DNA of 64,000 nt. It comes from Ylistrum balloti (Eukaryota). Below the pieces are notes generated by a model. That model made no database searches and was not told where the DNA came from. It worked only from the letters and a program-made list of their open reading frames with translations. The stretch covers positions 62,001 through 126,000 of the forward strand of contig NW_026782216.1 of assembly GCF_031769215.1 (NCBI RefSeq), given 5' to 3'. A program made the position numbers and the translations under genes. Numbering within the stretch: position 1 is the stretch's first letter; each line of letters opens with the position of its first letter. Shown here one piece after another: positions 1 to 64,000 of the stretch.

Positions 1-1443
1 ATAACTATTTTTTCTTTCTTTTTTATTCAGCTAAGAAATAGCAAACAATATTATCATCTCAATTCCTCAGCATATTTAATAGAATAATCTTACACTGTAC
101 AACATATTTTCAAACACAGCATCTTTTTCATTTGTAAATCTAGTTCTTGAGACTTTGACCATCTAATTATATAAATTTTATACAACATATTAGACACTTT
201 CTGTTAGGTAATCTGGAGACTCCTGAGATATGTTCCCAAACTTTTGGACAAAAATAATTGAAAATCTTCTAAATTATTAATGCAGAATTTAATTATGTTA
301 ATGTCATTTGAAAGAGCAGATAGAAATACAGGAAACACATTTATTTTGGTGCAATCAGATTTAAGTGCAATATCAATTTTTAACAAATCATGGCAATGAG
401 GAATTCAACCATTTGCAATAATTGTTATATCAATAACATACAGTGACTGCAATTTACATACTCATAGCTAAAATAAGATTATAAGAAAAATATCCCTGTT
501 TACAGTATCTTGTTTAAGTTTGAAGCTTTTCAAAAACATGCCGAAAAATGCACTTATTGGAAAGCATTTTTCATGAGCAATCTCTTCAACCGTAAAGTGA
601 AAAGCTGATATGTATGTGATATTGTAATAAGCATATTGTGATGTATTTTACTATGTTATGTAAATATGGAATTTCCCTCTCCGACTCCTGAAACTATATT
701 CCGCCCAGCGGAGTAATAAAAGTTAGTTGTTGGTACCGCCATGATGTATGATGTGTGGTTAGTCAGCGCCGGTCCACTACTGTAATGTTTTGGGTCAAGA
801 CACGACACATATCAGTACAAACTCGAGGTAACTAGATAATAATCTCAAAAGTCACTGAATGAAAATAAAATCTCAACAATTTAATTCACATTTATTGAAA
901 CTTAAAAAAACCCAATGAAATTCAATTCAATATGGTTTTTAAAAAATTCTGCAAGGATCTGTACAGGATGTCTTTGTATTATACATATTTCAGAATAGGC
1001 TAAAAACTGTATTATGTTTTTAGTTTTGTTTTTTCTTTATGACAATTTTTTGCCAGTTTTACCTAAGCTTGAAATAAAAATGATATATCATTATCATCTT
1101 TATTCAAATCGAAGTTATCTATTTTTCAAAATGTTATTTTATCCTAGTCATTAATTGAAAACTGAGCAACTTGAAAATAAAAGCTGTTATAGTGCATGTA
1201 TAATTCTACATTTTGTAACTTAAACTTAGTTAGAGTATGTATTGTACATGTACAGCTTACAGAATTTACCATTAAAGTATCATCATTAGAGTAACTGTAC
1301 ATTTTCCAGCTCTCTCAATGATAAAATAGACCTGTATACCCTTACTGACATTTATCTCTGAATTCAACACAGCAACCATTTATCTCACAATTACAAGCAT
1401 TCTAAGAGTAGTATTGTTAATCTGGTTGGTGATCTATTACACA

Positions 1444-4400
1444 TTAGTTTTTCTTGAGGTAGAAAACCAGGTCTGAACTGTCATATCCTGTGACACAGAA
1501 GCCCATCCCTGCTTTATGTACAAACTGTCCACCACACAGCTGCATGTCTGTGACACTCTCACCAAAACAAAACTCAATCTGTAACAATGAAGATAAGGAT
1601 TTATGTACCATTTTCCAGTAAAGGTAGGAGACAATACCAAGGGATGTATACTTTCAATTAGTTGTGATATTACAATGGAAGTTGCTGTTTACTGTAGGTC
1701 TAATAGTTATTGTATATCACAAAGATTATCCTCATCAAACTCTTCACCTCGCTTTTTGATGACACATTTGAGCATGCTCTTATCATACAATTCTTTTAAG
1801 GCTAGCATGAGAATGAATGTTATGGCAATGACTTGACAATCAATGATTACATTTGAATTAGATTTAATTATCCAATAAAAAATGTGTTGCATAACTGTAA
1901 TTTTAGAATCAATATCATGATTTGAATTATATTCCAATTTATGATTATCTTTTACTACTTAACAAAGACCCGTGTACGAAAATGTCAACTTTATAAAGGT
2001 TTTAACAAACAAACCTGATTTACCAACAAATAGTTGTCTCTAAAGACCACTTTAGTATGCATACAACAAATACCTGTCTCTGAAGACCACCTTTGTATGT
2101 ATATTACAAATATTTGTCCCTAAGACCACCTTTGTATGTATATTACAAATATTTGTCTCTAAAGACCACCTTTGTATGTATATTACAAATATTTGTCTCT
2201 AAAGACCACCTTTGTATGTATATTACAAATATTTGTCTCTAAAGACCACCTTTGTATGTATATTACAAATATTTGTCTCTAAAGACCACCTTTGTATGTA
2301 TATTACAAATATTTGTCCCTAAGACCACCTTTGTATGTATATTACAAATATTTGTCTCTAAAGACCACCTTTGTATGTATATTACAAATATTTGTCTCTA
2401 AAGACCACCTTTGTATGTATATTACAAATATTTGTCCCTAAGACCACCTTTGTATGTATATTACAAATATTTGTCTCTAAAGACCACCTTTGTATGTATA
2501 TTACAAATATTTGTCTCTAAAGACCACCTTTGTATGTATATTACAAATATTTGTCTCTAAAGACCACCTTTGTATGTATATAACAAATAGCTGTCTCTGA
2601 AGATCACCTTTGTATGTATATAACAAATAGCTGTCTCTGAAGATCACCTTTGTATTTATATAACAAATAGCTGTCTCTGAAGACCACCTTTGTATGTATA
2701 TAACAAATAGCTGTCTCTGAAGATCACCTTTGTATGTATATAACAAATAGCTGTCTCTGAAGATCACCTTTGTATTTATATAACAAATAGCTGTCTCTGA
2801 AGACCACCTTTGTATGTATATAACAAATAGCTGTCTCTGAAGATCACCTTTGTATTTATATAACAAATAGCTGTCTCTGAAGATCACCTTTGTATTTATA
2901 TAACAAATAGCTGTCTCTGAAGACCACCTTTGTATGTATATAACAAATATCTGTCTATGAAGACCGAATTTGTATTTATATAACAAATAGCTGTCTATGA
3001 AGATCACCTTTGTATGTATATAACAAATATCTGTCTATGAAGACCGAATTTGTATTTATATAACAAATAGCTGTCTCACCTTTGAAGATCACCTTTGTAT
3101 TTATATAACAAATAGCTGTCTCTGAAGATCACCTTTGTATTTATATAACAAATATCTGTCTCTAAAGACCACCTTTGTATGTATATAACAAATAGCTGTC
3201 TCTGAAGATCACCTTTGTATTTATATAACAAATAGCTGTCTCTGAAGATCACCTTTGTATTTATATAACAAATAGCTGTCTCTGAAGACCACCTTTGTAT
3301 GTATATAACAAATATCTGTCTATGAAGACCGAATTTGTATTTATATAACAAATAGCTGTCTATGAAGATCACCTTTGTATGTATATAACAAATATCTGTC
3401 TATGAAGACCAAATTTGTATTTATATAACAAATAGCTGTCTATGAAGATCACCTTTGTATGTATATAACAAATATCTGTCTATGAAGACCGAATTTGTAT
3501 TTATATAACAAATAGCTGTCTATGAAGACCGACTTTGTATTTATATAACAAATATCTGTCTCTAAAGACCACCTTTGTATGTATGTAACATATATCTGTC
3601 TATGATGACCACATCTATATACATATTACAAATACCTGTCTATAACGGCCGTCCTTATAAGAAACACCAGTATAAATCCACTTATTATAAATGAAACAAA
3701 TACCGGTCTATAAAGGCCAAATCCATAACAAATACATGTCTATAAATTCCACCTATAAAAACACACAACAAATATCTGTCTATAAAGGTCACACTTAAAA
3801 GTTCTTAACAATCCAATGTTTTATAATCACTCTAAATCCTTAATAAGTGTAATCTTTTTAATCAAAGTTTTCCTAAACTAACAAAACACATTTTTGTATT
3901 CCTCAGACAATCAGCATAAATGATTTGTCAAGAAATTGTATTGGGCAATGATTCATAATCTTTATTATTCTATTAACATGTAAACTCTACCTCAGGTGTA
4001 TCCCCTGGCTTCAACTTCCAGATCCTTGCATTGGTATCATCACTCACAGACAGAAGCTGAAATGGTCAATCAAAAGTACTGGTAGTTTGTTAATATGTAA
4101 ATATAAAACAAGTTCCTAGGGTGGGGACTGACTTCAGAGTCAGTCCTAGTAGCACAGATACATACGTACATTGTACTCTCAGCATTGGTTTAGGAAGTGT
4201 TGAAATCAATTAGGTTAAGGATGCAGATGCTTCTGACCTAGTTAGGTATGTTCTGAAAAAATATTTATTTCTTTATTCATTTTTGAGGCATGTTCCCTTG
4301 AGTGACATGGGCAACAGAGGGGGAATCTCCCCATTTACATGTAAGTTATTATGTATACAACACAAATTGGTCTAATACTTGTCAGTGCTTTGCATACAAT

Positions 4401-7400
4401 TTGTTGTGGAGAAAGAAACTGGCTTTGACTTTACAACATCTTACCAGTCCACTGTCCTTGGCTATGTCCAGTGCGTTAACCCAACGTACATGGGCACTCA
4501 CTTCGGCTGCTAGTCTTCCTGTGTTAGCGCTGTATACCTTTAACTGACCATTGCTGAATCCTCCTACGATTATCTTCTTCCAAAGGCACACACAGCTGCA
4601 GGGATTACTGAAAACATCATAAACTTTTAACATAAATACTATGAATATTGCACATGTCCAAAATTGTTTTCTGAACATCAGTGAATCATACAAAGCTTAT
4701 CAATGAAAGCTTTCTCATTACTATTTTAACTTACAAGAAGTTGTGATTTTTAAGATGGTGATCATGGGTGATTAAATGTCTTATACAGGTCAAATTATGT
4801 TAAGATATAAGTATGGACCATGGCATACATTATCTATATGGGTTGAGTAGACATTTGTTAACAAATGGAGACCTTTTGGATTTCAACTAGCTGAGTTTAA
4901 CACTGGTTTTTGAAAATCTCATAAGGTATGCCACTGCTCTACCGTCCTGTAAAAATATTTTACCTTCCTGTTTCACTTGAAAACCTCCTGCTGTTGTAAA
5001 CTAGACATTTCCTGTATAAACATTTTACTTTCCTATTTCTCTCGAAAACCTCCTGCTGTTGTAAACTAGACACTTCCTGTATAAACATTTTACCTTCCTG
5101 TTTCCCTTGAAAACCTCCTGCTGTTGTGTACCAGGGATTTCCTGTTTAAACCTTTTACCTTCTCATTTCTGTTGATAACCTCCAATTGTTGTGTACTAGG
5201 GATTTCCTGTGTAAATGTTTCACCTACTCATTTCTGTTGATAACCTCCAACTGTTGTGTACTAGGGATTTCCCGTGTAAATGTTTCACCTACTCATATCT
5301 GTTGATAATGTCCAACTGTTGTGTACTAGGGATTTCCCATGTAAACATTTTACCCACTCATTTCTGTTGATAACCTCCAACTGTTGTGTACTAGGGATTT
5401 ACTGTGTAAACGTTTTACCCACTCATTTCTGTTGATAACCTCCAATTGTTGTGTACTGGGGATATCCTATGTAAACGTTTTACCTACTCATTTCTGTTGA
5501 TAACCTCCAACTGTTGTGTACTGGGGATTTCCTATGTAAACATTTTACCTACTCATTTCTGTTGATAACCTCCAACTGTTGTGTACTGGGGATTTCCTGT
5601 GTAAACATCTTACTTACCCTTTTCATTGATATCTTCCCGCTATTGTAAACAGGACACTTCCTGTGTAAACAATGCACCTACCCATTACCCTTGATCACTT
5701 CCCGCTGTCGTATACTTGTTTCATCCTGGAGTGACCACACAATGATGCTTCCTTGTTCGTCACTACTGACCATTGTGTTACCTTCTGAGGCAATGTCACA
5801 TATTGGTTGTTTGTGACCTGAAATGAGCAATAATATAGCTTTAATTTTCAACAAAACTCTGGTCACAGATAACTTAACATATCATTAAATACCTTTTATT
5901 ATAGAAAATTTGTTAATTTTGATTTTTCTTCATCATTTCATCATAATCATAGTCATCATAATCATTGTAATCATATACATTCTATACACATCATGATTCA
6001 NNNNNNNNNNNNNNNNNNNNNNNNNNNNNNNNNNNNNNNNNNNNNNNNNNNNNNNNNNNNNNNNNNNNNNNNNNNNNNNNNNNNNNNNNNNNNNNNNNNN
6101 NNNNNNNNNNNNNNNNNNNNNNNNNNNNNNNNNNNNNNNNNNNNNNNCAACACTGAAGGCAAAATTTACAATAGAAGCTGATATAAATAGTTCAAAGTAG
6201 ACTGATTTAAAACTGACCTTAGTAAGTATAATTCAGTGCCAGGTATTTTTGAAGTCCTGGTTTTCTTCAATAATTATTTTTCTACGTTAAAGTTTCACAC
6301 AATTTTCTGCATCAAATTAGGCAGAATTATGCTTAAATTATTTGCTGAAAGGGCAAAAATCTGCAGATGGAAAAGTTTTCACTGGTATTTAAAACATCAG
6401 TTTAACCATGGTATACATTATCAGTAACTCACCTGTCAAACTTTCCTTCGTGGTAATGTTGGTTCCTTTTGGTGGAATATCAAAAACTGCTATCTCACCC
6501 AACTGTGTTCCTGAGAGCATTAAAAAGAGCATTATATTGTACTACAGGAAAAGTTATTTCCCTTTCTCTTCTAAATATTAACAACAAGAAAGCCTAAGTG
6601 GCACTTACATGGTAAATAAATTTCAAAACTATTATGTGCATTATTATTCTTCTTTGAATGTAAGTCCATCCATATCAATGACTGTCTTCACAGAAATGTC
6701 CGTTAATAAACACTTCCCCTGAGTCAGGATGTTTACATTTACCCATAAACAGAACGTTACATTTTACATGTCCTATTGAACATGTACAATGCTTTTGTAT
6801 TACCCTCCCCTACAAGAATATGTCATATGATGTAAGATCCACTTATTATATATACATATCGTTTAGGTTTTCAGGCTTTACTTTCAATATAAGTCATTGA
6901 CTTACCGACACACAGGAAATTATCACCTATACATGCTATTCCTCTTCCAAAATTACCATACTCTGGAAAATAATATCATCATTGAATAAGAGCTCAAAAA
7001 ACAGTGACCCACTTAAGGTCTGGCATTTCAATCTTAAACATATTTTATTCAAGGTTATCATAGTTTACAAGTTATTTCTGAAATAAACATCATAATTGTC
7101 GTCTTTCTAAGGAAAATGTCCTCTTTCCATTTTAAGGGACGATCCTAGATACATTTCAATCAGATAATGAACCTAGAAATTTGAGTCTAATGTCATGGAC
7201 CTAAAATTTGAAGTCCTATGTCTTGGACCTAGAACTTTCGAGTCCTTTATAATCTCCCATGTCCTGAGTAATGGACTAAGACCTCCATCTCCCATGTTCC
7301 AGCTGATCAGTTAGGACTTTTAAGATCCCTAATTGATGGAATATGACCTTTCCCAAGTCCTAGCTGATGGACTAGGATCTTTATTGAGATATTGTACCTA

Positions 7401-10400
7401 CATCATTAAACCCTATGTGATGGAACAAGTTCAGATTGCAAGTTATTGAGATGAGCAAGGACCTACACATTCAAGTGCTATCTGAGAAACTATTCTGAAA
7501 ATTGGATTCCTCTTAGACAAGTATGAAGGTGAAAAGACAATGAAATAAAGTGGCCAATTTTTTTGAAATGACAAAAGGACCCATGTAAATGTAATCATTA
7601 CCATTTTATCAATGTACAGAATCAGCTGACAGGATCTGTAGTTGTACAAATAGGCTGTATTATTTTTTAACTTTGTTAAATTGTTAGGCAGTACATTTAC
7701 ACATATAATGTGATGGTTTTAGGGTTCCTATTTTTCGCCATTGCTGTGCATGAAATAAAATTGCAAAAAAAAAAAAAAAAAAATGAACCTACAGAAGAAT
7801 ATACTACTGCTAAAAAATCTTGTTATTTCATTACCTCTTGTACAATGTATACCTCAGTGAAAGTATGCTTCACACTGGTCATTTGCCTGATGAAGATGAC
7901 CAAAAGGTCACACCTACAAGAAAATCTGTTTAATATATATTACCAACCTGAAGAAGATGTTCCGAGATTAAGCTTACCTGATGCTTCAGAGCTGTGAACA
8001 TTGCCCAGGGCATGGAAATATATCATTGCTGCTCCATCATACTCATAGATCTACAACATCAATGTGTTCATGTGTAAGTTACTCTGAAGGAATACTGGTT
8101 TACAGTGTACTTATGCTAGTCTAGTATGTATAGGCTAAATGAGGTTAAAAATGTTATAAAATGACAACTTACCTGTATTCCCCGAAGTGTTGTTAGTACT
8201 AGCACTGTCCTGACTGGTAACTGTATCCATTTACACTGGAAAACATATCAAGATAAAATGTCATTATAATCAATGGTGAAACACTTAATTGTGATAGGTA
8301 TTGATTCTCAAACTATACATTTCAATTTTATTTTCAATACGTTTTTGCTACTATGATACAAAAAACCTGTTGATATGGTTGCTCTAAAGTAGATGCTTAA
8401 CAAAATGCCTCCTAATTTTCATAAATTTTCTATAAAGTAAGAGAGAATTTTCTTTTATTCACTTTAAAATGACCTTTTCTGTACATGTAATACTATTGTA
8501 TTGTCTTGTAGTTGTCTCATAGATTTTTTTTGAAGCCATTATTAAGTAACCTCATGTTACTGACAGCAAGTGTATAGTATTAAAGATAATTAAAACAAAG
8601 AAGGTGCACATGAGGCACCTTGTATTGGAGCTAAATTGTAACAGTGTAGCCCTGAAACTTACCACATTAATTATATATCATTATCAATGTACAATAACAC
8701 AAGAGAAGATCAAGGTCAAACTCATCACAAGATACATGTACCAATATGATATGAAACACAATAGTTCTTTGTTTTGGAAACTGGTCTATCACCCTGACAA
8801 CAGCAAAGGTCATAATAAAGTAAAGTCTCCTTGAAGTAACTGGTAGCTACCCCAGTGAACAACATACAGAAGGCCCATAATATCCTATCCTGAGCAATTT
8901 TAGTAAAGTGAGTGTACTGTATTGCCAAAGGACATAACAGAAAATGATAATATACAATATTACAATATTTTCTTAAATAATACATATCTGGATACATGAG
9001 CCACAACACCTATCATTAGCATAGTGACTAAGAACAGATTAAAAAAAAAAAGAAGAAAATACAATATACAGAAAAATCTTCTGTTCCCAGCTTTCATTTA
9101 TTCCATAGGTATATATCTTTATGCCAATGGCATGTAACAATAAAAAAACATGTTGGCTCTGACCCATTTTATGCATAAATTCTTTATTGTAACATGACCT
9201 TATGGGCCAATGCAATTAACTTCTGATGAGACTTGGTAACAATGGCTGCCCTACCAAATTGAAACTTTAGCTACTTGGGCCTTTGTTAAATTTAGAGAGA
9301 AAACTGCAATATTGTCATTTATATGGGATTTTTAGGCAGCAGAATTTTGTAAGTGCGTTTTCCATCATTCTGAGGTATTTCTACATTCTTAATGAAGCAT
9401 TTTATCAAGTGAATATATGCTAAAGACGATAAGCCAATGACTTGTTGACAGTAGATTTACAAGTATTGAAATGCCAAGTTTGAAATCCTGTACAGTATTG
9501 TAGGTTTGAATATCAATAAATTGCAGTTTAGCTACAGCACTATATTTTTTCATGTTGTGTCACACATAAACTCCCACAATTGCCATTGTCAGCTTCGTGT
9601 GACAAATCTCCATGTTTGTAAAAGCAGTATATCATAACTGGCCATGAACAGGCAACAGACACAAGGCTTTTTGTGTCTGTAATTATGATCAGTTTTAGCT
9701 GTCTATTAAGACAACCACATCTTAATCAGACATGAATAACTTACGGTATACAAGACTAAGTAGTATTTTACAAAAAAGGAGCCAGGTTTTCCTTTGCTCT
9801 TGTACTTTTACCTGGGAGGGGCTACAATAGACAAGTCATGAGACAATTGGACAGCAATGGACACTGCAACATTTGTTGGTCCCAGCTAGGCTATGGTGTG
9901 GTTTGACACTTCCAACATGTAGTGGGTTGTGTTATCAGACAACTGAGATACAGACCAGTCTGTGGTGATGTAGCTGTGTCCTTGTGCAAGACAATTAACC
10001 CTAAATGCTAAGGATGGCATGGGATGGGCTCTCATGCATTGTTTATTGAGGTAGTTGTAGCTACCAGCTAATGCAAGGAGACCACCACCTCAAAATCGCA
10101 CTGCTGACTGGTTAATGGGACGACAAACCCAGCAAGCAAACCTTAAGTTAACTTAAACCTACTGTCAAACTAAATCATATGTATCATCATTCAATGGACA
10201 GGTAATGTTTTCTACTGATAGACAATGTACAGGTATCAGGTACTGGAACACTGTCTATATATCAATAGGGCAAATGTAAACAACTGAGACATACCTGGTC
10301 ACCTCCATGGTGTGCACATTGAAAAAATGGATGGTGAATCTAGCAAGCTGTTAAAACGAATATTTTTTGTCATAAGACACCATTTCCAGTGAATTGGTTG

Positions 10401-11387
10401 AATTCTTCTTTGCAATTTTTGGTACTTGCATCCTTTAAGCATGTTCAGATGGTGAGACATGAAATCTCCTTAATTCATGATTAAAAATACTTCATATTTC
10501 ATTTGCTTCTACCATACAATTCACATTCATTGCGAGTTATATTATTTTTTGCACAGAAACATCATGATAAAAGTGCACCCTGCCTGAATCTGCATCAATG
10601 GGATGCTTACCTGCAGTCACCATAATGAGTGATTGACGCCATATTGGGTGGACTCTCTATAGAGGTTGTTACTTAAATAGTAAGTGTTCAAGTGAAAATA
10701 TGTAACGATGAAGTTTTTAAAAAATGCCTCATTTTAAGCAAATATGTGAAAATTATTTACTTAACTGATTTACTTGACTTGTCATCCACTTTTTTCATCA
10801 ACACAAAAGAAATGTGACTGGACCTCACCTGCATGTTTACATTTGTCCTATATACGTATATGTATAATCAGATTTGACCTTATAGCTAAATCTGCATTCA
10901 TAGCCACATTTGCTGTGGCTTATGGCTACAATTAAATCAAAGCTACGTGTAGATGTAAACTCGACCCATCAACTAAGTCTGTGTCCAGTCCTGTGTATTA
11001 CATGCTTATGTGTAGACTTCTGCATTCAAACATATGAGTTCTGTGGTCTTTGCAGGTAGACCTATATAAATCTGTTAATTAAAGCGAAAGAAATCTTTCC
11101 TCAAGATGACCACGATTCATAGAGTATAAATGTAAGCTGAAGTGGGCATATTTACATACTTGTAAAATCATTGGAGTAGTCTGGTGAGTCGCTGATGGTT
11201 CCTTACAAATCACCTGCTTGTTAGTCACTGTCGATCCGTCAGGCGTAGAGGAAATAATGTTTACCACAGCTTTATGTACGACCGCATAATTCAATGAGTC
11301 CTTCTCTGGAGTTATAAGTGCAGATAGGTTGTTAGCTAATGCCGAAGCACTGCTTTTAAGCGTAAGGGGTTTCTCTCGGCGATACAT
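1444..11387 (-). CDS. WDR54: WD repeat-containing protein 54, 9 coding exons, 332 aa
   Basis: Exons 11160-11387, 8173-8235, 7978-8050, 6906-6962, 6433-6510, 5682-5817, 4445-4607, 3991-4056, 1444-1578. All are GT-AG with matching phases and sum to 999 nt ending in TAA. Translation (MYRREKPLTLKSSASALANNLS...CKWIQLPVRTVLVLTTLRGIQ IYEYDG...FGRGIAC...VFDIPPKGTNI...GHKQPICDIA...SAHVRWVNALDIA...LLSVSDDTNARIWKL...QLCGGQF...VTGYDSSD) aligns by eye along its whole length with human WDR54 as I recall it. Confidence 0.93.
2020..3790. repeat. 40-bp satellite, about 40 copies, in the last WDR54 intron
   Basis: Unit AAAGACCACCTTTGTATGTATATTACAAATATTTGTCTCT, with blocks of variants (GAAGATCACC...ATAACAAATAGCTGTCTCT; ...CTATGAAGACCGAATTTG). 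Edges are degenerate. Confidence 0.95.
4960..5676. repeat. 65-bp minisatellite, about 11 copies, WDR54 intron 6
   Basis: Unit CCTACTCATTTCTGTTGATAACCTCCAACTGTTGTGTACTGGGGATTTCCTATGTAAACATTTTA (period 5466 to 5531). Ends a few bases from the exon 6 donor. Confidence 0.9.
6001..6147. other. Assembly gap (147 N)
   Basis: Run of N inside WDR54 intron 5. The flanking exons join in phase, so no coding exon is needed in the gap. Confidence 1.
9880..10145 (+). mobile_element. Degenerate CORE-type SINE
   Basis: CORE-like GTGTCCTTGTGCAAGACAATTAACCCT, decayed tRNA head (GGTTTGACAC), tail GGGACGACAAACCCAGCAAGCAAAC. Lies in WDR54 intron 1. Confidence 0.55.
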
Positions 11388-12057
11388 TTTAACTAAAAGT
11401 GAACCTCTAAACTTTCTCCTGTTGCTCGGTACGCTAAATTCTTGCACATGTGCATTAATGAATTTCCGTTCCATGATTTCCGGGTCGCTTTCAATTTAAC
11501 GGTTTATGCGAAAGAAGAAAGTCGAAATTACTGTTGTTAATGTTTACATTTTTGTTATGTAGGGTTGTCTGAAAGAGGTTACCAGGTACAATACTAAAGA
11601 CAAATTAACTACATAAATATTGTTACGAATAGCACATTTGTTATATCCGTTGTTAACCTAAACGAAATGGGCTCGATCTCATTTATTCATTGGGTTAGTT
11701 TAGAGACGTATATATATCGTGCTATATATGTCTCTGGTTTGTTGAATCATCTTTGAAATTAAGTCAGACCTATTGTTAATATATTATTTTTCTATAAGAA
11801 TTGGATTAATATATCTCGAAATCTTTATAAGTAAATGTAGGACTGCGAAACCTCTACCTGAAATGGGCCATTAATTTTTTAAAAACAAACCGGTTTGTCT
11901 GCACAAACAAAAGCGACCATTAAAAAAAGATCCGGACCGGAATTCGTCCTGTATTTACATGTTCATGAACCTTTGTAAACACTTCCGCGTTTTCGCCCAA
12001 CGAGGAAGTGGAATTTCGAGTGAAGACCACAGGACATTTGAGTAATGCTCTTCCGAT
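11388..12057. promoter_or_regulatory. Putative bidirectional promoter WDR54/DOK
   Basis: 670 bp between divergent ATGs, locally CpG-rich. ETS-like cores TTCCGG (11478-83), ACTTCCG (11981-87) and GGAAGT (12004-09). Confidence 0.7.
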
Positions 12058-15000
12058 ATGGACGGCAAAGTGAAGTCTGGACATGTTGTATTAAAGGCAG
12101 GAGTAATGGTAAGGATATTTGTATACAATGAACAAATATACGAGAAACTAAAAAAGTACGCATGTGCTGTTTTGATAGATAGTTTTAGATCATTGCAACG
12201 GGATCGGAAATGGATATGTGTATCTTGAACTTAGCCAATTCTGACTACTCATTGAAATACAAAGTAATTATTACAGCTATAAAAAAGTAACCTGTCACTG
12301 ATAGGAAAAAGAAACAATAACTGGTAATATTTGATATGGACATAGAGGCTTTAAGCCTGCGTCCATTATTTATGCTAATAAATGCTAATAAATAATTAAT
12401 AATAATGATAAAAAAATAACAAAAGTTTAAAAGTTAACATGTTCAATGTAAATATCTCATTAAGTAAATTAAGATATTTCTCAATGGCTAGTAGAAAACA
12501 TTTAATGTAATAGTGAACTAGTGACCCATTGGTCTCTAGCCAGACACTTAAAGGGAAATCCCTACTAGCTGAGTCTAGTAAGGCAATCTGTATTATTTAT
12601 TCATACACATGTATTGGTGATCGCTATTGTACTAAATGTGTGCTACTTGTTTCCCTTCATGAGTTTTCTTCCAACATCCAGAATAACATTTGTTCGATTA
12701 GCGACATTGTAATGAGAGCTCTTTAGAGTTTATGTTGGTTGTTGATATTGAAAACAATGTTTATTTTCTTTTTCTTTATTTTTCAGAGAACGAAACAGAA
12801 AAGATGGTGTATCTTTTACAATAAAAACGAAGATGAGCAGATTTTAGAATTTTATGATAATGTCGAAGATGCAAAGAAGAATTCAAAGCACAAGAAGACC
12901 TTTCACTTAAAACAAGTAAAAAGTATCGACACTGTGAATAAGTCAAGCAGTAAAGATTACTACATAGATATTCATATGAAAAAGGAAAGACTGACTCTGT
13001 GCTTTGAATGTGAGGCAGACTTAGAGGATTGGAGCACAGTACTGCAGAATTATGTTAATGTCATATCCCCAGATGGGGGATCTGGTGCCAATATGGCTGA
13101 CGAAGATGAAGATAGATCAACATTTAAAGCAAACATGCTGTATGAGACTTCAGAAGATAGTAAGTACATTGTATGAATATTATGTTTGTAACCTAGGTAA
13201 ACTTGTAGCAAGGGAGAACTTCTCTTTAGTTTTATCAGTAGAGTGAGTAAATCAGTGAGAGATCCTAGGTTCTATCCCAAGCTTCACAAGCTCTACTATC
13301 GAGGAGTATGTAACTCCAGTAACAATCATCTAGGCTCTTTTTATTCTATACTTTTAGCTCAATTGGTACAGACAAATGTCTCATGTTTGTTCCCATTTAG
13401 AGGCAATAAAACAATGATGACCTAGCTCAGTTACATTTCTCAAGACACAAATATCCAATTAATAATTATATAACGTGGTAAATAAAAGATACAAACTTGT
13501 ACATCACATATCTTGATAACAAAAAATGGTAATAAGTCCACTTATATGTTGTCAAAAAGAGCTTAGAACAGAAAAAATCCTTTTTCACTCCACCCAATTT
13601 TGATTTAGTATGAGATATCTGTGTCTGAAAAGGGTTCTCTTTTAAGGGTGAATCAGAAAAGGCGAAACCCACATATTGAATAAACATAAGTTAAAAGATC
13701 TGTTGATTATTGTTGAAGACATTTTTGGGTTGTTGGTTGCAAAAGGAAGTTTTACTGAGCTGGCATTGCCAATAAATAATCCTTAATCCTTGTCCAACAT
13801 TATTTAAATCTCAATTCCTGTCATAAAACTGAATATTTCTGTGTTTTCCATCTTGGATCACTGAGGGATAAATATGGTCATATATGTATACATTCAATCT
13901 GGATAGAGTGTATATTGTAGGATTGGTTGATTATTCATAATATCATTGTAGTTTTTGTATCTATACCTGTGAATTTTACATAAGGTACACTAGCACTGGA
14001 TATATGTATATATATACTTATACAAACACACTTCACATTTACGAAATTTGAAATAAAGATAAGGCCAGTACTTACTTAAATTTCTGCATAAAAAGGTCTG
14101 AGTTTTAACTTCCTGATCTTTTTTTATCAAAGAGTCCATGGATATTATATCAATAACTGACTACACTAGTACTAGTAATGTACCCACAGTGTCACTGGCT
14201 ATTTCTAACGAGGGTGTAAGGTACACTACTGAGGATGTGATCAAGGTTCACTTCCAAGGATATGTTTGAGGTTCACTATGAAGGGTATGAGGTTCACTAC
14301 TGGGGATGTAATCGATGTTCACTACCAAGGGTGTAAGGTTCACTACTGAGGATGCGATCAAGGTTCACTACCACAGATGTGATCAAGGTTCACTACCAAG
14401 GATATGTTTGAGGTTCACTATGAAGGGTGTGAGGTTCACTGCTGTGGATGTGATCCAGGTTCACTACCAATGGTTTTAGGTTCACTACTGAGGATGTAAT
14501 CTAGGTTCACTACCAAGGGTTTGAGGTTCACTACTGAGGATGTAATCCAGGTTCACTACCAAGGGTTTGAGGTTCACTGCTGTGGATGTAATCCAAGTTC
14601 ACTACTGAGGATGTAATCCAGGTTCACTACCAAGGGTTTGAGGTTCACTACTGAGGATGTAATCCAGGTTCACTACCAAGGGTTTGAGGTTCACTGCTGT
14701 GGATGTAATCCAGGTTCACTACTGAGGATGTAATCCAGGTTCACTACCAAGGGTTTGAGGTTCACTACTGAGGATGTAATCCAGGTTCACTACCAAGGGT
14801 TTGAGGTTCACTACTGAGGATGTAATCCAGGTTCACTACCAAGGGTTTGAGGTTCACTGCTGTGGATGTAATCCAGGTTCACTACTGAGGATGTAATCCA
14901 GGTTCACTACCAAGGGTTTGAGGTTCACTACTGAGGATGTAATCCAAGTTCACTACCAAGGGTTTCAGGTTCACTGCTGTGGATGTAATCCAGGTTCACT

Positions 15001-18000
15001 ACTGAGGATGTAATCCAGGTTCACTACCAAGGGTTTGAGGTTCACTACTGAGGATGTAATCCAGGTTCACTACCAAGGATGTGAGGTTCACTACTGGAGA
15101 TATGATTCAGATTCACTACCAAAGGTTGGTTGAGATCTGCCATTTGCTGTTCTTCTATGATTGAGGATGTCTGTTCAACATATTGGTGGTATGGTCTGCC
15201 AGACACTTTGTGACTTTGACTTAAGGTGTCTGGTTCAACAAACTTCAAGGGTGTCAGATTAAGCACATTGCTGGAATGGTCCACCAGACACTGTATAATC
15301 TTGACGGAGGAAGGATGATTCAATACACTGGTTGAATGGTCCACTGGACACTATGACTTACACAGGATGACTGGTTTAACACATTCATGGAATATTCCAC
15401 CAGACACAGTAGGATCTTTACTGAGGGTGTCAGGTTCAACAAATTGGTGGAATATGGTCCACTAGTCACTGTACAATTTTGACTGATAGTGTCAAGGTCA
15501 GCACATTAGTGATATGGTTCACATTTCTGATGGTTCCAATGCAATACCTTGGGTGGTTGGTGAATTGGTTTATTTTTTATTAATAGAGAAACATTTTCTC
15601 TCATTTCTACCTGTGTAATAGTGGTCTGTCCAGTGCAATACATCCAGGTCTCCTGTTTACACACCCACCCATGTAACACAGGCATGCACACATGGACATG
15701 TGACATGTCTCTTTCCAATTGATAACATCAGCTGATACACATCCTCAATACTCAAGATTTAATGGTCACTTAGGCTCTATGCAGAGATAGTTAGTGATCA
15801 TAATCACTTGAAATCAAAGCAATGAGAATTCATTTTCTTTGTCAGTTTTTCGATTAATTACATTATAAAAAATATCACTTTTGCCTAACAAGATGTCCTT
15901 GGTAGTACATTGCAGACGTCTGAAGCTAATATTTTTTCAATATTATAAAATGAGAAATGAGAGAAAAATAAGCTTTCATATGTCGAAGTAAAGGATGGGA
16001 TATTTCAACCTTGAGATAAAGAAATGTGGTAAAACCTCTGCAAAGCCTTTAGTTTTAAGGCATTTTGTGAATTTTCGGGTGGCATATTCTTATCCTACAC
16101 TCTAACACATGAAAGAGCTTTATAGTTATGACTCGCGTGAATTTCTCTTCAATGAAACTTAACACAAGAAGTCATAAAAACTGACCAGAAGGTAGATTTT
16201 GTTGAAGGGACCTAAATATTTATTGAAGTGTGGAATGTTATTGAAGAGAAGGCCAAGTAGCATATTTCTGTTTACAAGCTGTATTCATTGTTCCAAATTT
16301 TGCTGCTTTCCATTTTTAAAGGAAATGGAAATTAAACAAATTTTCTCTCATAAACAATGTCATGTAAATTTTCATTTTTGTGGTACACAATTTTCCTGGT
16401 AACTATTTCATGAACACTTGATTTTATGGATAGATATAGCTCAATAGATCAAATCATACTAATTTTAACATATGAATATGTTGATCAGGAGTAACCACAA
16501 AGTCAATGAAATTTTTGCCACAAAATGTTTAAGTATTTTACTTAGATTGGGGCTTGTGTATCCACCAGAACCATGATGTTTGTTAATTGTGTATATATCT
16601 TATATGCATACAAATGTATAACCACATTGTTTACATTGTGTGCACAAGTGCCAATGCCTGGTGTATTTTTATATCATAAACTCGTAGTAAGGTTTGGGTG
16701 ATTGTTGATAAATTGAATAGTGAAGTGTCAAATTACTTTATATACACGTTCCGGTATTCTGCTTAAGTCTACATTTTTTCATTGTCCATTTGCTGGATAT
16801 ACATGTATAATCTGTAGATGTAAATTTGATAACGAGTTTGGATGGATTGAATCTTTTTCGGTCACATGAGACAAAGTTTCATGGTGACCTACTGTGATAA
16901 TCTTTGTTTCGTGTCATGCGTTCGTAAACAATTTCTCATTTTTGACTTCTTCTCAAAATCTCCCGAATCAATTTCAATGAAATTTTAAAGAAAACTTCCC
17001 TGGCCTAAGATGGACCAAAACAAAAAACAAAACATTTTGTGGTCCCCACCACACAGGGGCCTGAGGGGCAGGACCAAAAGGGCCAAATTTACGCAAATTT
17101 CAAAAATCTTCTCAACACCCAGATTGGTGCAATCAAATGTTTTTCATTGAATCATCTTAAGGTGCTTTACCAAAATTGTTAGTTTCATGGTCTCAGGGCA
17201 TCACATTTCCCCATGGGAAGGGGGTAAAATTTACTATAGTTTATGTATGAAAAATAGATTTTTGAGCATGATTTGTTTAATTTCTATTAGAAATATTTCA
17301 AACTTGGTTAGAATTATAAGCAAACAATGACGGCTTGATGGTTTGCCCATATCCATCCTGGCTGACCGCCGGGGACTTATGGGTGGGGCCAAATTGACTC
17401 AGATTTCCGCATGTATAGGAAACCTTGGTCAATCCAATCAAGTAAAGTCATATTCCCAAAAGATAATGCTTAAGGTAATATAAACAAGAATAAGACCAAC
17501 AAACATCAAACTCATCTAATATAATTTCATATTGGAAAAGGAAGTATAAGATAACACTTCCTGTTAGTTTTTATTACCCTGCATCTCTTAAAACCCTTTT
17601 ATCTTATTAGCTGTTGACATCTTGTATAGAAATTATAATATTGGGAATAAACCCTTGAATGTCAAATCTACTGTGACAGTGTAAACACCATAGGTTAAGG
17701 ATGCAGAAATACTATCTAGAAATGGAAAATTCAAGATCATGAAAGCCAAATAAAACAATGCTTATGGTTTGAAATTTCATCATTTTATACCTTATCTCAG
17801 GATATTTATGCACTCAGCATTTTTTGCAGAAATCCTCAAAATATACCTTTTGCAGTTTTTACATATTTTATTTTTTTCACAAATTCTTCATCTTTAAAAT
17901 TTGAAAGACCACTTTTTAATACTTTGAACCCTTCAGAATGGTCTTGGATATAGTTCACAAATATAGATCAGTGTAAATTCTAGCATAACTGGAGATCTAA

Positions 18001-19650
18001 CTGACCAGTCATACTAGATTTACATACAGACTAGTATCTATTATAAAAGTATTTACAACTAGAAAGTGTTCATGTACGTGAATGTACGTTAACTGAATAT
18101 AGATGTAGTACTCATGCAATTACAATAAAAGGAAAACAAGCAAATTTTGCAATTTTAATTTTATGTGATTTTTAAAAGGTCACTTTTAAAGAAGACTTGC
18201 AAATGTAAGCAGAAGTCATTATCCAATCTCGTTCAATTAAACAATCACATATTAGAAAGTTAATATTAGAAGCATGATTCATGAAATTTGTCCATTCAAT
18301 TATATTCAGCCATAAAAATTTGATTTATTTAAATTTGATTTTCTCATTTTGGATGAAACTTGTCATTTTACCTGCAAAAATAACTGACTATTCAGTATCA
18401 ATAAAGTAAAATACTTGTATCTTACTTTGTAAAATATTGATGTTTAAAACTGTTTTTCTCTTTTTTTTTCAGCTATTATATTTGATGTGATGATTGAACC
18501 AACTCCTGCTTCCGAGAAGAAATGCCTGGAGCCGGACAAGTCTTATCGTCTCCTGGTCACTATGACAAATATTGCTTTGGAAGATCCCACCAGGGAAGAA
18601 GAACCACTTTTGTACCGTTGGATGTTTGAATACATACGATCCTATGGAACTTCAAAAAGCACTGGCCTGTTTACCATAACTGCTGGTCGCCGTTCAGAAA
18701 CTGGCGAAGGGGAATTCTCGTTCAAAGTTGCCCATCCTAAAGCTGTTGACCAGGCTATAGATCTACAAACCCAGCGAAAATTTAATTTAAAACTTCAGCA
18801 ACAACATTCTAAAGTTGAGGATATAGAAACTAGTTCAGAAAATTTGCGTACATCAACTTCATCGAAGCGACCTAAAAGTGGTCTCCCATCAGGAAATGGT
18901 GCTGAAGCTCTTTCAAGGTCAAGTCTCAAAAGTGCTGGTAAGACAGAACAATTCCAAAAGGAATTATCTGCAAGTATTGCTGCAAGGCAACCAATAGATA
19001 AACAGAAATCCAATAAGAAACATGAGGAGAAGGAAAAAAAAGAGGATAAAGAAAAAAAGGAGGAAAAGGACAAGAAAGATGATAAGAAAGGAAGTGGTTT
19101 CCATTTATTTGGGAAGAAAAAAGATAAAAAAATGAAAGAACAAGAAAAAGAAAGTATTGAAACTAAACCATTACAACAAAAGCAAAAAGCTTCCTTTGAT
19201 GATCATATTTATGATGAAGCAGTTCCACAAATTCGACCAGTGTTGGCTTCTGGTGATTCATGTTTCTACTCTGATGTACAAAAAAAGCCTGGAAATTGGA
19301 AAACTCATGGTCAAAGATCGTCTGAAATACATGTCGAAAATTATGGTACCTTAGCAGAGGCAGCTAAAGAGACCAGAAAATCTGGACATAAGCAAATCCC
19401 TCTTCCATCGAGCAATGACGATGATGATGATAACATGTACGACTCTTTGAGTCCAAAAGGAGTTGAAAAACTGCCGGGTAAAGCTGCAGAGGAAGGTCTC
19501 TATGGCACCAGCAGTGGTCGATTACTGGAGGATATTTCACCCAGAAGTGAGGAAGAAGAAACTTATGATGATGCAGTTTCATTTCAGTCAAGAAAACCAC
19601 AGATCAACTATGATGATGAAGCAGCTGAATATGAAACTGTTGATATTTGA
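12058..19650 (+). CDS. DOK: Docking protein (DOK family; PH + IRS-type PTB + tyrosine-rich tail), 533 aa
   Basis: Exons 12058-12108 (MDGKVKSGHVVLKAGVM, donor GTAAGG), 12787-13159 (PH: KRWCIFY...LEFYD...LEDW; linker NMLY), 18473-19650 (PTB: RWMFEYIRSYG...FTITAGRRSETGEGEFSF, then acidic tail with 8 Tyr). Phases 0 and 1 are consistent; total 1602 nt. Closest to DOK1/2/3-type, but the exact orthologue cannot be assigned from this sequence. Confidence 0.88.
14200..15120. repeat. Composite 25/21-bp minisatellite in DOK intron 2
   Basis: Alternating GGTTCACTACTGAGGATGTAATCCA (25) and GGTTCACTACCAAGGGTTTGA (21), plus the variant GGTTCACTGCTGTGGATGTAATCCA. Confidence 0.92.
16855..17460. mobile_element. 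Non-autonomous Helentron-associated (HINE/Pearl-like) repeat remnant
   Basis: Motifs ATTTTTGACTTCTTCTCAAAA...CAATTTCAATGAAATT, GGGGCCTGAGGGGCAGGACCAAAAGGGCCAAATT and AAATTTCAAAAATCTTCTC resemble the abundant bivalve HINE-like family (recalled, not searched). Related fragments occur at about 33215-33340 and 37200-37260. Confidence 0.55.
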
Positions 19651-22600
19651 TAGACTCTAGGGCTAATCGAAGATATAGCTTCAGTTAGGTTTGAGAATAC
19701 AACAATGTCAGCATTCTTCACTTCAGTGTGAATTGTCAACAATTATGAATATGGTCACATCTATTCAGTAAGAATCCTGTGATTAATTATCATCCCTACC
19801 CCACTCCCATTTCAGCACATTGAAAAAGATGCATGGTGATAACAGTTAATGTTTTTTTTCAATTATTATTATGTTGAAGGTCTTTAGATAGGTTTAACTT
19901 TCTGGATTATAGATACATGAAACAAAATCATATATTCTTTTCCAGTCTGAATTATTCTGATATACTGTAAACCATTTTTTCATTGACTTCAAACCCATAT
20001 ATAATAGAAAAGTGGATAGAACATCAAAATAATTCTTTTCATGTTATCTGTTAACATGAAAATATTGATTTCTTATTATATCATTAACTGCCATTTATAT
20101 GGAGAGTATAGAATGGTATAAAACTTTAAACTGTTTTAAACTGAGCCACGGAGAAAACCCAAATGAATAGAGTTTTGACCAAGGGGAAAGTACTCAATTT
20201 CTACCTTTGGGGTTTAATGATGTTTTGACCAGATGCAAAGGTGATAAAATGTCTTTTTATTTACATGCATACTATTAAAGGCTTGCACAACTAAATCAGT
20301 CAGTATACATACAGTATTTTTCGTCCTACCTCAACTAAACAAAATCGAACATTCGTCTTGATAAACATCCAGCATTCAAGTGAAATTTTTAAAATGTATT
20401 TTATAAGGTGAACCAGTCTTACATGCAAAGGTATGAAAAAATGTAGCATTCCTATGGTGCTATTGAATTGCCTTAACAGTGATTTTGGGAATTGTTATAT
20501 ACCCCAGGATTTGTTTTACTTGTAAACACCCACCTTTTTTGTTGACATTTAAAGATGATAGCTGTAATATATGCCATAAAGACCATCAAATAATGTTATT
20601 TGTAGCATATGTCAGCTATATGTCTTCTGATGTTAAACTGGCTGTGATGGCAAGTGTAAACATTCTGTGATTTAGTTGTACAAGTCTATACAGGTCTCAT
20701 CTTTATAACAAAGGCCACTTGTTTAGGTCACTTTTGTAATACCACTCACAGTAATTGACTACACTTCCCCAACCCCTGAGTGACCTGAATAGACAGGTTT
20801 TTCTCTTAGTCAGGATAGGTAAATCCATGCTTTTTACCAGATTGAAATTTCCTTGTCTCGTTCTAGGTTTGAAACAGGGGGATTCCCCTGTCAGGAGAGT
20901 AATATGATATCACAGAAATAATACACTAACATCATATCAACAATGCAGAGCATTGAGACAACAACAACACATATGATTACCTTATAAAGCAAGCAGGGTA
21001 AGAGAACAATAATTATTTGTTGGAGAGAGAGGGTGATCTCACCCCTCGGGGGAAAGATATTTAAGTTGCAAACACCAAGAAAACCTCATGTTTGCTAACT
21101 TATTCATCTTTCCGGTAATAATGAGAGCCACCTATCTCACCACAACAGGGGTCGAAGATTCTATTTGTCTTTTTCATAACAATATTTTGTAGGACTGTGG
21201 AGAAAAATTAAAAATTAATTAAAGAAATTTTGTTTATTGCGCATTGTAGTTTTTTGCAAAATTTAAAAAACTTAATTTTTTTAGATACACTAAAAAAGAA
21301 TGTGCCCGAGAATATTGATGTTATACATACAATATGCTGATACGACAGATTAGAGTATCCTTAAAGATAAAAAGAAAATTGTATTATGTATACCTAGTGT
21401 ACCTAGATTTGTCCACTTGAACAAGAAAATGGACAGACAGCTAGTAAAGGTGATTTCATGATTGAAGACATCATTTAACATTCTCACTTAGAGCTAGATT
21501 TTATATATAGATTATTATAGGTTTTTTTTAAATTAATGTAGAATTAGTGTACATATGTTCTTTGTTTGAAAAAAAAAACATTACAAATAATACCATACTC
21601 TGTAGCTTGTTCAACAAGCATTCGTGTATTTATACTTTTCAGTATTTTGTAATTGCTATGCAATCGGTTTTCTTGTTTTTAAAAGTATATAGATATATTT
21701 ATACCCAAACGTTTTATTATCATAGATTTTTGTTGGTTTTTTTTTGTATAGAATTCTACGATAACCAATACACGGCCTTTGCACAAATTTCCTACCCACA
21801 GTCCATATCTTGGTATTATAGAATGATTATCATTATAATAATATATATCTATAATGGTCATGAAATTGGTGCTAACTCCTTGTGATTACTAATGATTGAT
21901 AACATTTTATTATTTGAAATAAAAAAACTCCTAACACAGTGGGTGAGAACCAACATCCTGGTTGTCTTCGGTCAGATCGTAAATTAAAGATGGATACCCA
22001 ACAGTATTCAATAGAGCCCCATCATGGAAGATAAATACAAATGATATAAAAGATGGAGCATTAACAGCTGGATTCCGTGGTTTTATTATTATATGTTTCG
22101 GCTAGAAAGGCTTGCTGTCACCAGAATCTGATGCAAACGTTATTTCTTGATCATGTGATGTGAACCATTTGTTTTAGAAGTTTGCTAAAATTTTCTAAAA
22201 TGCTCATGAGCTCTGCTGGGAGCTTTTCCAACTTCTCGAACATAACAGACTTTTTGTTTTATAAATTATAAAGGGAAGAAGTGGTGGTGGATTGTCGCCT
22301 TTTTTATCACATTTGTCTAAATTTGTTATTCATGCTACAAATTTTAAGAAGTTATTAATGCAGTCATAAAACATTTGCTCAGATTTACACCTAATGTATT
22401 CATTATTTGGTAGTCAGGATATAAAGAGCAAAGATAAATGACATTTGAAAAGGAAGAAATTTCATGAACTGACTGTCATGAGGAAATGTCTGAAATTTTT
22501 GCTCACCTGTTCAAAAAAGAAAAAAAAAATCAGAAAAAAATGATTTTAGTAAAGATATCCAATCACATCTCTACATTTACAGAAAATGGTTATGGACCAG

Positions 22601-25600
22601 AAATTCTGAAATTAATGCAAAAACAAAATTTGGAAGATTATGAGGTATACAACACTAAATTTTTCATAATTTGCACAACTGATCATGAATATGTGAGGAG
22701 AAAGATGTAGAAAGTTTCAGGAAAATGGACCAAATCTTCAGCATACTGGTAATATTGGCTTAAAGAAACTGTAAGATATGACAAGTTCCAATGTAAATAT
22801 ATATGTAGATCTTGCTAATATCATTGAATTATTTCATGAATTTATGCATTCTTTTGTAATAATTATATTAATGTTTAGAAATATTTCAAGACAGTTATTT
22901 CATGATATCCTATTTTTTAGAAAAAACATTCCATTTCAAAGAAATTCTATTTATATAAATGTATTTTCATATCATTTTTTTGATTATATTGCCCTCAAGG
23001 TTTTTATATGTAATTAGTTACAGAGCATAATTGTGCTGGTATTCAAGCTAGTACTCAATTTATAGTCTTCTATTCAAAGTACATAAGTACTAAGTATTTT
23101 TATGCCAAATCAGAATTGTCTCTGATATGATATGAGAATACTGCAGACATTTTATTGAGAATTTCATTTTGATTATTTTTTTTTTTTTTTTTTCAAATTG
23201 AAATGCTTAAAATTAAAAATGGAGAAATAATTCAATAGAAAGTCTTCATAACACAATCAAGACATTTAGTTGGTACATGTTCATCCTTTGAATCATTAAT
23301 ATCTAGAAGATATTCTTTGTCAGTAAGATTTTTATGATTTTTTTTAGCTTATTAATAGGAATATGGAAGGTAAGGGGAATCCTGCTGTCTTTTTAACAGT
23401 GGTGTCATGAAGATGACGCAATACATAGATCAGATGCTGTGTATAAAGTCAAATCACTTTGCTTGCATTAAGCACTGGTAGTAAGCTCATGCCTGGTAAT
23501 AGACTCCCCTTTTTTTGATGTACATCTATTTTGGTTGAAATTTGGGTTTATTGCAGTTGCAGTCAAACTTAGTATGATCTTCAGCTTCAATATGGAAAAA
23601 GGAATTATCTTTTGAACTACTACATTGTTATTTGTAAATGCTTTAAATTAATTCACTAAAAATTCTTTGTTTATCAAAGTAACTTCAAACAAACCTTGTT
23701 TTATGTATGTTGTAACTTATTGACAAATTCCAGTGTTTTGGCAAATGATAACAGACTATATTAGGAAGATGTGGTTACACAACATCAAAATTTAGTTTAA
23801 ACAATATTTCATTTGTAAAATTTACACATTACAAGTTCAATTAAAAATACAGAAAATGAAAAGAAGCTTAAACAACAAGCTACAAATTTGTTTATTCCTT
23901 TGAAAGCCATAGATTCGTGGACATGAATGAATAACATGGTAACGACTACGATGCAGGTCTGTTGGGCCTTTGTTTTTTTTGTTAAATAACATACAATATT
24001 AGTTATGTTACTGTTCTGCAGTGCATTTTTCTGAATTTTATATGATCTCTTGGTGCAGTTTTTGGTTTTGTTTTGACCAAAAATATTTTCAAATACTTCA
24101 TGAGCATTTTGTTAGAAATTATTCCCTATAGTTTGCCAACTGGAACACAATATTTGCTTATACACAATAATATGTACTAATAAAGAGGACATCATTTGGT
24201 ATATTGCTTCATTTGGTGTCAAGAGGTGATTGGTTTTGAGAAAGATCAGTTTGGGGAAGTTGAACTGTATATGATATTTCTTTACTCGATTCTATACAAG
24301 CAAAATGACATCTAAACATGACCATCTGTCAGTTTAACTTGTGTTAGATTCCAGCTGAATTACTTCAGTAGGACCTAAATTCAGGGTTAAGCATTTTGTC
24401 AGGGTCATGTAAATCACCTTCTTGCTTTATTTAAAAAATTCAAATTGATCTGCTAGTAATAGCATATGGTTAAGTGTTAAAATTGATTTAAAGTTTAATA
24501 TGTTGAATGATCAAGATCATATTGGATTTCAGATCATTATGAAAAATGATATTCAGGATAACAAGAAATTCCAACCAGTTTCAGTTATGTACTTCCAAAA
24601 GAATGAAAGTTAAAACAGATATGTGAAATGTTGATGGATATTGACATCACAGCCGAGAGGTCCACTCTTGTTGCATCAAATGAATTTGGTTTTCAAATAT
24701 GGGGATGTGGTGCTATTTTGCAGAAATCATCTCTGGTTGTCTACTCAACACTTCATTTTAACCATTTTAATCCTACATTTATGTAGCAGGCAATTAACAC
24801 AGTAAGTGAGGTGACTATCAAGATATTAATCAGTAGTAAATAAGCACACAGCATGGTTACTGGCATTGTCGGAAACTCACGAGACTGCTTGTAAAAACGA
24901 TCATGCAGAATCTCATGGGTTTCTGACGTGATTGGACAGGGCATCATATATTGTTATTGCTATATTCATATTTGTTTGCAGTTACCTATGAAACATTCCA
25001 GATATATTAACTGTTTGATAATAAATATTATTGCTTTGTAACATCTCTGTTTTGTTTTTCTTACATCTAATTCTGTGGCCTGATAATGTTTGATGCAATA
25101 TGATATACTAAGGTTATCAAATCAATTTAGTTTCACTTAAATACTTGGAGTTGTCACTGAAAGAGAAGATGTTTACCCTTCCGGAACACTTAAGCTTATT
25201 TATTATTGCAATTTTTTCATGGTCTTCCCACTTATATAATTCTTTTGGTTTTCATCATACTGCACCACAGCATAAGGTCATTCAAATGACAAACTCAAGG
25301 GAGTACCAGTGCTGTTAAACATTGAAATCGTGGAGTATTGTCTGCAATCTTCTGTCTTTATGGAGATGATCCACATGTGTATGTCACTTTCATAGCGGTC
25401 TGTTACTGCAAGTGTAACTTTTCAATACCACCCTATCACATAAATCTTTACCTAGCTGTATATACATCACTGGTGTGATTTTTTTTCTATAGATCATATA
25501 TTCTAAAAACACCAACATGTCAACAGATTCTTAATTCAAACGAAATTTTGATGAAACTATGACAATATATAAACAAAAGAAAGATTTACACGGAGATCCC

Positions 25601-26377
25601 TGAAAAAGTACAGGGTAAATGAAACCACATGTTCCGGAAAAGAAGTCGTCTTCTGCTTCATTGACGACACCAACCACGTAAAATCATGATAAATCCAAGT
25701 AATGTTGCATTCCCAAACCAGATCAAGGTAAACATCTTCAGCAACTAACGAGCGTCAAACATGTGCAAGTTCATACCACATAATTGACCCCTAAAACTCC
25801 CATTATCTCCATTAAGCTGCTGCATCTCTTAAGAGTGTCAAGAGTTTGTCAGATGTTGACATCTTGCATGAAAATTGTGAGGTCTGGAAGAGAACCTTGA
25901 ATATCCAATCAACTGTGACATGTAAATTTCAATCTGGGGATGTAGGAGTTGCTGTACCTAGTGACTATAATCTGATTATAGGTTTGACAATATAATCAAA
26001 TAATCAATATTGAATATCCAATTATAAACATTTAAAATCAGGATATTAACATTTAAACCTAAATACGTGAACTTGTACCGCATTTGGTCATTCACATTAT
26101 TATGTTGGGTAATTACAAGGAGAAAATATTGCTTAAAAGTATTTCTTCAACGAGTATATTTCATTGTTATTTATGTAACCATCCAGCAAATATCTAACAA
26201 TCAAATTTATCTATTGCAATATATCCAACTATTTTATAAACTATTACTTACTTGGTCACAGGATTCATTTTCTTATATCAAATTGAATGTTTCTTACTCC
26301 CTTGATCTACAATCCTTTCAAAATTAAAGTCAAGATTTATAAACTTTCTACTGCTTTCAAATTTGAAAATTTCAATA

Positions 26378-28938
26378 CCGTATTTGTCCTAATAAGAGCG
26401 CCAGTAAATAACCAGTAGGGCGCCTTTACCGAGATATTTTTTCTCTTGAGTTAAAAATCTGGTAAATAGTCATGGGGTTGTCAAATATCAGAAAGTATGA
26501 GGTCACAACATAGTTTAGACTTAAATCAATCTGTTACAACTGCTGAAGTGACACTTAATTTTCCGCTAATGCACCTGAATTGAAACAATGTTATCACTTT
26601 CACAAATTGTCAAGATCGTCACTGCACCTAGTCCTCATCTCTGGATGCCTGCCAAAAATTTCCATGACAAGCCGGTACCGCTTACGTGTCAAATTTTGTC
26701 TCAACGCGTGTTGGAGACTGGCTACACCACACCACGCCATTTTGATCAAAATGAAAAGTTACGAAACAAATTTAAAATTAAGGTGATCGAATTTGCCAAA
26801 GAAAACGGTAACCATAAAGCCGATAGTCATTTCAAAATTCATAGAAAATGTGTGCAGAGATGACTGAAAATGAGGGGAAAATCAGAACCGAAGGAAGCAG
26901 CGTCGTAGATGTTCCGGCGGTGGAAGGAAAGTGAAAAATTTGGACGTTGACAACGAACTTATGACTTGGTTATCAGACCGGCAAGGGAAGGGAGTCCGTG
27001 TAACTGGAAAAGCACTCAGGGCTGAGGCATTACGGCTCATAAACTTAACGGATGTCAATCTTTTAAAGCTTCTATCGGATGGTTTCGCTCTTTCAAACGG
27101 AGACATCGACTTTCTATGAGACAGACTACCCATGTAGCCCAGAAAAGTGTTTCTGCAAATGACGATCAGGTGGATTATTTTTTGCGATTCATTATATTAC
27201 TCGCATGAGGAGACTGCGTAATTATGAACATTGAAATATCGGTAATATGGATATAACGCTGATTTGGATGGAGAAACACTGTGAGCGTACTGGGTACGAG
27301 AAAGAGAGGATTACCGTGATTTTATCAGCGCTAGCAGACGTCTGTACGGAACAAAGTTGGCCCCATTCGTTTTATTACCGGGTGTTAGACCACTGCCGCA
27401 AACAGATATGCCTTCCGGGATTGTTGTTCACGTGTGGTTCTGGGAAAAAGTCGTGGGCAGATAAAAAAAAAATAGTTCAAATATGGCTAAAAACAGTATG
27501 GGGAAGACTTCTCGTATGGGACACATTTAGAGGTCATTTGACAGAGAACGTCAAGGATGTGACTAGGAAAACCTGTAATACATTGCCTATATATCCGGTG
27601 GGTGTACCAGCAGGCTACAACCGGCTGATGTATCCTAGAACAGGAGAATACGATGAGTGGCTTTTTGAAGGTGAAGTCAGTCTGACATGTCACGGAAATC
27701 GTCGTCCACCTGAAAAAAAAACTAATTCTGAAATGGATCAAGGAGTCCTGGAGCAGCACTACCCCGGATATTATTCGGAAATTGTTCAAAGTCTGTGGCA
27801 TTAGCAATGCCATGAATGATTCGGAATCTGATAATGATTTTGAGGTATTTACCAACTTAGATTTGGAAATAGCACAGGCTGTGAATTATAACAAAACAGT
27901 TGACGTCAAAAACTGGGAACTTGAAAGCGAGTCAGAAAGTGACTCTGATGTGGATGAGGACGATTATTACCACTGTGATAGTCCTGGCCATTGTAATTCA
28001 GACCTACCGGTATATTCCGATGTGTGTTGACTGATAGTCCTGACCATTGATCATTCAGACCTACCAGTATATTCCGATGTGTGTTGACTGATAGTCCTGA
28101 CCATTGATCATTCAGACCTACCGGTATATTCCGATGTGTGTTGACTGATAGTCCTGACCATTGATCATTCTGACCTACCGGTATATTCCGATGTGTGTTG
28201 ACTGATAGTCCTGACCATTGATCATTCAGACCTACCAGTATATTCCGATGTGTGTTGACTGATAGTCCTGACCATTGATCATTCAGACCTACCGGTATAT
28301 TCCGATGTGTGTTGACTGATAGTCCTGACCATTGATCATTCAGACCTACCGGTATATTCCGATGTGTGTTGACTGATAGTCCTGACCATTGATCATTCTG
28401 ACCTACCGGTATATTCCGATGTGTGTTGACTGATAGTCCTGACCATTGATCATTCAGACCTACCGGTATATTCCGATGTGTGTTGACTGATAGTCCTGAC
28501 CATTGATCATTCAGACCTACCGGTATATTCCGATGCGTGTTGACTGATAGTCCTGACCATTGATCATTCAGACCTACCGGTATATTCCGATGTGTGTTGA
28601 CTGATAGTCCTGGCCATTGATCATTCAGACCTACCGGTATATTCCGATATGTGTTGACTGATAGTCCTGACCGTTGATCATTGATCATTCAGACCTACGG
28701 GTATTTTCAGATGTGTGTTGACTTTTTGGGATGAGCAACAGAACGTAAGATTCTAGATCTAGTTCAGTGATACAGAACTTTAATGAAGAGTAACGTTACT
28801 GTCACAAACAGTTTTAAATGTTTTTGGATAGTAAAATGTTTTTGTAAAGGTAAGAAATTAATGTTATATTTATTCACTACCTAAAAAACTGCTAGGGCAC
28901 TCTTATTAGAGCAGGCGCCCTTAAAAGGACAAATACGG
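26378..28938 (+). mobile_element. Degenerate pogo/Tigger-family (Tc1/mariner superfamily) DNA transposon
   Basis: Imperfect TIRs CCGTATTTGTCCTAATAAGAGCGCC (left) versus CCGTATTTGTCCTTTTAAGGGCGCC (reverse complement of right), with TA on both flanks (26376-77, 28939-40). Broken transposase: Brinker-like FKIKVIEFAKENGNHKA, CENP-B-type HTH (DNELMTWL...VTGKALRAEAL...FKASIGWF..FKRRH), DDE_1 remnants (LLVWDTFRGHLT..VK) and an acidic tail. Several stops and frameshifts. Confidence 0.9.
27977..28723. repeat. 57-bp minisatellite, about 13 copies, inside the pogo element
   Basis: Unit GATAGTCCTGACCATTGATCATTCAGACCTACCGGTATATTCCGATGTGTGTTGACT, with near-identical copies. Confidence 0.95.
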
Positions 28939-30011
28939 TATATTGCCAGTAAGAAAACTGATAAAATAAGAAACAATATTCCGTTATAGGTTATAGTGTG
29001 TTTTTATCATTTAAACTTTTTTAATAATGCATTTCTGTTACTTTATAATAAAATTGTTTAGAAACTGAATTCTTGTGGTGGTTTAAAGTTTCACAGAAAA
29101 AGGAAAGTATTTAATTTGTATGAAATTGTTTGCTACAACACAAGAGCAATAAAGTCGTAATAATGATAATAATCCTAATAATGGGAAGAGAACTAAATTC
29201 ATTTTCAAAGATGAAGATTAATAAAGAGAGGTAGGAATCCAGCTCAATTCAAGTCAGATCTTCATTAGATTTGACAGCATTCCAAAAGACCATCCATAAT
29301 ATATCTATAAATTGAACCTTCATTTTATGGCATGACCTGAAAAGTAAAAATGTTCATGGTTTAGTCTTCGTTTAGTCATTATTTTGTTGAATAACATGGA
29401 AAAATACAATAAAAAACAGAAATGGTTTTGATCTAGCCTTAGAACAGTCGGTAATTTGTTGAATGGTAATTTGTTGAATGGTAATTTGTTGAATGGTAAT
29501 TTGTTAAATGATACGGGAAAATGAAAATAGATAAAAATGTTCTTGATTTAGGCATTGAATGGAGCCATCATATTGTGGAATAACCTGAAAAAAAAAATTA
29601 AACATATCAAACTACTTTGTTGCTCGTTACAATAGTCTTCCCTTGTAATTTTTTTTCATAATCTCCACTGCATATGTTGCCTTGATAATTTAGTGTGTGC
29701 GTAACTGACAAAAACCATTAAAAACTTTTTGAATTTCAAATCACATTGAATTTTTAGTAATTTCTCATATGTTATCACAAATAAAAGATAGCACAAAGAG
29801 AATAATGAATTATTATGGAGAAGGTCTGGATGAAGTGGCTGTGCGGTAGTTGATGCATCTTCCCTCTCTGCCCTAGAATTGAATGATGATTGTACAAAAT
29901 CCATACAATCAACTGAATCGCACCTCTTAATACAAATTTAGAATTAGTGAAGATTCAGCTATTTGGTCCTTCTCAGACTCATCCTTGATAAGATGGGTTT
30001 ACATTGTGAAT

Positions 30012-30385
30012 TTAAAAGGTGACTGAAGATAATCAAACGGGACCAAAAAATGCCTAAATCTAGATTAGGAGGTGCACTAACCCTGTAATTCAATGCATTT
30101 CGTTATTTTCATATATCTAATAATTTCTGAATAACGTGAATAGTATATCCTGAGAACTAAGCAAATGGTTGTTTCATACCTCAGTGATGTCAAAGAGTGG
30201 GATTCCACAAATTTCTTTTCAGCTAAATCACTAAAACAAGATTGGATAAGTGAAGGTATCAACAAACCTTTTCTAAAAATCTGATGTTTCGGTGCAGGTT
30301 GAATGTCTTGCTCAGGAAGATTCATGAGGTTATCATCAAAAATTTCCTCCAAGTTGTCTAATGACAGATCCTCCAGAACTGGTTT
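30012..30385 (-). CDS. CCDC172: Tentative additional 3' exons of CCDC172 (30268-30385 and 30012-30022)
   Basis: A phase-0 donor CAG|GTCTGT after 31782 matches acceptor TTTAG|AAA at 30385, giving KPVLEDLSLDNLEEIFDDNLMNLPEQDIQPAPKHQIFRK. A phase-1 donor AAG|GTTTGT and acceptor TTATCTTCAG at 30023 then give ...RKVTF*. The joined total is 987 nt (328 aa). No homology support for these exons. Confidence 0.5.
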
Positions 30386-31760
30386 CTAAAGGTATACATG
30401 GGTGTAATAGAATTATTAAAGAAAGACTTTCTGAATCCAGAATATATTCTTCTCTGTCAAGGGTTATATCATTAATCTCAGTTAATGTCTAGTTATATAT
30501 TTCTACCTGTGTAATACTGGTCTGTTTGGGACAACCCGTGGCATGACCCTAATTTCCTGGACAATAATATTCATGAAGCACTCATCTCTATCCAAGTAAA
30601 ATCTTAACATAAATTATTAATTTATTGATATATTATTCTTGGCTTTCCAGAATTTAGCGAGGTTATATTGCTTGTTGATGTTTCTTTCAGCTTTCTGGTA
30701 ATCTTAAAAGCCAAACGTTTTAATAGTCGAAAAATATGCCCAGTAATTTTATAATGTAATGGTGATAAGTATGGTTTAAGTAACAACAACTTTGCCATAT
30801 CATCAGTGATTTCCATATACAAGGACAAAAAAATCATATTACACTCCTCGTAAAAGAGTAACACCTACTGATGTCTCTGATTGGTAGGACTCAACAGAAG
30901 TATCGGTGGTGAAATTTGACTTGCAGATGCGATTTCGTGTGGACACACCTAGGGCATCTTCATTCTGTCGAAGGTGAGTATAAAGCTGACAAAATGCAGT
31001 CATTCTTTTGCTTGTGAAATAAATATGTAGATGTATATCATTTTTTATATCAAATTTATCATTTGATATATTTGATTACAAATTGATATAGATCCGTGTA
31101 TAAACTTACTTTCAATTGAATATTAGTAATGCATTTCATTTAGTTCAATTGTCTCATTATTAAATGTCCTATCTTCCATAGAAGATATATGCATATTTTA
31201 CAGGGATTAAGGATTACATAAGCTTTAATAGACCATGTTAACATGAAATGCATATGACTTAAACTACTCAACTAAACACTAATTATGAACTGAAATAAAA
31301 CCAAAATTTGTTTTGGCTAACCCCACCCATTCTGTAAATTCTCAAACTTAGGACATCTAAAATTTTGTATAATGAATTGCAAAATAACATTATATGAATA
31401 TTTTCAGATGAAAAGATTTAAATGAACATAATCTAATTCCTGGAAATCAGCACTGCATCAAAGGTACATCACTTGGTACAAATTTACAGAGCTTTAAGAT
31501 AGATATCGTTCATGTGACTTCTTGGACTTTAAAACCTGAATATCTTTTTAAAGAACTCGGTAGCAGCTACAGACTTATTTACTTTAATAGTACAGTATTT
31601 ATCTGTTTCACTTTGGTGATTTAAAATCGAAGTTGCTATAATGATGTATAGACCTCTAGTAGCAGGCTAAACATGAACTGTCCAAACTTCGCCTGTTTCA
31701 CCAGAGGTCAGGAATAATGAACAACATATTGGATTCGAATATGTACACCCTGAATGAGTT

Positions 31761-34700
31761 TCATCTCTCTGTTTTACAGACCTGAGAGGACACTTTAGTT
31801 GCTTGAGAAGTATTTTTCTGCTGATATTTTGTCTGTTGTTGTTGCTGCTGTTTTTGTTGATGTCTGTTCTTGATTTTTCTTTGCCAGAGCTGTTGTTGCA
31901 GAGCCTGAACTTGTTGTTGCAGGAGGTGACATGTCCGTTCCAAGTCCTCGTCCTTCACAGAGTCTATTTCTTTCTGCAGTCTGTTGTAAATATGATGAAA
32001 TACAAGAAATAAGTTGGTAAATAAAAATCATCCATCTTGTTGATTCATTTCAGCTGTGATATAATTATGAACAATCAATAAAGAATGAATTCTTGTTGTC
32101 CAATACTTTTAATACAACTGCTGTTGAGTAAATAAATAGATGTTACATAAATAATAAGCAAATAAAGAAAATTATCCTAGTTGATTTTGACTTAGTTTTC
32201 TTCTTGAAACCTTCCACAAATACTCTGCCACATATCCCGTATATTATTCATTAGAATAGCTACCAATCATGGCCAACTTAACACTACCTGATGAATTCTG
32301 CATCAGTCGTTGGCAACAACTGGATTTTTTGTTTTTCTTCTTCTTGCTTTGCCAACTTCCTTTTTTCTTCCGCAACCTTTTCACAAAGTTCTGAAGAAAG
32401 ACTAATCTAAGTGTATACTTGTGCAGTAGTAGTCTATTGGAGATATATCTTATCCCTTATTTCAAGCTTGGTATCTTAGTAATATTCAAAATTTTGAGAA
32501 GCCATTACATCCTTCAGAAATTGAACTCATCATTAAACATTTGAAGATAGTGCACACGACTCGTGTGACAAAATCCTTCAAAAATGGTAACAGTCTACTC
32601 TTCAATTACAAATTCTGCGTAATTTTGTTGATATTATTTACTGCCAGGTATATGGTCTCAATTAAGATACATTATCAATACCTAAATGCTGGGATTTAGT
32701 AGTTTGCAGCAAATCCATGAGGTAATCTTCTTTGTCTTTCAGCTTTCTCAGTGATTCCACACGTTCCTCATAGTTCTGAATATCTGTAGAAAACAACATG
32801 TTATTGGACATAAATTCAACACCGATAATTAAAAATTTTGATCTGGCAATTAAATGATAATTACTTGATAATTTAAGTACATATGATTCTCCTTTGTCAC
32901 ATTTACTCTCAACTCTTAGTATTAGAAAGCAGCTATAATCATGAACCCAATGTCAAATACAGATAACCCCTACTCCAATTAGTATCCGTGTACATGAATT
33001 AATAGTAGTGCTACTATTCACTTATGTGTCTTTTGAACAATTTTTGAGATTGCTGATGGTAAATATCGCTGTGGGACTTTTTACCCTCAAGGTTTGTCAT
33101 AACCTGCAATCCATGTTTAAATTTGTCAAAATATAGAATACACACATATACTTGCTATTCTAAAATTAACAGATAAATGAAAATAATGAAATTATGCATT
33201 GAATTATTTAGTTAGTTCACCTCCCTGTCAGGATTTTGACATTCTATCTGTCACTTTCAGACTTTCTTCAGCCATTATCAAAGTTTCAAACTTTTAGGCC
33301 CCTAGCATCACTGAGGAGTCATATGAGGAAACATCTGTAGTGTTGTATAAATTACATATTTAGCTCTACTGTAACTAATTCTAAATTTGAGGAAAATCAA
33401 AATGTGAATAATGATAATAAATGATGCCATTGTATTTTCTTACTCCTTGATGATATCTATAATATCTCCATTCACTAGGTGCATTTATTTTACAAGGCAA
33501 AATTCTTTCAAATTTTGGGGTTTTTTTTTCCCAAACAAAAGAAAGTTAAGCTTCTGTTGGTACAAGGATATTAATATTTCATATTTTGTTCATTTATAGA
33601 AATGAGATATTGATACTTTCAATAATCAAACAAATGAAATTATTGAGGTCCTAGTCACAACTTGTTCCCAATGTATGTTGTCTGCTCTAAAGACATATCA
33701 TAATGTTTTTTAACTGTGGCGATAGAGCCACAGGGTCTAAAAATCTGTAACCAAGTCTACCTACCAACTCTATCAGTATAATAGTATACCCATATGACAT
33801 GAATTGTTTGGGAAAAAAACCTTGCTGCAATTTATCTTTCTCTCCTGATAATTCTGCTACTTTGCGAAGTGCTTCCTCTCTTCGTAGATTTGCTCCATTA
33901 CCAAGAAGCCCAAACTCAGTGACAAACTTCTCCACATCTTGGCAAAATGTCTCATTCAAATTGAGCTGCTCTTCTTCTAGATGTTCCTGTGACATAAACA
34001 CTTGATTGTGTCACAATTGTTCTCATCATCTTTATTAATTACTTTAAGTATAGCTTATATTTATACATGTTAAAATCTCCAAATTTCCTAATCTAATTCA
34101 TTGATGAGAAACATGGTCCTCCCAACAAACAAATACCTTATATTGTTTAGTTGTTATGCCAGGTAGGTAAACCATATTGAACAAACATACTCTGCCATGC
34201 TAAAGCAATAAATGTCCTCTACTATCCTTGATACTTAAGGAATTATGTTTAATATCGCTCTCTGCACACCTGGAACATGTCATGACTACAACGAATGTTT
34301 CATGTGCAACACCTTGTGGAAAAGACTAGTTTGATCCATTGATATACATCAAAAGAATCTCAAGGTTGCATAACGGTATATGGTAATGGCTTTGAAGCTA
34401 GGTGTCGCTCCTTTCTAATGACTCGTAAAGATGTTGCTGTTTGGCTTTCATTTTTAAAAAAAAGATACAACTGTTTTGTAACTGATTTCGATGTAATTTT
34501 GCAATTAAAAGGTGGGACAATGTGACAACAGTTTCATTACCAATGCATGTTAAATGTGTTTTAGTCATTTGTAAGTGCATGAGGTTTGATTAAAAATCCT
34601 GTAAGAAATGCTAAGAGTGCTAACCATGATTTCTATAGAGTGATCTTGACCCAATAACCCTCAAACTCATACCTGTTGGATAATAAAACAGCAACAGGAA

Positions 34701-37700
34701 AATCCTAACATGTGAACATTATACTAAAATTCAATAAAATTAGAGCATGATATGAACAAAAGAAATACTTCCACAGAGACTCCAAGGGAAAATTATGAAA
34801 TGGAAAATTCACAATTGAAATCATCAAGCTTATCATATAGCTTGGTGGAAAGTTGTCCATATTGGTTTCATTGTAGGAAAAGAATGAGATAGGTGGCTAA
34901 AGATGAAGAGTCTGTTGTGTCATTAATTCCAATTTTGGTGGGAATAGACAAAGGGCAGCTTTTGGTGTTCTTTAAAATTAACATAACATTAATTCCAATT
35001 TTTGAGTAAACAATATCACAGTAAGGTTGTGACCCAGATTTAATTGTAATAAGAATGGAATTATGAGGTCAGGACAAACGTTTGGTTGAACAGTTAGGCT
35101 AGATAATGCTAAAACACTGTTTAAACAGAGTCTTTTGAAGTTAGGAATCCAATATGCATGTTGAGGGCCATATCCTTATAACTGAGGGGCAATCTACATG
35201 ATTGTAACACTGAAGCATGATTAGCTAGTTTTTTCTTCTTTAGAAAGGTATTTTAGTGCATTGAAAGAGTGAAGTTTGATGAAAATCACACAAGAACTAA
35301 GGCTGCTAGAGCACTGACAATGATTTTCTAATAATAGGAACAGCAACCATGACCCAATAACCCTGAAACTTAAACTTGTATATATTAAGGTTGTTTGTAT
35401 GATCAAAATCCCACAAGGACTGAAGTGCCTAGAGGGCTGTTAACATTTTTCTTCAAGAATAACTGTGACCTTGACCCAACAACCTGAAAGCTCGCACCTG
35501 TTCAAGACATTTTAGGTCTTTAAAAGTGAATGAAGTTTGATGGTATCAGTGGTTTCAGGAATAATGAGAAATTGTACTATAATCATATAGAACTCAAAAT
35601 TGTTAACCAATTAAATCATCTTGGTATGCTTTTAATCTTTAATGGAAAATTTTATGTTACCCCAAAACATGTGACTGATCAAGGGAAAGGGGCATATTAC
35701 TCTGACTAAAGTAAATTAAAAATCACAAACTAATATTGTGACACAGATATCTGTTTTTGACACATTTGTCAATAGTATTGTAAGGCACAGCTTGGCAATT
35801 TTGGGATTTCACAAAGCTTTATATGCAGAAAAAATGCATATTAATTTTTGCAAAAACTTGTGAGTGTAAACAAAAAAAAATGTAAATGTCTAGTATGTTT
35901 TGCTGTAAGACCACTACAACTTTTAACTTGTAAGAAGCTAAGAACGCTAAATTATTGGTTAAAGCTGACAGCTTCAAATAATTGCATTTTGAAATAATGT
36001 TTTGACGAAAGGACAGCATCTATTGGGATTTGGATATTGAATATCCAAGCTGAACAATTTAGGAATAAATTATTTATGGAATACAGAGTGTAATGAGAAA
36101 ATAGCATTCAGCTTGATTAAACAAAGATTTTACGACATTTATCAACAGAAGATATTATCCGATATTAGCAATTATTCTTTTTTTACAATACTACCTGTGT
36201 AAGCAAATAGAGGAACACAGTACAATCACACAAGACTTTGGTTAAGCTCACGCAGTCTTAGATTGAATATAAAGATAGAGAAATCAGCTGAGAGAGAGAA
36301 AAAAGTGTACTGTGGCAAACAAACGATATCGAGGATGACTTCCATTTTATTCTCAAATGTTATTTTTATAACAATTTCTGAAGTACATACATTAATCCAT
36401 ATTACAGAAGACCAACTGTATTCAAATTGATAGAATTATTAAGTGTCCAAACTGTAGCTGAATAGAGTTAATTAGGGAAATTCCTTTACCCAGTGACAAA
36501 ACAATGCAATGAAGTTATACAGCTATGTACTGTACAGTCTGCACCATGTTTGTCTACATATTTTCAAGTTTCTGAATGAGTCATTGCTTCTATTATCATC
36601 ATCATTCCTAAAGAAACCAATGTGTATGTAAAAGATTATTGTACATCAATATAATACGCTGTGTTATTCCAATACATTGAACAACGCAGAGAAATACAAG
36701 ATCATTGATATATTGGACCATTATGTTATTCAATTAAAAATGCAAGTCATTTAATAGAATCAGTAATTATACTAGATTATATTACATTAGAAGTATATCA
36801 TATTACATAACCATTATACTCTTATTGTATGTGGTAATAACTTGTGTTATATCATAATATTTTGACAGTTAACTTGAACATCATATCGCAAGTTGGTGCA
36901 TTTATTTGAAATTGAACATTTTATCCATTACTTAAACATGAATTATTATCCAAGTGTTATACTACTTTGTTATGTACAAGATAAGTACTGGTATACTATC
37001 ATACTGTGTGTCATTTGCTTTATGTCAATACATCTCTCTGATGTAAAACACACAGAAATAAAGAAGGAATCAAAAATGAATGAATGCTCAAGGAATGAAG
37101 CCACTTGAGTGCTGACAATGCCTGATGGTATGTACGTTCGTACTTGGATGGACAAATTTCCAATTCTATACTTAAACATTTGATTCGATAACTTGGTTTT
37201 CCCAAGAATCCCTCTGACTTTCCACATTTTAGGCTTTTAGCATCACTGACAAATCCTAGAAGAATGAAGCAGCTGTATGATACAGTTTAAATCATTATTT
37301 AGCATGTACTGCACTAATCACAAATTTGTATGTAAAGCTGTATTTTTTTATCTTCTGTACAATTATCTGATATGCTGTCATTTTCCAGTATAGACAACAG
37401 TATTTTCATAAAACATTTCAGTTCATAATGTAATAGCGCTTTAACAGAACACTACAACCAAATTCTTATACACATGAAAAAGTTATGTAATACAAATACT
37501 TAATATCGTCATTATCTGTCAGGTATGAATTACACCAATTACGTCAACGTTTGTAAAGTATATGAATGACAAATAAATTAGAACCAGTAAGTTTTTTGTA
37601 ACAGCAAATAACAGCTTTTAAACATTCAATAGGTGAATGGAAACCTAGCTACACACTTAACAAATACTTATAGCATTGCATGTCATGAGCTGGTCAGAGT

Positions 37701-40146
37701 CCTGGTTCTTTTATAAGACGTCTTCACAGTTACTATACTTCAAGGATTTACATTCATCATAAACATGTTATTTTGTGCCATTTTTACACAATAATTGTTT
37801 GCTTATTTTGAAATTACAAGTTTTTATCAACTATTGATTTGTTCTTATGACCCATGTAGGAGATGTAAAAGAACAAACCTGCTGTATCTCACTGCATGTC
37901 ATAAGAGGCAACTAGCTGGAGAGTACCACTTACATATTGGGAATTTCTCCTTTGACGTCTTGTTTACTACTGTTTGGGGAACATAAGATGGAGGCTCCAA
38001 ATAAAGGGTCTGCTGCATTCCGCCGCATTAACGTATAGGTGATTAAAAGTGGGGCCCATGCAGAATTGGGGGTTTTCTTCTTTGTTGTCTACTAATGGGG
38101 ACATTGAAGAGACCAGAATAGATCTGCAGCTCCCATTACAACACTAGGAAACTTAATAATTTCCTTTCCTTTCTAATTGCTATTTATTTCTGTACTTCAT
38201 TTTCCACTCTTGATGCCCCTTTTGACACCATCCTCATATAGCCTATGGACTTTCAACTTTCTTTAACTGCTTAGATACCAGCGTTCATTTTACATAGGAT
38301 TATTACCATGTATTATTGTACTTATTAAGGTAATCTTATCACCTTTCTGTTTAAAAGTCCATAAATCAATATCATCAATCTCTTATTACCTTAAAACACC
38401 CTGAATTGCACTGTATTGTATTGTAATGTATTGAATTATATATTGTATTGGTACCAAGAAAATGAGAAATGTGGCAGAATCAAGAGCTTTTACTGCAACT
38501 GACGGTACAATATGATTATTCAAAAACTGTTTTTATTATTATTATCATTTATTCATAACTCATATGTTGTTATAGTAAATGTTTAAGTTTTTTCGATGAC
38601 AATACTTGACGACTTGATGAGACTCGGTTGTATTTGATGGTTGATGGACTCATTCAAGGACATGGAAAAAATATGGTATACCAGTTGACTTTCTAATTCT
38701 TTTCTTTCTCTCTGGAACTGAGATTTCTGGCTCATAAGAACCTCTTTCTTGTTATTAATCATCATAAGGTTGATTTCTTCATGGTTTAGATCAGTCACCT
38801 GGCAAACAGAACATAAAGATGGTACAAATGACAAATACTTTGCTGCTTAAAATGGGATTATAGGTGTAATATTCAGACTTCAAATAGAGCCTTCTCCCTA
38901 TATCTACATACAGATCTTACAAGAAAGTTAAAGACGATCCACATGTTTCCAGTGGTAATATTGACATGAGATAAAACAGTTAGTGTTAGATACATATGCA
39001 AAGCTTGCACCATCCTCGATACTCTAGGATTTATGCTCTCTATCGCTCTCTGTACCCCTGTAACATTTCACGGTGAATTTGAAGGTTCCATGTGCGACAT
39101 CTTGTGGATAAGATAAAATCCTTTGATATACATCAAACAAATCTCCAGTTTGCATAATAGTATATTGTACTGGCTTTGAAGTTCTGTGATTAGTCAGTTG
39201 TGTTTTTAATCAGCTCTAAGCCAATCAAATCACTTTGCTTGAGCCTTCAATTTTTTCATTATTTTTTCAAACTGTTTAACATATTACACAGGTATGCCAC
39301 CTCAATATTTTCAAGATTTAAACTCTAGATTGCTTAAAATATGAACCCTATCAGGCAAATGAATGTACATGTATATTTTTTTACGTTTCAATTTGTTGAA
39401 TAGCATTAACTTTGCAATAAGCTCATGTCATGACTTTGTTGACTATGTGACTTCTTCACAGCCACTTTCAAGTGTCAACACACTGAAATGATGTGGAACC
39501 AGAATACCTATCTGATTGGCACCCATCATTAAAAAAGTCTTAATGAATAAAAGTGTTTTTGTTCTTTCTTTCTTTGTTACATACCTTAACTTTGAGTTCC
39601 TCTTGGAGCTCATCTTTTTCTTGTTTTAGCTTGATAATATCTGCTTCTTTTTGTCTTATCTTGCTCTTAACTGACAACACAATTTATTTGGTATCATAAT
39701 AAAACTGTCTGTCACCTTTGCTGTAACTTGATACCAATCTCGATATATGTTACAATAAGTGAAAAAGCATAAAATTGATTTAAATTCACTTTCAATCAAT
39801 AATGTGTATTTACAAACAATTCAAATTGAATATCAATATATATAAGTTAAGGCTTAACACACACACACTGCCACTTAAAGTCTAGTCCCTACTCCCAGTC
39901 CCAGTAAGAGTAGTATATCTTCATAACTCTATTACATGATCATGAATTAAAGACAAAGCTGTAAAACTTTAAGTTTAAGTAAAATGTTCAATACTTCCAT
40001 ATAAAACTGAACTTGCTCTTTCAAAATTTAAATACTATCAGATCTTTTTACAATGGTTCAATACATATTCTTAATAGAGTTAATGGAAATAGCAATTCTA
40101 CACCCACAAGTGAACAGTCTGTGTTTTACTTCTATTGAAATATTTC

Positions 40147-40182
<36 letters not shown>

Positions 40183-40527
40183 CAACAACAACAGTTATGC
40201 CATGGAAATAATTCCTCAATATTGATTACTTATTGAAAATGAAGAGGGTTTATCCATTTTTTGAACACTGACTTACGGAAAATGTATTTTGGACGATCTG
40301 TGGCAAATTCGGGCCAGTTGCCCGAGTTAAATAGGATAATCTGAGGTCGATATCGTCTGATCAAAATATGCGGAATGCGGGAGAGGGCGCTTATGGCGAG
40401 TGCAGACATGATTTGACCATGTTAGATTAGGTGTTTCCTCACCTTCTTGTAAATAGCTCTTTCTTTCTTGTGCTCTGCGTTCCGAATCAATAATCTGTGA
40501 AAACAAGTCGTTCAGAGAGGACGACAT
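31761..40527 (-). CDS. CCDC172: Coiled-coil domain-containing protein 172-like, core 7 exons
   Basis: Exons 40443-40527 (MSSSLNDLFSQIIDSERRAQERKSYLQE), 39585-39670, 38682-38798, 33821-33986, 32682-32783, 32288-32390, and 31761/31782-31980 (RLQKEIDSVKDEDLE...Gln-rich tail). All are GT-AG with consistent phases. The N-terminus and LPTTDAEFIRLQKE resemble human CCDC172 (SLESLFQHII..., PQNDAECLRLKKE) as I recall it. Confidence 0.82.
34215..34400 (+). repeat. Dispersed repeat, copy 1 (copy 2 at about 39005-39180)
   Basis: Shared blocks ATCGCTCTCTG, CTTGTGGA, TTGATATACATCAAA, TTGCATAA and TGGCTTTGAAG appear in the same order in both copies. Confidence 0.6.
34590..35545. mobile_element. Degenerate repeat family with GTGACCTTGACCCAATAACCCT units (HINE-like internal repeats)
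   Basis: Three related copies at about 34620, 35345 and 35465 (GACCCAATAACCCTCAAACT / GACCCAATAACCCTGAAACT / GACCCAACAACCTGAAAGCT). Confidence 0.45.
36215..36500 (+). mobile_element. 3' fragment of a non-LTR retrotransposon (L2/CR1-like ORF2 C-terminus)
   Basis: Broken translation DIEDDFHFILKCYFYNNF*STYINPYYRRPTVFKLIELLS...LGKF, preceded by LSSRSL-IE-like sequence. This matches the post-RT Cys/His motif of LINE ORF2. Confidence 0.7.
40151..40180. repeat. C30 homopolymer in CCDC172 intron 1
   Basis: 30 consecutive C at 40151-40180. Confidence 0.9.
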
Positions 40528-40873
40528 TCTTCGACTTGAATTTTCCCGCAATTATTAAAAACAATGTGATTTAGACGCTTAAGTCGATTCTTAAGATAAA
40601 ACGCAAGAAAGATTTCAACATATGACTGAATTGGAGTTTCTTTCGACTTTTCGAATCGGCCATTTGATACTCCTCTAGAGTTTTCAGTGTCTATTTTAAG
40701 ATGTGTCGTAATAATTCGCGGAATAGCCGGGTGTTCTTCGAACCGAACTATTTATGTTTACAGACCGTATCTATGAATCACCAAGTGGTGCAATCTTATG
40801 TTACGACAGGTGTCATTGCTAAATTTAGTATATGACCGTATACATATTGGGTGGAGATATAAAAGAAGACATC
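40528..40873. promoter_or_regulatory. Putative bidirectional promoter CCDC172/RING gene
   Basis: 346 bp between divergent ATGs, CpG-rich. YY1-like CGGCCATTT at 40657-65. Confidence 0.72.
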
Positions 40874-43800
40874 ATGGCAGAGGGAGGATATTGTTCATCC
40901 GAGTTAGAAGTTGACACTTCTGAGATCCAAGGCGTTCAGGAATCTTTAGAAGACATGGCGGGTACATGCACTGGTGCCGAGCAGTTGAATGGTAGTGATG
41001 AGGAAAGCATGCAAAAATTCCTTCAGAAATCACAATGGTGGGTGTATCATATAAAACCAATAACAATGAATTGAAAAAACCTGACCAAGTGGCATAATTT
41101 CATCGTGATATTTATTATATTTGATGTTATATGATTACTAATCTGGAAATGTACAACTTAAACACTGTGTCAAAAATTTCTAGTTTCAAAAGAACCATAT
41201 TGCAATACGCAAAGTTATATCCGTTTGTTTTGCGTACTTTTTTTTTTTGACAATTGAAGGTAAAAAGTCTCAAGTGTTTTTTTCCTTGTATCCCTATAGT
41301 CAATCAAAGATTATTTCCTTGATAATTCATCTCAGATGTTGATGAAAATAAGACTAGTAAACATTCATATTTTTATATTAGACCATTGACTTATATAAAC
41401 ATATATCTAAGTCTGTGATTGAAAAAAAAATAGCTTTCAGAGATTGAAGACAAAGTATTTACGATTTTCCTTATTTTATCAAGTGAGCGTCTGTATGAAT
41501 TACGGAATTTGCAACATGGAGCAAAACCTGTGACCAGTCAAGGACATAAGGATTCAATCAATAAATTCTTTGAGAAGAAACAATCAGCTCAGGAGCAAGC
41601 AGCAAGCCACGGGAAAGAAAATGTTCCAATTAATGAAGACAATGTAGAAGAGCATCGCCCAGAGACAATTGTTGTAGAGATTCAGGGACTTGTCGAACAA
41701 CAGCGTGTATCCACATCGCTTGGAACCAATTTCCGCCGTCATCTTGAAAACATTATTAGAGGGAGTATTTCAGCAGTAGCAAGAAACCACACTCCTCGTC
41801 CATCTTCCTCACGACAGCCTTCCTCTTCACCCTCACCTGCACCTTCCCCTCGGGAGGAAGCAACCCCACAACCTGTACCGGCACCACCTGTGGTACCTGT
41901 AACATCGCCTTTAGTGACTGCTGCCTCCACCATAGACAGGAGCCGAAGCAACACTGTCAGCTCAAATAACAGTTTGAGTCAACACAGTAAGATTCTATAA
42001 TTTATTTCTGCATAGTCTTGGATATTAAGGATTGTCTTTTTAGTCTCGTTAAGCTAAAAAATAAAATCTATGAAAAATACTTGTTTAGATAATTGGGGTT
42101 TTAAGTGGGATGCCATTTCTAAATATTCTCGTTGAGAAAAATTATAATTCTACAAAAATGGTGATGAGAACACTAACTTTTTCTTCATTGGTTAACTGAC
42201 TACCTGGATGGGTGGAAAATAAACTTTTGGAAATACATGTTCTCTTTTTGTGTTTGATTTACATATATTTAAACTGAATGTATGACTGTATTGTATTTTT
42301 TTTTACAGGTGGCACCCCCTCTGATTCTGAAGACACACCACAGGAACCTGAGGTTAGAGCTCCAGTGCCACAGTAAGTTATTGAAATCTTATATATCATT
42401 TAAATATTTTCACTATCATTGAGATTGTTTTGAAACAGACTTACTGATTTTATGAAGTACCATTCTTTTAGATGTTTTGGTTGTTCAACAGAAATGAAAA
42501 TAAGCAGGCTCCAAATCATGGATGTATTACTGGATAAATACAGTGGAATTTATATGTAACAAGATCATTATCTAATCTGTCAATGCCTCCACTATGATTT
42601 GAACCCACAACCTTTAGCTTACTAATCTCTCAAGATCTCTCTAGCAAAGCAATATTTTGTGGCTAGCATTTTACTAGGGTTATATTAAAAATAAAATTCC
42701 AAACAAAAAGTGATGTTTATAGGGATTAATGAAAATTACATTAATACAAGAAACACAAAAAGTATTTGCAGATTTTCAGAGTTTTTTTTCTCTCAAAATT
42801 TGATGAATAAGATTTACATACAGTTGACTTCTGGCACCTTCATTTCTCTGGATTTTATGAACAAGTTTTGATTTCAAAAATTTGTTTGTTTCAGGTTTTA
42901 TGATAGGATCTTGGGATATGACTGGGAGGATAGGCACCATGAAGATATGGTTCAGGAAATCAGTGAGCTTGTTCATAGTCGAATTGTCTCCTCTACCCTG
43001 GAGGGTGACTTCAGGACTCGTCTGGAGATCAGCATGCAGGTATACCATTTTAATATATCACTAAGACTTCCGAGATTTTCCACATGAAGTCTGATTAATA
43101 TGATTTTATTATTGGAAATTTAATAGGGCTTGTATTAACTTTATGAATTATTTATTTATAAATTAATTGTTTTACATATGATATTCTTTATTTTTATTCA
43201 GTTCATCATATAAAATTTTGTGAAATTTCCAGTGTCTGTCCTAATAGATAATTTTTCAAGAGTTACCTCCCTTCGTACTGATTTCGTTTGCAATTGAAAT
43301 TTTTTTTTGTCGTCAGGAGAGACTTGCCAACAGTGGCTTTGATGGGGCAAGAGTCCAGGAATTTGTACAGAATATCAACCAATCCCAGGCTATTGAAAGG
43401 AATGATTTCTCTGATCTGGGTATTCACATTAACACTCCAGCTGACAACTTTGATAATATTTCTGTCACGAGTGTCAGTGCACATGCTGTTCCTTATACAC
43501 AGGTAAATAAAACTCTTTTGTTATTAAAACAGTGGGTGTAATGTAGGATGGTCAGGTGGCACAGTGGTAACGCACTCGCCTTTCACATAGCCATCCGGGG
43601 TTTGATTCCTGGAATGGATGTGAAAAGGTATGGGGTCACCTGCCCGACCACGTGGGTTTTCCCTGGGTACTCCGGTTTCCTCCCACATTAAGACCCCTCT
43701 CACATTAAGACCCCCCGCACGCTTCCATCCGAGCCAACATGAGTGATTTATATAAGTTGAAAAAACTTGCTTCGCAATTGTTGTAAAATAAATAAAGTAA

Positions 43801-44894
43801 ATTATTTATTGAGTCTAATGATGAAAGCAAGCTGATTTTGTGGTTTATACACAAGTACAAGACACTCCCCCTAAATTACTAGATGCTTGAAAATCATGAA
43901 ATGTATTGAATCAAGGGTCTGGTGCATCTCCCCATCAAGATTTTGACACTTCTTGCCATCTTTTTGGATTTCGCTGTCCTAGAAGGAAGAGACAGCTGTA
44001 TGATGCAGTTTTATTCATTGTTTGGCTCTACTGTATCTAATTTCAAATTTGTACTGAAAGGTGCTATTCACTTTAATTATTGTAATAGCTCAATTTGTCA
44101 ATTAATAACCTCTGACTACGGGGATGGGCTTATTTTAAAACATGGGATTATTCCTGGTTGAATATGGTATGATTTAAATGTTTAATAGCTGTATGCCTGA
44201 TCATAAATATTGTATTTTCACGGTTTATTTGTCCACAGTCAACACGGTACATGAGCAGAGAGATCCAAAGTTTGAAAGCACAGCTAATGGAGATGAAAAA
44301 TATGATGAAGCTGAGCTTTGACCTTCAGATGGACATTCAGAGGTCAATTAGGCAGGAAGTGGCTGCTGCTATGAATGATGTCAAGAGTGAGTTTACAAAT
44401 CATTATGTTTGAGTCATAATTTTTTTATATAACATATTTATAAGTTTTAAAAAATAGATTTAGACATTAATAAAACATTCTGATAAGGAATACTCTATGC
44501 ATTACATAGTGAGTTGACAACAGTATCATATACAGTGTACTTCTAGACAAAATTTTGTTATTTCTATTTTTGATTTTCAGTATTCAAGAGTTACTTCCCT
44601 TTTCAGTAAAATGGCATAACATTAAGCAATATTTTAAATTCTATCAAAATATTTCTATTTTAAGGAGCAGATGGAAATACTGCCTTGCCTGTAGCAGCGA
44701 AGTCTAAACCAGTCAACGACACACACTGTTTGATCTGTTTGGACAATCACTCGGATTCAGTCCTCTATCAATGTGGGCATATGTGTGTGTGCTTCACTTG
44801 TGGGCGTAACCTTATGCAACAGGGGTCAAAATGTCCAGTTTGCAGAGCCCCAATCAAAGACATAATCAGGGCTTACAGATGTAATGAGGACTGA
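40874..44894 (+). CDS. C-terminal C3HC4 RING (neuralized/IAP-like RING) E3 ubiquitin ligase, 7 exons, 479 aa
   Basis: Exons 40874-41037, 41484-41986, 42309-42372, 42895-43039, 43317-43502, 44239-44386, 44665-44894. Phases are consistent; total 1440 nt. RING: CLICLDNHSDSVLYQCGHMCVCFTCGRNLMQQGSKCPVCRAPIKDIIRAY, preceded by helix LQMDIQRSIRQEVAAAMN. No NHR domains are visible, so it is not called neuralized. Confidence 0.88.
43547..43797 (+). mobile_element. tRNA-derived SINE with V-domain-like core (V-SINE type)
   Basis: Pol III box A TGGCACAGTGG and box B GGTTTGATTCC, core GTGGGTTTTCCCTGGGTACTCCGGTTTCCTCCCACA, A-rich tail AAATAAATAAAG. Lies in intron 5 of the RING gene. Confidence 0.85.
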
Positions 44895-45606
44895 ACATGT
44901 GTGACTGTCATAATGTTTTCTCATGTGAAAAAAAAATCATGCTCATTCACAAGATCTATATTTCATATCAGAGTGTGAAGAATCATGCATTTTTTGTGTT
45001 TATATCTGACATGATCATAAATCACATCAAAGTCTTGATGTAGACTTTCACCATCATGTGCTGCTGTAGGACCTGAAAATGGATATGCATAACATGGCCT
45101 TTCATGTGCTTCATCAAGGCCTTATTGTCTGAAATACAGATCTTTTTATGCAAGGCTTGTTCCATCATGTGCTAATATAAGACCTGACAATATAGATATG
45201 CATAATTAGGGCTATCATGTACCCGCATTAAGGCCTGATAAGGTATAGAAACTCGTCATTTTGCATTGCTTTTTACAGAGATTCATTCAAAGGCTGGACT
45301 CACACATGACTCTAAACTGTTGACAGTTTTTTCATGACATTATTGTTCAGAAATGAATATGAGGACAATGAAAGAGTTGTGTATACCACATTTCATAAAT
45401 TTCATTGAAATATTGGATGTATACTATATATAATATTATATGCAACTGGTTTTGCAGAATGTGTTTTAAAGATTTTAGAAAATAGTTTATTTTGCTGTCA
45501 CCAATGTGTTTTACATGTTAAACATTACATTTATCATCAGTCATTGAGGTATATATTCATACTATCATATATATATATACAGTATATGCTATTTCAAAAA
45601 TGATGC

Positions 45607-45612
45607 AATAAA
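45607..45612 (+). other. Candidate polyadenylation signal of the RING gene
   Basis: AATAAA about 710 nt after the stop codon, followed by U-rich TTGTTTTT. Confidence 0.5.
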
Positions 45613-46164
45613 TTGTTTTTAAAAATATGCATTAGACAGTGTATTTTTAGTATCATTTGAACGAACATGTTGAATCAGTTGAAAAAATATGTTCAACCTT
45701 TTGAACAAAGTGTTGTTTTTCCAATTTTAGGTCACATGATTAAAACTTCAGAATGAGTCTCATGTTCTCCATTGCAATCTGTCTTCAATTATCGTTATTG
45801 ATATTACCTGGTCATTGTTTCTGATGTCTTAAGAACCATAAAGCCTAGAGTCATGAAAATTCCTTGAAATAGATAGGGGTCTATCAAAATGTTGAAACTA
45901 CATTATCATGACTGGCATTCAAAGTGTCAAATCTACATTATATACTGTACATCATAGTGAAGTCTTTCAAACTACAAATGACCTGGTATATGACCCGTAT
46001 ATGGCTGTTTTAAGTGCTGCCATTGTTGACAAAGTCATATGTGTTGATTTATACAGTGACAGGTAATGTTTGTGTAGGTTTTAAAAAAACAACATTTTAG
46101 ACTTCCATTGTTCTTAAGAAATAACAACAGTTAACCGGTTTTTCCTTAAGAAACTTCTACTGAA

Positions 46165-47332
46165 ACGAGTCTCTGTCATGTCGGAGGGGACATCACCGGC
46201 TATGCCTTACAAATGTTCTATTGAAAGGAGTCTCTGTCGTGTCGGGGTGGGGGGACATCACTGGCTATGCCTTACAAATGTTCTATTGAAAGGAGTCTCT
46301 GTCGTGTCGGAGGGGACATCACTGGCTATGCCTTACAAATGTTCTATTGAAAGGAGTCTCTGTCGTGTCGGGGTGGGGGGACATCACTGACTATGCCTTA
46401 AAGAATTTTCTACTGAAACGAGTCTGTCGTGTCGGAGGGGACATCACCGGCTATGCCTTAAAGAATGTTCTACTGAAACGAGTCTCTGTCGTGTCGGAGG
46501 GGACATCACTGGCTATGCCTTACAAATGTTCTACTGAAAGGAGTCTGTCGTGTCGGAGGGGACATCACTGGCTATTCATTAAGAATGTTCTACTGAAAGG
46601 AGTCTCTGTCGTGTCGGAGGGGACATCACTGGCTATGCCTTACAAATGTTCTATTGAAACATCACCGGCTATGCCTTAAATGTCTACTGTCGTGTCGGAG
46701 GACATCACCGGCTATGCCTTAAAGAACTGAAAATGTTCTGAAAGGAGGGGACATCACTGGCTATGCCTTACAAATGTTCTATTGAAACAAGTCTGTCATG
46801 TTGGAGGGGACATCACTGGCTATGCCTTACAAATGTTCTATTGAAACAAGTCTGTCATGTCGGAGGGGACATCACCGGCTATGCCTTACAAATGTTCTAT
46901 TGAAAGGAGTCTCTGTCGTGTCGGAGGGGACATCACCGGCTATGCCTTACAAATGTTCTATTGAAACGAGTCTCTGTCATGTCGGAGGGGACATCACTGG
47001 CTATGCCTTACAAATGTTCTATTGAAAGGAGTCTCTGTCGTGTCGGAGGTGACATCACCGGCTATGCCTTAAAGAATGTTCTACTGAAACGAGTCTGTCG
47101 TGTCGGAGGTGACATCACCGGCTATGCCTTAAGAATGTTCTACTGAAACGAGTCTGTCGTGTCGGAGGTGACATCACCGGCTATGCCTTAAAGAATGTTC
47201 TACTGAAACGAGTCTTTGTCGTGTCGGAGGGGACATCACCGGCTATGCATTAAGAATGTTCTACTGAAACAAGTCTCTGTCATGTTGGAGGGGACATCAC
47301 TGGCTATGCCTTACAAATGTTCTACTGAAACG
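46165..47332. repeat. About 59-65-bp minisatellite, about 19 copies
   Basis: Unit GTCTCTGTCGTGTCGGAGGGGACATCACTGGCTATGCCTTACAAATGTTCTATTGAAAGGA, with truncated units at about 46650-46760. Confidence 0.93.
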
Positions 47333-50300
47333 AGGAGGCGGTGGAGGGACTGAAGACGGGGGATGTTAAATGATTAAATAACAGAATTCACTTGTCATTT
47401 TACGTTTTATTTTGTTTTAAAAGGGCCATTACAAGGCCAATAAGATGTCAAATGATTTATATTTGTAGTAATATAATAACGTGACATCACATTTCTCTGA
47501 ATTTTGATAAAAGTAAAAGGTTCCACATAAATTTTCAATATGTAGATATAACACTTTAAGCTTATCTTGTCAGCCACAGATGATATACATGTATGATGTA
47601 CATACATACTCTAATATGTATATCTGTGAACATTAAAGTTGAGCTATTTAATATCGTACCCACATGTATGGTTATCAGCTTGTGGTAGTGTGAATCACAA
47701 TGTATGATTCACGCGAGTATTTATATGACATAACGAACATGCATGCACATGCTTTCACACGTGCTGGACGATCAACTTGCGTATTCTGATTATGTGTAAA
47801 TTGTTACAGAGACGTATGCTTTCAGTAAGAGCCAAATGCATTTATCATTTCGTTCATTTTCGAAATACAAAGGTCTGTGTCTCGATCTGTACATGTTTAT
47901 AACTTCTCTGCACCCTGCCTGTTAGCTGTTTCATTAGTTGGTAAAAGAAATACCAAACACCAGGTTGACATCTCTTCTGAAAAATAAAAATAGCTACATT
48001 CATGTCGAGTCTGATGTTACCGTTACGTTACAGCATGATTCCTTTTATTTGTGTCAAAGAGATCACAGGTAAGATTCCTTATATCATACCCTTGAGTTGT
48101 TACTTGTGTCATCCGCAATATTAAGTGTACAATAACTATATCGATAGTTCCAAGCATTCTTATTACTTTTCTGACGAGCCACGATTAAGCCTTTCGATGC
48201 CTGTATTAATATTTGCAGGTCTGTCACGGTCACAAACAGACCCCTAGTAACCTGTTGTAAGCTAAGGATTATCTTTTGGATATCGGGGATGTCATACGAT
48301 TGTCTTACTTAATCATAACACACATTTTCTTTAAATTACGAATGGATTGGATGGATTCTGATTTCATTTAATATGTTGGATTATAAAAAAGGCAGTATAT
48401 GAAAATGTTTACTGGAGGGCGATATGGGGGCTTCGTAATTTATTCATTAACAATTTGGCCGCCAATCTGACCTTAGCGTTCACCTCTCAGATTAGTTCTT
48501 CCATGTACAACAAGTTGCCTTACGAACCACTTAGGACTGAACTATTCTGGGCTGAATTCAGCTTAATCGCCGATTGTTGAAAATGAGCTGACCTCTTATC
48601 AGTCGAGAGACTCTTGTAAATACATCAACGTTATTTATGTGTTTTGAACGACACCTGTGTTGCGGTGTATCCTTGATGTTTCGTCATTAAGTTTTTCCTC
48701 GTGTAAATCTTGCAGTTTTATATCAAGAATGAAAATCGTATAAATTCTGTTCGGGGTTTTGTTTACTCTAGTTACATATACGAGAGTGTCAAGTTTTAAA
48801 TGTACTTTTGTATTTCTGATGTTTTTAATTGATGCCTTTTCGTGTTTTGTTTTTATTACGCTTTAGTCGTTTCCATAACAGTGGGTGTGGCAAGGTGTTA
48901 CAACACGCGGTAAACTTTCAAACATTTATACCCTCCTTAGATTAAATAATCACTTTGCTATATAGAACCTTCAAAGACGTGATCTTAATAGTCGGTTATA
49001 AATGGTAAGTAAATCAAGTTTACAATTATTCCACATCTATAAAACTTTCCCACTAGTCCAATTTATAGAGAAGGAGGAGAGAAAATTACTCTGTATCAAC
49101 ACAGCGTTGTAAACACTCAAGATCTGTTTGGATAAACAAAACAAAATTTATGTAGAATATTTACACTTGTTGGTTCCGTCTGCTGTTTTAGGATCATGTA
49201 GGAGTGTTAATTAGGACATTGTTTGGCTGTTTGATTAATATGTGGTTAAGCGCATGATCCTAACGTGACGAGTCGTCGCATGCTGCTTCTCCAGGCCGTG
49301 GTAGGATGTCTGTTTCACGAGTTGTCTTACCGGGTCGCGGCGGGCTATACGGCTGCCCAGGCCGGGCTATGACCGTCCGTCCGTGCCATGTTTGACTGTA
49401 GTGTCCGGACCATGACGGCTATCTGACCGAGTCATGACGGACTGTCTTAGCTTTTTTTGAAGGGTTGTCTGTCAAACCGAGTCACAATGCCTGACCAATA
49501 CCCTCACTTACCCTTTTTATATGTGACGCAATTTCCCAAACGTTTCTTTCACTGATAACTGCTGTTGATTTGTGATTTGGATGGAACACATATTGAAGAT
49601 TAAAACTTATTGATTGTGGTCGTTATGACCAAAGCATGTATAGATATGTACAATGATATATACAACACTTTTTTTCTTAGACAGGGAGGTGTAGTGTAAA
49701 CCGTGGTTTTTGATGGACATGTGTAGATTTTAAAAGACGTTTGTTTTGTTGGTTGTATCAGCTAATATCATTTTCAGACGAGGTTTTCTACTAGTAGTTG
49801 ATGGCTACCTAAATGAACACTATAAGGGAGGCCCAATGTTATCTCTGTAGAGTACGTAGAATGTGTATTTAAACGTTTCTTGCTCAGGAACACAACCATG
49901 ACGGTACAGATCGGACAGTGATCTCAGCATCGTGACAAACACGAGCAACATACTTGGGTATGGTGCGATGGTGCTTTATTTGGTGAGGGCTGTCGTGGCC
50001 TCTCTTAATAAAAAGTCGAAGGTAAGTATGAACTCATCCGTATCTTCATTGGATAGGTGTAAAAAAAGAAAATCATACTCATATTCTTTAAATAGATATT
50101 TAATAGAAAAATCAGATTTTTCGCGTGCTGTTATTTGTAAGTAAAGAGAGTTTTCGTCTGGGCGCGAATTCAAATTCCAATGACGTCACGCAGTGCAAAG
50201 CGCCAAGATGCATTACAGTAACCACACGCATATCTCTTCAAACTATTAATTTCTTTGTATTTCATTGACGAAATTATACTCGACATAAGAGGTCAGATGT

Positions 50301-50424
50301 TTTCAGTTAGTTTAATCTCGCCAGTCTACGCAAACCACTAGGATGTGTCCACTTTCGGAAACAGTCTACTTTTAGATATACCGATTCTAAATTGATTATT
50401 GATTGTACTTTAAGGTATTGAAAT

Positions 50425-53400
50425 CTACATGCTATATTCCAGTAATGTAGAATATTTCGATTCTTCTCCTCCGAAGTTTGCATTCAAGGTCATCTTGTCC
50501 GCGCAACCTTTGACCTTTCCCTCCCACAGATTGCCTCCCTTGCACTCAAGCTGTGTCCACTCTTCGTTGACGACAGCCGCCACTGCTTTGGCATTCGGAA
50601 CAACCACCCGGAAGCTTACTCCAGAATTTAAAGCGTCTTTTGAAACTACTAATGGTTCATAAATATAGCAGCCTTCTTTCCACTGAGCGTACTGTTTCGG
50701 GTATGGATGGACGGCCTTTGAGATACAGGGGCAATTAAGCAGGTAATTAAAAACTCCGGGAAGAGTTTTGCTCTCGTCAGTAACCGGAAGGGCGTAAATT
50801 TGAAGCTTGTAGAATCCGGGTTCCGGTATTTGGACCAGGAAGCTGACAATTTCCCCTTGTGTCTGCGTGAAGATGTTCTCTGTGTGTTCCTTGAGGGTGG
50901 CCACCTGGATAAGATTTCCGGTCACTTTCACAAGCCGGTCCATCTTAAACTGGATTTCAACCTACCAAAACAAAAATAAGTAGAACATTTTTACACCAAA
51001 GAATAGAGTGTAAAAGGTTGCAATATTGAAAGATTGATTTATATTCTCAATTTTGTAGTTAATAGAAATAAATATAAAATAAAAGTACTTTAATCTTAAA
51101 GCCTCTAAAATCCAGTTAGCAGTGACAAGTTTTACACATCGGGCCCATAGCAGTATTGCCAAATCTTAGATGAACCGTAACAGCTGTATGGTAAAACTTA
51201 AGTTAAACATTTTGGCATTTATTGTATCTGAAATAGGATTAGTATTGAGTAGTGATATTCATTTGTTTACATTTTGTACAATACTTCGTTTCTTCTTGGC
51301 AGAAATTACATTGCCATTTTGGCACCGACATATTCACTAGATATACAACTGTAGATACTTTACTCCGATTTTAGCTCATAAAGCTATAAGATACTACTAA
51401 CAAAACGAAACAAAACCTTGGTATTCAAACAAACGACAATTTTACAGCTTGTTTAGGTTTACAAATAAATTCCTGTTGAGCAGTGAAATCATGCAATTAT
51501 ATATGAGTTATATGTGCCATTTGAAGTCGGCAGACATCTTACAAATAAGATCAGCTTCACACCTCCGTCTTATTTTGGCCTGTTTCATTCTCTCTTACAA
51601 TATATACACATTATCTCTATCACGCTACTGCTCATTCGTCTTCATCTAGTTCCATCCCTCTCCTCATTTCCACTCTCCTTCTCCCATCCCTCCCCTGTTT
51701 ATCACCTCCACCCGACAACCGGCATGTTCCGCCAACAAAGATGTGCTGCCAAGAACATATTTATCACTGTCAACATTTCTAACGGCAGACAGTTCCTTTT
51801 TGTGAGCGAGATAAGAATAACGGAAGTAACAACATTGATGTCATTTCACATACATACCGAAAAAATCGGATCACAGATATTCTATGATAAACATCTTTTG
51901 TAATTAAGATTGTAAAACATAAACTTTATATATTTCACAACAATAGCAAGAAACAAGCAGTTGGCTTATATTGATCACTCTTATTTGTACGAATGGAAGC
52001 GCGTGAGGGTTCTAGCTGTGGGAAGAGACCGGAAACTCCAGTCAAAATCCACGTGGCCGGACAAGTAATTAAATACTATTCCACGTTCATTTGGGGAATT
52101 GAACCTTGGTCGCTTAAATGAGAGACGAGTCCGTTCCAACACCAAGAATCGTGCGTAGAATAGAGGCAGGTAAACTCAAAAGGAAATAATCATCATGATT
52201 TCGGTCAGTTTGCAGGTTTTACAAAAGAGAAAGTAATTAGGAACCTGTCAACTAATTATTTGTACTTGTACACAGACTAGAAATCATCACAATTAAAATA
52301 TGGTAAAGAAGCACAGTGCAAAAGTCATTCCACCAAAGTGACCAGGGTTCGATTCCTGATCGAGCGATGATTTGAAAATAGAAGAATAGAAATACATTTA
52401 CGTCATTAATTGACATCAGAAACACTGCTTTAAAATTGATTGTTTATTTATTTATTGGAAACGAAAATGTTGGATGTCAGAATACTATATTTAATAGTAA
52501 TTTACCCGCTGTGTATAGATGTCAGGATACTACACGCAACAGTAATTTACCTGCTGTGTATAATATCCTTGTTTTCTTTTCTTCAGAGATAAAATCTCTC
52601 AAAACGAGCGAGCTCTTATAACTGATTCCAGGAGATAAACTTTGTATTTGAATTGCCTGTTTAAAGGTGTTTGACTGTTTTAAGATTGAACATGGTGCTT
52701 ATCCACTTAGCCCTTAATTGTGTGTCTGTATGAGTGCTAATGAATCCAACTCAGTTCAGAGAGAAACAGGATATCTAAATAGGATCGCGAACATACGACT
52801 CACGCAGGTAAATGTATATATTAAATACAATCTTTGATAAATTAATTTTGAATAAACCACAAAGGCACAAAACACATTAGGCAATACAGCCGTTTGATTC
52901 GTACCAAATACCTCCCAACGTGATCGTACCAACGACACCGCGGCACTTCTTATCGTTTGTGTTTAGGACGTGTAATGGACGTGCAAACACACAAGCATAT
53001 CCAAACAATCTGCATGGCCGTGAACTAACGCTGAAAATGGTGATAAATCGCACTTTAACTCACTCGCACTTACAAACTGAATGCATGTCCCGTCATTAGA
53101 TATGTGTTTTTTTTTTAAATTCAAAATGATTTTCGAAATTATCAAAACGTTGAAGTTTTAAAACACTGAAGTAGAGTCATATCACGAATAAAGATATATA
53201 CACATTTTTTTTATCTCATGGGCTTAATCCGAACTTCTGAAAACAAAAACATGTATAAGAAAAAAAACCCATCAGTAGCAGGACCCAAAGCCCCTGGGCG
53301 TGCTTTATCTCCCTATCAGCTTTCCCTAATGTACATTTTTGTAATTTATTACACCTGTCTGGGTGTTTATAAAACTTTTACGAGCGTTTTACACACACGA

Positions 53401-56400
53401 ACAGACTTAGCACTGTCATTGGTTCTCATCGTCTGCTGATAAGCTATAATTCTTGTTTTGTCTTAAAAAGTTACAAATAATTTTCCTCTCGATATGTTGC
53501 TTTGATTTGTTTGTGTATTTTGTCTCAAAATAATAAAGGCATTTAATTAAGATCGGGTTGCAGCGCCATTTTCACAAAATGAAAGTTATAGAAATAAAAA
53601 CGTTACAAAATTTATAAAAGTACGATTGATTATGTTCTTTATGTGATCGTTTTGTTCAAATGTTTGATTTTGCCGAATTTATTCAAACGTGTACATGTCA
53701 TCTTTAGCGATGGTGATTTGTCGTGCTCAACACTACCAGAATGCATTGCGACTACCTCCGTCACAACAACAAACAGAATATAAATGATGACAGGAAACTG
53801 TACAGTCCTCTGAAGGATATCCTTAATGGCATTTCTGAAATTCCATAGAATATGACTGACCACACACGGGGTCAAACACCCGTCTAGTATACACTACTTA
53901 TCTGAGCGTGAGGGTTGTGTCTACTAACAGCACTGACCACAAGATAAACACTGATATCGACCACTGTGATAAGGGAGACAGGATCGATCGGTTTTACATC
54001 TAACGCTTTAATTTAAGTCGAAACCGATGATTCATATGTGAAATTTGGCCCGATTAATTTTACAGATTGAATACACAAGTTTACTTTGACGTTCCGCCCT
54101 GATAAGGTAAAGCCGATGTGTGCTAACATAAAGGACGTCTCTTTGTAAAGGTTGGATAGAGGGTACCTGACGTCGTATTCTCGTTTGATCACGTGCGTCA
54201 TGACGTTGTTTGCTTTTTTAACGAGATTTCCTTTAAAGTTTTGTCCACACAAATATATAGTAACATACATTTCTAAAAATAGATCACAAAAGACACCAAA
54301 GACATAATTACGTGAAATGGAAGATATATTGAACTATCTCTAGTGTAATTTAACTTCCTAAGGTTATATCTAAGAAACTTATAGAATCGTCTTTATATCA
54401 TGGTTCATTTAATTGTGCATTCAGGCATGTATTCTTTAAAATGTGTAATGTCTTGTACGATGGCTAGAGGAAACTTGGGTTAAGATCAAATTTGAAAACC
54501 ATGGAACCAAGAGCGCGCTTGTTGCCTTCAATATTCTGTAGTCAGCAGAATAAAAAATACGAAAGGTTGTCCGGTTGCATGGGAGGAGTGGGGGGTGGGG
54601 GTTGTGTTAGGGAGAGGAGGGACATTGTGTGCTATCAAAATGCAATAAATGCCTTCAATATTATTGCACCAACGACATAAAATATTCTAAAATGCAGCGA
54701 TTGTGTCTGGGGATGCCGTTTTGTATATGTCTACTTGGTCACAAGCCGCATACCTTGTTTGGGGATCGCTTGGGAAACATGATTCGATGGCATGAGTCAT
54801 GGTAGGCACTTTTCATTTCATTCTTTTATGTGGGTCTATGTTGAAATGATACCAAAATCATAAAACAAACACCAAGGTTCTTTTTAGATTTAGTTTTAAC
54901 TAATGTTTATTTCCCTTAGGGAGAACTTAGCGTGTCTGGTTAGGATATATATTGGAAACTGAAAACAAGATGCTGATTTCAGAAAAAAATTATCACCGTT
55001 TAAATTTTTGTGGATGTTGTTTTTAGCTTTAAAATGTCTTATTTCACGTCCTTGTCGAATTCGAGTGTCTATCGACATCTTCGGATGATTTGAAACTTAC
55101 ACAATGCTAACACTGTAGGTAGAACAAGATACAAAACCGCCATAGAATTCCATTCAATTATCATAGCTTTGATAAAACGCAGATTAAAGTCAAATAAATG
55201 AGATAAGACTCGTCATACCCTTCCACACCACACACACAAACATGCATCAGGGCCGAGGAAAATGGCATATACACGTGTTTTAAGACACGGATTTAATAGA
55301 AGATTCGAAATCTCAAACAGACAGAAACTGTGACGTCATAGATAACTTGTACAGCAATACAACAAAGCTAGTATTATCTCATATAAAAGCGAAATAAATT
55401 TTGAGACAGTTTTATCTAGAATTTGAAACCGTATTTCATAAGGGAGGAACTACAAACTACAGGGGAGCAAGTGTCATATCCTACAGATTTTCTTATATAT
55501 AACACACAGGATATTTGTTTGTAATCTAAATAAACGGGAACCTTCATGGGGAGATAACAATTATATTACGGGGTGTGAACAGGTTAAATTTATTAATAGT
55601 ATTGAAGTTGATAGTATGATGGAAAACTATATAAAATTGCAGATTTAAGCATGTTAAATAATTCTGAAACAATGACTTAAAAAGCATGGGGGCGCACGAA
55701 GGTCACTGTTGAAAATCCAAGTGGTCAGAGATGAAAGTTCTTACTTTTTCATCCTCGATCGGTAAAAGCCGGTGTGTTACGCTGTGCAATCTGGCGAAAA
55801 TACCAAAAAGGTTCTTGAAACGAAGCCACTAGCAAACATCAGTTAAAGATCGTCTAATCACTTGTGACCTTGATACACTATCTTTCTTCTAAATGGTCTC
55901 ATATAATCACCTTATATTAAGTCTGGCTGAAACTGATAATCCGAGTTACCAATAAAGCATACACGTGTGATTGGGCTGTCGTAAGTCTTGGTTCAGTTTT
56001 CTCTGCATAACCTTGTTTTAGCACGTAAAAAAACTAATTTCAAAACTAGCAGTGAATGGTCCATACACCTGATCGTATAATACTCCTCTATCATAGATTG
56101 CGGGTAAATATACCTTAATGTTAATCCAAAATAAGCTTTTTATGTCCGATTTTTCGTTCGTTTGAATTGAACAGCCGTTTGAATGGAGTCCCCTTCTGAA
56201 TAGTTTGTCATTAGGATGAGTAAACTAAAGCGAGTTATTTTTTACAACCAATTTCACTTCTGCCTGACAACTTTATACAAGGACATGCGATCATCATACT
56301 TAAAGATTCAATGAGAAATATATAACTCATAATAAGTCCATTCTTTGGGAAATCTAGATATTTTTTTCACAATTAGAACTCATATGGAACGCATACGAGG

Positions 56401-59400
56401 AATTCCGAGTAACTGTCAATGTCAAATGCTGCACGTGTTTTTACCCCGACTGTGAGCTCTTCCGTAAGCCAACAGCTCCGTAGCTATACAGTAAGTTTCG
56501 GCAATAACCGAGTGCATCTCAAATTAATTATAGACAATAAAATGATGGAGAGGATCGGCAGCAGGCGGTGATCGCCGTAATCCGTTTATACAAAGCAATT
56601 AGGAAACAGCTCATTTCTTGGCAGAACAAGTAAACATTTGAAGACATGTTTACAAGGTGTCTGTTTTTCTCAGAGAGTTTCTTATGAGATGCTACATTCC
56701 ATCTATAAATGGCACGTGGAACTACTTCAGATAACTCAAGGTCGCCAAGTAACGTGGTTTGATTTAAACATGTAACATTGCTTCAGTGGACGAGAAACAA
56801 GTTCTTATAGTTTACAGAATCTTTTCCGTAAATGCAAATAATATACATTCGTGTAAAATTACGGAATTAACATTAAAAGTTTGACTGGCAAATGGTTAAA
56901 TTGATCTATACAAAAAGAAGCATTTATATTGTTCCGCGTGGAAAGCATACAGTGGCAAGAAATTGTTGAACATGAAATTTTATACAGTTATTAAATATAC
57001 TTTGAATATACTTGTCAACTTAATATATACAAGGAAGGATTCTGCAACCAACAGAATTCAAATGAACAACGTTATTCAAATCGGAAATTTTGTTTTATAT
57101 ATAGCTTCACACACGTAAATACATTCCCCGTGTTTGGGAAAGCAACGAGAAGAGACTGGCTATGCAATTTTCCGGCAGAGTAAACCCTCACCAGGAACGG
57201 ACACATTGTGTTTCCCCAAAGTGGTCTACCATGCAAACAACAGTTTACGTTACTTCCTGAAACATGCGCTGCACCATTAACGGCGCCACCTACAGACTTC
57301 CGCTATCCGTGTGTATTCCTGACAGCAATATGGTTTTCTGTTAAAGACACATCACTAGTCCAGTAATTTGTTTTAAAAAATAAGATTTTTTACGGACACA
57401 AATACCAAACGACTCAGAGCAGTTTTCTCAGTTGAGTTTACTACAAATACAAATTTGCGTTGGACAGAAAAAGTGAAGTTCTAATGTATAAATTGAAGAA
57501 AGATTGGCTGTACAATGTTTATAGAGTTAACCTTTTCAGTTATTCGTCTGTCTATGCTATCGTATCCATTCAGTTGGCAGGTATCTCTCAAATGAAAGAA
57601 TCTGGCGTATTTTTACAGAACATTAAACAGCGATCATATACAGAAGATCTACTTTGGCACATTTTTTTCGGAAACACTATACCGAATGGTGAAAACAATT
57701 TTTGTTTTTCGAAGCTCAGTATATGTATCTGCATAGCAAGAACGGAATGCCAACACAACCTTAGACTACAACATATTAATCCAACAGAAGTTTATCCTGA
57801 ATATATTCGTCGAAATATCGAGGGATATTTGAATATTGTTACACGACAGAAAAATGTAGCAATGTTTGTAGCGATTGCTTGTTATATTAAGTTTGAAGCG
57901 GTAACGTGGTTATACTTAGTTTTTAGGGGTAATGAGGATATATGTAGTGTGTAGAGGTAACGAGGTTATATTTAGTTTGAAGCGGTAACGTGGTTATACT
58001 TAGTTTTTAGGGGTAATGAGGATATATGTAGTGTGTAGAGGTAACGAGGTTATATTTAGTTTGAAGCGGTAACGTGGTTATACTTAGTTTTTAGGGGTAA
58101 TGAGGATATATGTAGTGTGTAGAGGTAACGAGGTTATATTTAGTTTGAAGCGGTTACGTGGTTATACTTAGTTTTTAGGGGTAATGAGGATATATGTAGT
58201 GTGTAGAGGTAACGAGGTTATATTAAGTTTGAAGCGGTTACGTGGTTATACTTAGTTTTTAGGGGTAATGAGGATATATGTAGTGTGTAGAGGTAACGAG
58301 GTTATATTTAGTTTAAAGCGGTCAGGTGGTTTTATTGAGTTTGTAGCGGTCATGTGGTTATACTTAGTTTGTACGGGTAGTGTGGTTAAGTTAGTTTGTA
58401 GCGGTAACGTTGTTATGTTAAATTATCACCGGTAACGTGGTTATGTTTAATTTGTAGTGATAACGTGGTTATGTTTATTTTCTAAATTTACCTTAGTTTG
58501 TAGCAGCAACAATGATAGCGGTAACCTGGCTGTGTGTAGTTTGTAGCAGTAACACGAATGACCGTATAGGTGTATAAGTTACAATTTGTATGAAAGTTGC
58601 TATAGTTATTAAATGCACTCGTGGCGCTCGCTGCCCCGGAACGTTGGCACCTTTTCATTGTTGAAAACAAGATAAAAATCGGCAATGTCAGCTACACACC
58701 ACGCGTATACATGTGATTGTTTCATTACACATTATGATGTGTTATTACTATAAATAGTACCACGCACGGAAGAAACGCAAAACAGACACATTCTGCAGTT
58801 ATATATAAGTATGGTTATTTCTTTAATCTTTAGTCATCTTTTATCAAGTCTGATATGTAGACATCTTAAGAGTTTTCAGCTGAATGATGGCTGGGATACG
58901 TATGCTAATAGCATGATAATTAAATGAAAGATTGGCAATGGTAATTTATCTATTAAATGACAAAGGGTCTGTATCTTTTGGTCCTTTTCGTATCTTTACG
59001 CAACCTTCAACAAGTATTCATAAATGATGTGTGGATGTTCATAGTGCAAAAGTATAACATTAAAAGAAATATATGTAACATATTTATATAACTACAAACT
59101 CCAGATTGGTGGATATGACGATAATTTAATATAAAATAGTCGTGGGATTGGCTGGTGATAAAATGATACGGAATGAAAATTAGTTACTGTTTATGAGGGA
59201 AGTTTTATACTCTTTTCATGATAAGTTAATTAGAAAATCTTGTGGAAACTGCAGCTTTATCATTCTAGTTCAGCGTAACCTGCCATAAAGTCTGTGTGTA
59301 TGCACTCGTTTGACTATAACATTTATATTAAAATGGAAGTCAGAAATACGATTATACTAATATACTTTAAAACCACTATCGTGGTATCTATAACTCAATC

Positions 59401-60190
59401 GTAAAAAGCTACAGAACATACGCAGAAATGACAGAATCATGCAAAATAACTTTCCAGAATGTCCATGTACATCTGATAGCAAATAACCATATCCTACAGG
59501 GTATTATGATACCCGTAAGGGGAGATAACTTAGTATCTCAGTGTTAGATAGTGTTAGTGTTACATGAATTAGTGTAGCAATACTGAATAATAATAGTTCA
59601 CCGAAAGGGTTTTTCTTTATGTTCTACGTGCTGTCGACGACTTGGTCTCTATAAAGAGGTATCGCTATCGCGCGGGGTTATCGACGGCTATAAAGAGATA
59701 ATATCATTGCACGGTCCTATCGACGACTATGTGACTATAAAGAGGTATCATTATCGCCCGGTCCAATTGACCACTAGGTCACTCTAAAAAGGTATCATTA
59801 TCACTCGGTCCTATTAACGTCTTGGTCACTATAAAGAGGTATCATTATTGCCCGGTCCAATTGACCACTAGGTCACTATAAAAAGGTATCATTATCGCCC
59901 GGTCCTATCGACCACTAGGTCACTATAAAAAGGTATTATCGCCCGGTCCTATCGACCACTAGGTCACTATAAAAAGGTTTCATTATCGCCCGGTCCTATC
60001 GACGACTAGGTCACTATAAAGATGTTTCACCGTCGCTCGGTCAAATTGACTACTTAAAAATCATACAGAGGCTTACCTCATTTCCAGTCAGCATAACATC
60101 CGGATCCTTGTGGCTGTGGGTGCTTAGTCCAAATTCTCCGAACTTGGGTTGGGCTCCCAGGTAACCCCTTGGTAGATCAGGTTTGGCCAT
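50425..60190 (-). CDS. Stand-alone KY/hillarin (kyphoscoliosis peptidase family) C-terminal Ig-like module protein, 2 exons, 216 aa
   Basis: Exon 60077-60190 (AAGAAAATGGCC; MAKPDLPRGYLGAQPKFGEFGLSTHSHKDPDVMLTGNE, donor GAG|GTAAGC, phase 0) joins exon 50425-50961 (acceptor TTTTGGTAG|GTT; VEIQF...FLVQIPEPGFYKLQIYALP...VFNYLLNC...PYPKQYAQW...FRVVVPNAKAVA...WEGKV...YSTLLEYSM*). These motifs are typical of hillarin/KY C-terminal repeats. The 3' exon is secure; first-exon status of the 5' exon is inferred. Confidence 0.8.
51990..52150 (-). mobile_element. Older diverged copy of the same V-SINE family
   Basis: GAATGGAAGCGCGTGAGGG...GGGAAGAGACCGGAAACTCCAGTCAAAATCCACGTGGCCGGACAAGT...GGGGAATTGAACC is a diverged reverse complement of the 43547-43797 element. 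Confidence 0.7.
57888..58520. repeat. 84-bp higher-order repeat (3 x 28-bp monomers)
   Basis: Period 57961 to 58045. Monomers GTAACGTGGTTATACTTAGTTTTTAGGG / GTAATGAGGATATATGTAGTGTGTAGAG / GTAACGAGGTTATATTTAGTTTGAAGCG, about 5 HOR copies followed by degenerate 28-mers. Confidence 0.92.
59625..60050. repeat. About 47-bp minisatellite, about 9 copies
   Basis: Unit TCGCCCGGTCCTATCGACCACTAGGTCACTATAAAAAGGTATCATTA. Ends about 25 bp from the donor of the KY-like exon. Confidence 0.9.
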
Positions 60191-60264
60191 TTTCTTAACT
60201 TTCTTTTCGAAAATCACCCAAAAATACTTTACAATGTAAAACGCTATCAAGCGCTCCGAAAGTC

Positions 60265-60294
60265 GGATGACAGATTTCAGTTAGTAGGTATATA
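60265..60294 (-). promoter_or_regulatory. Putative TATA/initiator of the KY-module gene
   Basis: TATATA at 60289-94, followed about 26 nt downstream on the - strand by TCATCC, about 80 nt upstream of the ATG at 60190. Confidence 0.4.
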
Positions 60295-62554
60295 CAGCCG
60301 GCCGATGTTTGATGGAATGACCAACACAGAGTATGAACTTAGGTATATAGAATACACAAATGAAATATTGGATTTTAAATCTGCAGCCCAGAGCGAGGTT
60401 GACCAATCAGATTCAGTGATGATACAACAGGCACCTGAGCTTGTTAAACTTTCACAATCGAGTTATATCGCTGGTATATAATGATACGTAGATATATTCT
60501 TATCTATGTTATGATTAAATCTTTCACCTGCACACGTGATAGAGAATCTCTACATTAAAATGAAGGTCTGACTATGTATGTTTTCTGTCCTGCTGTCAGC
60601 AAATTGATAAACATCTATAAATGCTACAGATGCTGTTCTCTGCTCGTGCAACGTACGTGTACATAACAGCGGACGGCGAGCCTCAGGGACGGCTGAAAGG
60701 GGAAATGGCATATACAGAAAGATATTTGCTGTTGGCACTCTGTGATTCTGAGGCGTGTAATTTCAGTTTCATTATCATGGCGTTCTCCCGTCCATAAATA
60801 ACACCGTTTTTACCCAAGACAAATGTTTGACGGCAGGTTCAAGATCATTTAAAACACGTACTTCGCTGTGTTCCTATCTTTACCGTTAGCTTAATAGTAC
60901 ATAAATGTTTCATTTGAATGGTTGACGCCTTTTTCTTCCCTTATAAAAAACCGTATCATAATGACTGTCTGTATCTGTTTTTTGTATTGCTGATACTGGC
61001 TCGATGCTAAACCTTTAATCCCTGAAAATCATACATTCCGTATCAAACAGTCACATATATGCTGATATTAGCATTTCTTGTTCGGTGTGTTTCAACAGTT
61101 CGTTCTCGAAACCGTATTGTTAATCGTTTTTGTGATCATTGCATAATAAATGTGAGAAAAAGGAGACTTTTAATCATTTTCAATCATTGTTTTGCATTCA
61201 GACATTTTGCGTACCATGCAACCAAATTACCGACGAAATCACATAATTTAAATTCAAACGCAAAGTCGATAAAACAAGGGCAAAATATGAACAAAAAAAT
61301 TTACAGATTCAAGAAACTCTTGAAAAAGTACAAATGAAGGGAAAAATCCAGGTGCCCCGGTAAGCGTCTTCTGCTTTGTCTACAAAACCTAACATGTAAA
61401 TCTTGGTCAATTCGAATGATGCATCCTGTATGCTATGTAATGGGTTTGATTTTACACACAGGGACGATTACGAGGAGTACGTTATCCATATAAAATTAAC
61501 AACCAAACCTGTGATTACCAATAAATCTGTCGAGAAGATGCGATTTTCTCGAACTTTGACGGAATTACTTATCTGAGATATTGCAATGTCTTCATTTCAC
61601 ATATCACATTTCACTGTCATCTTTACCTTCAGGCAAGGTCGATTAAAGTCTTCCGAATAAATGAGAAACAGACGACCAATTGTGACGTCAGCATCAAGGT
61701 CCATTTATCTATGACGTCGACCTAGTTCCAAAGACATAAAAAAAAAATATAACGCGTTAATTTGCTTAAGAGTGATAATGCGCCAAAATCTGACCGCGTC
61801 AAAATAATTACATTAATAGTGGTACATGCTCGCAACAAATGCGACTCCAATAGACATATCAGCTACAAACACTCAGGAACCCCCTCCCCCGGCCCCCAAC
61901 CTACGCTCCAGAATAAATAAAAGGAAATTGGGAGGACAACTCTTTTAGTCTTAATTTAACTTTCTCATCCATATTTTTCACTGCAAAATGGTTTAGAATT
62001 ACAAGAAATTGAAAATACTTAAGATAATGAATATCGGTCCACAATAAGATTTTACTTTCCGCTCCTGCATGTGCCGAGCCTGACGATCACTCCTCTAAAA
62101 GTACCCATGATTACTGTTTTCAGTGATGTCGAAGAGCAATACCTTGCTGATTTTGTGACCAACAAACTTCTGGAAACCTGATTGTGAAATGTACATAAGG
62201 ATTTTAATTACTACTTTCCGTGATTTTAATTACTACGAAATGAAATTATGTAATACTAATACCACGTCTAGCACAGGTTCCGTTATCTACGCGTAACTAC
62301 GCTGGAGGAGACGGTTAAGTACATAGTCAAAACATATAATGACATGGATCCAGTATAGCAGTGATATGATTGTCAACACATTCTTACTGCCCTACAATAG
62401 TCTTATGTTTACCCCCTCTCTCCTTCACGAAATGAAATTATGTAATACTAATACCCCTCACCTCCTCCGCGCAACTAGTCGGTTAAGTACATAGTCAAAA
62501 CATATAATTATCCCTCTATGATTGTCAACTCCCTACTGCCCGCATAGTCTTACT

Positions 62555-64000
62555 GTTTCCCCTCTCCCCCCCTCTCCCTCCTCCCTACAATAGTCTTACG
62601 TGTTTACCCCCTCCCTCCTCCCTACAATAGTCTTACGTGTTTACCCCCTCCCTCCTCCCTGCAATAGTCTTACGTGTTTACCCCCTCTCCCTCCTCCCTG
62701 CAATAGTCATACGTGTTTACCCCTCTCCCTCCTCCCTGCAATAGTCTAACGTGTTTACCCTCTCCCTCCTCCCTACAATAGTCTGACGTGTTTACCCCCT
62801 CTCCCTCCTCCCTGCAATAGTCATACGTGTTTATCCCTCTCCCTCCTCCCTGCAATAGTCATACGTGTTTACCCCCTCTCCCTCCTCCCTACAATAGTCT
62901 GATGTGTTTACCCCCTCTCCCTCCTCCCTGCAATAGTCATACGTGTTTACCCCCTCTCCCTCCTCCCTGCAATAGTCATACGTGTTTACCCCTCTCCCTC
63001 CTCCCTGCAATAGTCTAACGTGTTTACCCTCTCCCTCCTCCCTACAATAGTCTTACGTGTTTACCACCTCCCTCCTCCCTGCAATAGTTTTACGTGTTTA
63101 CACCCTCTCCCTACAATAGTCTTACGTGTTTACCCCCTCTTCCTCCTCCCTACAATAGTCTTACGTGTTTACCCCCTCCCTCCTCCCTACAATAGTCTTA
63201 CGTGTTTACCCCCTCCCTCCTCCCTACAATAGTCTTACGTGTTTACCCCCTCTTCCTCCTCCCTACAATAGTCTTACGTGTTTACCCCCTCTCCTTCCTC
63301 CCTACAATAGTCTTACGTGTTTACCCCTCTCCCTCCTCTCTGCAATAGTCTAACGTGTTTACCCTCTTCCTCCTCCCTACAATAGTCTTACGTGTTTACC
63401 ACCTCTCCCTCCTCCCTACAATAGTCTTACGTGTTTACCCCCTCCCTCCTCCCTACAATAGTCTTACGTGTTTACCCCCTCCCTCCTCCCTACAATAGTC
63501 TTACGTGTTTACCCCCTCCCTCCTCCCTACAATAGTCTTACGTGTTTACCCCCTCCCTCCTCCCTACAATAGTCTTACGTGTTTACCCCCCTCCCTCCTC
63601 CCTGCAATAGTTTTACGTGTTTACCCCCTCTCCCTCCTCCCTACAATAGTCTTACGTGTTTACCCCCTCCCTCCTCCCTACAATAGTCTTACGTGTTTAC
63701 CCCCTCTCCCTCCTCCCTGCAATAGTCTTACGTGTTTACCCCCTCTCCCTCCTCCCTACAATAGTCTTACGTGTTTACCCCCTCCCTCCTCCCTACAATA
63801 GTCTTACGTGTTTACCCCCTCTCCCCCTCCTCTCAATAGTCTTACGTGTTTACCCCCCTCCCCCTACAATAGTCTACTGTTTACCCTCTCCCTCCTCCCT
63901 ACAATAGTCTGCCGTGTTTACCCCCCTCCCTCCTCCCTGCAATAGTCTTACGTGTTTATCCCTCTCCCTCCTCCCTACAATAGTCTTACGTGTTTACCCC
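62555..64000. repeat. 37-40-bp C-rich minisatellite running off the window end
   Basis: Unit CCCTCCTCCCTACAATAGTCTTACGTGTTTACCCCCT(CT), more than 35 copies in the window. Confidence 0.95.

What the first reader, a model, noticed from the sequence alone, without database searches (positions are those of the whole stretch)
1444..40527. WDR54-DOK-CCDC172 are neighbours here: probable ancient bilaterian microsyntenic block split across human paralogons
Seen: the three genes are consecutive in this invertebrate window, with no other gene between them. Recalled knowledge (not checked here): human WDR54 and DOK1 both lie in the same gene-dense 2p13.1 cluster; DOK2 sits beside GFRA2 on 8p21.3; CCDC172 sits beside GFRA1 on 10q25.3; and 2p13, 8p21, 10q24-26 and 5q are paralogous segments of the NK-cluster paralogon. 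Inference: an ancestral WDR54-DOK-(GFRA)-CCDC172 block was kept intact in this lineage and resolved by differential loss after vertebrate genome duplications. DOKs dock on receptor tyrosine kinases including RET, the GFRA co-receptor partner, so the linkage may be functional.
Basis: partly seen in the sequence, partly recalled or inferred. Interest (0 to 1): 0.75.

Follow-up and report, generated by a model that had tools for sequence, protein, structure and literature searches.

The report
Old DOK-CCDC172 pair, new WDR54 neighbour
In this scallop, WDR54, a DOK adaptor gene and CCDC172 do lie side by side, but only DOK-CCDC172 (originally with DDX41 on DOK's other side) is an ancient animal gene neighbourhood that vertebrates later split between chromosomes; WDR54 was found beside DOK in no other species examined.

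Summary
The window is Ylistrum balloti (scallop) contig JAUZWB010000468.1:62001-126000. WDR54 (- strand, CDS 1444-11387), a DOK1/2/3-type docking-protein gene (+, 12058-19650) and CCDC172 (-, 29568-40527) are consecutive. Only a decayed Tc5/pogo transposon and tandem repeats lie between them. The N gap (6001-6147) sits in a WDR54 intron, and the two flanking exons are phase-compatible.

DOK followed tail-to-tail by CCDC172 also occurs in Argopecten, Lottia, Ptychodera and Branchiostoma. In Lottia, Ptychodera, Branchiostoma and Acanthaster, DOK's head-to-head partner is DDX41, not WDR54. DDX41 also abuts DOK3 in a lizard and in human. The inferred ancestral bilaterian block is therefore DDX41<->DOK-><-CCDC172. 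Human DDX41-DOK3 (5q35.3), DOK1 (2p13.1), DOK2 (8p21.3) and CCDC172 (10q25.3) all lie in the published NKL/MetaHox paralogon, which fits differential loss after genome duplication.

WDR54 beside DOK was found only in Ylistrum. It is real there, because contigs from independent runs span the junction. It is absent within 10 kb of DOK in every other species that could be read. No GFRA-like gene lies in the block in any invertebrate.

This is an ordinary but clean case of ancient microsynteny. The scan has reported other ancient blocks in this genome, but not this one.

The parts
1444..11387 (-). WDR54 coding span (332-aa product in the NCBI annotation)
   Evidence: gene call, PF21031; Pfam WDR54 on exons; stop codon at 1444-1446, ATG at 11385-11387.
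11160..11387 (-). WDR54 exon 1 (76 codons, phase 0 donor)
   Evidence: Pfam WDR54 profile positions 1-76, E 7.6e-10; boundaries read from the sequence.
6433..6510 (-). WDR54 exon just upstream (in the gene) of the assembly gap
   Evidence: Pfam WDR54 profile positions 133-165; AG/GT boundaries, ends in phase 1.
6001..6147 (.). Assembly gap (N), inside the WDR54 intron 5818-6432
   Evidence: The flanking exons are phase-compatible and contiguous in the Pfam profile. The gap was not filled or looked up.
5689..5817 (-). WDR54 exon just downstream (in the gene) of the gap (WD40 blade)
   Evidence: WD40-type Pfam hits; starts and ends in phase 1, reads G-HKQPICDIAS....
4445..4623 (-). WDR54 exon
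   Evidence: Pfam WDR54 profile positions 207-267, E 2.2e-12; boundaries.
11388..12057 (.). 670-bp spacer between the divergent WDR54 and DOK start codons (putative bidirectional promoter)
   Evidence: Spanned by single contigs of four independent runs. Only its last ~90 bp are conserved in Pecten and Argopecten.
12058..19650 (+). DOK1/2/3-type docking protein gene (533 aa, P0001); coding exons 12058-12108, about 12787-13161 and about 18473-19650
   Evidence: tblastn of P0001; PH and IRS-PTB Pfam hits; closest PDB matches DOK1 and DOK2 PTB; tree.
21600..21670 (.). About 70-nt non-coding element conserved in four scallops, 2 kb past the DOK stop codon
   Evidence: blastn; alignment A1; no Rfam family. 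Function unknown; possibly DOK 3' UTR.
26579..28030 (+). Decayed Tc5/pogo-type transposon relic in the DOK-CCDC172 spacer (not a gene)
   Evidence: HTH_Tnp_Tc5 split over two reading frames; ORF fragments; no gene called here.
29568..40527 (-). CCDC172 coding span (369-aa product). Exons with cross-species matches: 40438-40527, 38667-38798, 33813-34019, 31803-31991, 30261-30373
   Evidence: Gene call with PF28385; tblastx to the CCDC172 genes of Ptychodera, Branchiostoma and Lottia; blastn to Argopecten; start and stop codons.

Best explanation
The three-gene row in this scallop combines an old part and a young part.

Old part: DOK followed tail-to-tail by CCDC172. This is what remains of a bilaterian block, DDX41 <-> DOK -> <- CCDC172, in which DDX41 and DOK start back to back less than 1 kb apart and DOK and CCDC172 end facing each other 3-10 kb apart. 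The full block survives in a limpet, an acorn worm and amphioxus.

Young part: in pteriomorph bivalves the DDX41 side was broken by rearrangement. Different genes now occupy the place facing DOK's start: WDR54 in Ylistrum, an Sfi1-like gene in Argopecten and a CANIN-domain gene in Mytilus.

In vertebrates the block was copied by the two genome duplications and thinned by differential loss. DDX41-DOK3 stayed together (with DDX41 inverted), DOK1 and DOK2 stand alone, and CCDC172 stands without a DOK. All four sites are on arms of the NKL/MetaHox paralogon.

Shown: gene identities, gene order and orientation in each species, and DOK orthology. Inferred: the ancestral state (by parsimony), the loss scenario in vertebrates, and the reason for retention. 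My best guess for retention is slow rearrangement plus a shared divergent promoter for DDX41-DOK, not any functional tie among the proteins.
For: Gene identities.

DOK -> <- CCDC172, same orientation:
- Ylistrum, spacer 9.9 kb
- Argopecten, 6.5 kb
- Lottia, 4.9 kb
- Ptychodera, 5.0 kb
- Branchiostoma, 2.9 kb
CCDC172 exons match across phyla by tblastx.

DDX41 <-> DOK, with 407-920 bp between coding starts, occurs in Lottia, Ptychodera, Branchiostoma and Acanthaster. The helicase is DDX41 by phmmer against PDB (E about 1e-39 against 1e-8 for the next DEAD-box family), and its exons are 74-96% identical across these loci.

Vertebrates: in the lizard Elgaria, DDX41 lies directly upstream of DOK3. 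In human, DOK3 is at 177,501,904-177,511,274 and DDX41 at 177,511,577-177,516,961 (PMC12989897).

DOK tree: the DOK4/5/6-type clade is split off with 100/99 support, vertebrate DOK1/2/3 form one clade with 100/100, and the window gene sits among the mollusc DOK1/2/3-type genes.

Human positions and paralogon. In Lottia the gene beyond DDX41 is PPP2R2/B55. By recalled knowledge, its four human paralogues lie on 8p21, 5q32, 4p16 and 10q26.

WDR54 is absent from every other locus. The WDR54-DOK junction in Ylistrum is confirmed by independent contigs.
Against: Flanks were limited to 10 kb. Nothing could be said for Pecten, Mizuhopecten (DOK at the scaffold start), Mytilus downstream, Acanthaster downstream or the shark. 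WDR54 may lie just outside the flank in other scallops.

The pair is lost in a mayfly.

Only two spiralian classes and no annelid or brachiopod were sampled.

CCDC172 identity rests on a precomputed Pfam hit (PF28385) and on cross-species exon matches. My Pfam copy gave no hit on single exons, and the Atlas lead was weak.

Human GFRA1-CCDC172 adjacency and the strands of the human genes are recalled, not checked. Holland et al. treat 2p and 8p as one arm of the paralogon, so the exact duplication history of DOK1 and DOK2 is open.
Confidence: 0.78

Rival explanations
1. One reading: WDR54-DOK-(GFRA)-CCDC172 as a whole is an intact ancestral bilaterian microsyntenic block.
For: The three genes are adjacent in Ylistrum. 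Human WDR54 and DOK1 lie inside one 594-kb interval of 2p13.1 (PMC7272322). GFRA2 lies beside DOK2 on 8p21.3 (PMC2576333).
Against: In eight other informative species DOK's upstream neighbour is never WDR54. It is DDX41 in four invertebrates of three phyla and in a lizard. No WDR54 exon occurs in any locus. No gene is called in the DOK-CCDC172 spacer of any invertebrate.
Confidence: 0.07
2. Loose-linkage version: WDR54 has always lain in the wider chromosomal neighbourhood of DOK (same ancestral linkage group, tens to hundreds of kb away). A local inversion brought it next to DOK in the Ylistrum lineage, so the human 2p13.1 co-location is a remnant of that loose linkage. This is compatible with the best explanation.
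For: Human WDR54 and DOK1 are less than 600 kb apart, with LBX2, TLX2 and LOXL3 in the same interval.
Against: There is no direct evidence. The position of WDR54 in other invertebrates could not be looked up, because its exons are too short for the length-limited protein search and joined models were not to be sent.
Confidence: 0.35
3. The WDR54-DOK adjacency is an assembly artefact (chimeric contig or a wrong join at the N gap).
For: It is seen in one species only, and there is an N gap inside WDR54.
Against: The junction (10367-12353) is covered by one contig in each of four runs from two studies, with SNPs that show other individuals. The gap is 5 kb away, inside an intron, and WDR54 exons on both sides are in the right order, strand and phase.
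Confidence: 0.02
4. The DOK-CCDC172 adjacency in several phyla is a coincidence or arose independently.
For: None beyond the general possibility.
Against: The same two (and three) genes occur in the same order and orientation in Mollusca, Hemichordata and Cephalochordata. With roughly 20,000 genes per genome, a given neighbour on a given side is expected about once in 20,000 per lineage (inference).
Confidence: 0.01

Closest known systems
Conserved ancient microsyntenic pairs (CAMPs) of Irimia et al. 2012 (PMC3514665) and the bilaterian microsynteny blocks of later catalogues
   Same: Unrelated genes kept as neighbours with conserved orientation across phyla. The divergent DDX41-DOK pair has a spacer under 1 kb, which that paper describes as the signature of a bidirectional promoter.
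   Different: This block is not named in the main text of that paper, and its supplement is not held, so prior listing could not be checked. DOK-CCDC172 is convergent (3'-3'), not the enriched 5'-5' class, and it is invisible from the human genome because vertebrates split it.
NKL/MetaHox paralogon (2p/8p, 4p, 5q, 10q; Holland, Booth and Bruford 2007, PMC2211742)
   Same: Human DOK1, DOK2, DOK3-DDX41 and CCDC172 lie on its arms. The pattern is the usual one: one invertebrate block, several thinned vertebrate copies.
   Different: The members here are not homeobox genes. 2p and 8p count as one arm in that paper although each carries a DOK, so an extra duplication or a split arm must be assumed.
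Other ancient blocks reported by this scan in the same scallop genome (ZGLP1-UBE2U-FDX2; KDM3-REEP head-to-head)
   Same: The same kind of result: an old core of neighbours plus a scallop-specific addition.
   Different: Different genes and a different contig; this block had not been noted before.

Membership tests
WDR54 (Pfam PF21031) | Match to the WDR54 profile over its full length | tested here: met
   Exons hit profile positions 1-76, 133-165 and 207-267 (E 7.6e-10, 2e-3, 2.2e-12). The annotated product of 332 aa carries PF21031, whose profile is 334 long.
DOK family, DOK1/2/3 type | N-terminal PH domain followed by an IRS-type PTB domain | tested here: met
   PF00169 (E 1.7e-9) and PF02174 (E 2.4e-11) on consecutive exons. 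Best PDB matches are DOK1 and DOK2 PTB, then DOK5, then FRS2/3.
DOK family, DOK1/2/3 type | Falls on the DOK1/2/3 side of the split from DOK4/5/6 in a phylogeny | tested here: met
   Careful ML tree of 45 PH+PTB regions. The DOK4/5/6-type clade (jellyfish, annelid, walrus DOK5-like) is separated with 100/99 support, and vertebrate DOK1/2/3 are monophyletic with 100/100 (names). DOK7 was not among the hits and was not included.
DOK family, DOK1/2/3 type | Long C-terminal tail with tyrosine motifs (YxxP sites that bind RasGAP/Nck in DOK1/2; recalled knowledge) | tested here: inconclusive
   The tail of about 290 aa has 8 Tyr but no YxxP. Lottia has 4, amphioxus 5, and lizard DOK3 has 0.
CCDC172 (Pfam PF28385) | Match to the CCDC172 profile | tested here: met
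   There is a precomputed unmarked hit (E at most 1e-5) on the annotated 369-aa product, and likewise on the neighbours of DOK in four other species. The local Pfam copy gave no hit on single exons. The joined model was not searched.
CCDC172 (Pfam PF28385) | Orthology to vertebrate CCDC172 (reciprocal best hit or phylogeny) | not tested
   The exons are too short for the length-limited search, and no vertebrate CCDC172 sequence was in hand. Only invertebrate-to-invertebrate exon matches were obtained.
Ancient bilaterian microsyntenic block | Same neighbours, same orientation, in at least two distant phyla on both sides of the protostome-deuterostome split | tested here: met
   Met for DOK-CCDC172 (Mollusca, Hemichordata, Cephalochordata) and for DDX41-DOK (Mollusca, Echinodermata, Hemichordata, Cephalochordata, and Vertebrata with DDX41 inverted).
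Ancient bilaterian microsyntenic block | WDR54 as a member of that block | tested here: not met
   WDR54 is adjacent to DOK only in Ylistrum. It is absent from all 11 other loci (10-kb flanks), and DOK has other upstream neighbours in eight species.
Vertebrate paralogon split (differential loss after 2R) | Vertebrate descendants of the block lie on arms of one recognised paralogon | not testable with these tools
   Literature only: 5q35.3, 8p21.3, 2p13.1, 10q25.3, and the paralogon definition. The lizard DDX41-DOK3 adjacency was shown directly.

The most novel reading that the evidence does not exclude
DOK's start may sit at a divergent (bidirectional) promoter that is repeatedly reused as a rearrangement breakpoint and re-formed with a new partner. 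Within 1 kb of DOK's start codon, and facing away from it, lie DDX41 (four species, ancestral), WDR54 (Ylistrum, 670 bp), a CANIN/SLF2-like gene (Mytilus, 244 bp) and SRP72 (mayfly, 732 bp). If breaks fall preferentially inside such promoters and swap partners between two divergent pairs, DDX41 in Ylistrum should now face WDR54's former partner.
Probability: 0.2. Interest if true: 0.55.

Novelty: new member of a known kind. Interest (0 to 1): 0.38.

Why it matters
It gives a named, easily checked example of an ancient three-gene neighbourhood, DDX41-DOK-CCDC172. Vertebrates cut it into complementary remnants on the NKL/MetaHox paralogon. That helps to assign CCDC172's region of 10q25 to the same ancestral segment as the three DOK loci.

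It also corrects the proposed block: WDR54 and GFRA are not shown to belong to it.

The changing partner at DOK's divergent promoter is a small test case for how bidirectional gene pairs are broken and re-formed.

No new biology of the proteins follows from this.

Tried and rejected
- Word-indexed protein search with the PTB exon found only four scallop DOKs. The exhaustive representative search was needed to reach other phyla.
- Looking for WDR54 from its own side was not possible. Its exons are at most 76 aa, the length window of the search for homologous proteins excludes the 332-aa protein, and joined models were not to be sent.
- Pfam on CCDC172 exons gave no hit. The ESM Atlas feature search on one exon put CCDC172 second at 0.79, which is only a weak lead.
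- Look-ups for Pecten, Mizuhopecten and the shark DOK3-like gene were uninformative: no genes within 10 kb, or DOK at the scaffold start.
- Full-text searches for WDR54+DOK1+synteny, CCDC172+GFRA1+synteny, DDX41+DOK3+synteny and GFRA1+CCDC172+PNLIPRP3 returned nothing.
- Supplements of three synteny papers are not held.
Only exons fixed by eye or by cross-species matches are reported.
- Rfam found nothing in the window.
- No RNA run holds this stretch, so expression and transcript ends were not checked.
- Misassembly of the WDR54-DOK junction was considered and rejected.
Full report
SOURCE AND OBSERVATION

A protein search with the large PTB-bearing exon returned a 100% identical 533-aa protein of Ylistrum balloti (P0001). 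Its contig (GCA_031769215.1, JAUZWB010000468.1) aligns base for base with the window at an offset of 2057, so the window is 62001-126000 of that record.

The NCBI gene calls over window 2058-29650 list three genes and nothing else:
- a 332-aa WDR54 (PF21031, minus strand, coding start at 11387)
- the 533-aa PH+IRS protein (plus strand, 12058-19650)
- a 369-aa protein with PF28385 (CCDC172, minus strand, coding end at 29568)

My own Pfam scan of single exons found WDR54 on three exons, and PH and IRS on the DOK exons.

The 9.9-kb spacer between DOK and CCDC172 holds only a Tc5/pogo-type transposon relic, whose HTH_Tnp_Tc5 domain is split over two frames, and a tandem-repeat array.

THE GAP

The N run at 6001-6147 lies between WDR54 exons 6433-6510 and 5689-5817. 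The first ends one base into a codon, and the second supplies the other two (G|GT = Gly). The reading continues ...KESLT-G-HKQPICDIAS.... The Pfam profile positions leave no hole: 133-165, then a 43-residue exon, then 207-267. The gap is therefore intronic and hides no exon. I did not fill it or look it up.

IS THE WDR54-DOK JUNCTION REAL?

WDR54 and DOK start 670 bp apart on opposite strands. Because no other species shows this arrangement (see below), I checked the assembly. In four public runs from two studies, one contig of about 1.96 kb covers 10367-12353. That stretch includes WDR54 exon 1, the spacer and DOK exon 1, and the contigs carry SNPs that mark other individuals. The junction is real.

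WHICH DOK?

An exhaustive search with P0001 gave 152 relatives, and 30 of them were named through their clusters. A careful maximum-likelihood tree of 45 PH+PTB regions shows:
- A DOK4/5/6-type clade (a jellyfish, the annelid Owenia, a walrus 'DOK5-like') separated from all the rest with 100/99 support.
- Vertebrate DOK1, DOK2 and DOK3 forming one clade with 100/100 support.
- The window's gene nested in scallops, bivalves and molluscs (98/95), among the remaining bilaterian genes. These include amphioxus 'DOK2-like', acorn-worm 'DOK1-like', starfish 'DOK2-like' and arthropod Dok.

The best PDB matches are the PTB domains of DOK1 and DOK2. Its tail has eight tyrosines but no YxxP motif.

NEIGHBOURS OF DOK ELSEWHERE

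I looked up the genomic place of DOK orthologues with 10-kb flanks.

| Species | Upstream of DOK | Downstream of DOK |
|---|---|---|
| Lottia gigantea | DEAD helicase (-), start 920 bp from DOK's | CCDC172 (-), 4.9 kb |
| Ptychodera flava | helicase (-), 407 bp | CCDC172 (-), 5.0 kb |
| Branchiostoma floridae | helicase (-), 475 bp | CCDC172 (-), 2.9 kb |
| Acanthaster | helicase (-), 719 bp | nothing called in 10 kb |
| Argopecten irradians | 949-aa Sfi1-like gene (-), 3.9 kb | CCDC172 (-), 6.5 kb |
| Mytilus | CANIN-domain gene (-), 244 bp | nothing called |
| Mayfly | SRP72 (-) | a spondin gene |

Pecten, Mizuhopecten and a shark were uninformative.

The helicase is DDX41. Exons of the acorn-worm and amphioxus genes hit human DDX41 at E about 1e-39, against 1e-8 for DDX3X. 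The Lottia, starfish and lizard exons are 74-96% identical to the acorn-worm exons.

The scallop CCDC172 exons match those of Lottia, amphioxus and the acorn worm by tblastx, on the same strand.

No WDR54 exon occurs in any of the fetched loci, and no DDX41 exon occurs in the window. In Lottia the gene beyond DDX41 is the PP2A B55 subunit (PPP2R2; PDB E 1.8e-45), not WDR54.

INFERENCE FOR INVERTEBRATES

By parsimony, the protostome-deuterostome ancestor had DDX41 <-> DOK -> <- CCDC172. The scallop keeps the DOK-CCDC172 half. The DDX41 half was broken in pteriomorph bivalves, where the gene facing DOK differs between Ylistrum, Argopecten and Mytilus. WDR54 beside DOK is therefore most simply a recent juxtaposition in the Ylistrum lineage.

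No gene, GFRA-like or other, is called in the DOK-CCDC172 spacer of any invertebrate. In amphioxus one unnamed 301-aa gene lies inside the CCDC172 span.

VERTEBRATES

In the lizard Elgaria, DDX41 lies directly upstream of DOK3 on the same strand.

Published human coordinates:
- DOK3 at chr5:177,501,904-177,511,274 and DDX41 at 177,511,577-177,516,961, which is 303 bp apart (PMC12989897).
- GFRA2 (21.6 Mb), DOK2 (21.8 Mb) and XPO7 (21.9 Mb) on 8p21.3 (PMC2576333).
- WDR54, DOK1, LOXL3, LBX2 and TLX2 inside one 594-kb 2p13.1 deletion (PMC7272322).
- CCDC172 next to PNLIPRP3 on 10q25.3 (PMC12409172).

Holland, Booth and Bruford define the NKL/MetaHox paralogon as 2p/8p, 4p, 5q and 10q (PMC2211742). 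All four remnants lie on it. This fits duplication of the block and differential loss: DDX41 kept with DOK3, CCDC172 kept where DOK was lost.

An ancestral vertebrate order GFRA-CCDC172-DOK-DDX41 would explain GFRA2-DOK2, GFRA1-CCDC172 and DOK3-DDX41. That order rests partly on recalled map data (GFRA1 beside CCDC172, and the strands of the human genes) and is inference.

WHY IS THE BLOCK KEPT?

This is not shown here. DDX41-DOK has the sub-kilobase divergent layout that Irimia et al. associate with shared promoters, which could resist breakage. DOK-CCDC172 is convergent. It may simply persist in slowly rearranging genomes, and it is lost in the mayfly and resolved without apparent harm in vertebrates. 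Nothing supports a functional RET/GFRA-DOK reason for the linkage.

NOVELTY AND LIMITS

No paper in the library links these genes by synteny. The supplements of the microsynteny catalogues are not held, so an anonymous prior listing cannot be excluded.

The main limits:
- Flanks were capped at 10 kb.
- No RNA runs hold the stretch.
- No annelid or brachiopod was sampled.

This is a clean new member of a well-known kind of feature, with one part of the original claim (WDR54, GFRA) not borne out.

Noticed in passing
window 21600-21670: An element of about 70 nt, 2 kb after the DOK stop codon, is nearly invariant in Ylistrum, Pecten, Argopecten (two copies) and Mizuhopecten, while the surrounding non-coding DNA does not align. 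It contains a short hairpin-like inverted repeat (TAGCTTG...CAAGCA). There is no Rfam match.
   Followed up: partly
window 11388-12057; L003, L010: DOK's start codon faces a divergent gene less than 1 kb away in most species, but the partner differs: DDX41, WDR54, a CANIN/SLF2-like gene, SRP72. This may reflect partner exchange at a bidirectional promoter.
   Followed up: partly
L008 1-1569 (+): In Lottia the gene beyond DDX41 is PP2A regulatory subunit B55 (PPP2R2). By recalled knowledge its four human paralogues lie on 8p21, 5q32, 4p16 and 10q26, the same paralogon as the DOK and CCDC172 loci.
   Followed up: partly
window 2025-3645 and 4963-5645: Two long tandem-repeat arrays (units of about 40 nt and 65 nt) fill WDR54 introns and create long spurious ORFs on both strands.
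   Followed up: no
window 27909-28723: A tandem array of a 57-nt unit gives a 260-aa repeat 'ORF' (…GLSVNTHRNIPVGLNDQWS…) next to the transposon relic. No gene is called there.
   Followed up: no
window 40829-44894 (+): A gene ending in a C3HC4_3 RING finger (E 1e-15) starts about 300 bp from the CCDC172 start codon on the other strand, forming a second head-to-head pair in the window. It is the subject of a separate first-stage note.
   Followed up: partly
window 50425-50943 (-): An exon with a KY-like Ig-like domain (PF23265, E 8e-13). It is the subject of a separate first-stage note.
   Followed up: partly
window 62000-64000: A GC-richer stretch (48% GC, GC skew -0.55) made of proline-rich repeat 'ORFs' (…LPTIVLRVYPLPPPYNSLTCLPP…); a tandem repeat of unknown meaning.
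   Followed up: no
L005 26409-27761 (+): In amphioxus a 301-aa gene with no Pfam family is called inside the span of CCDC172, on the opposite strand.
   Followed up: no
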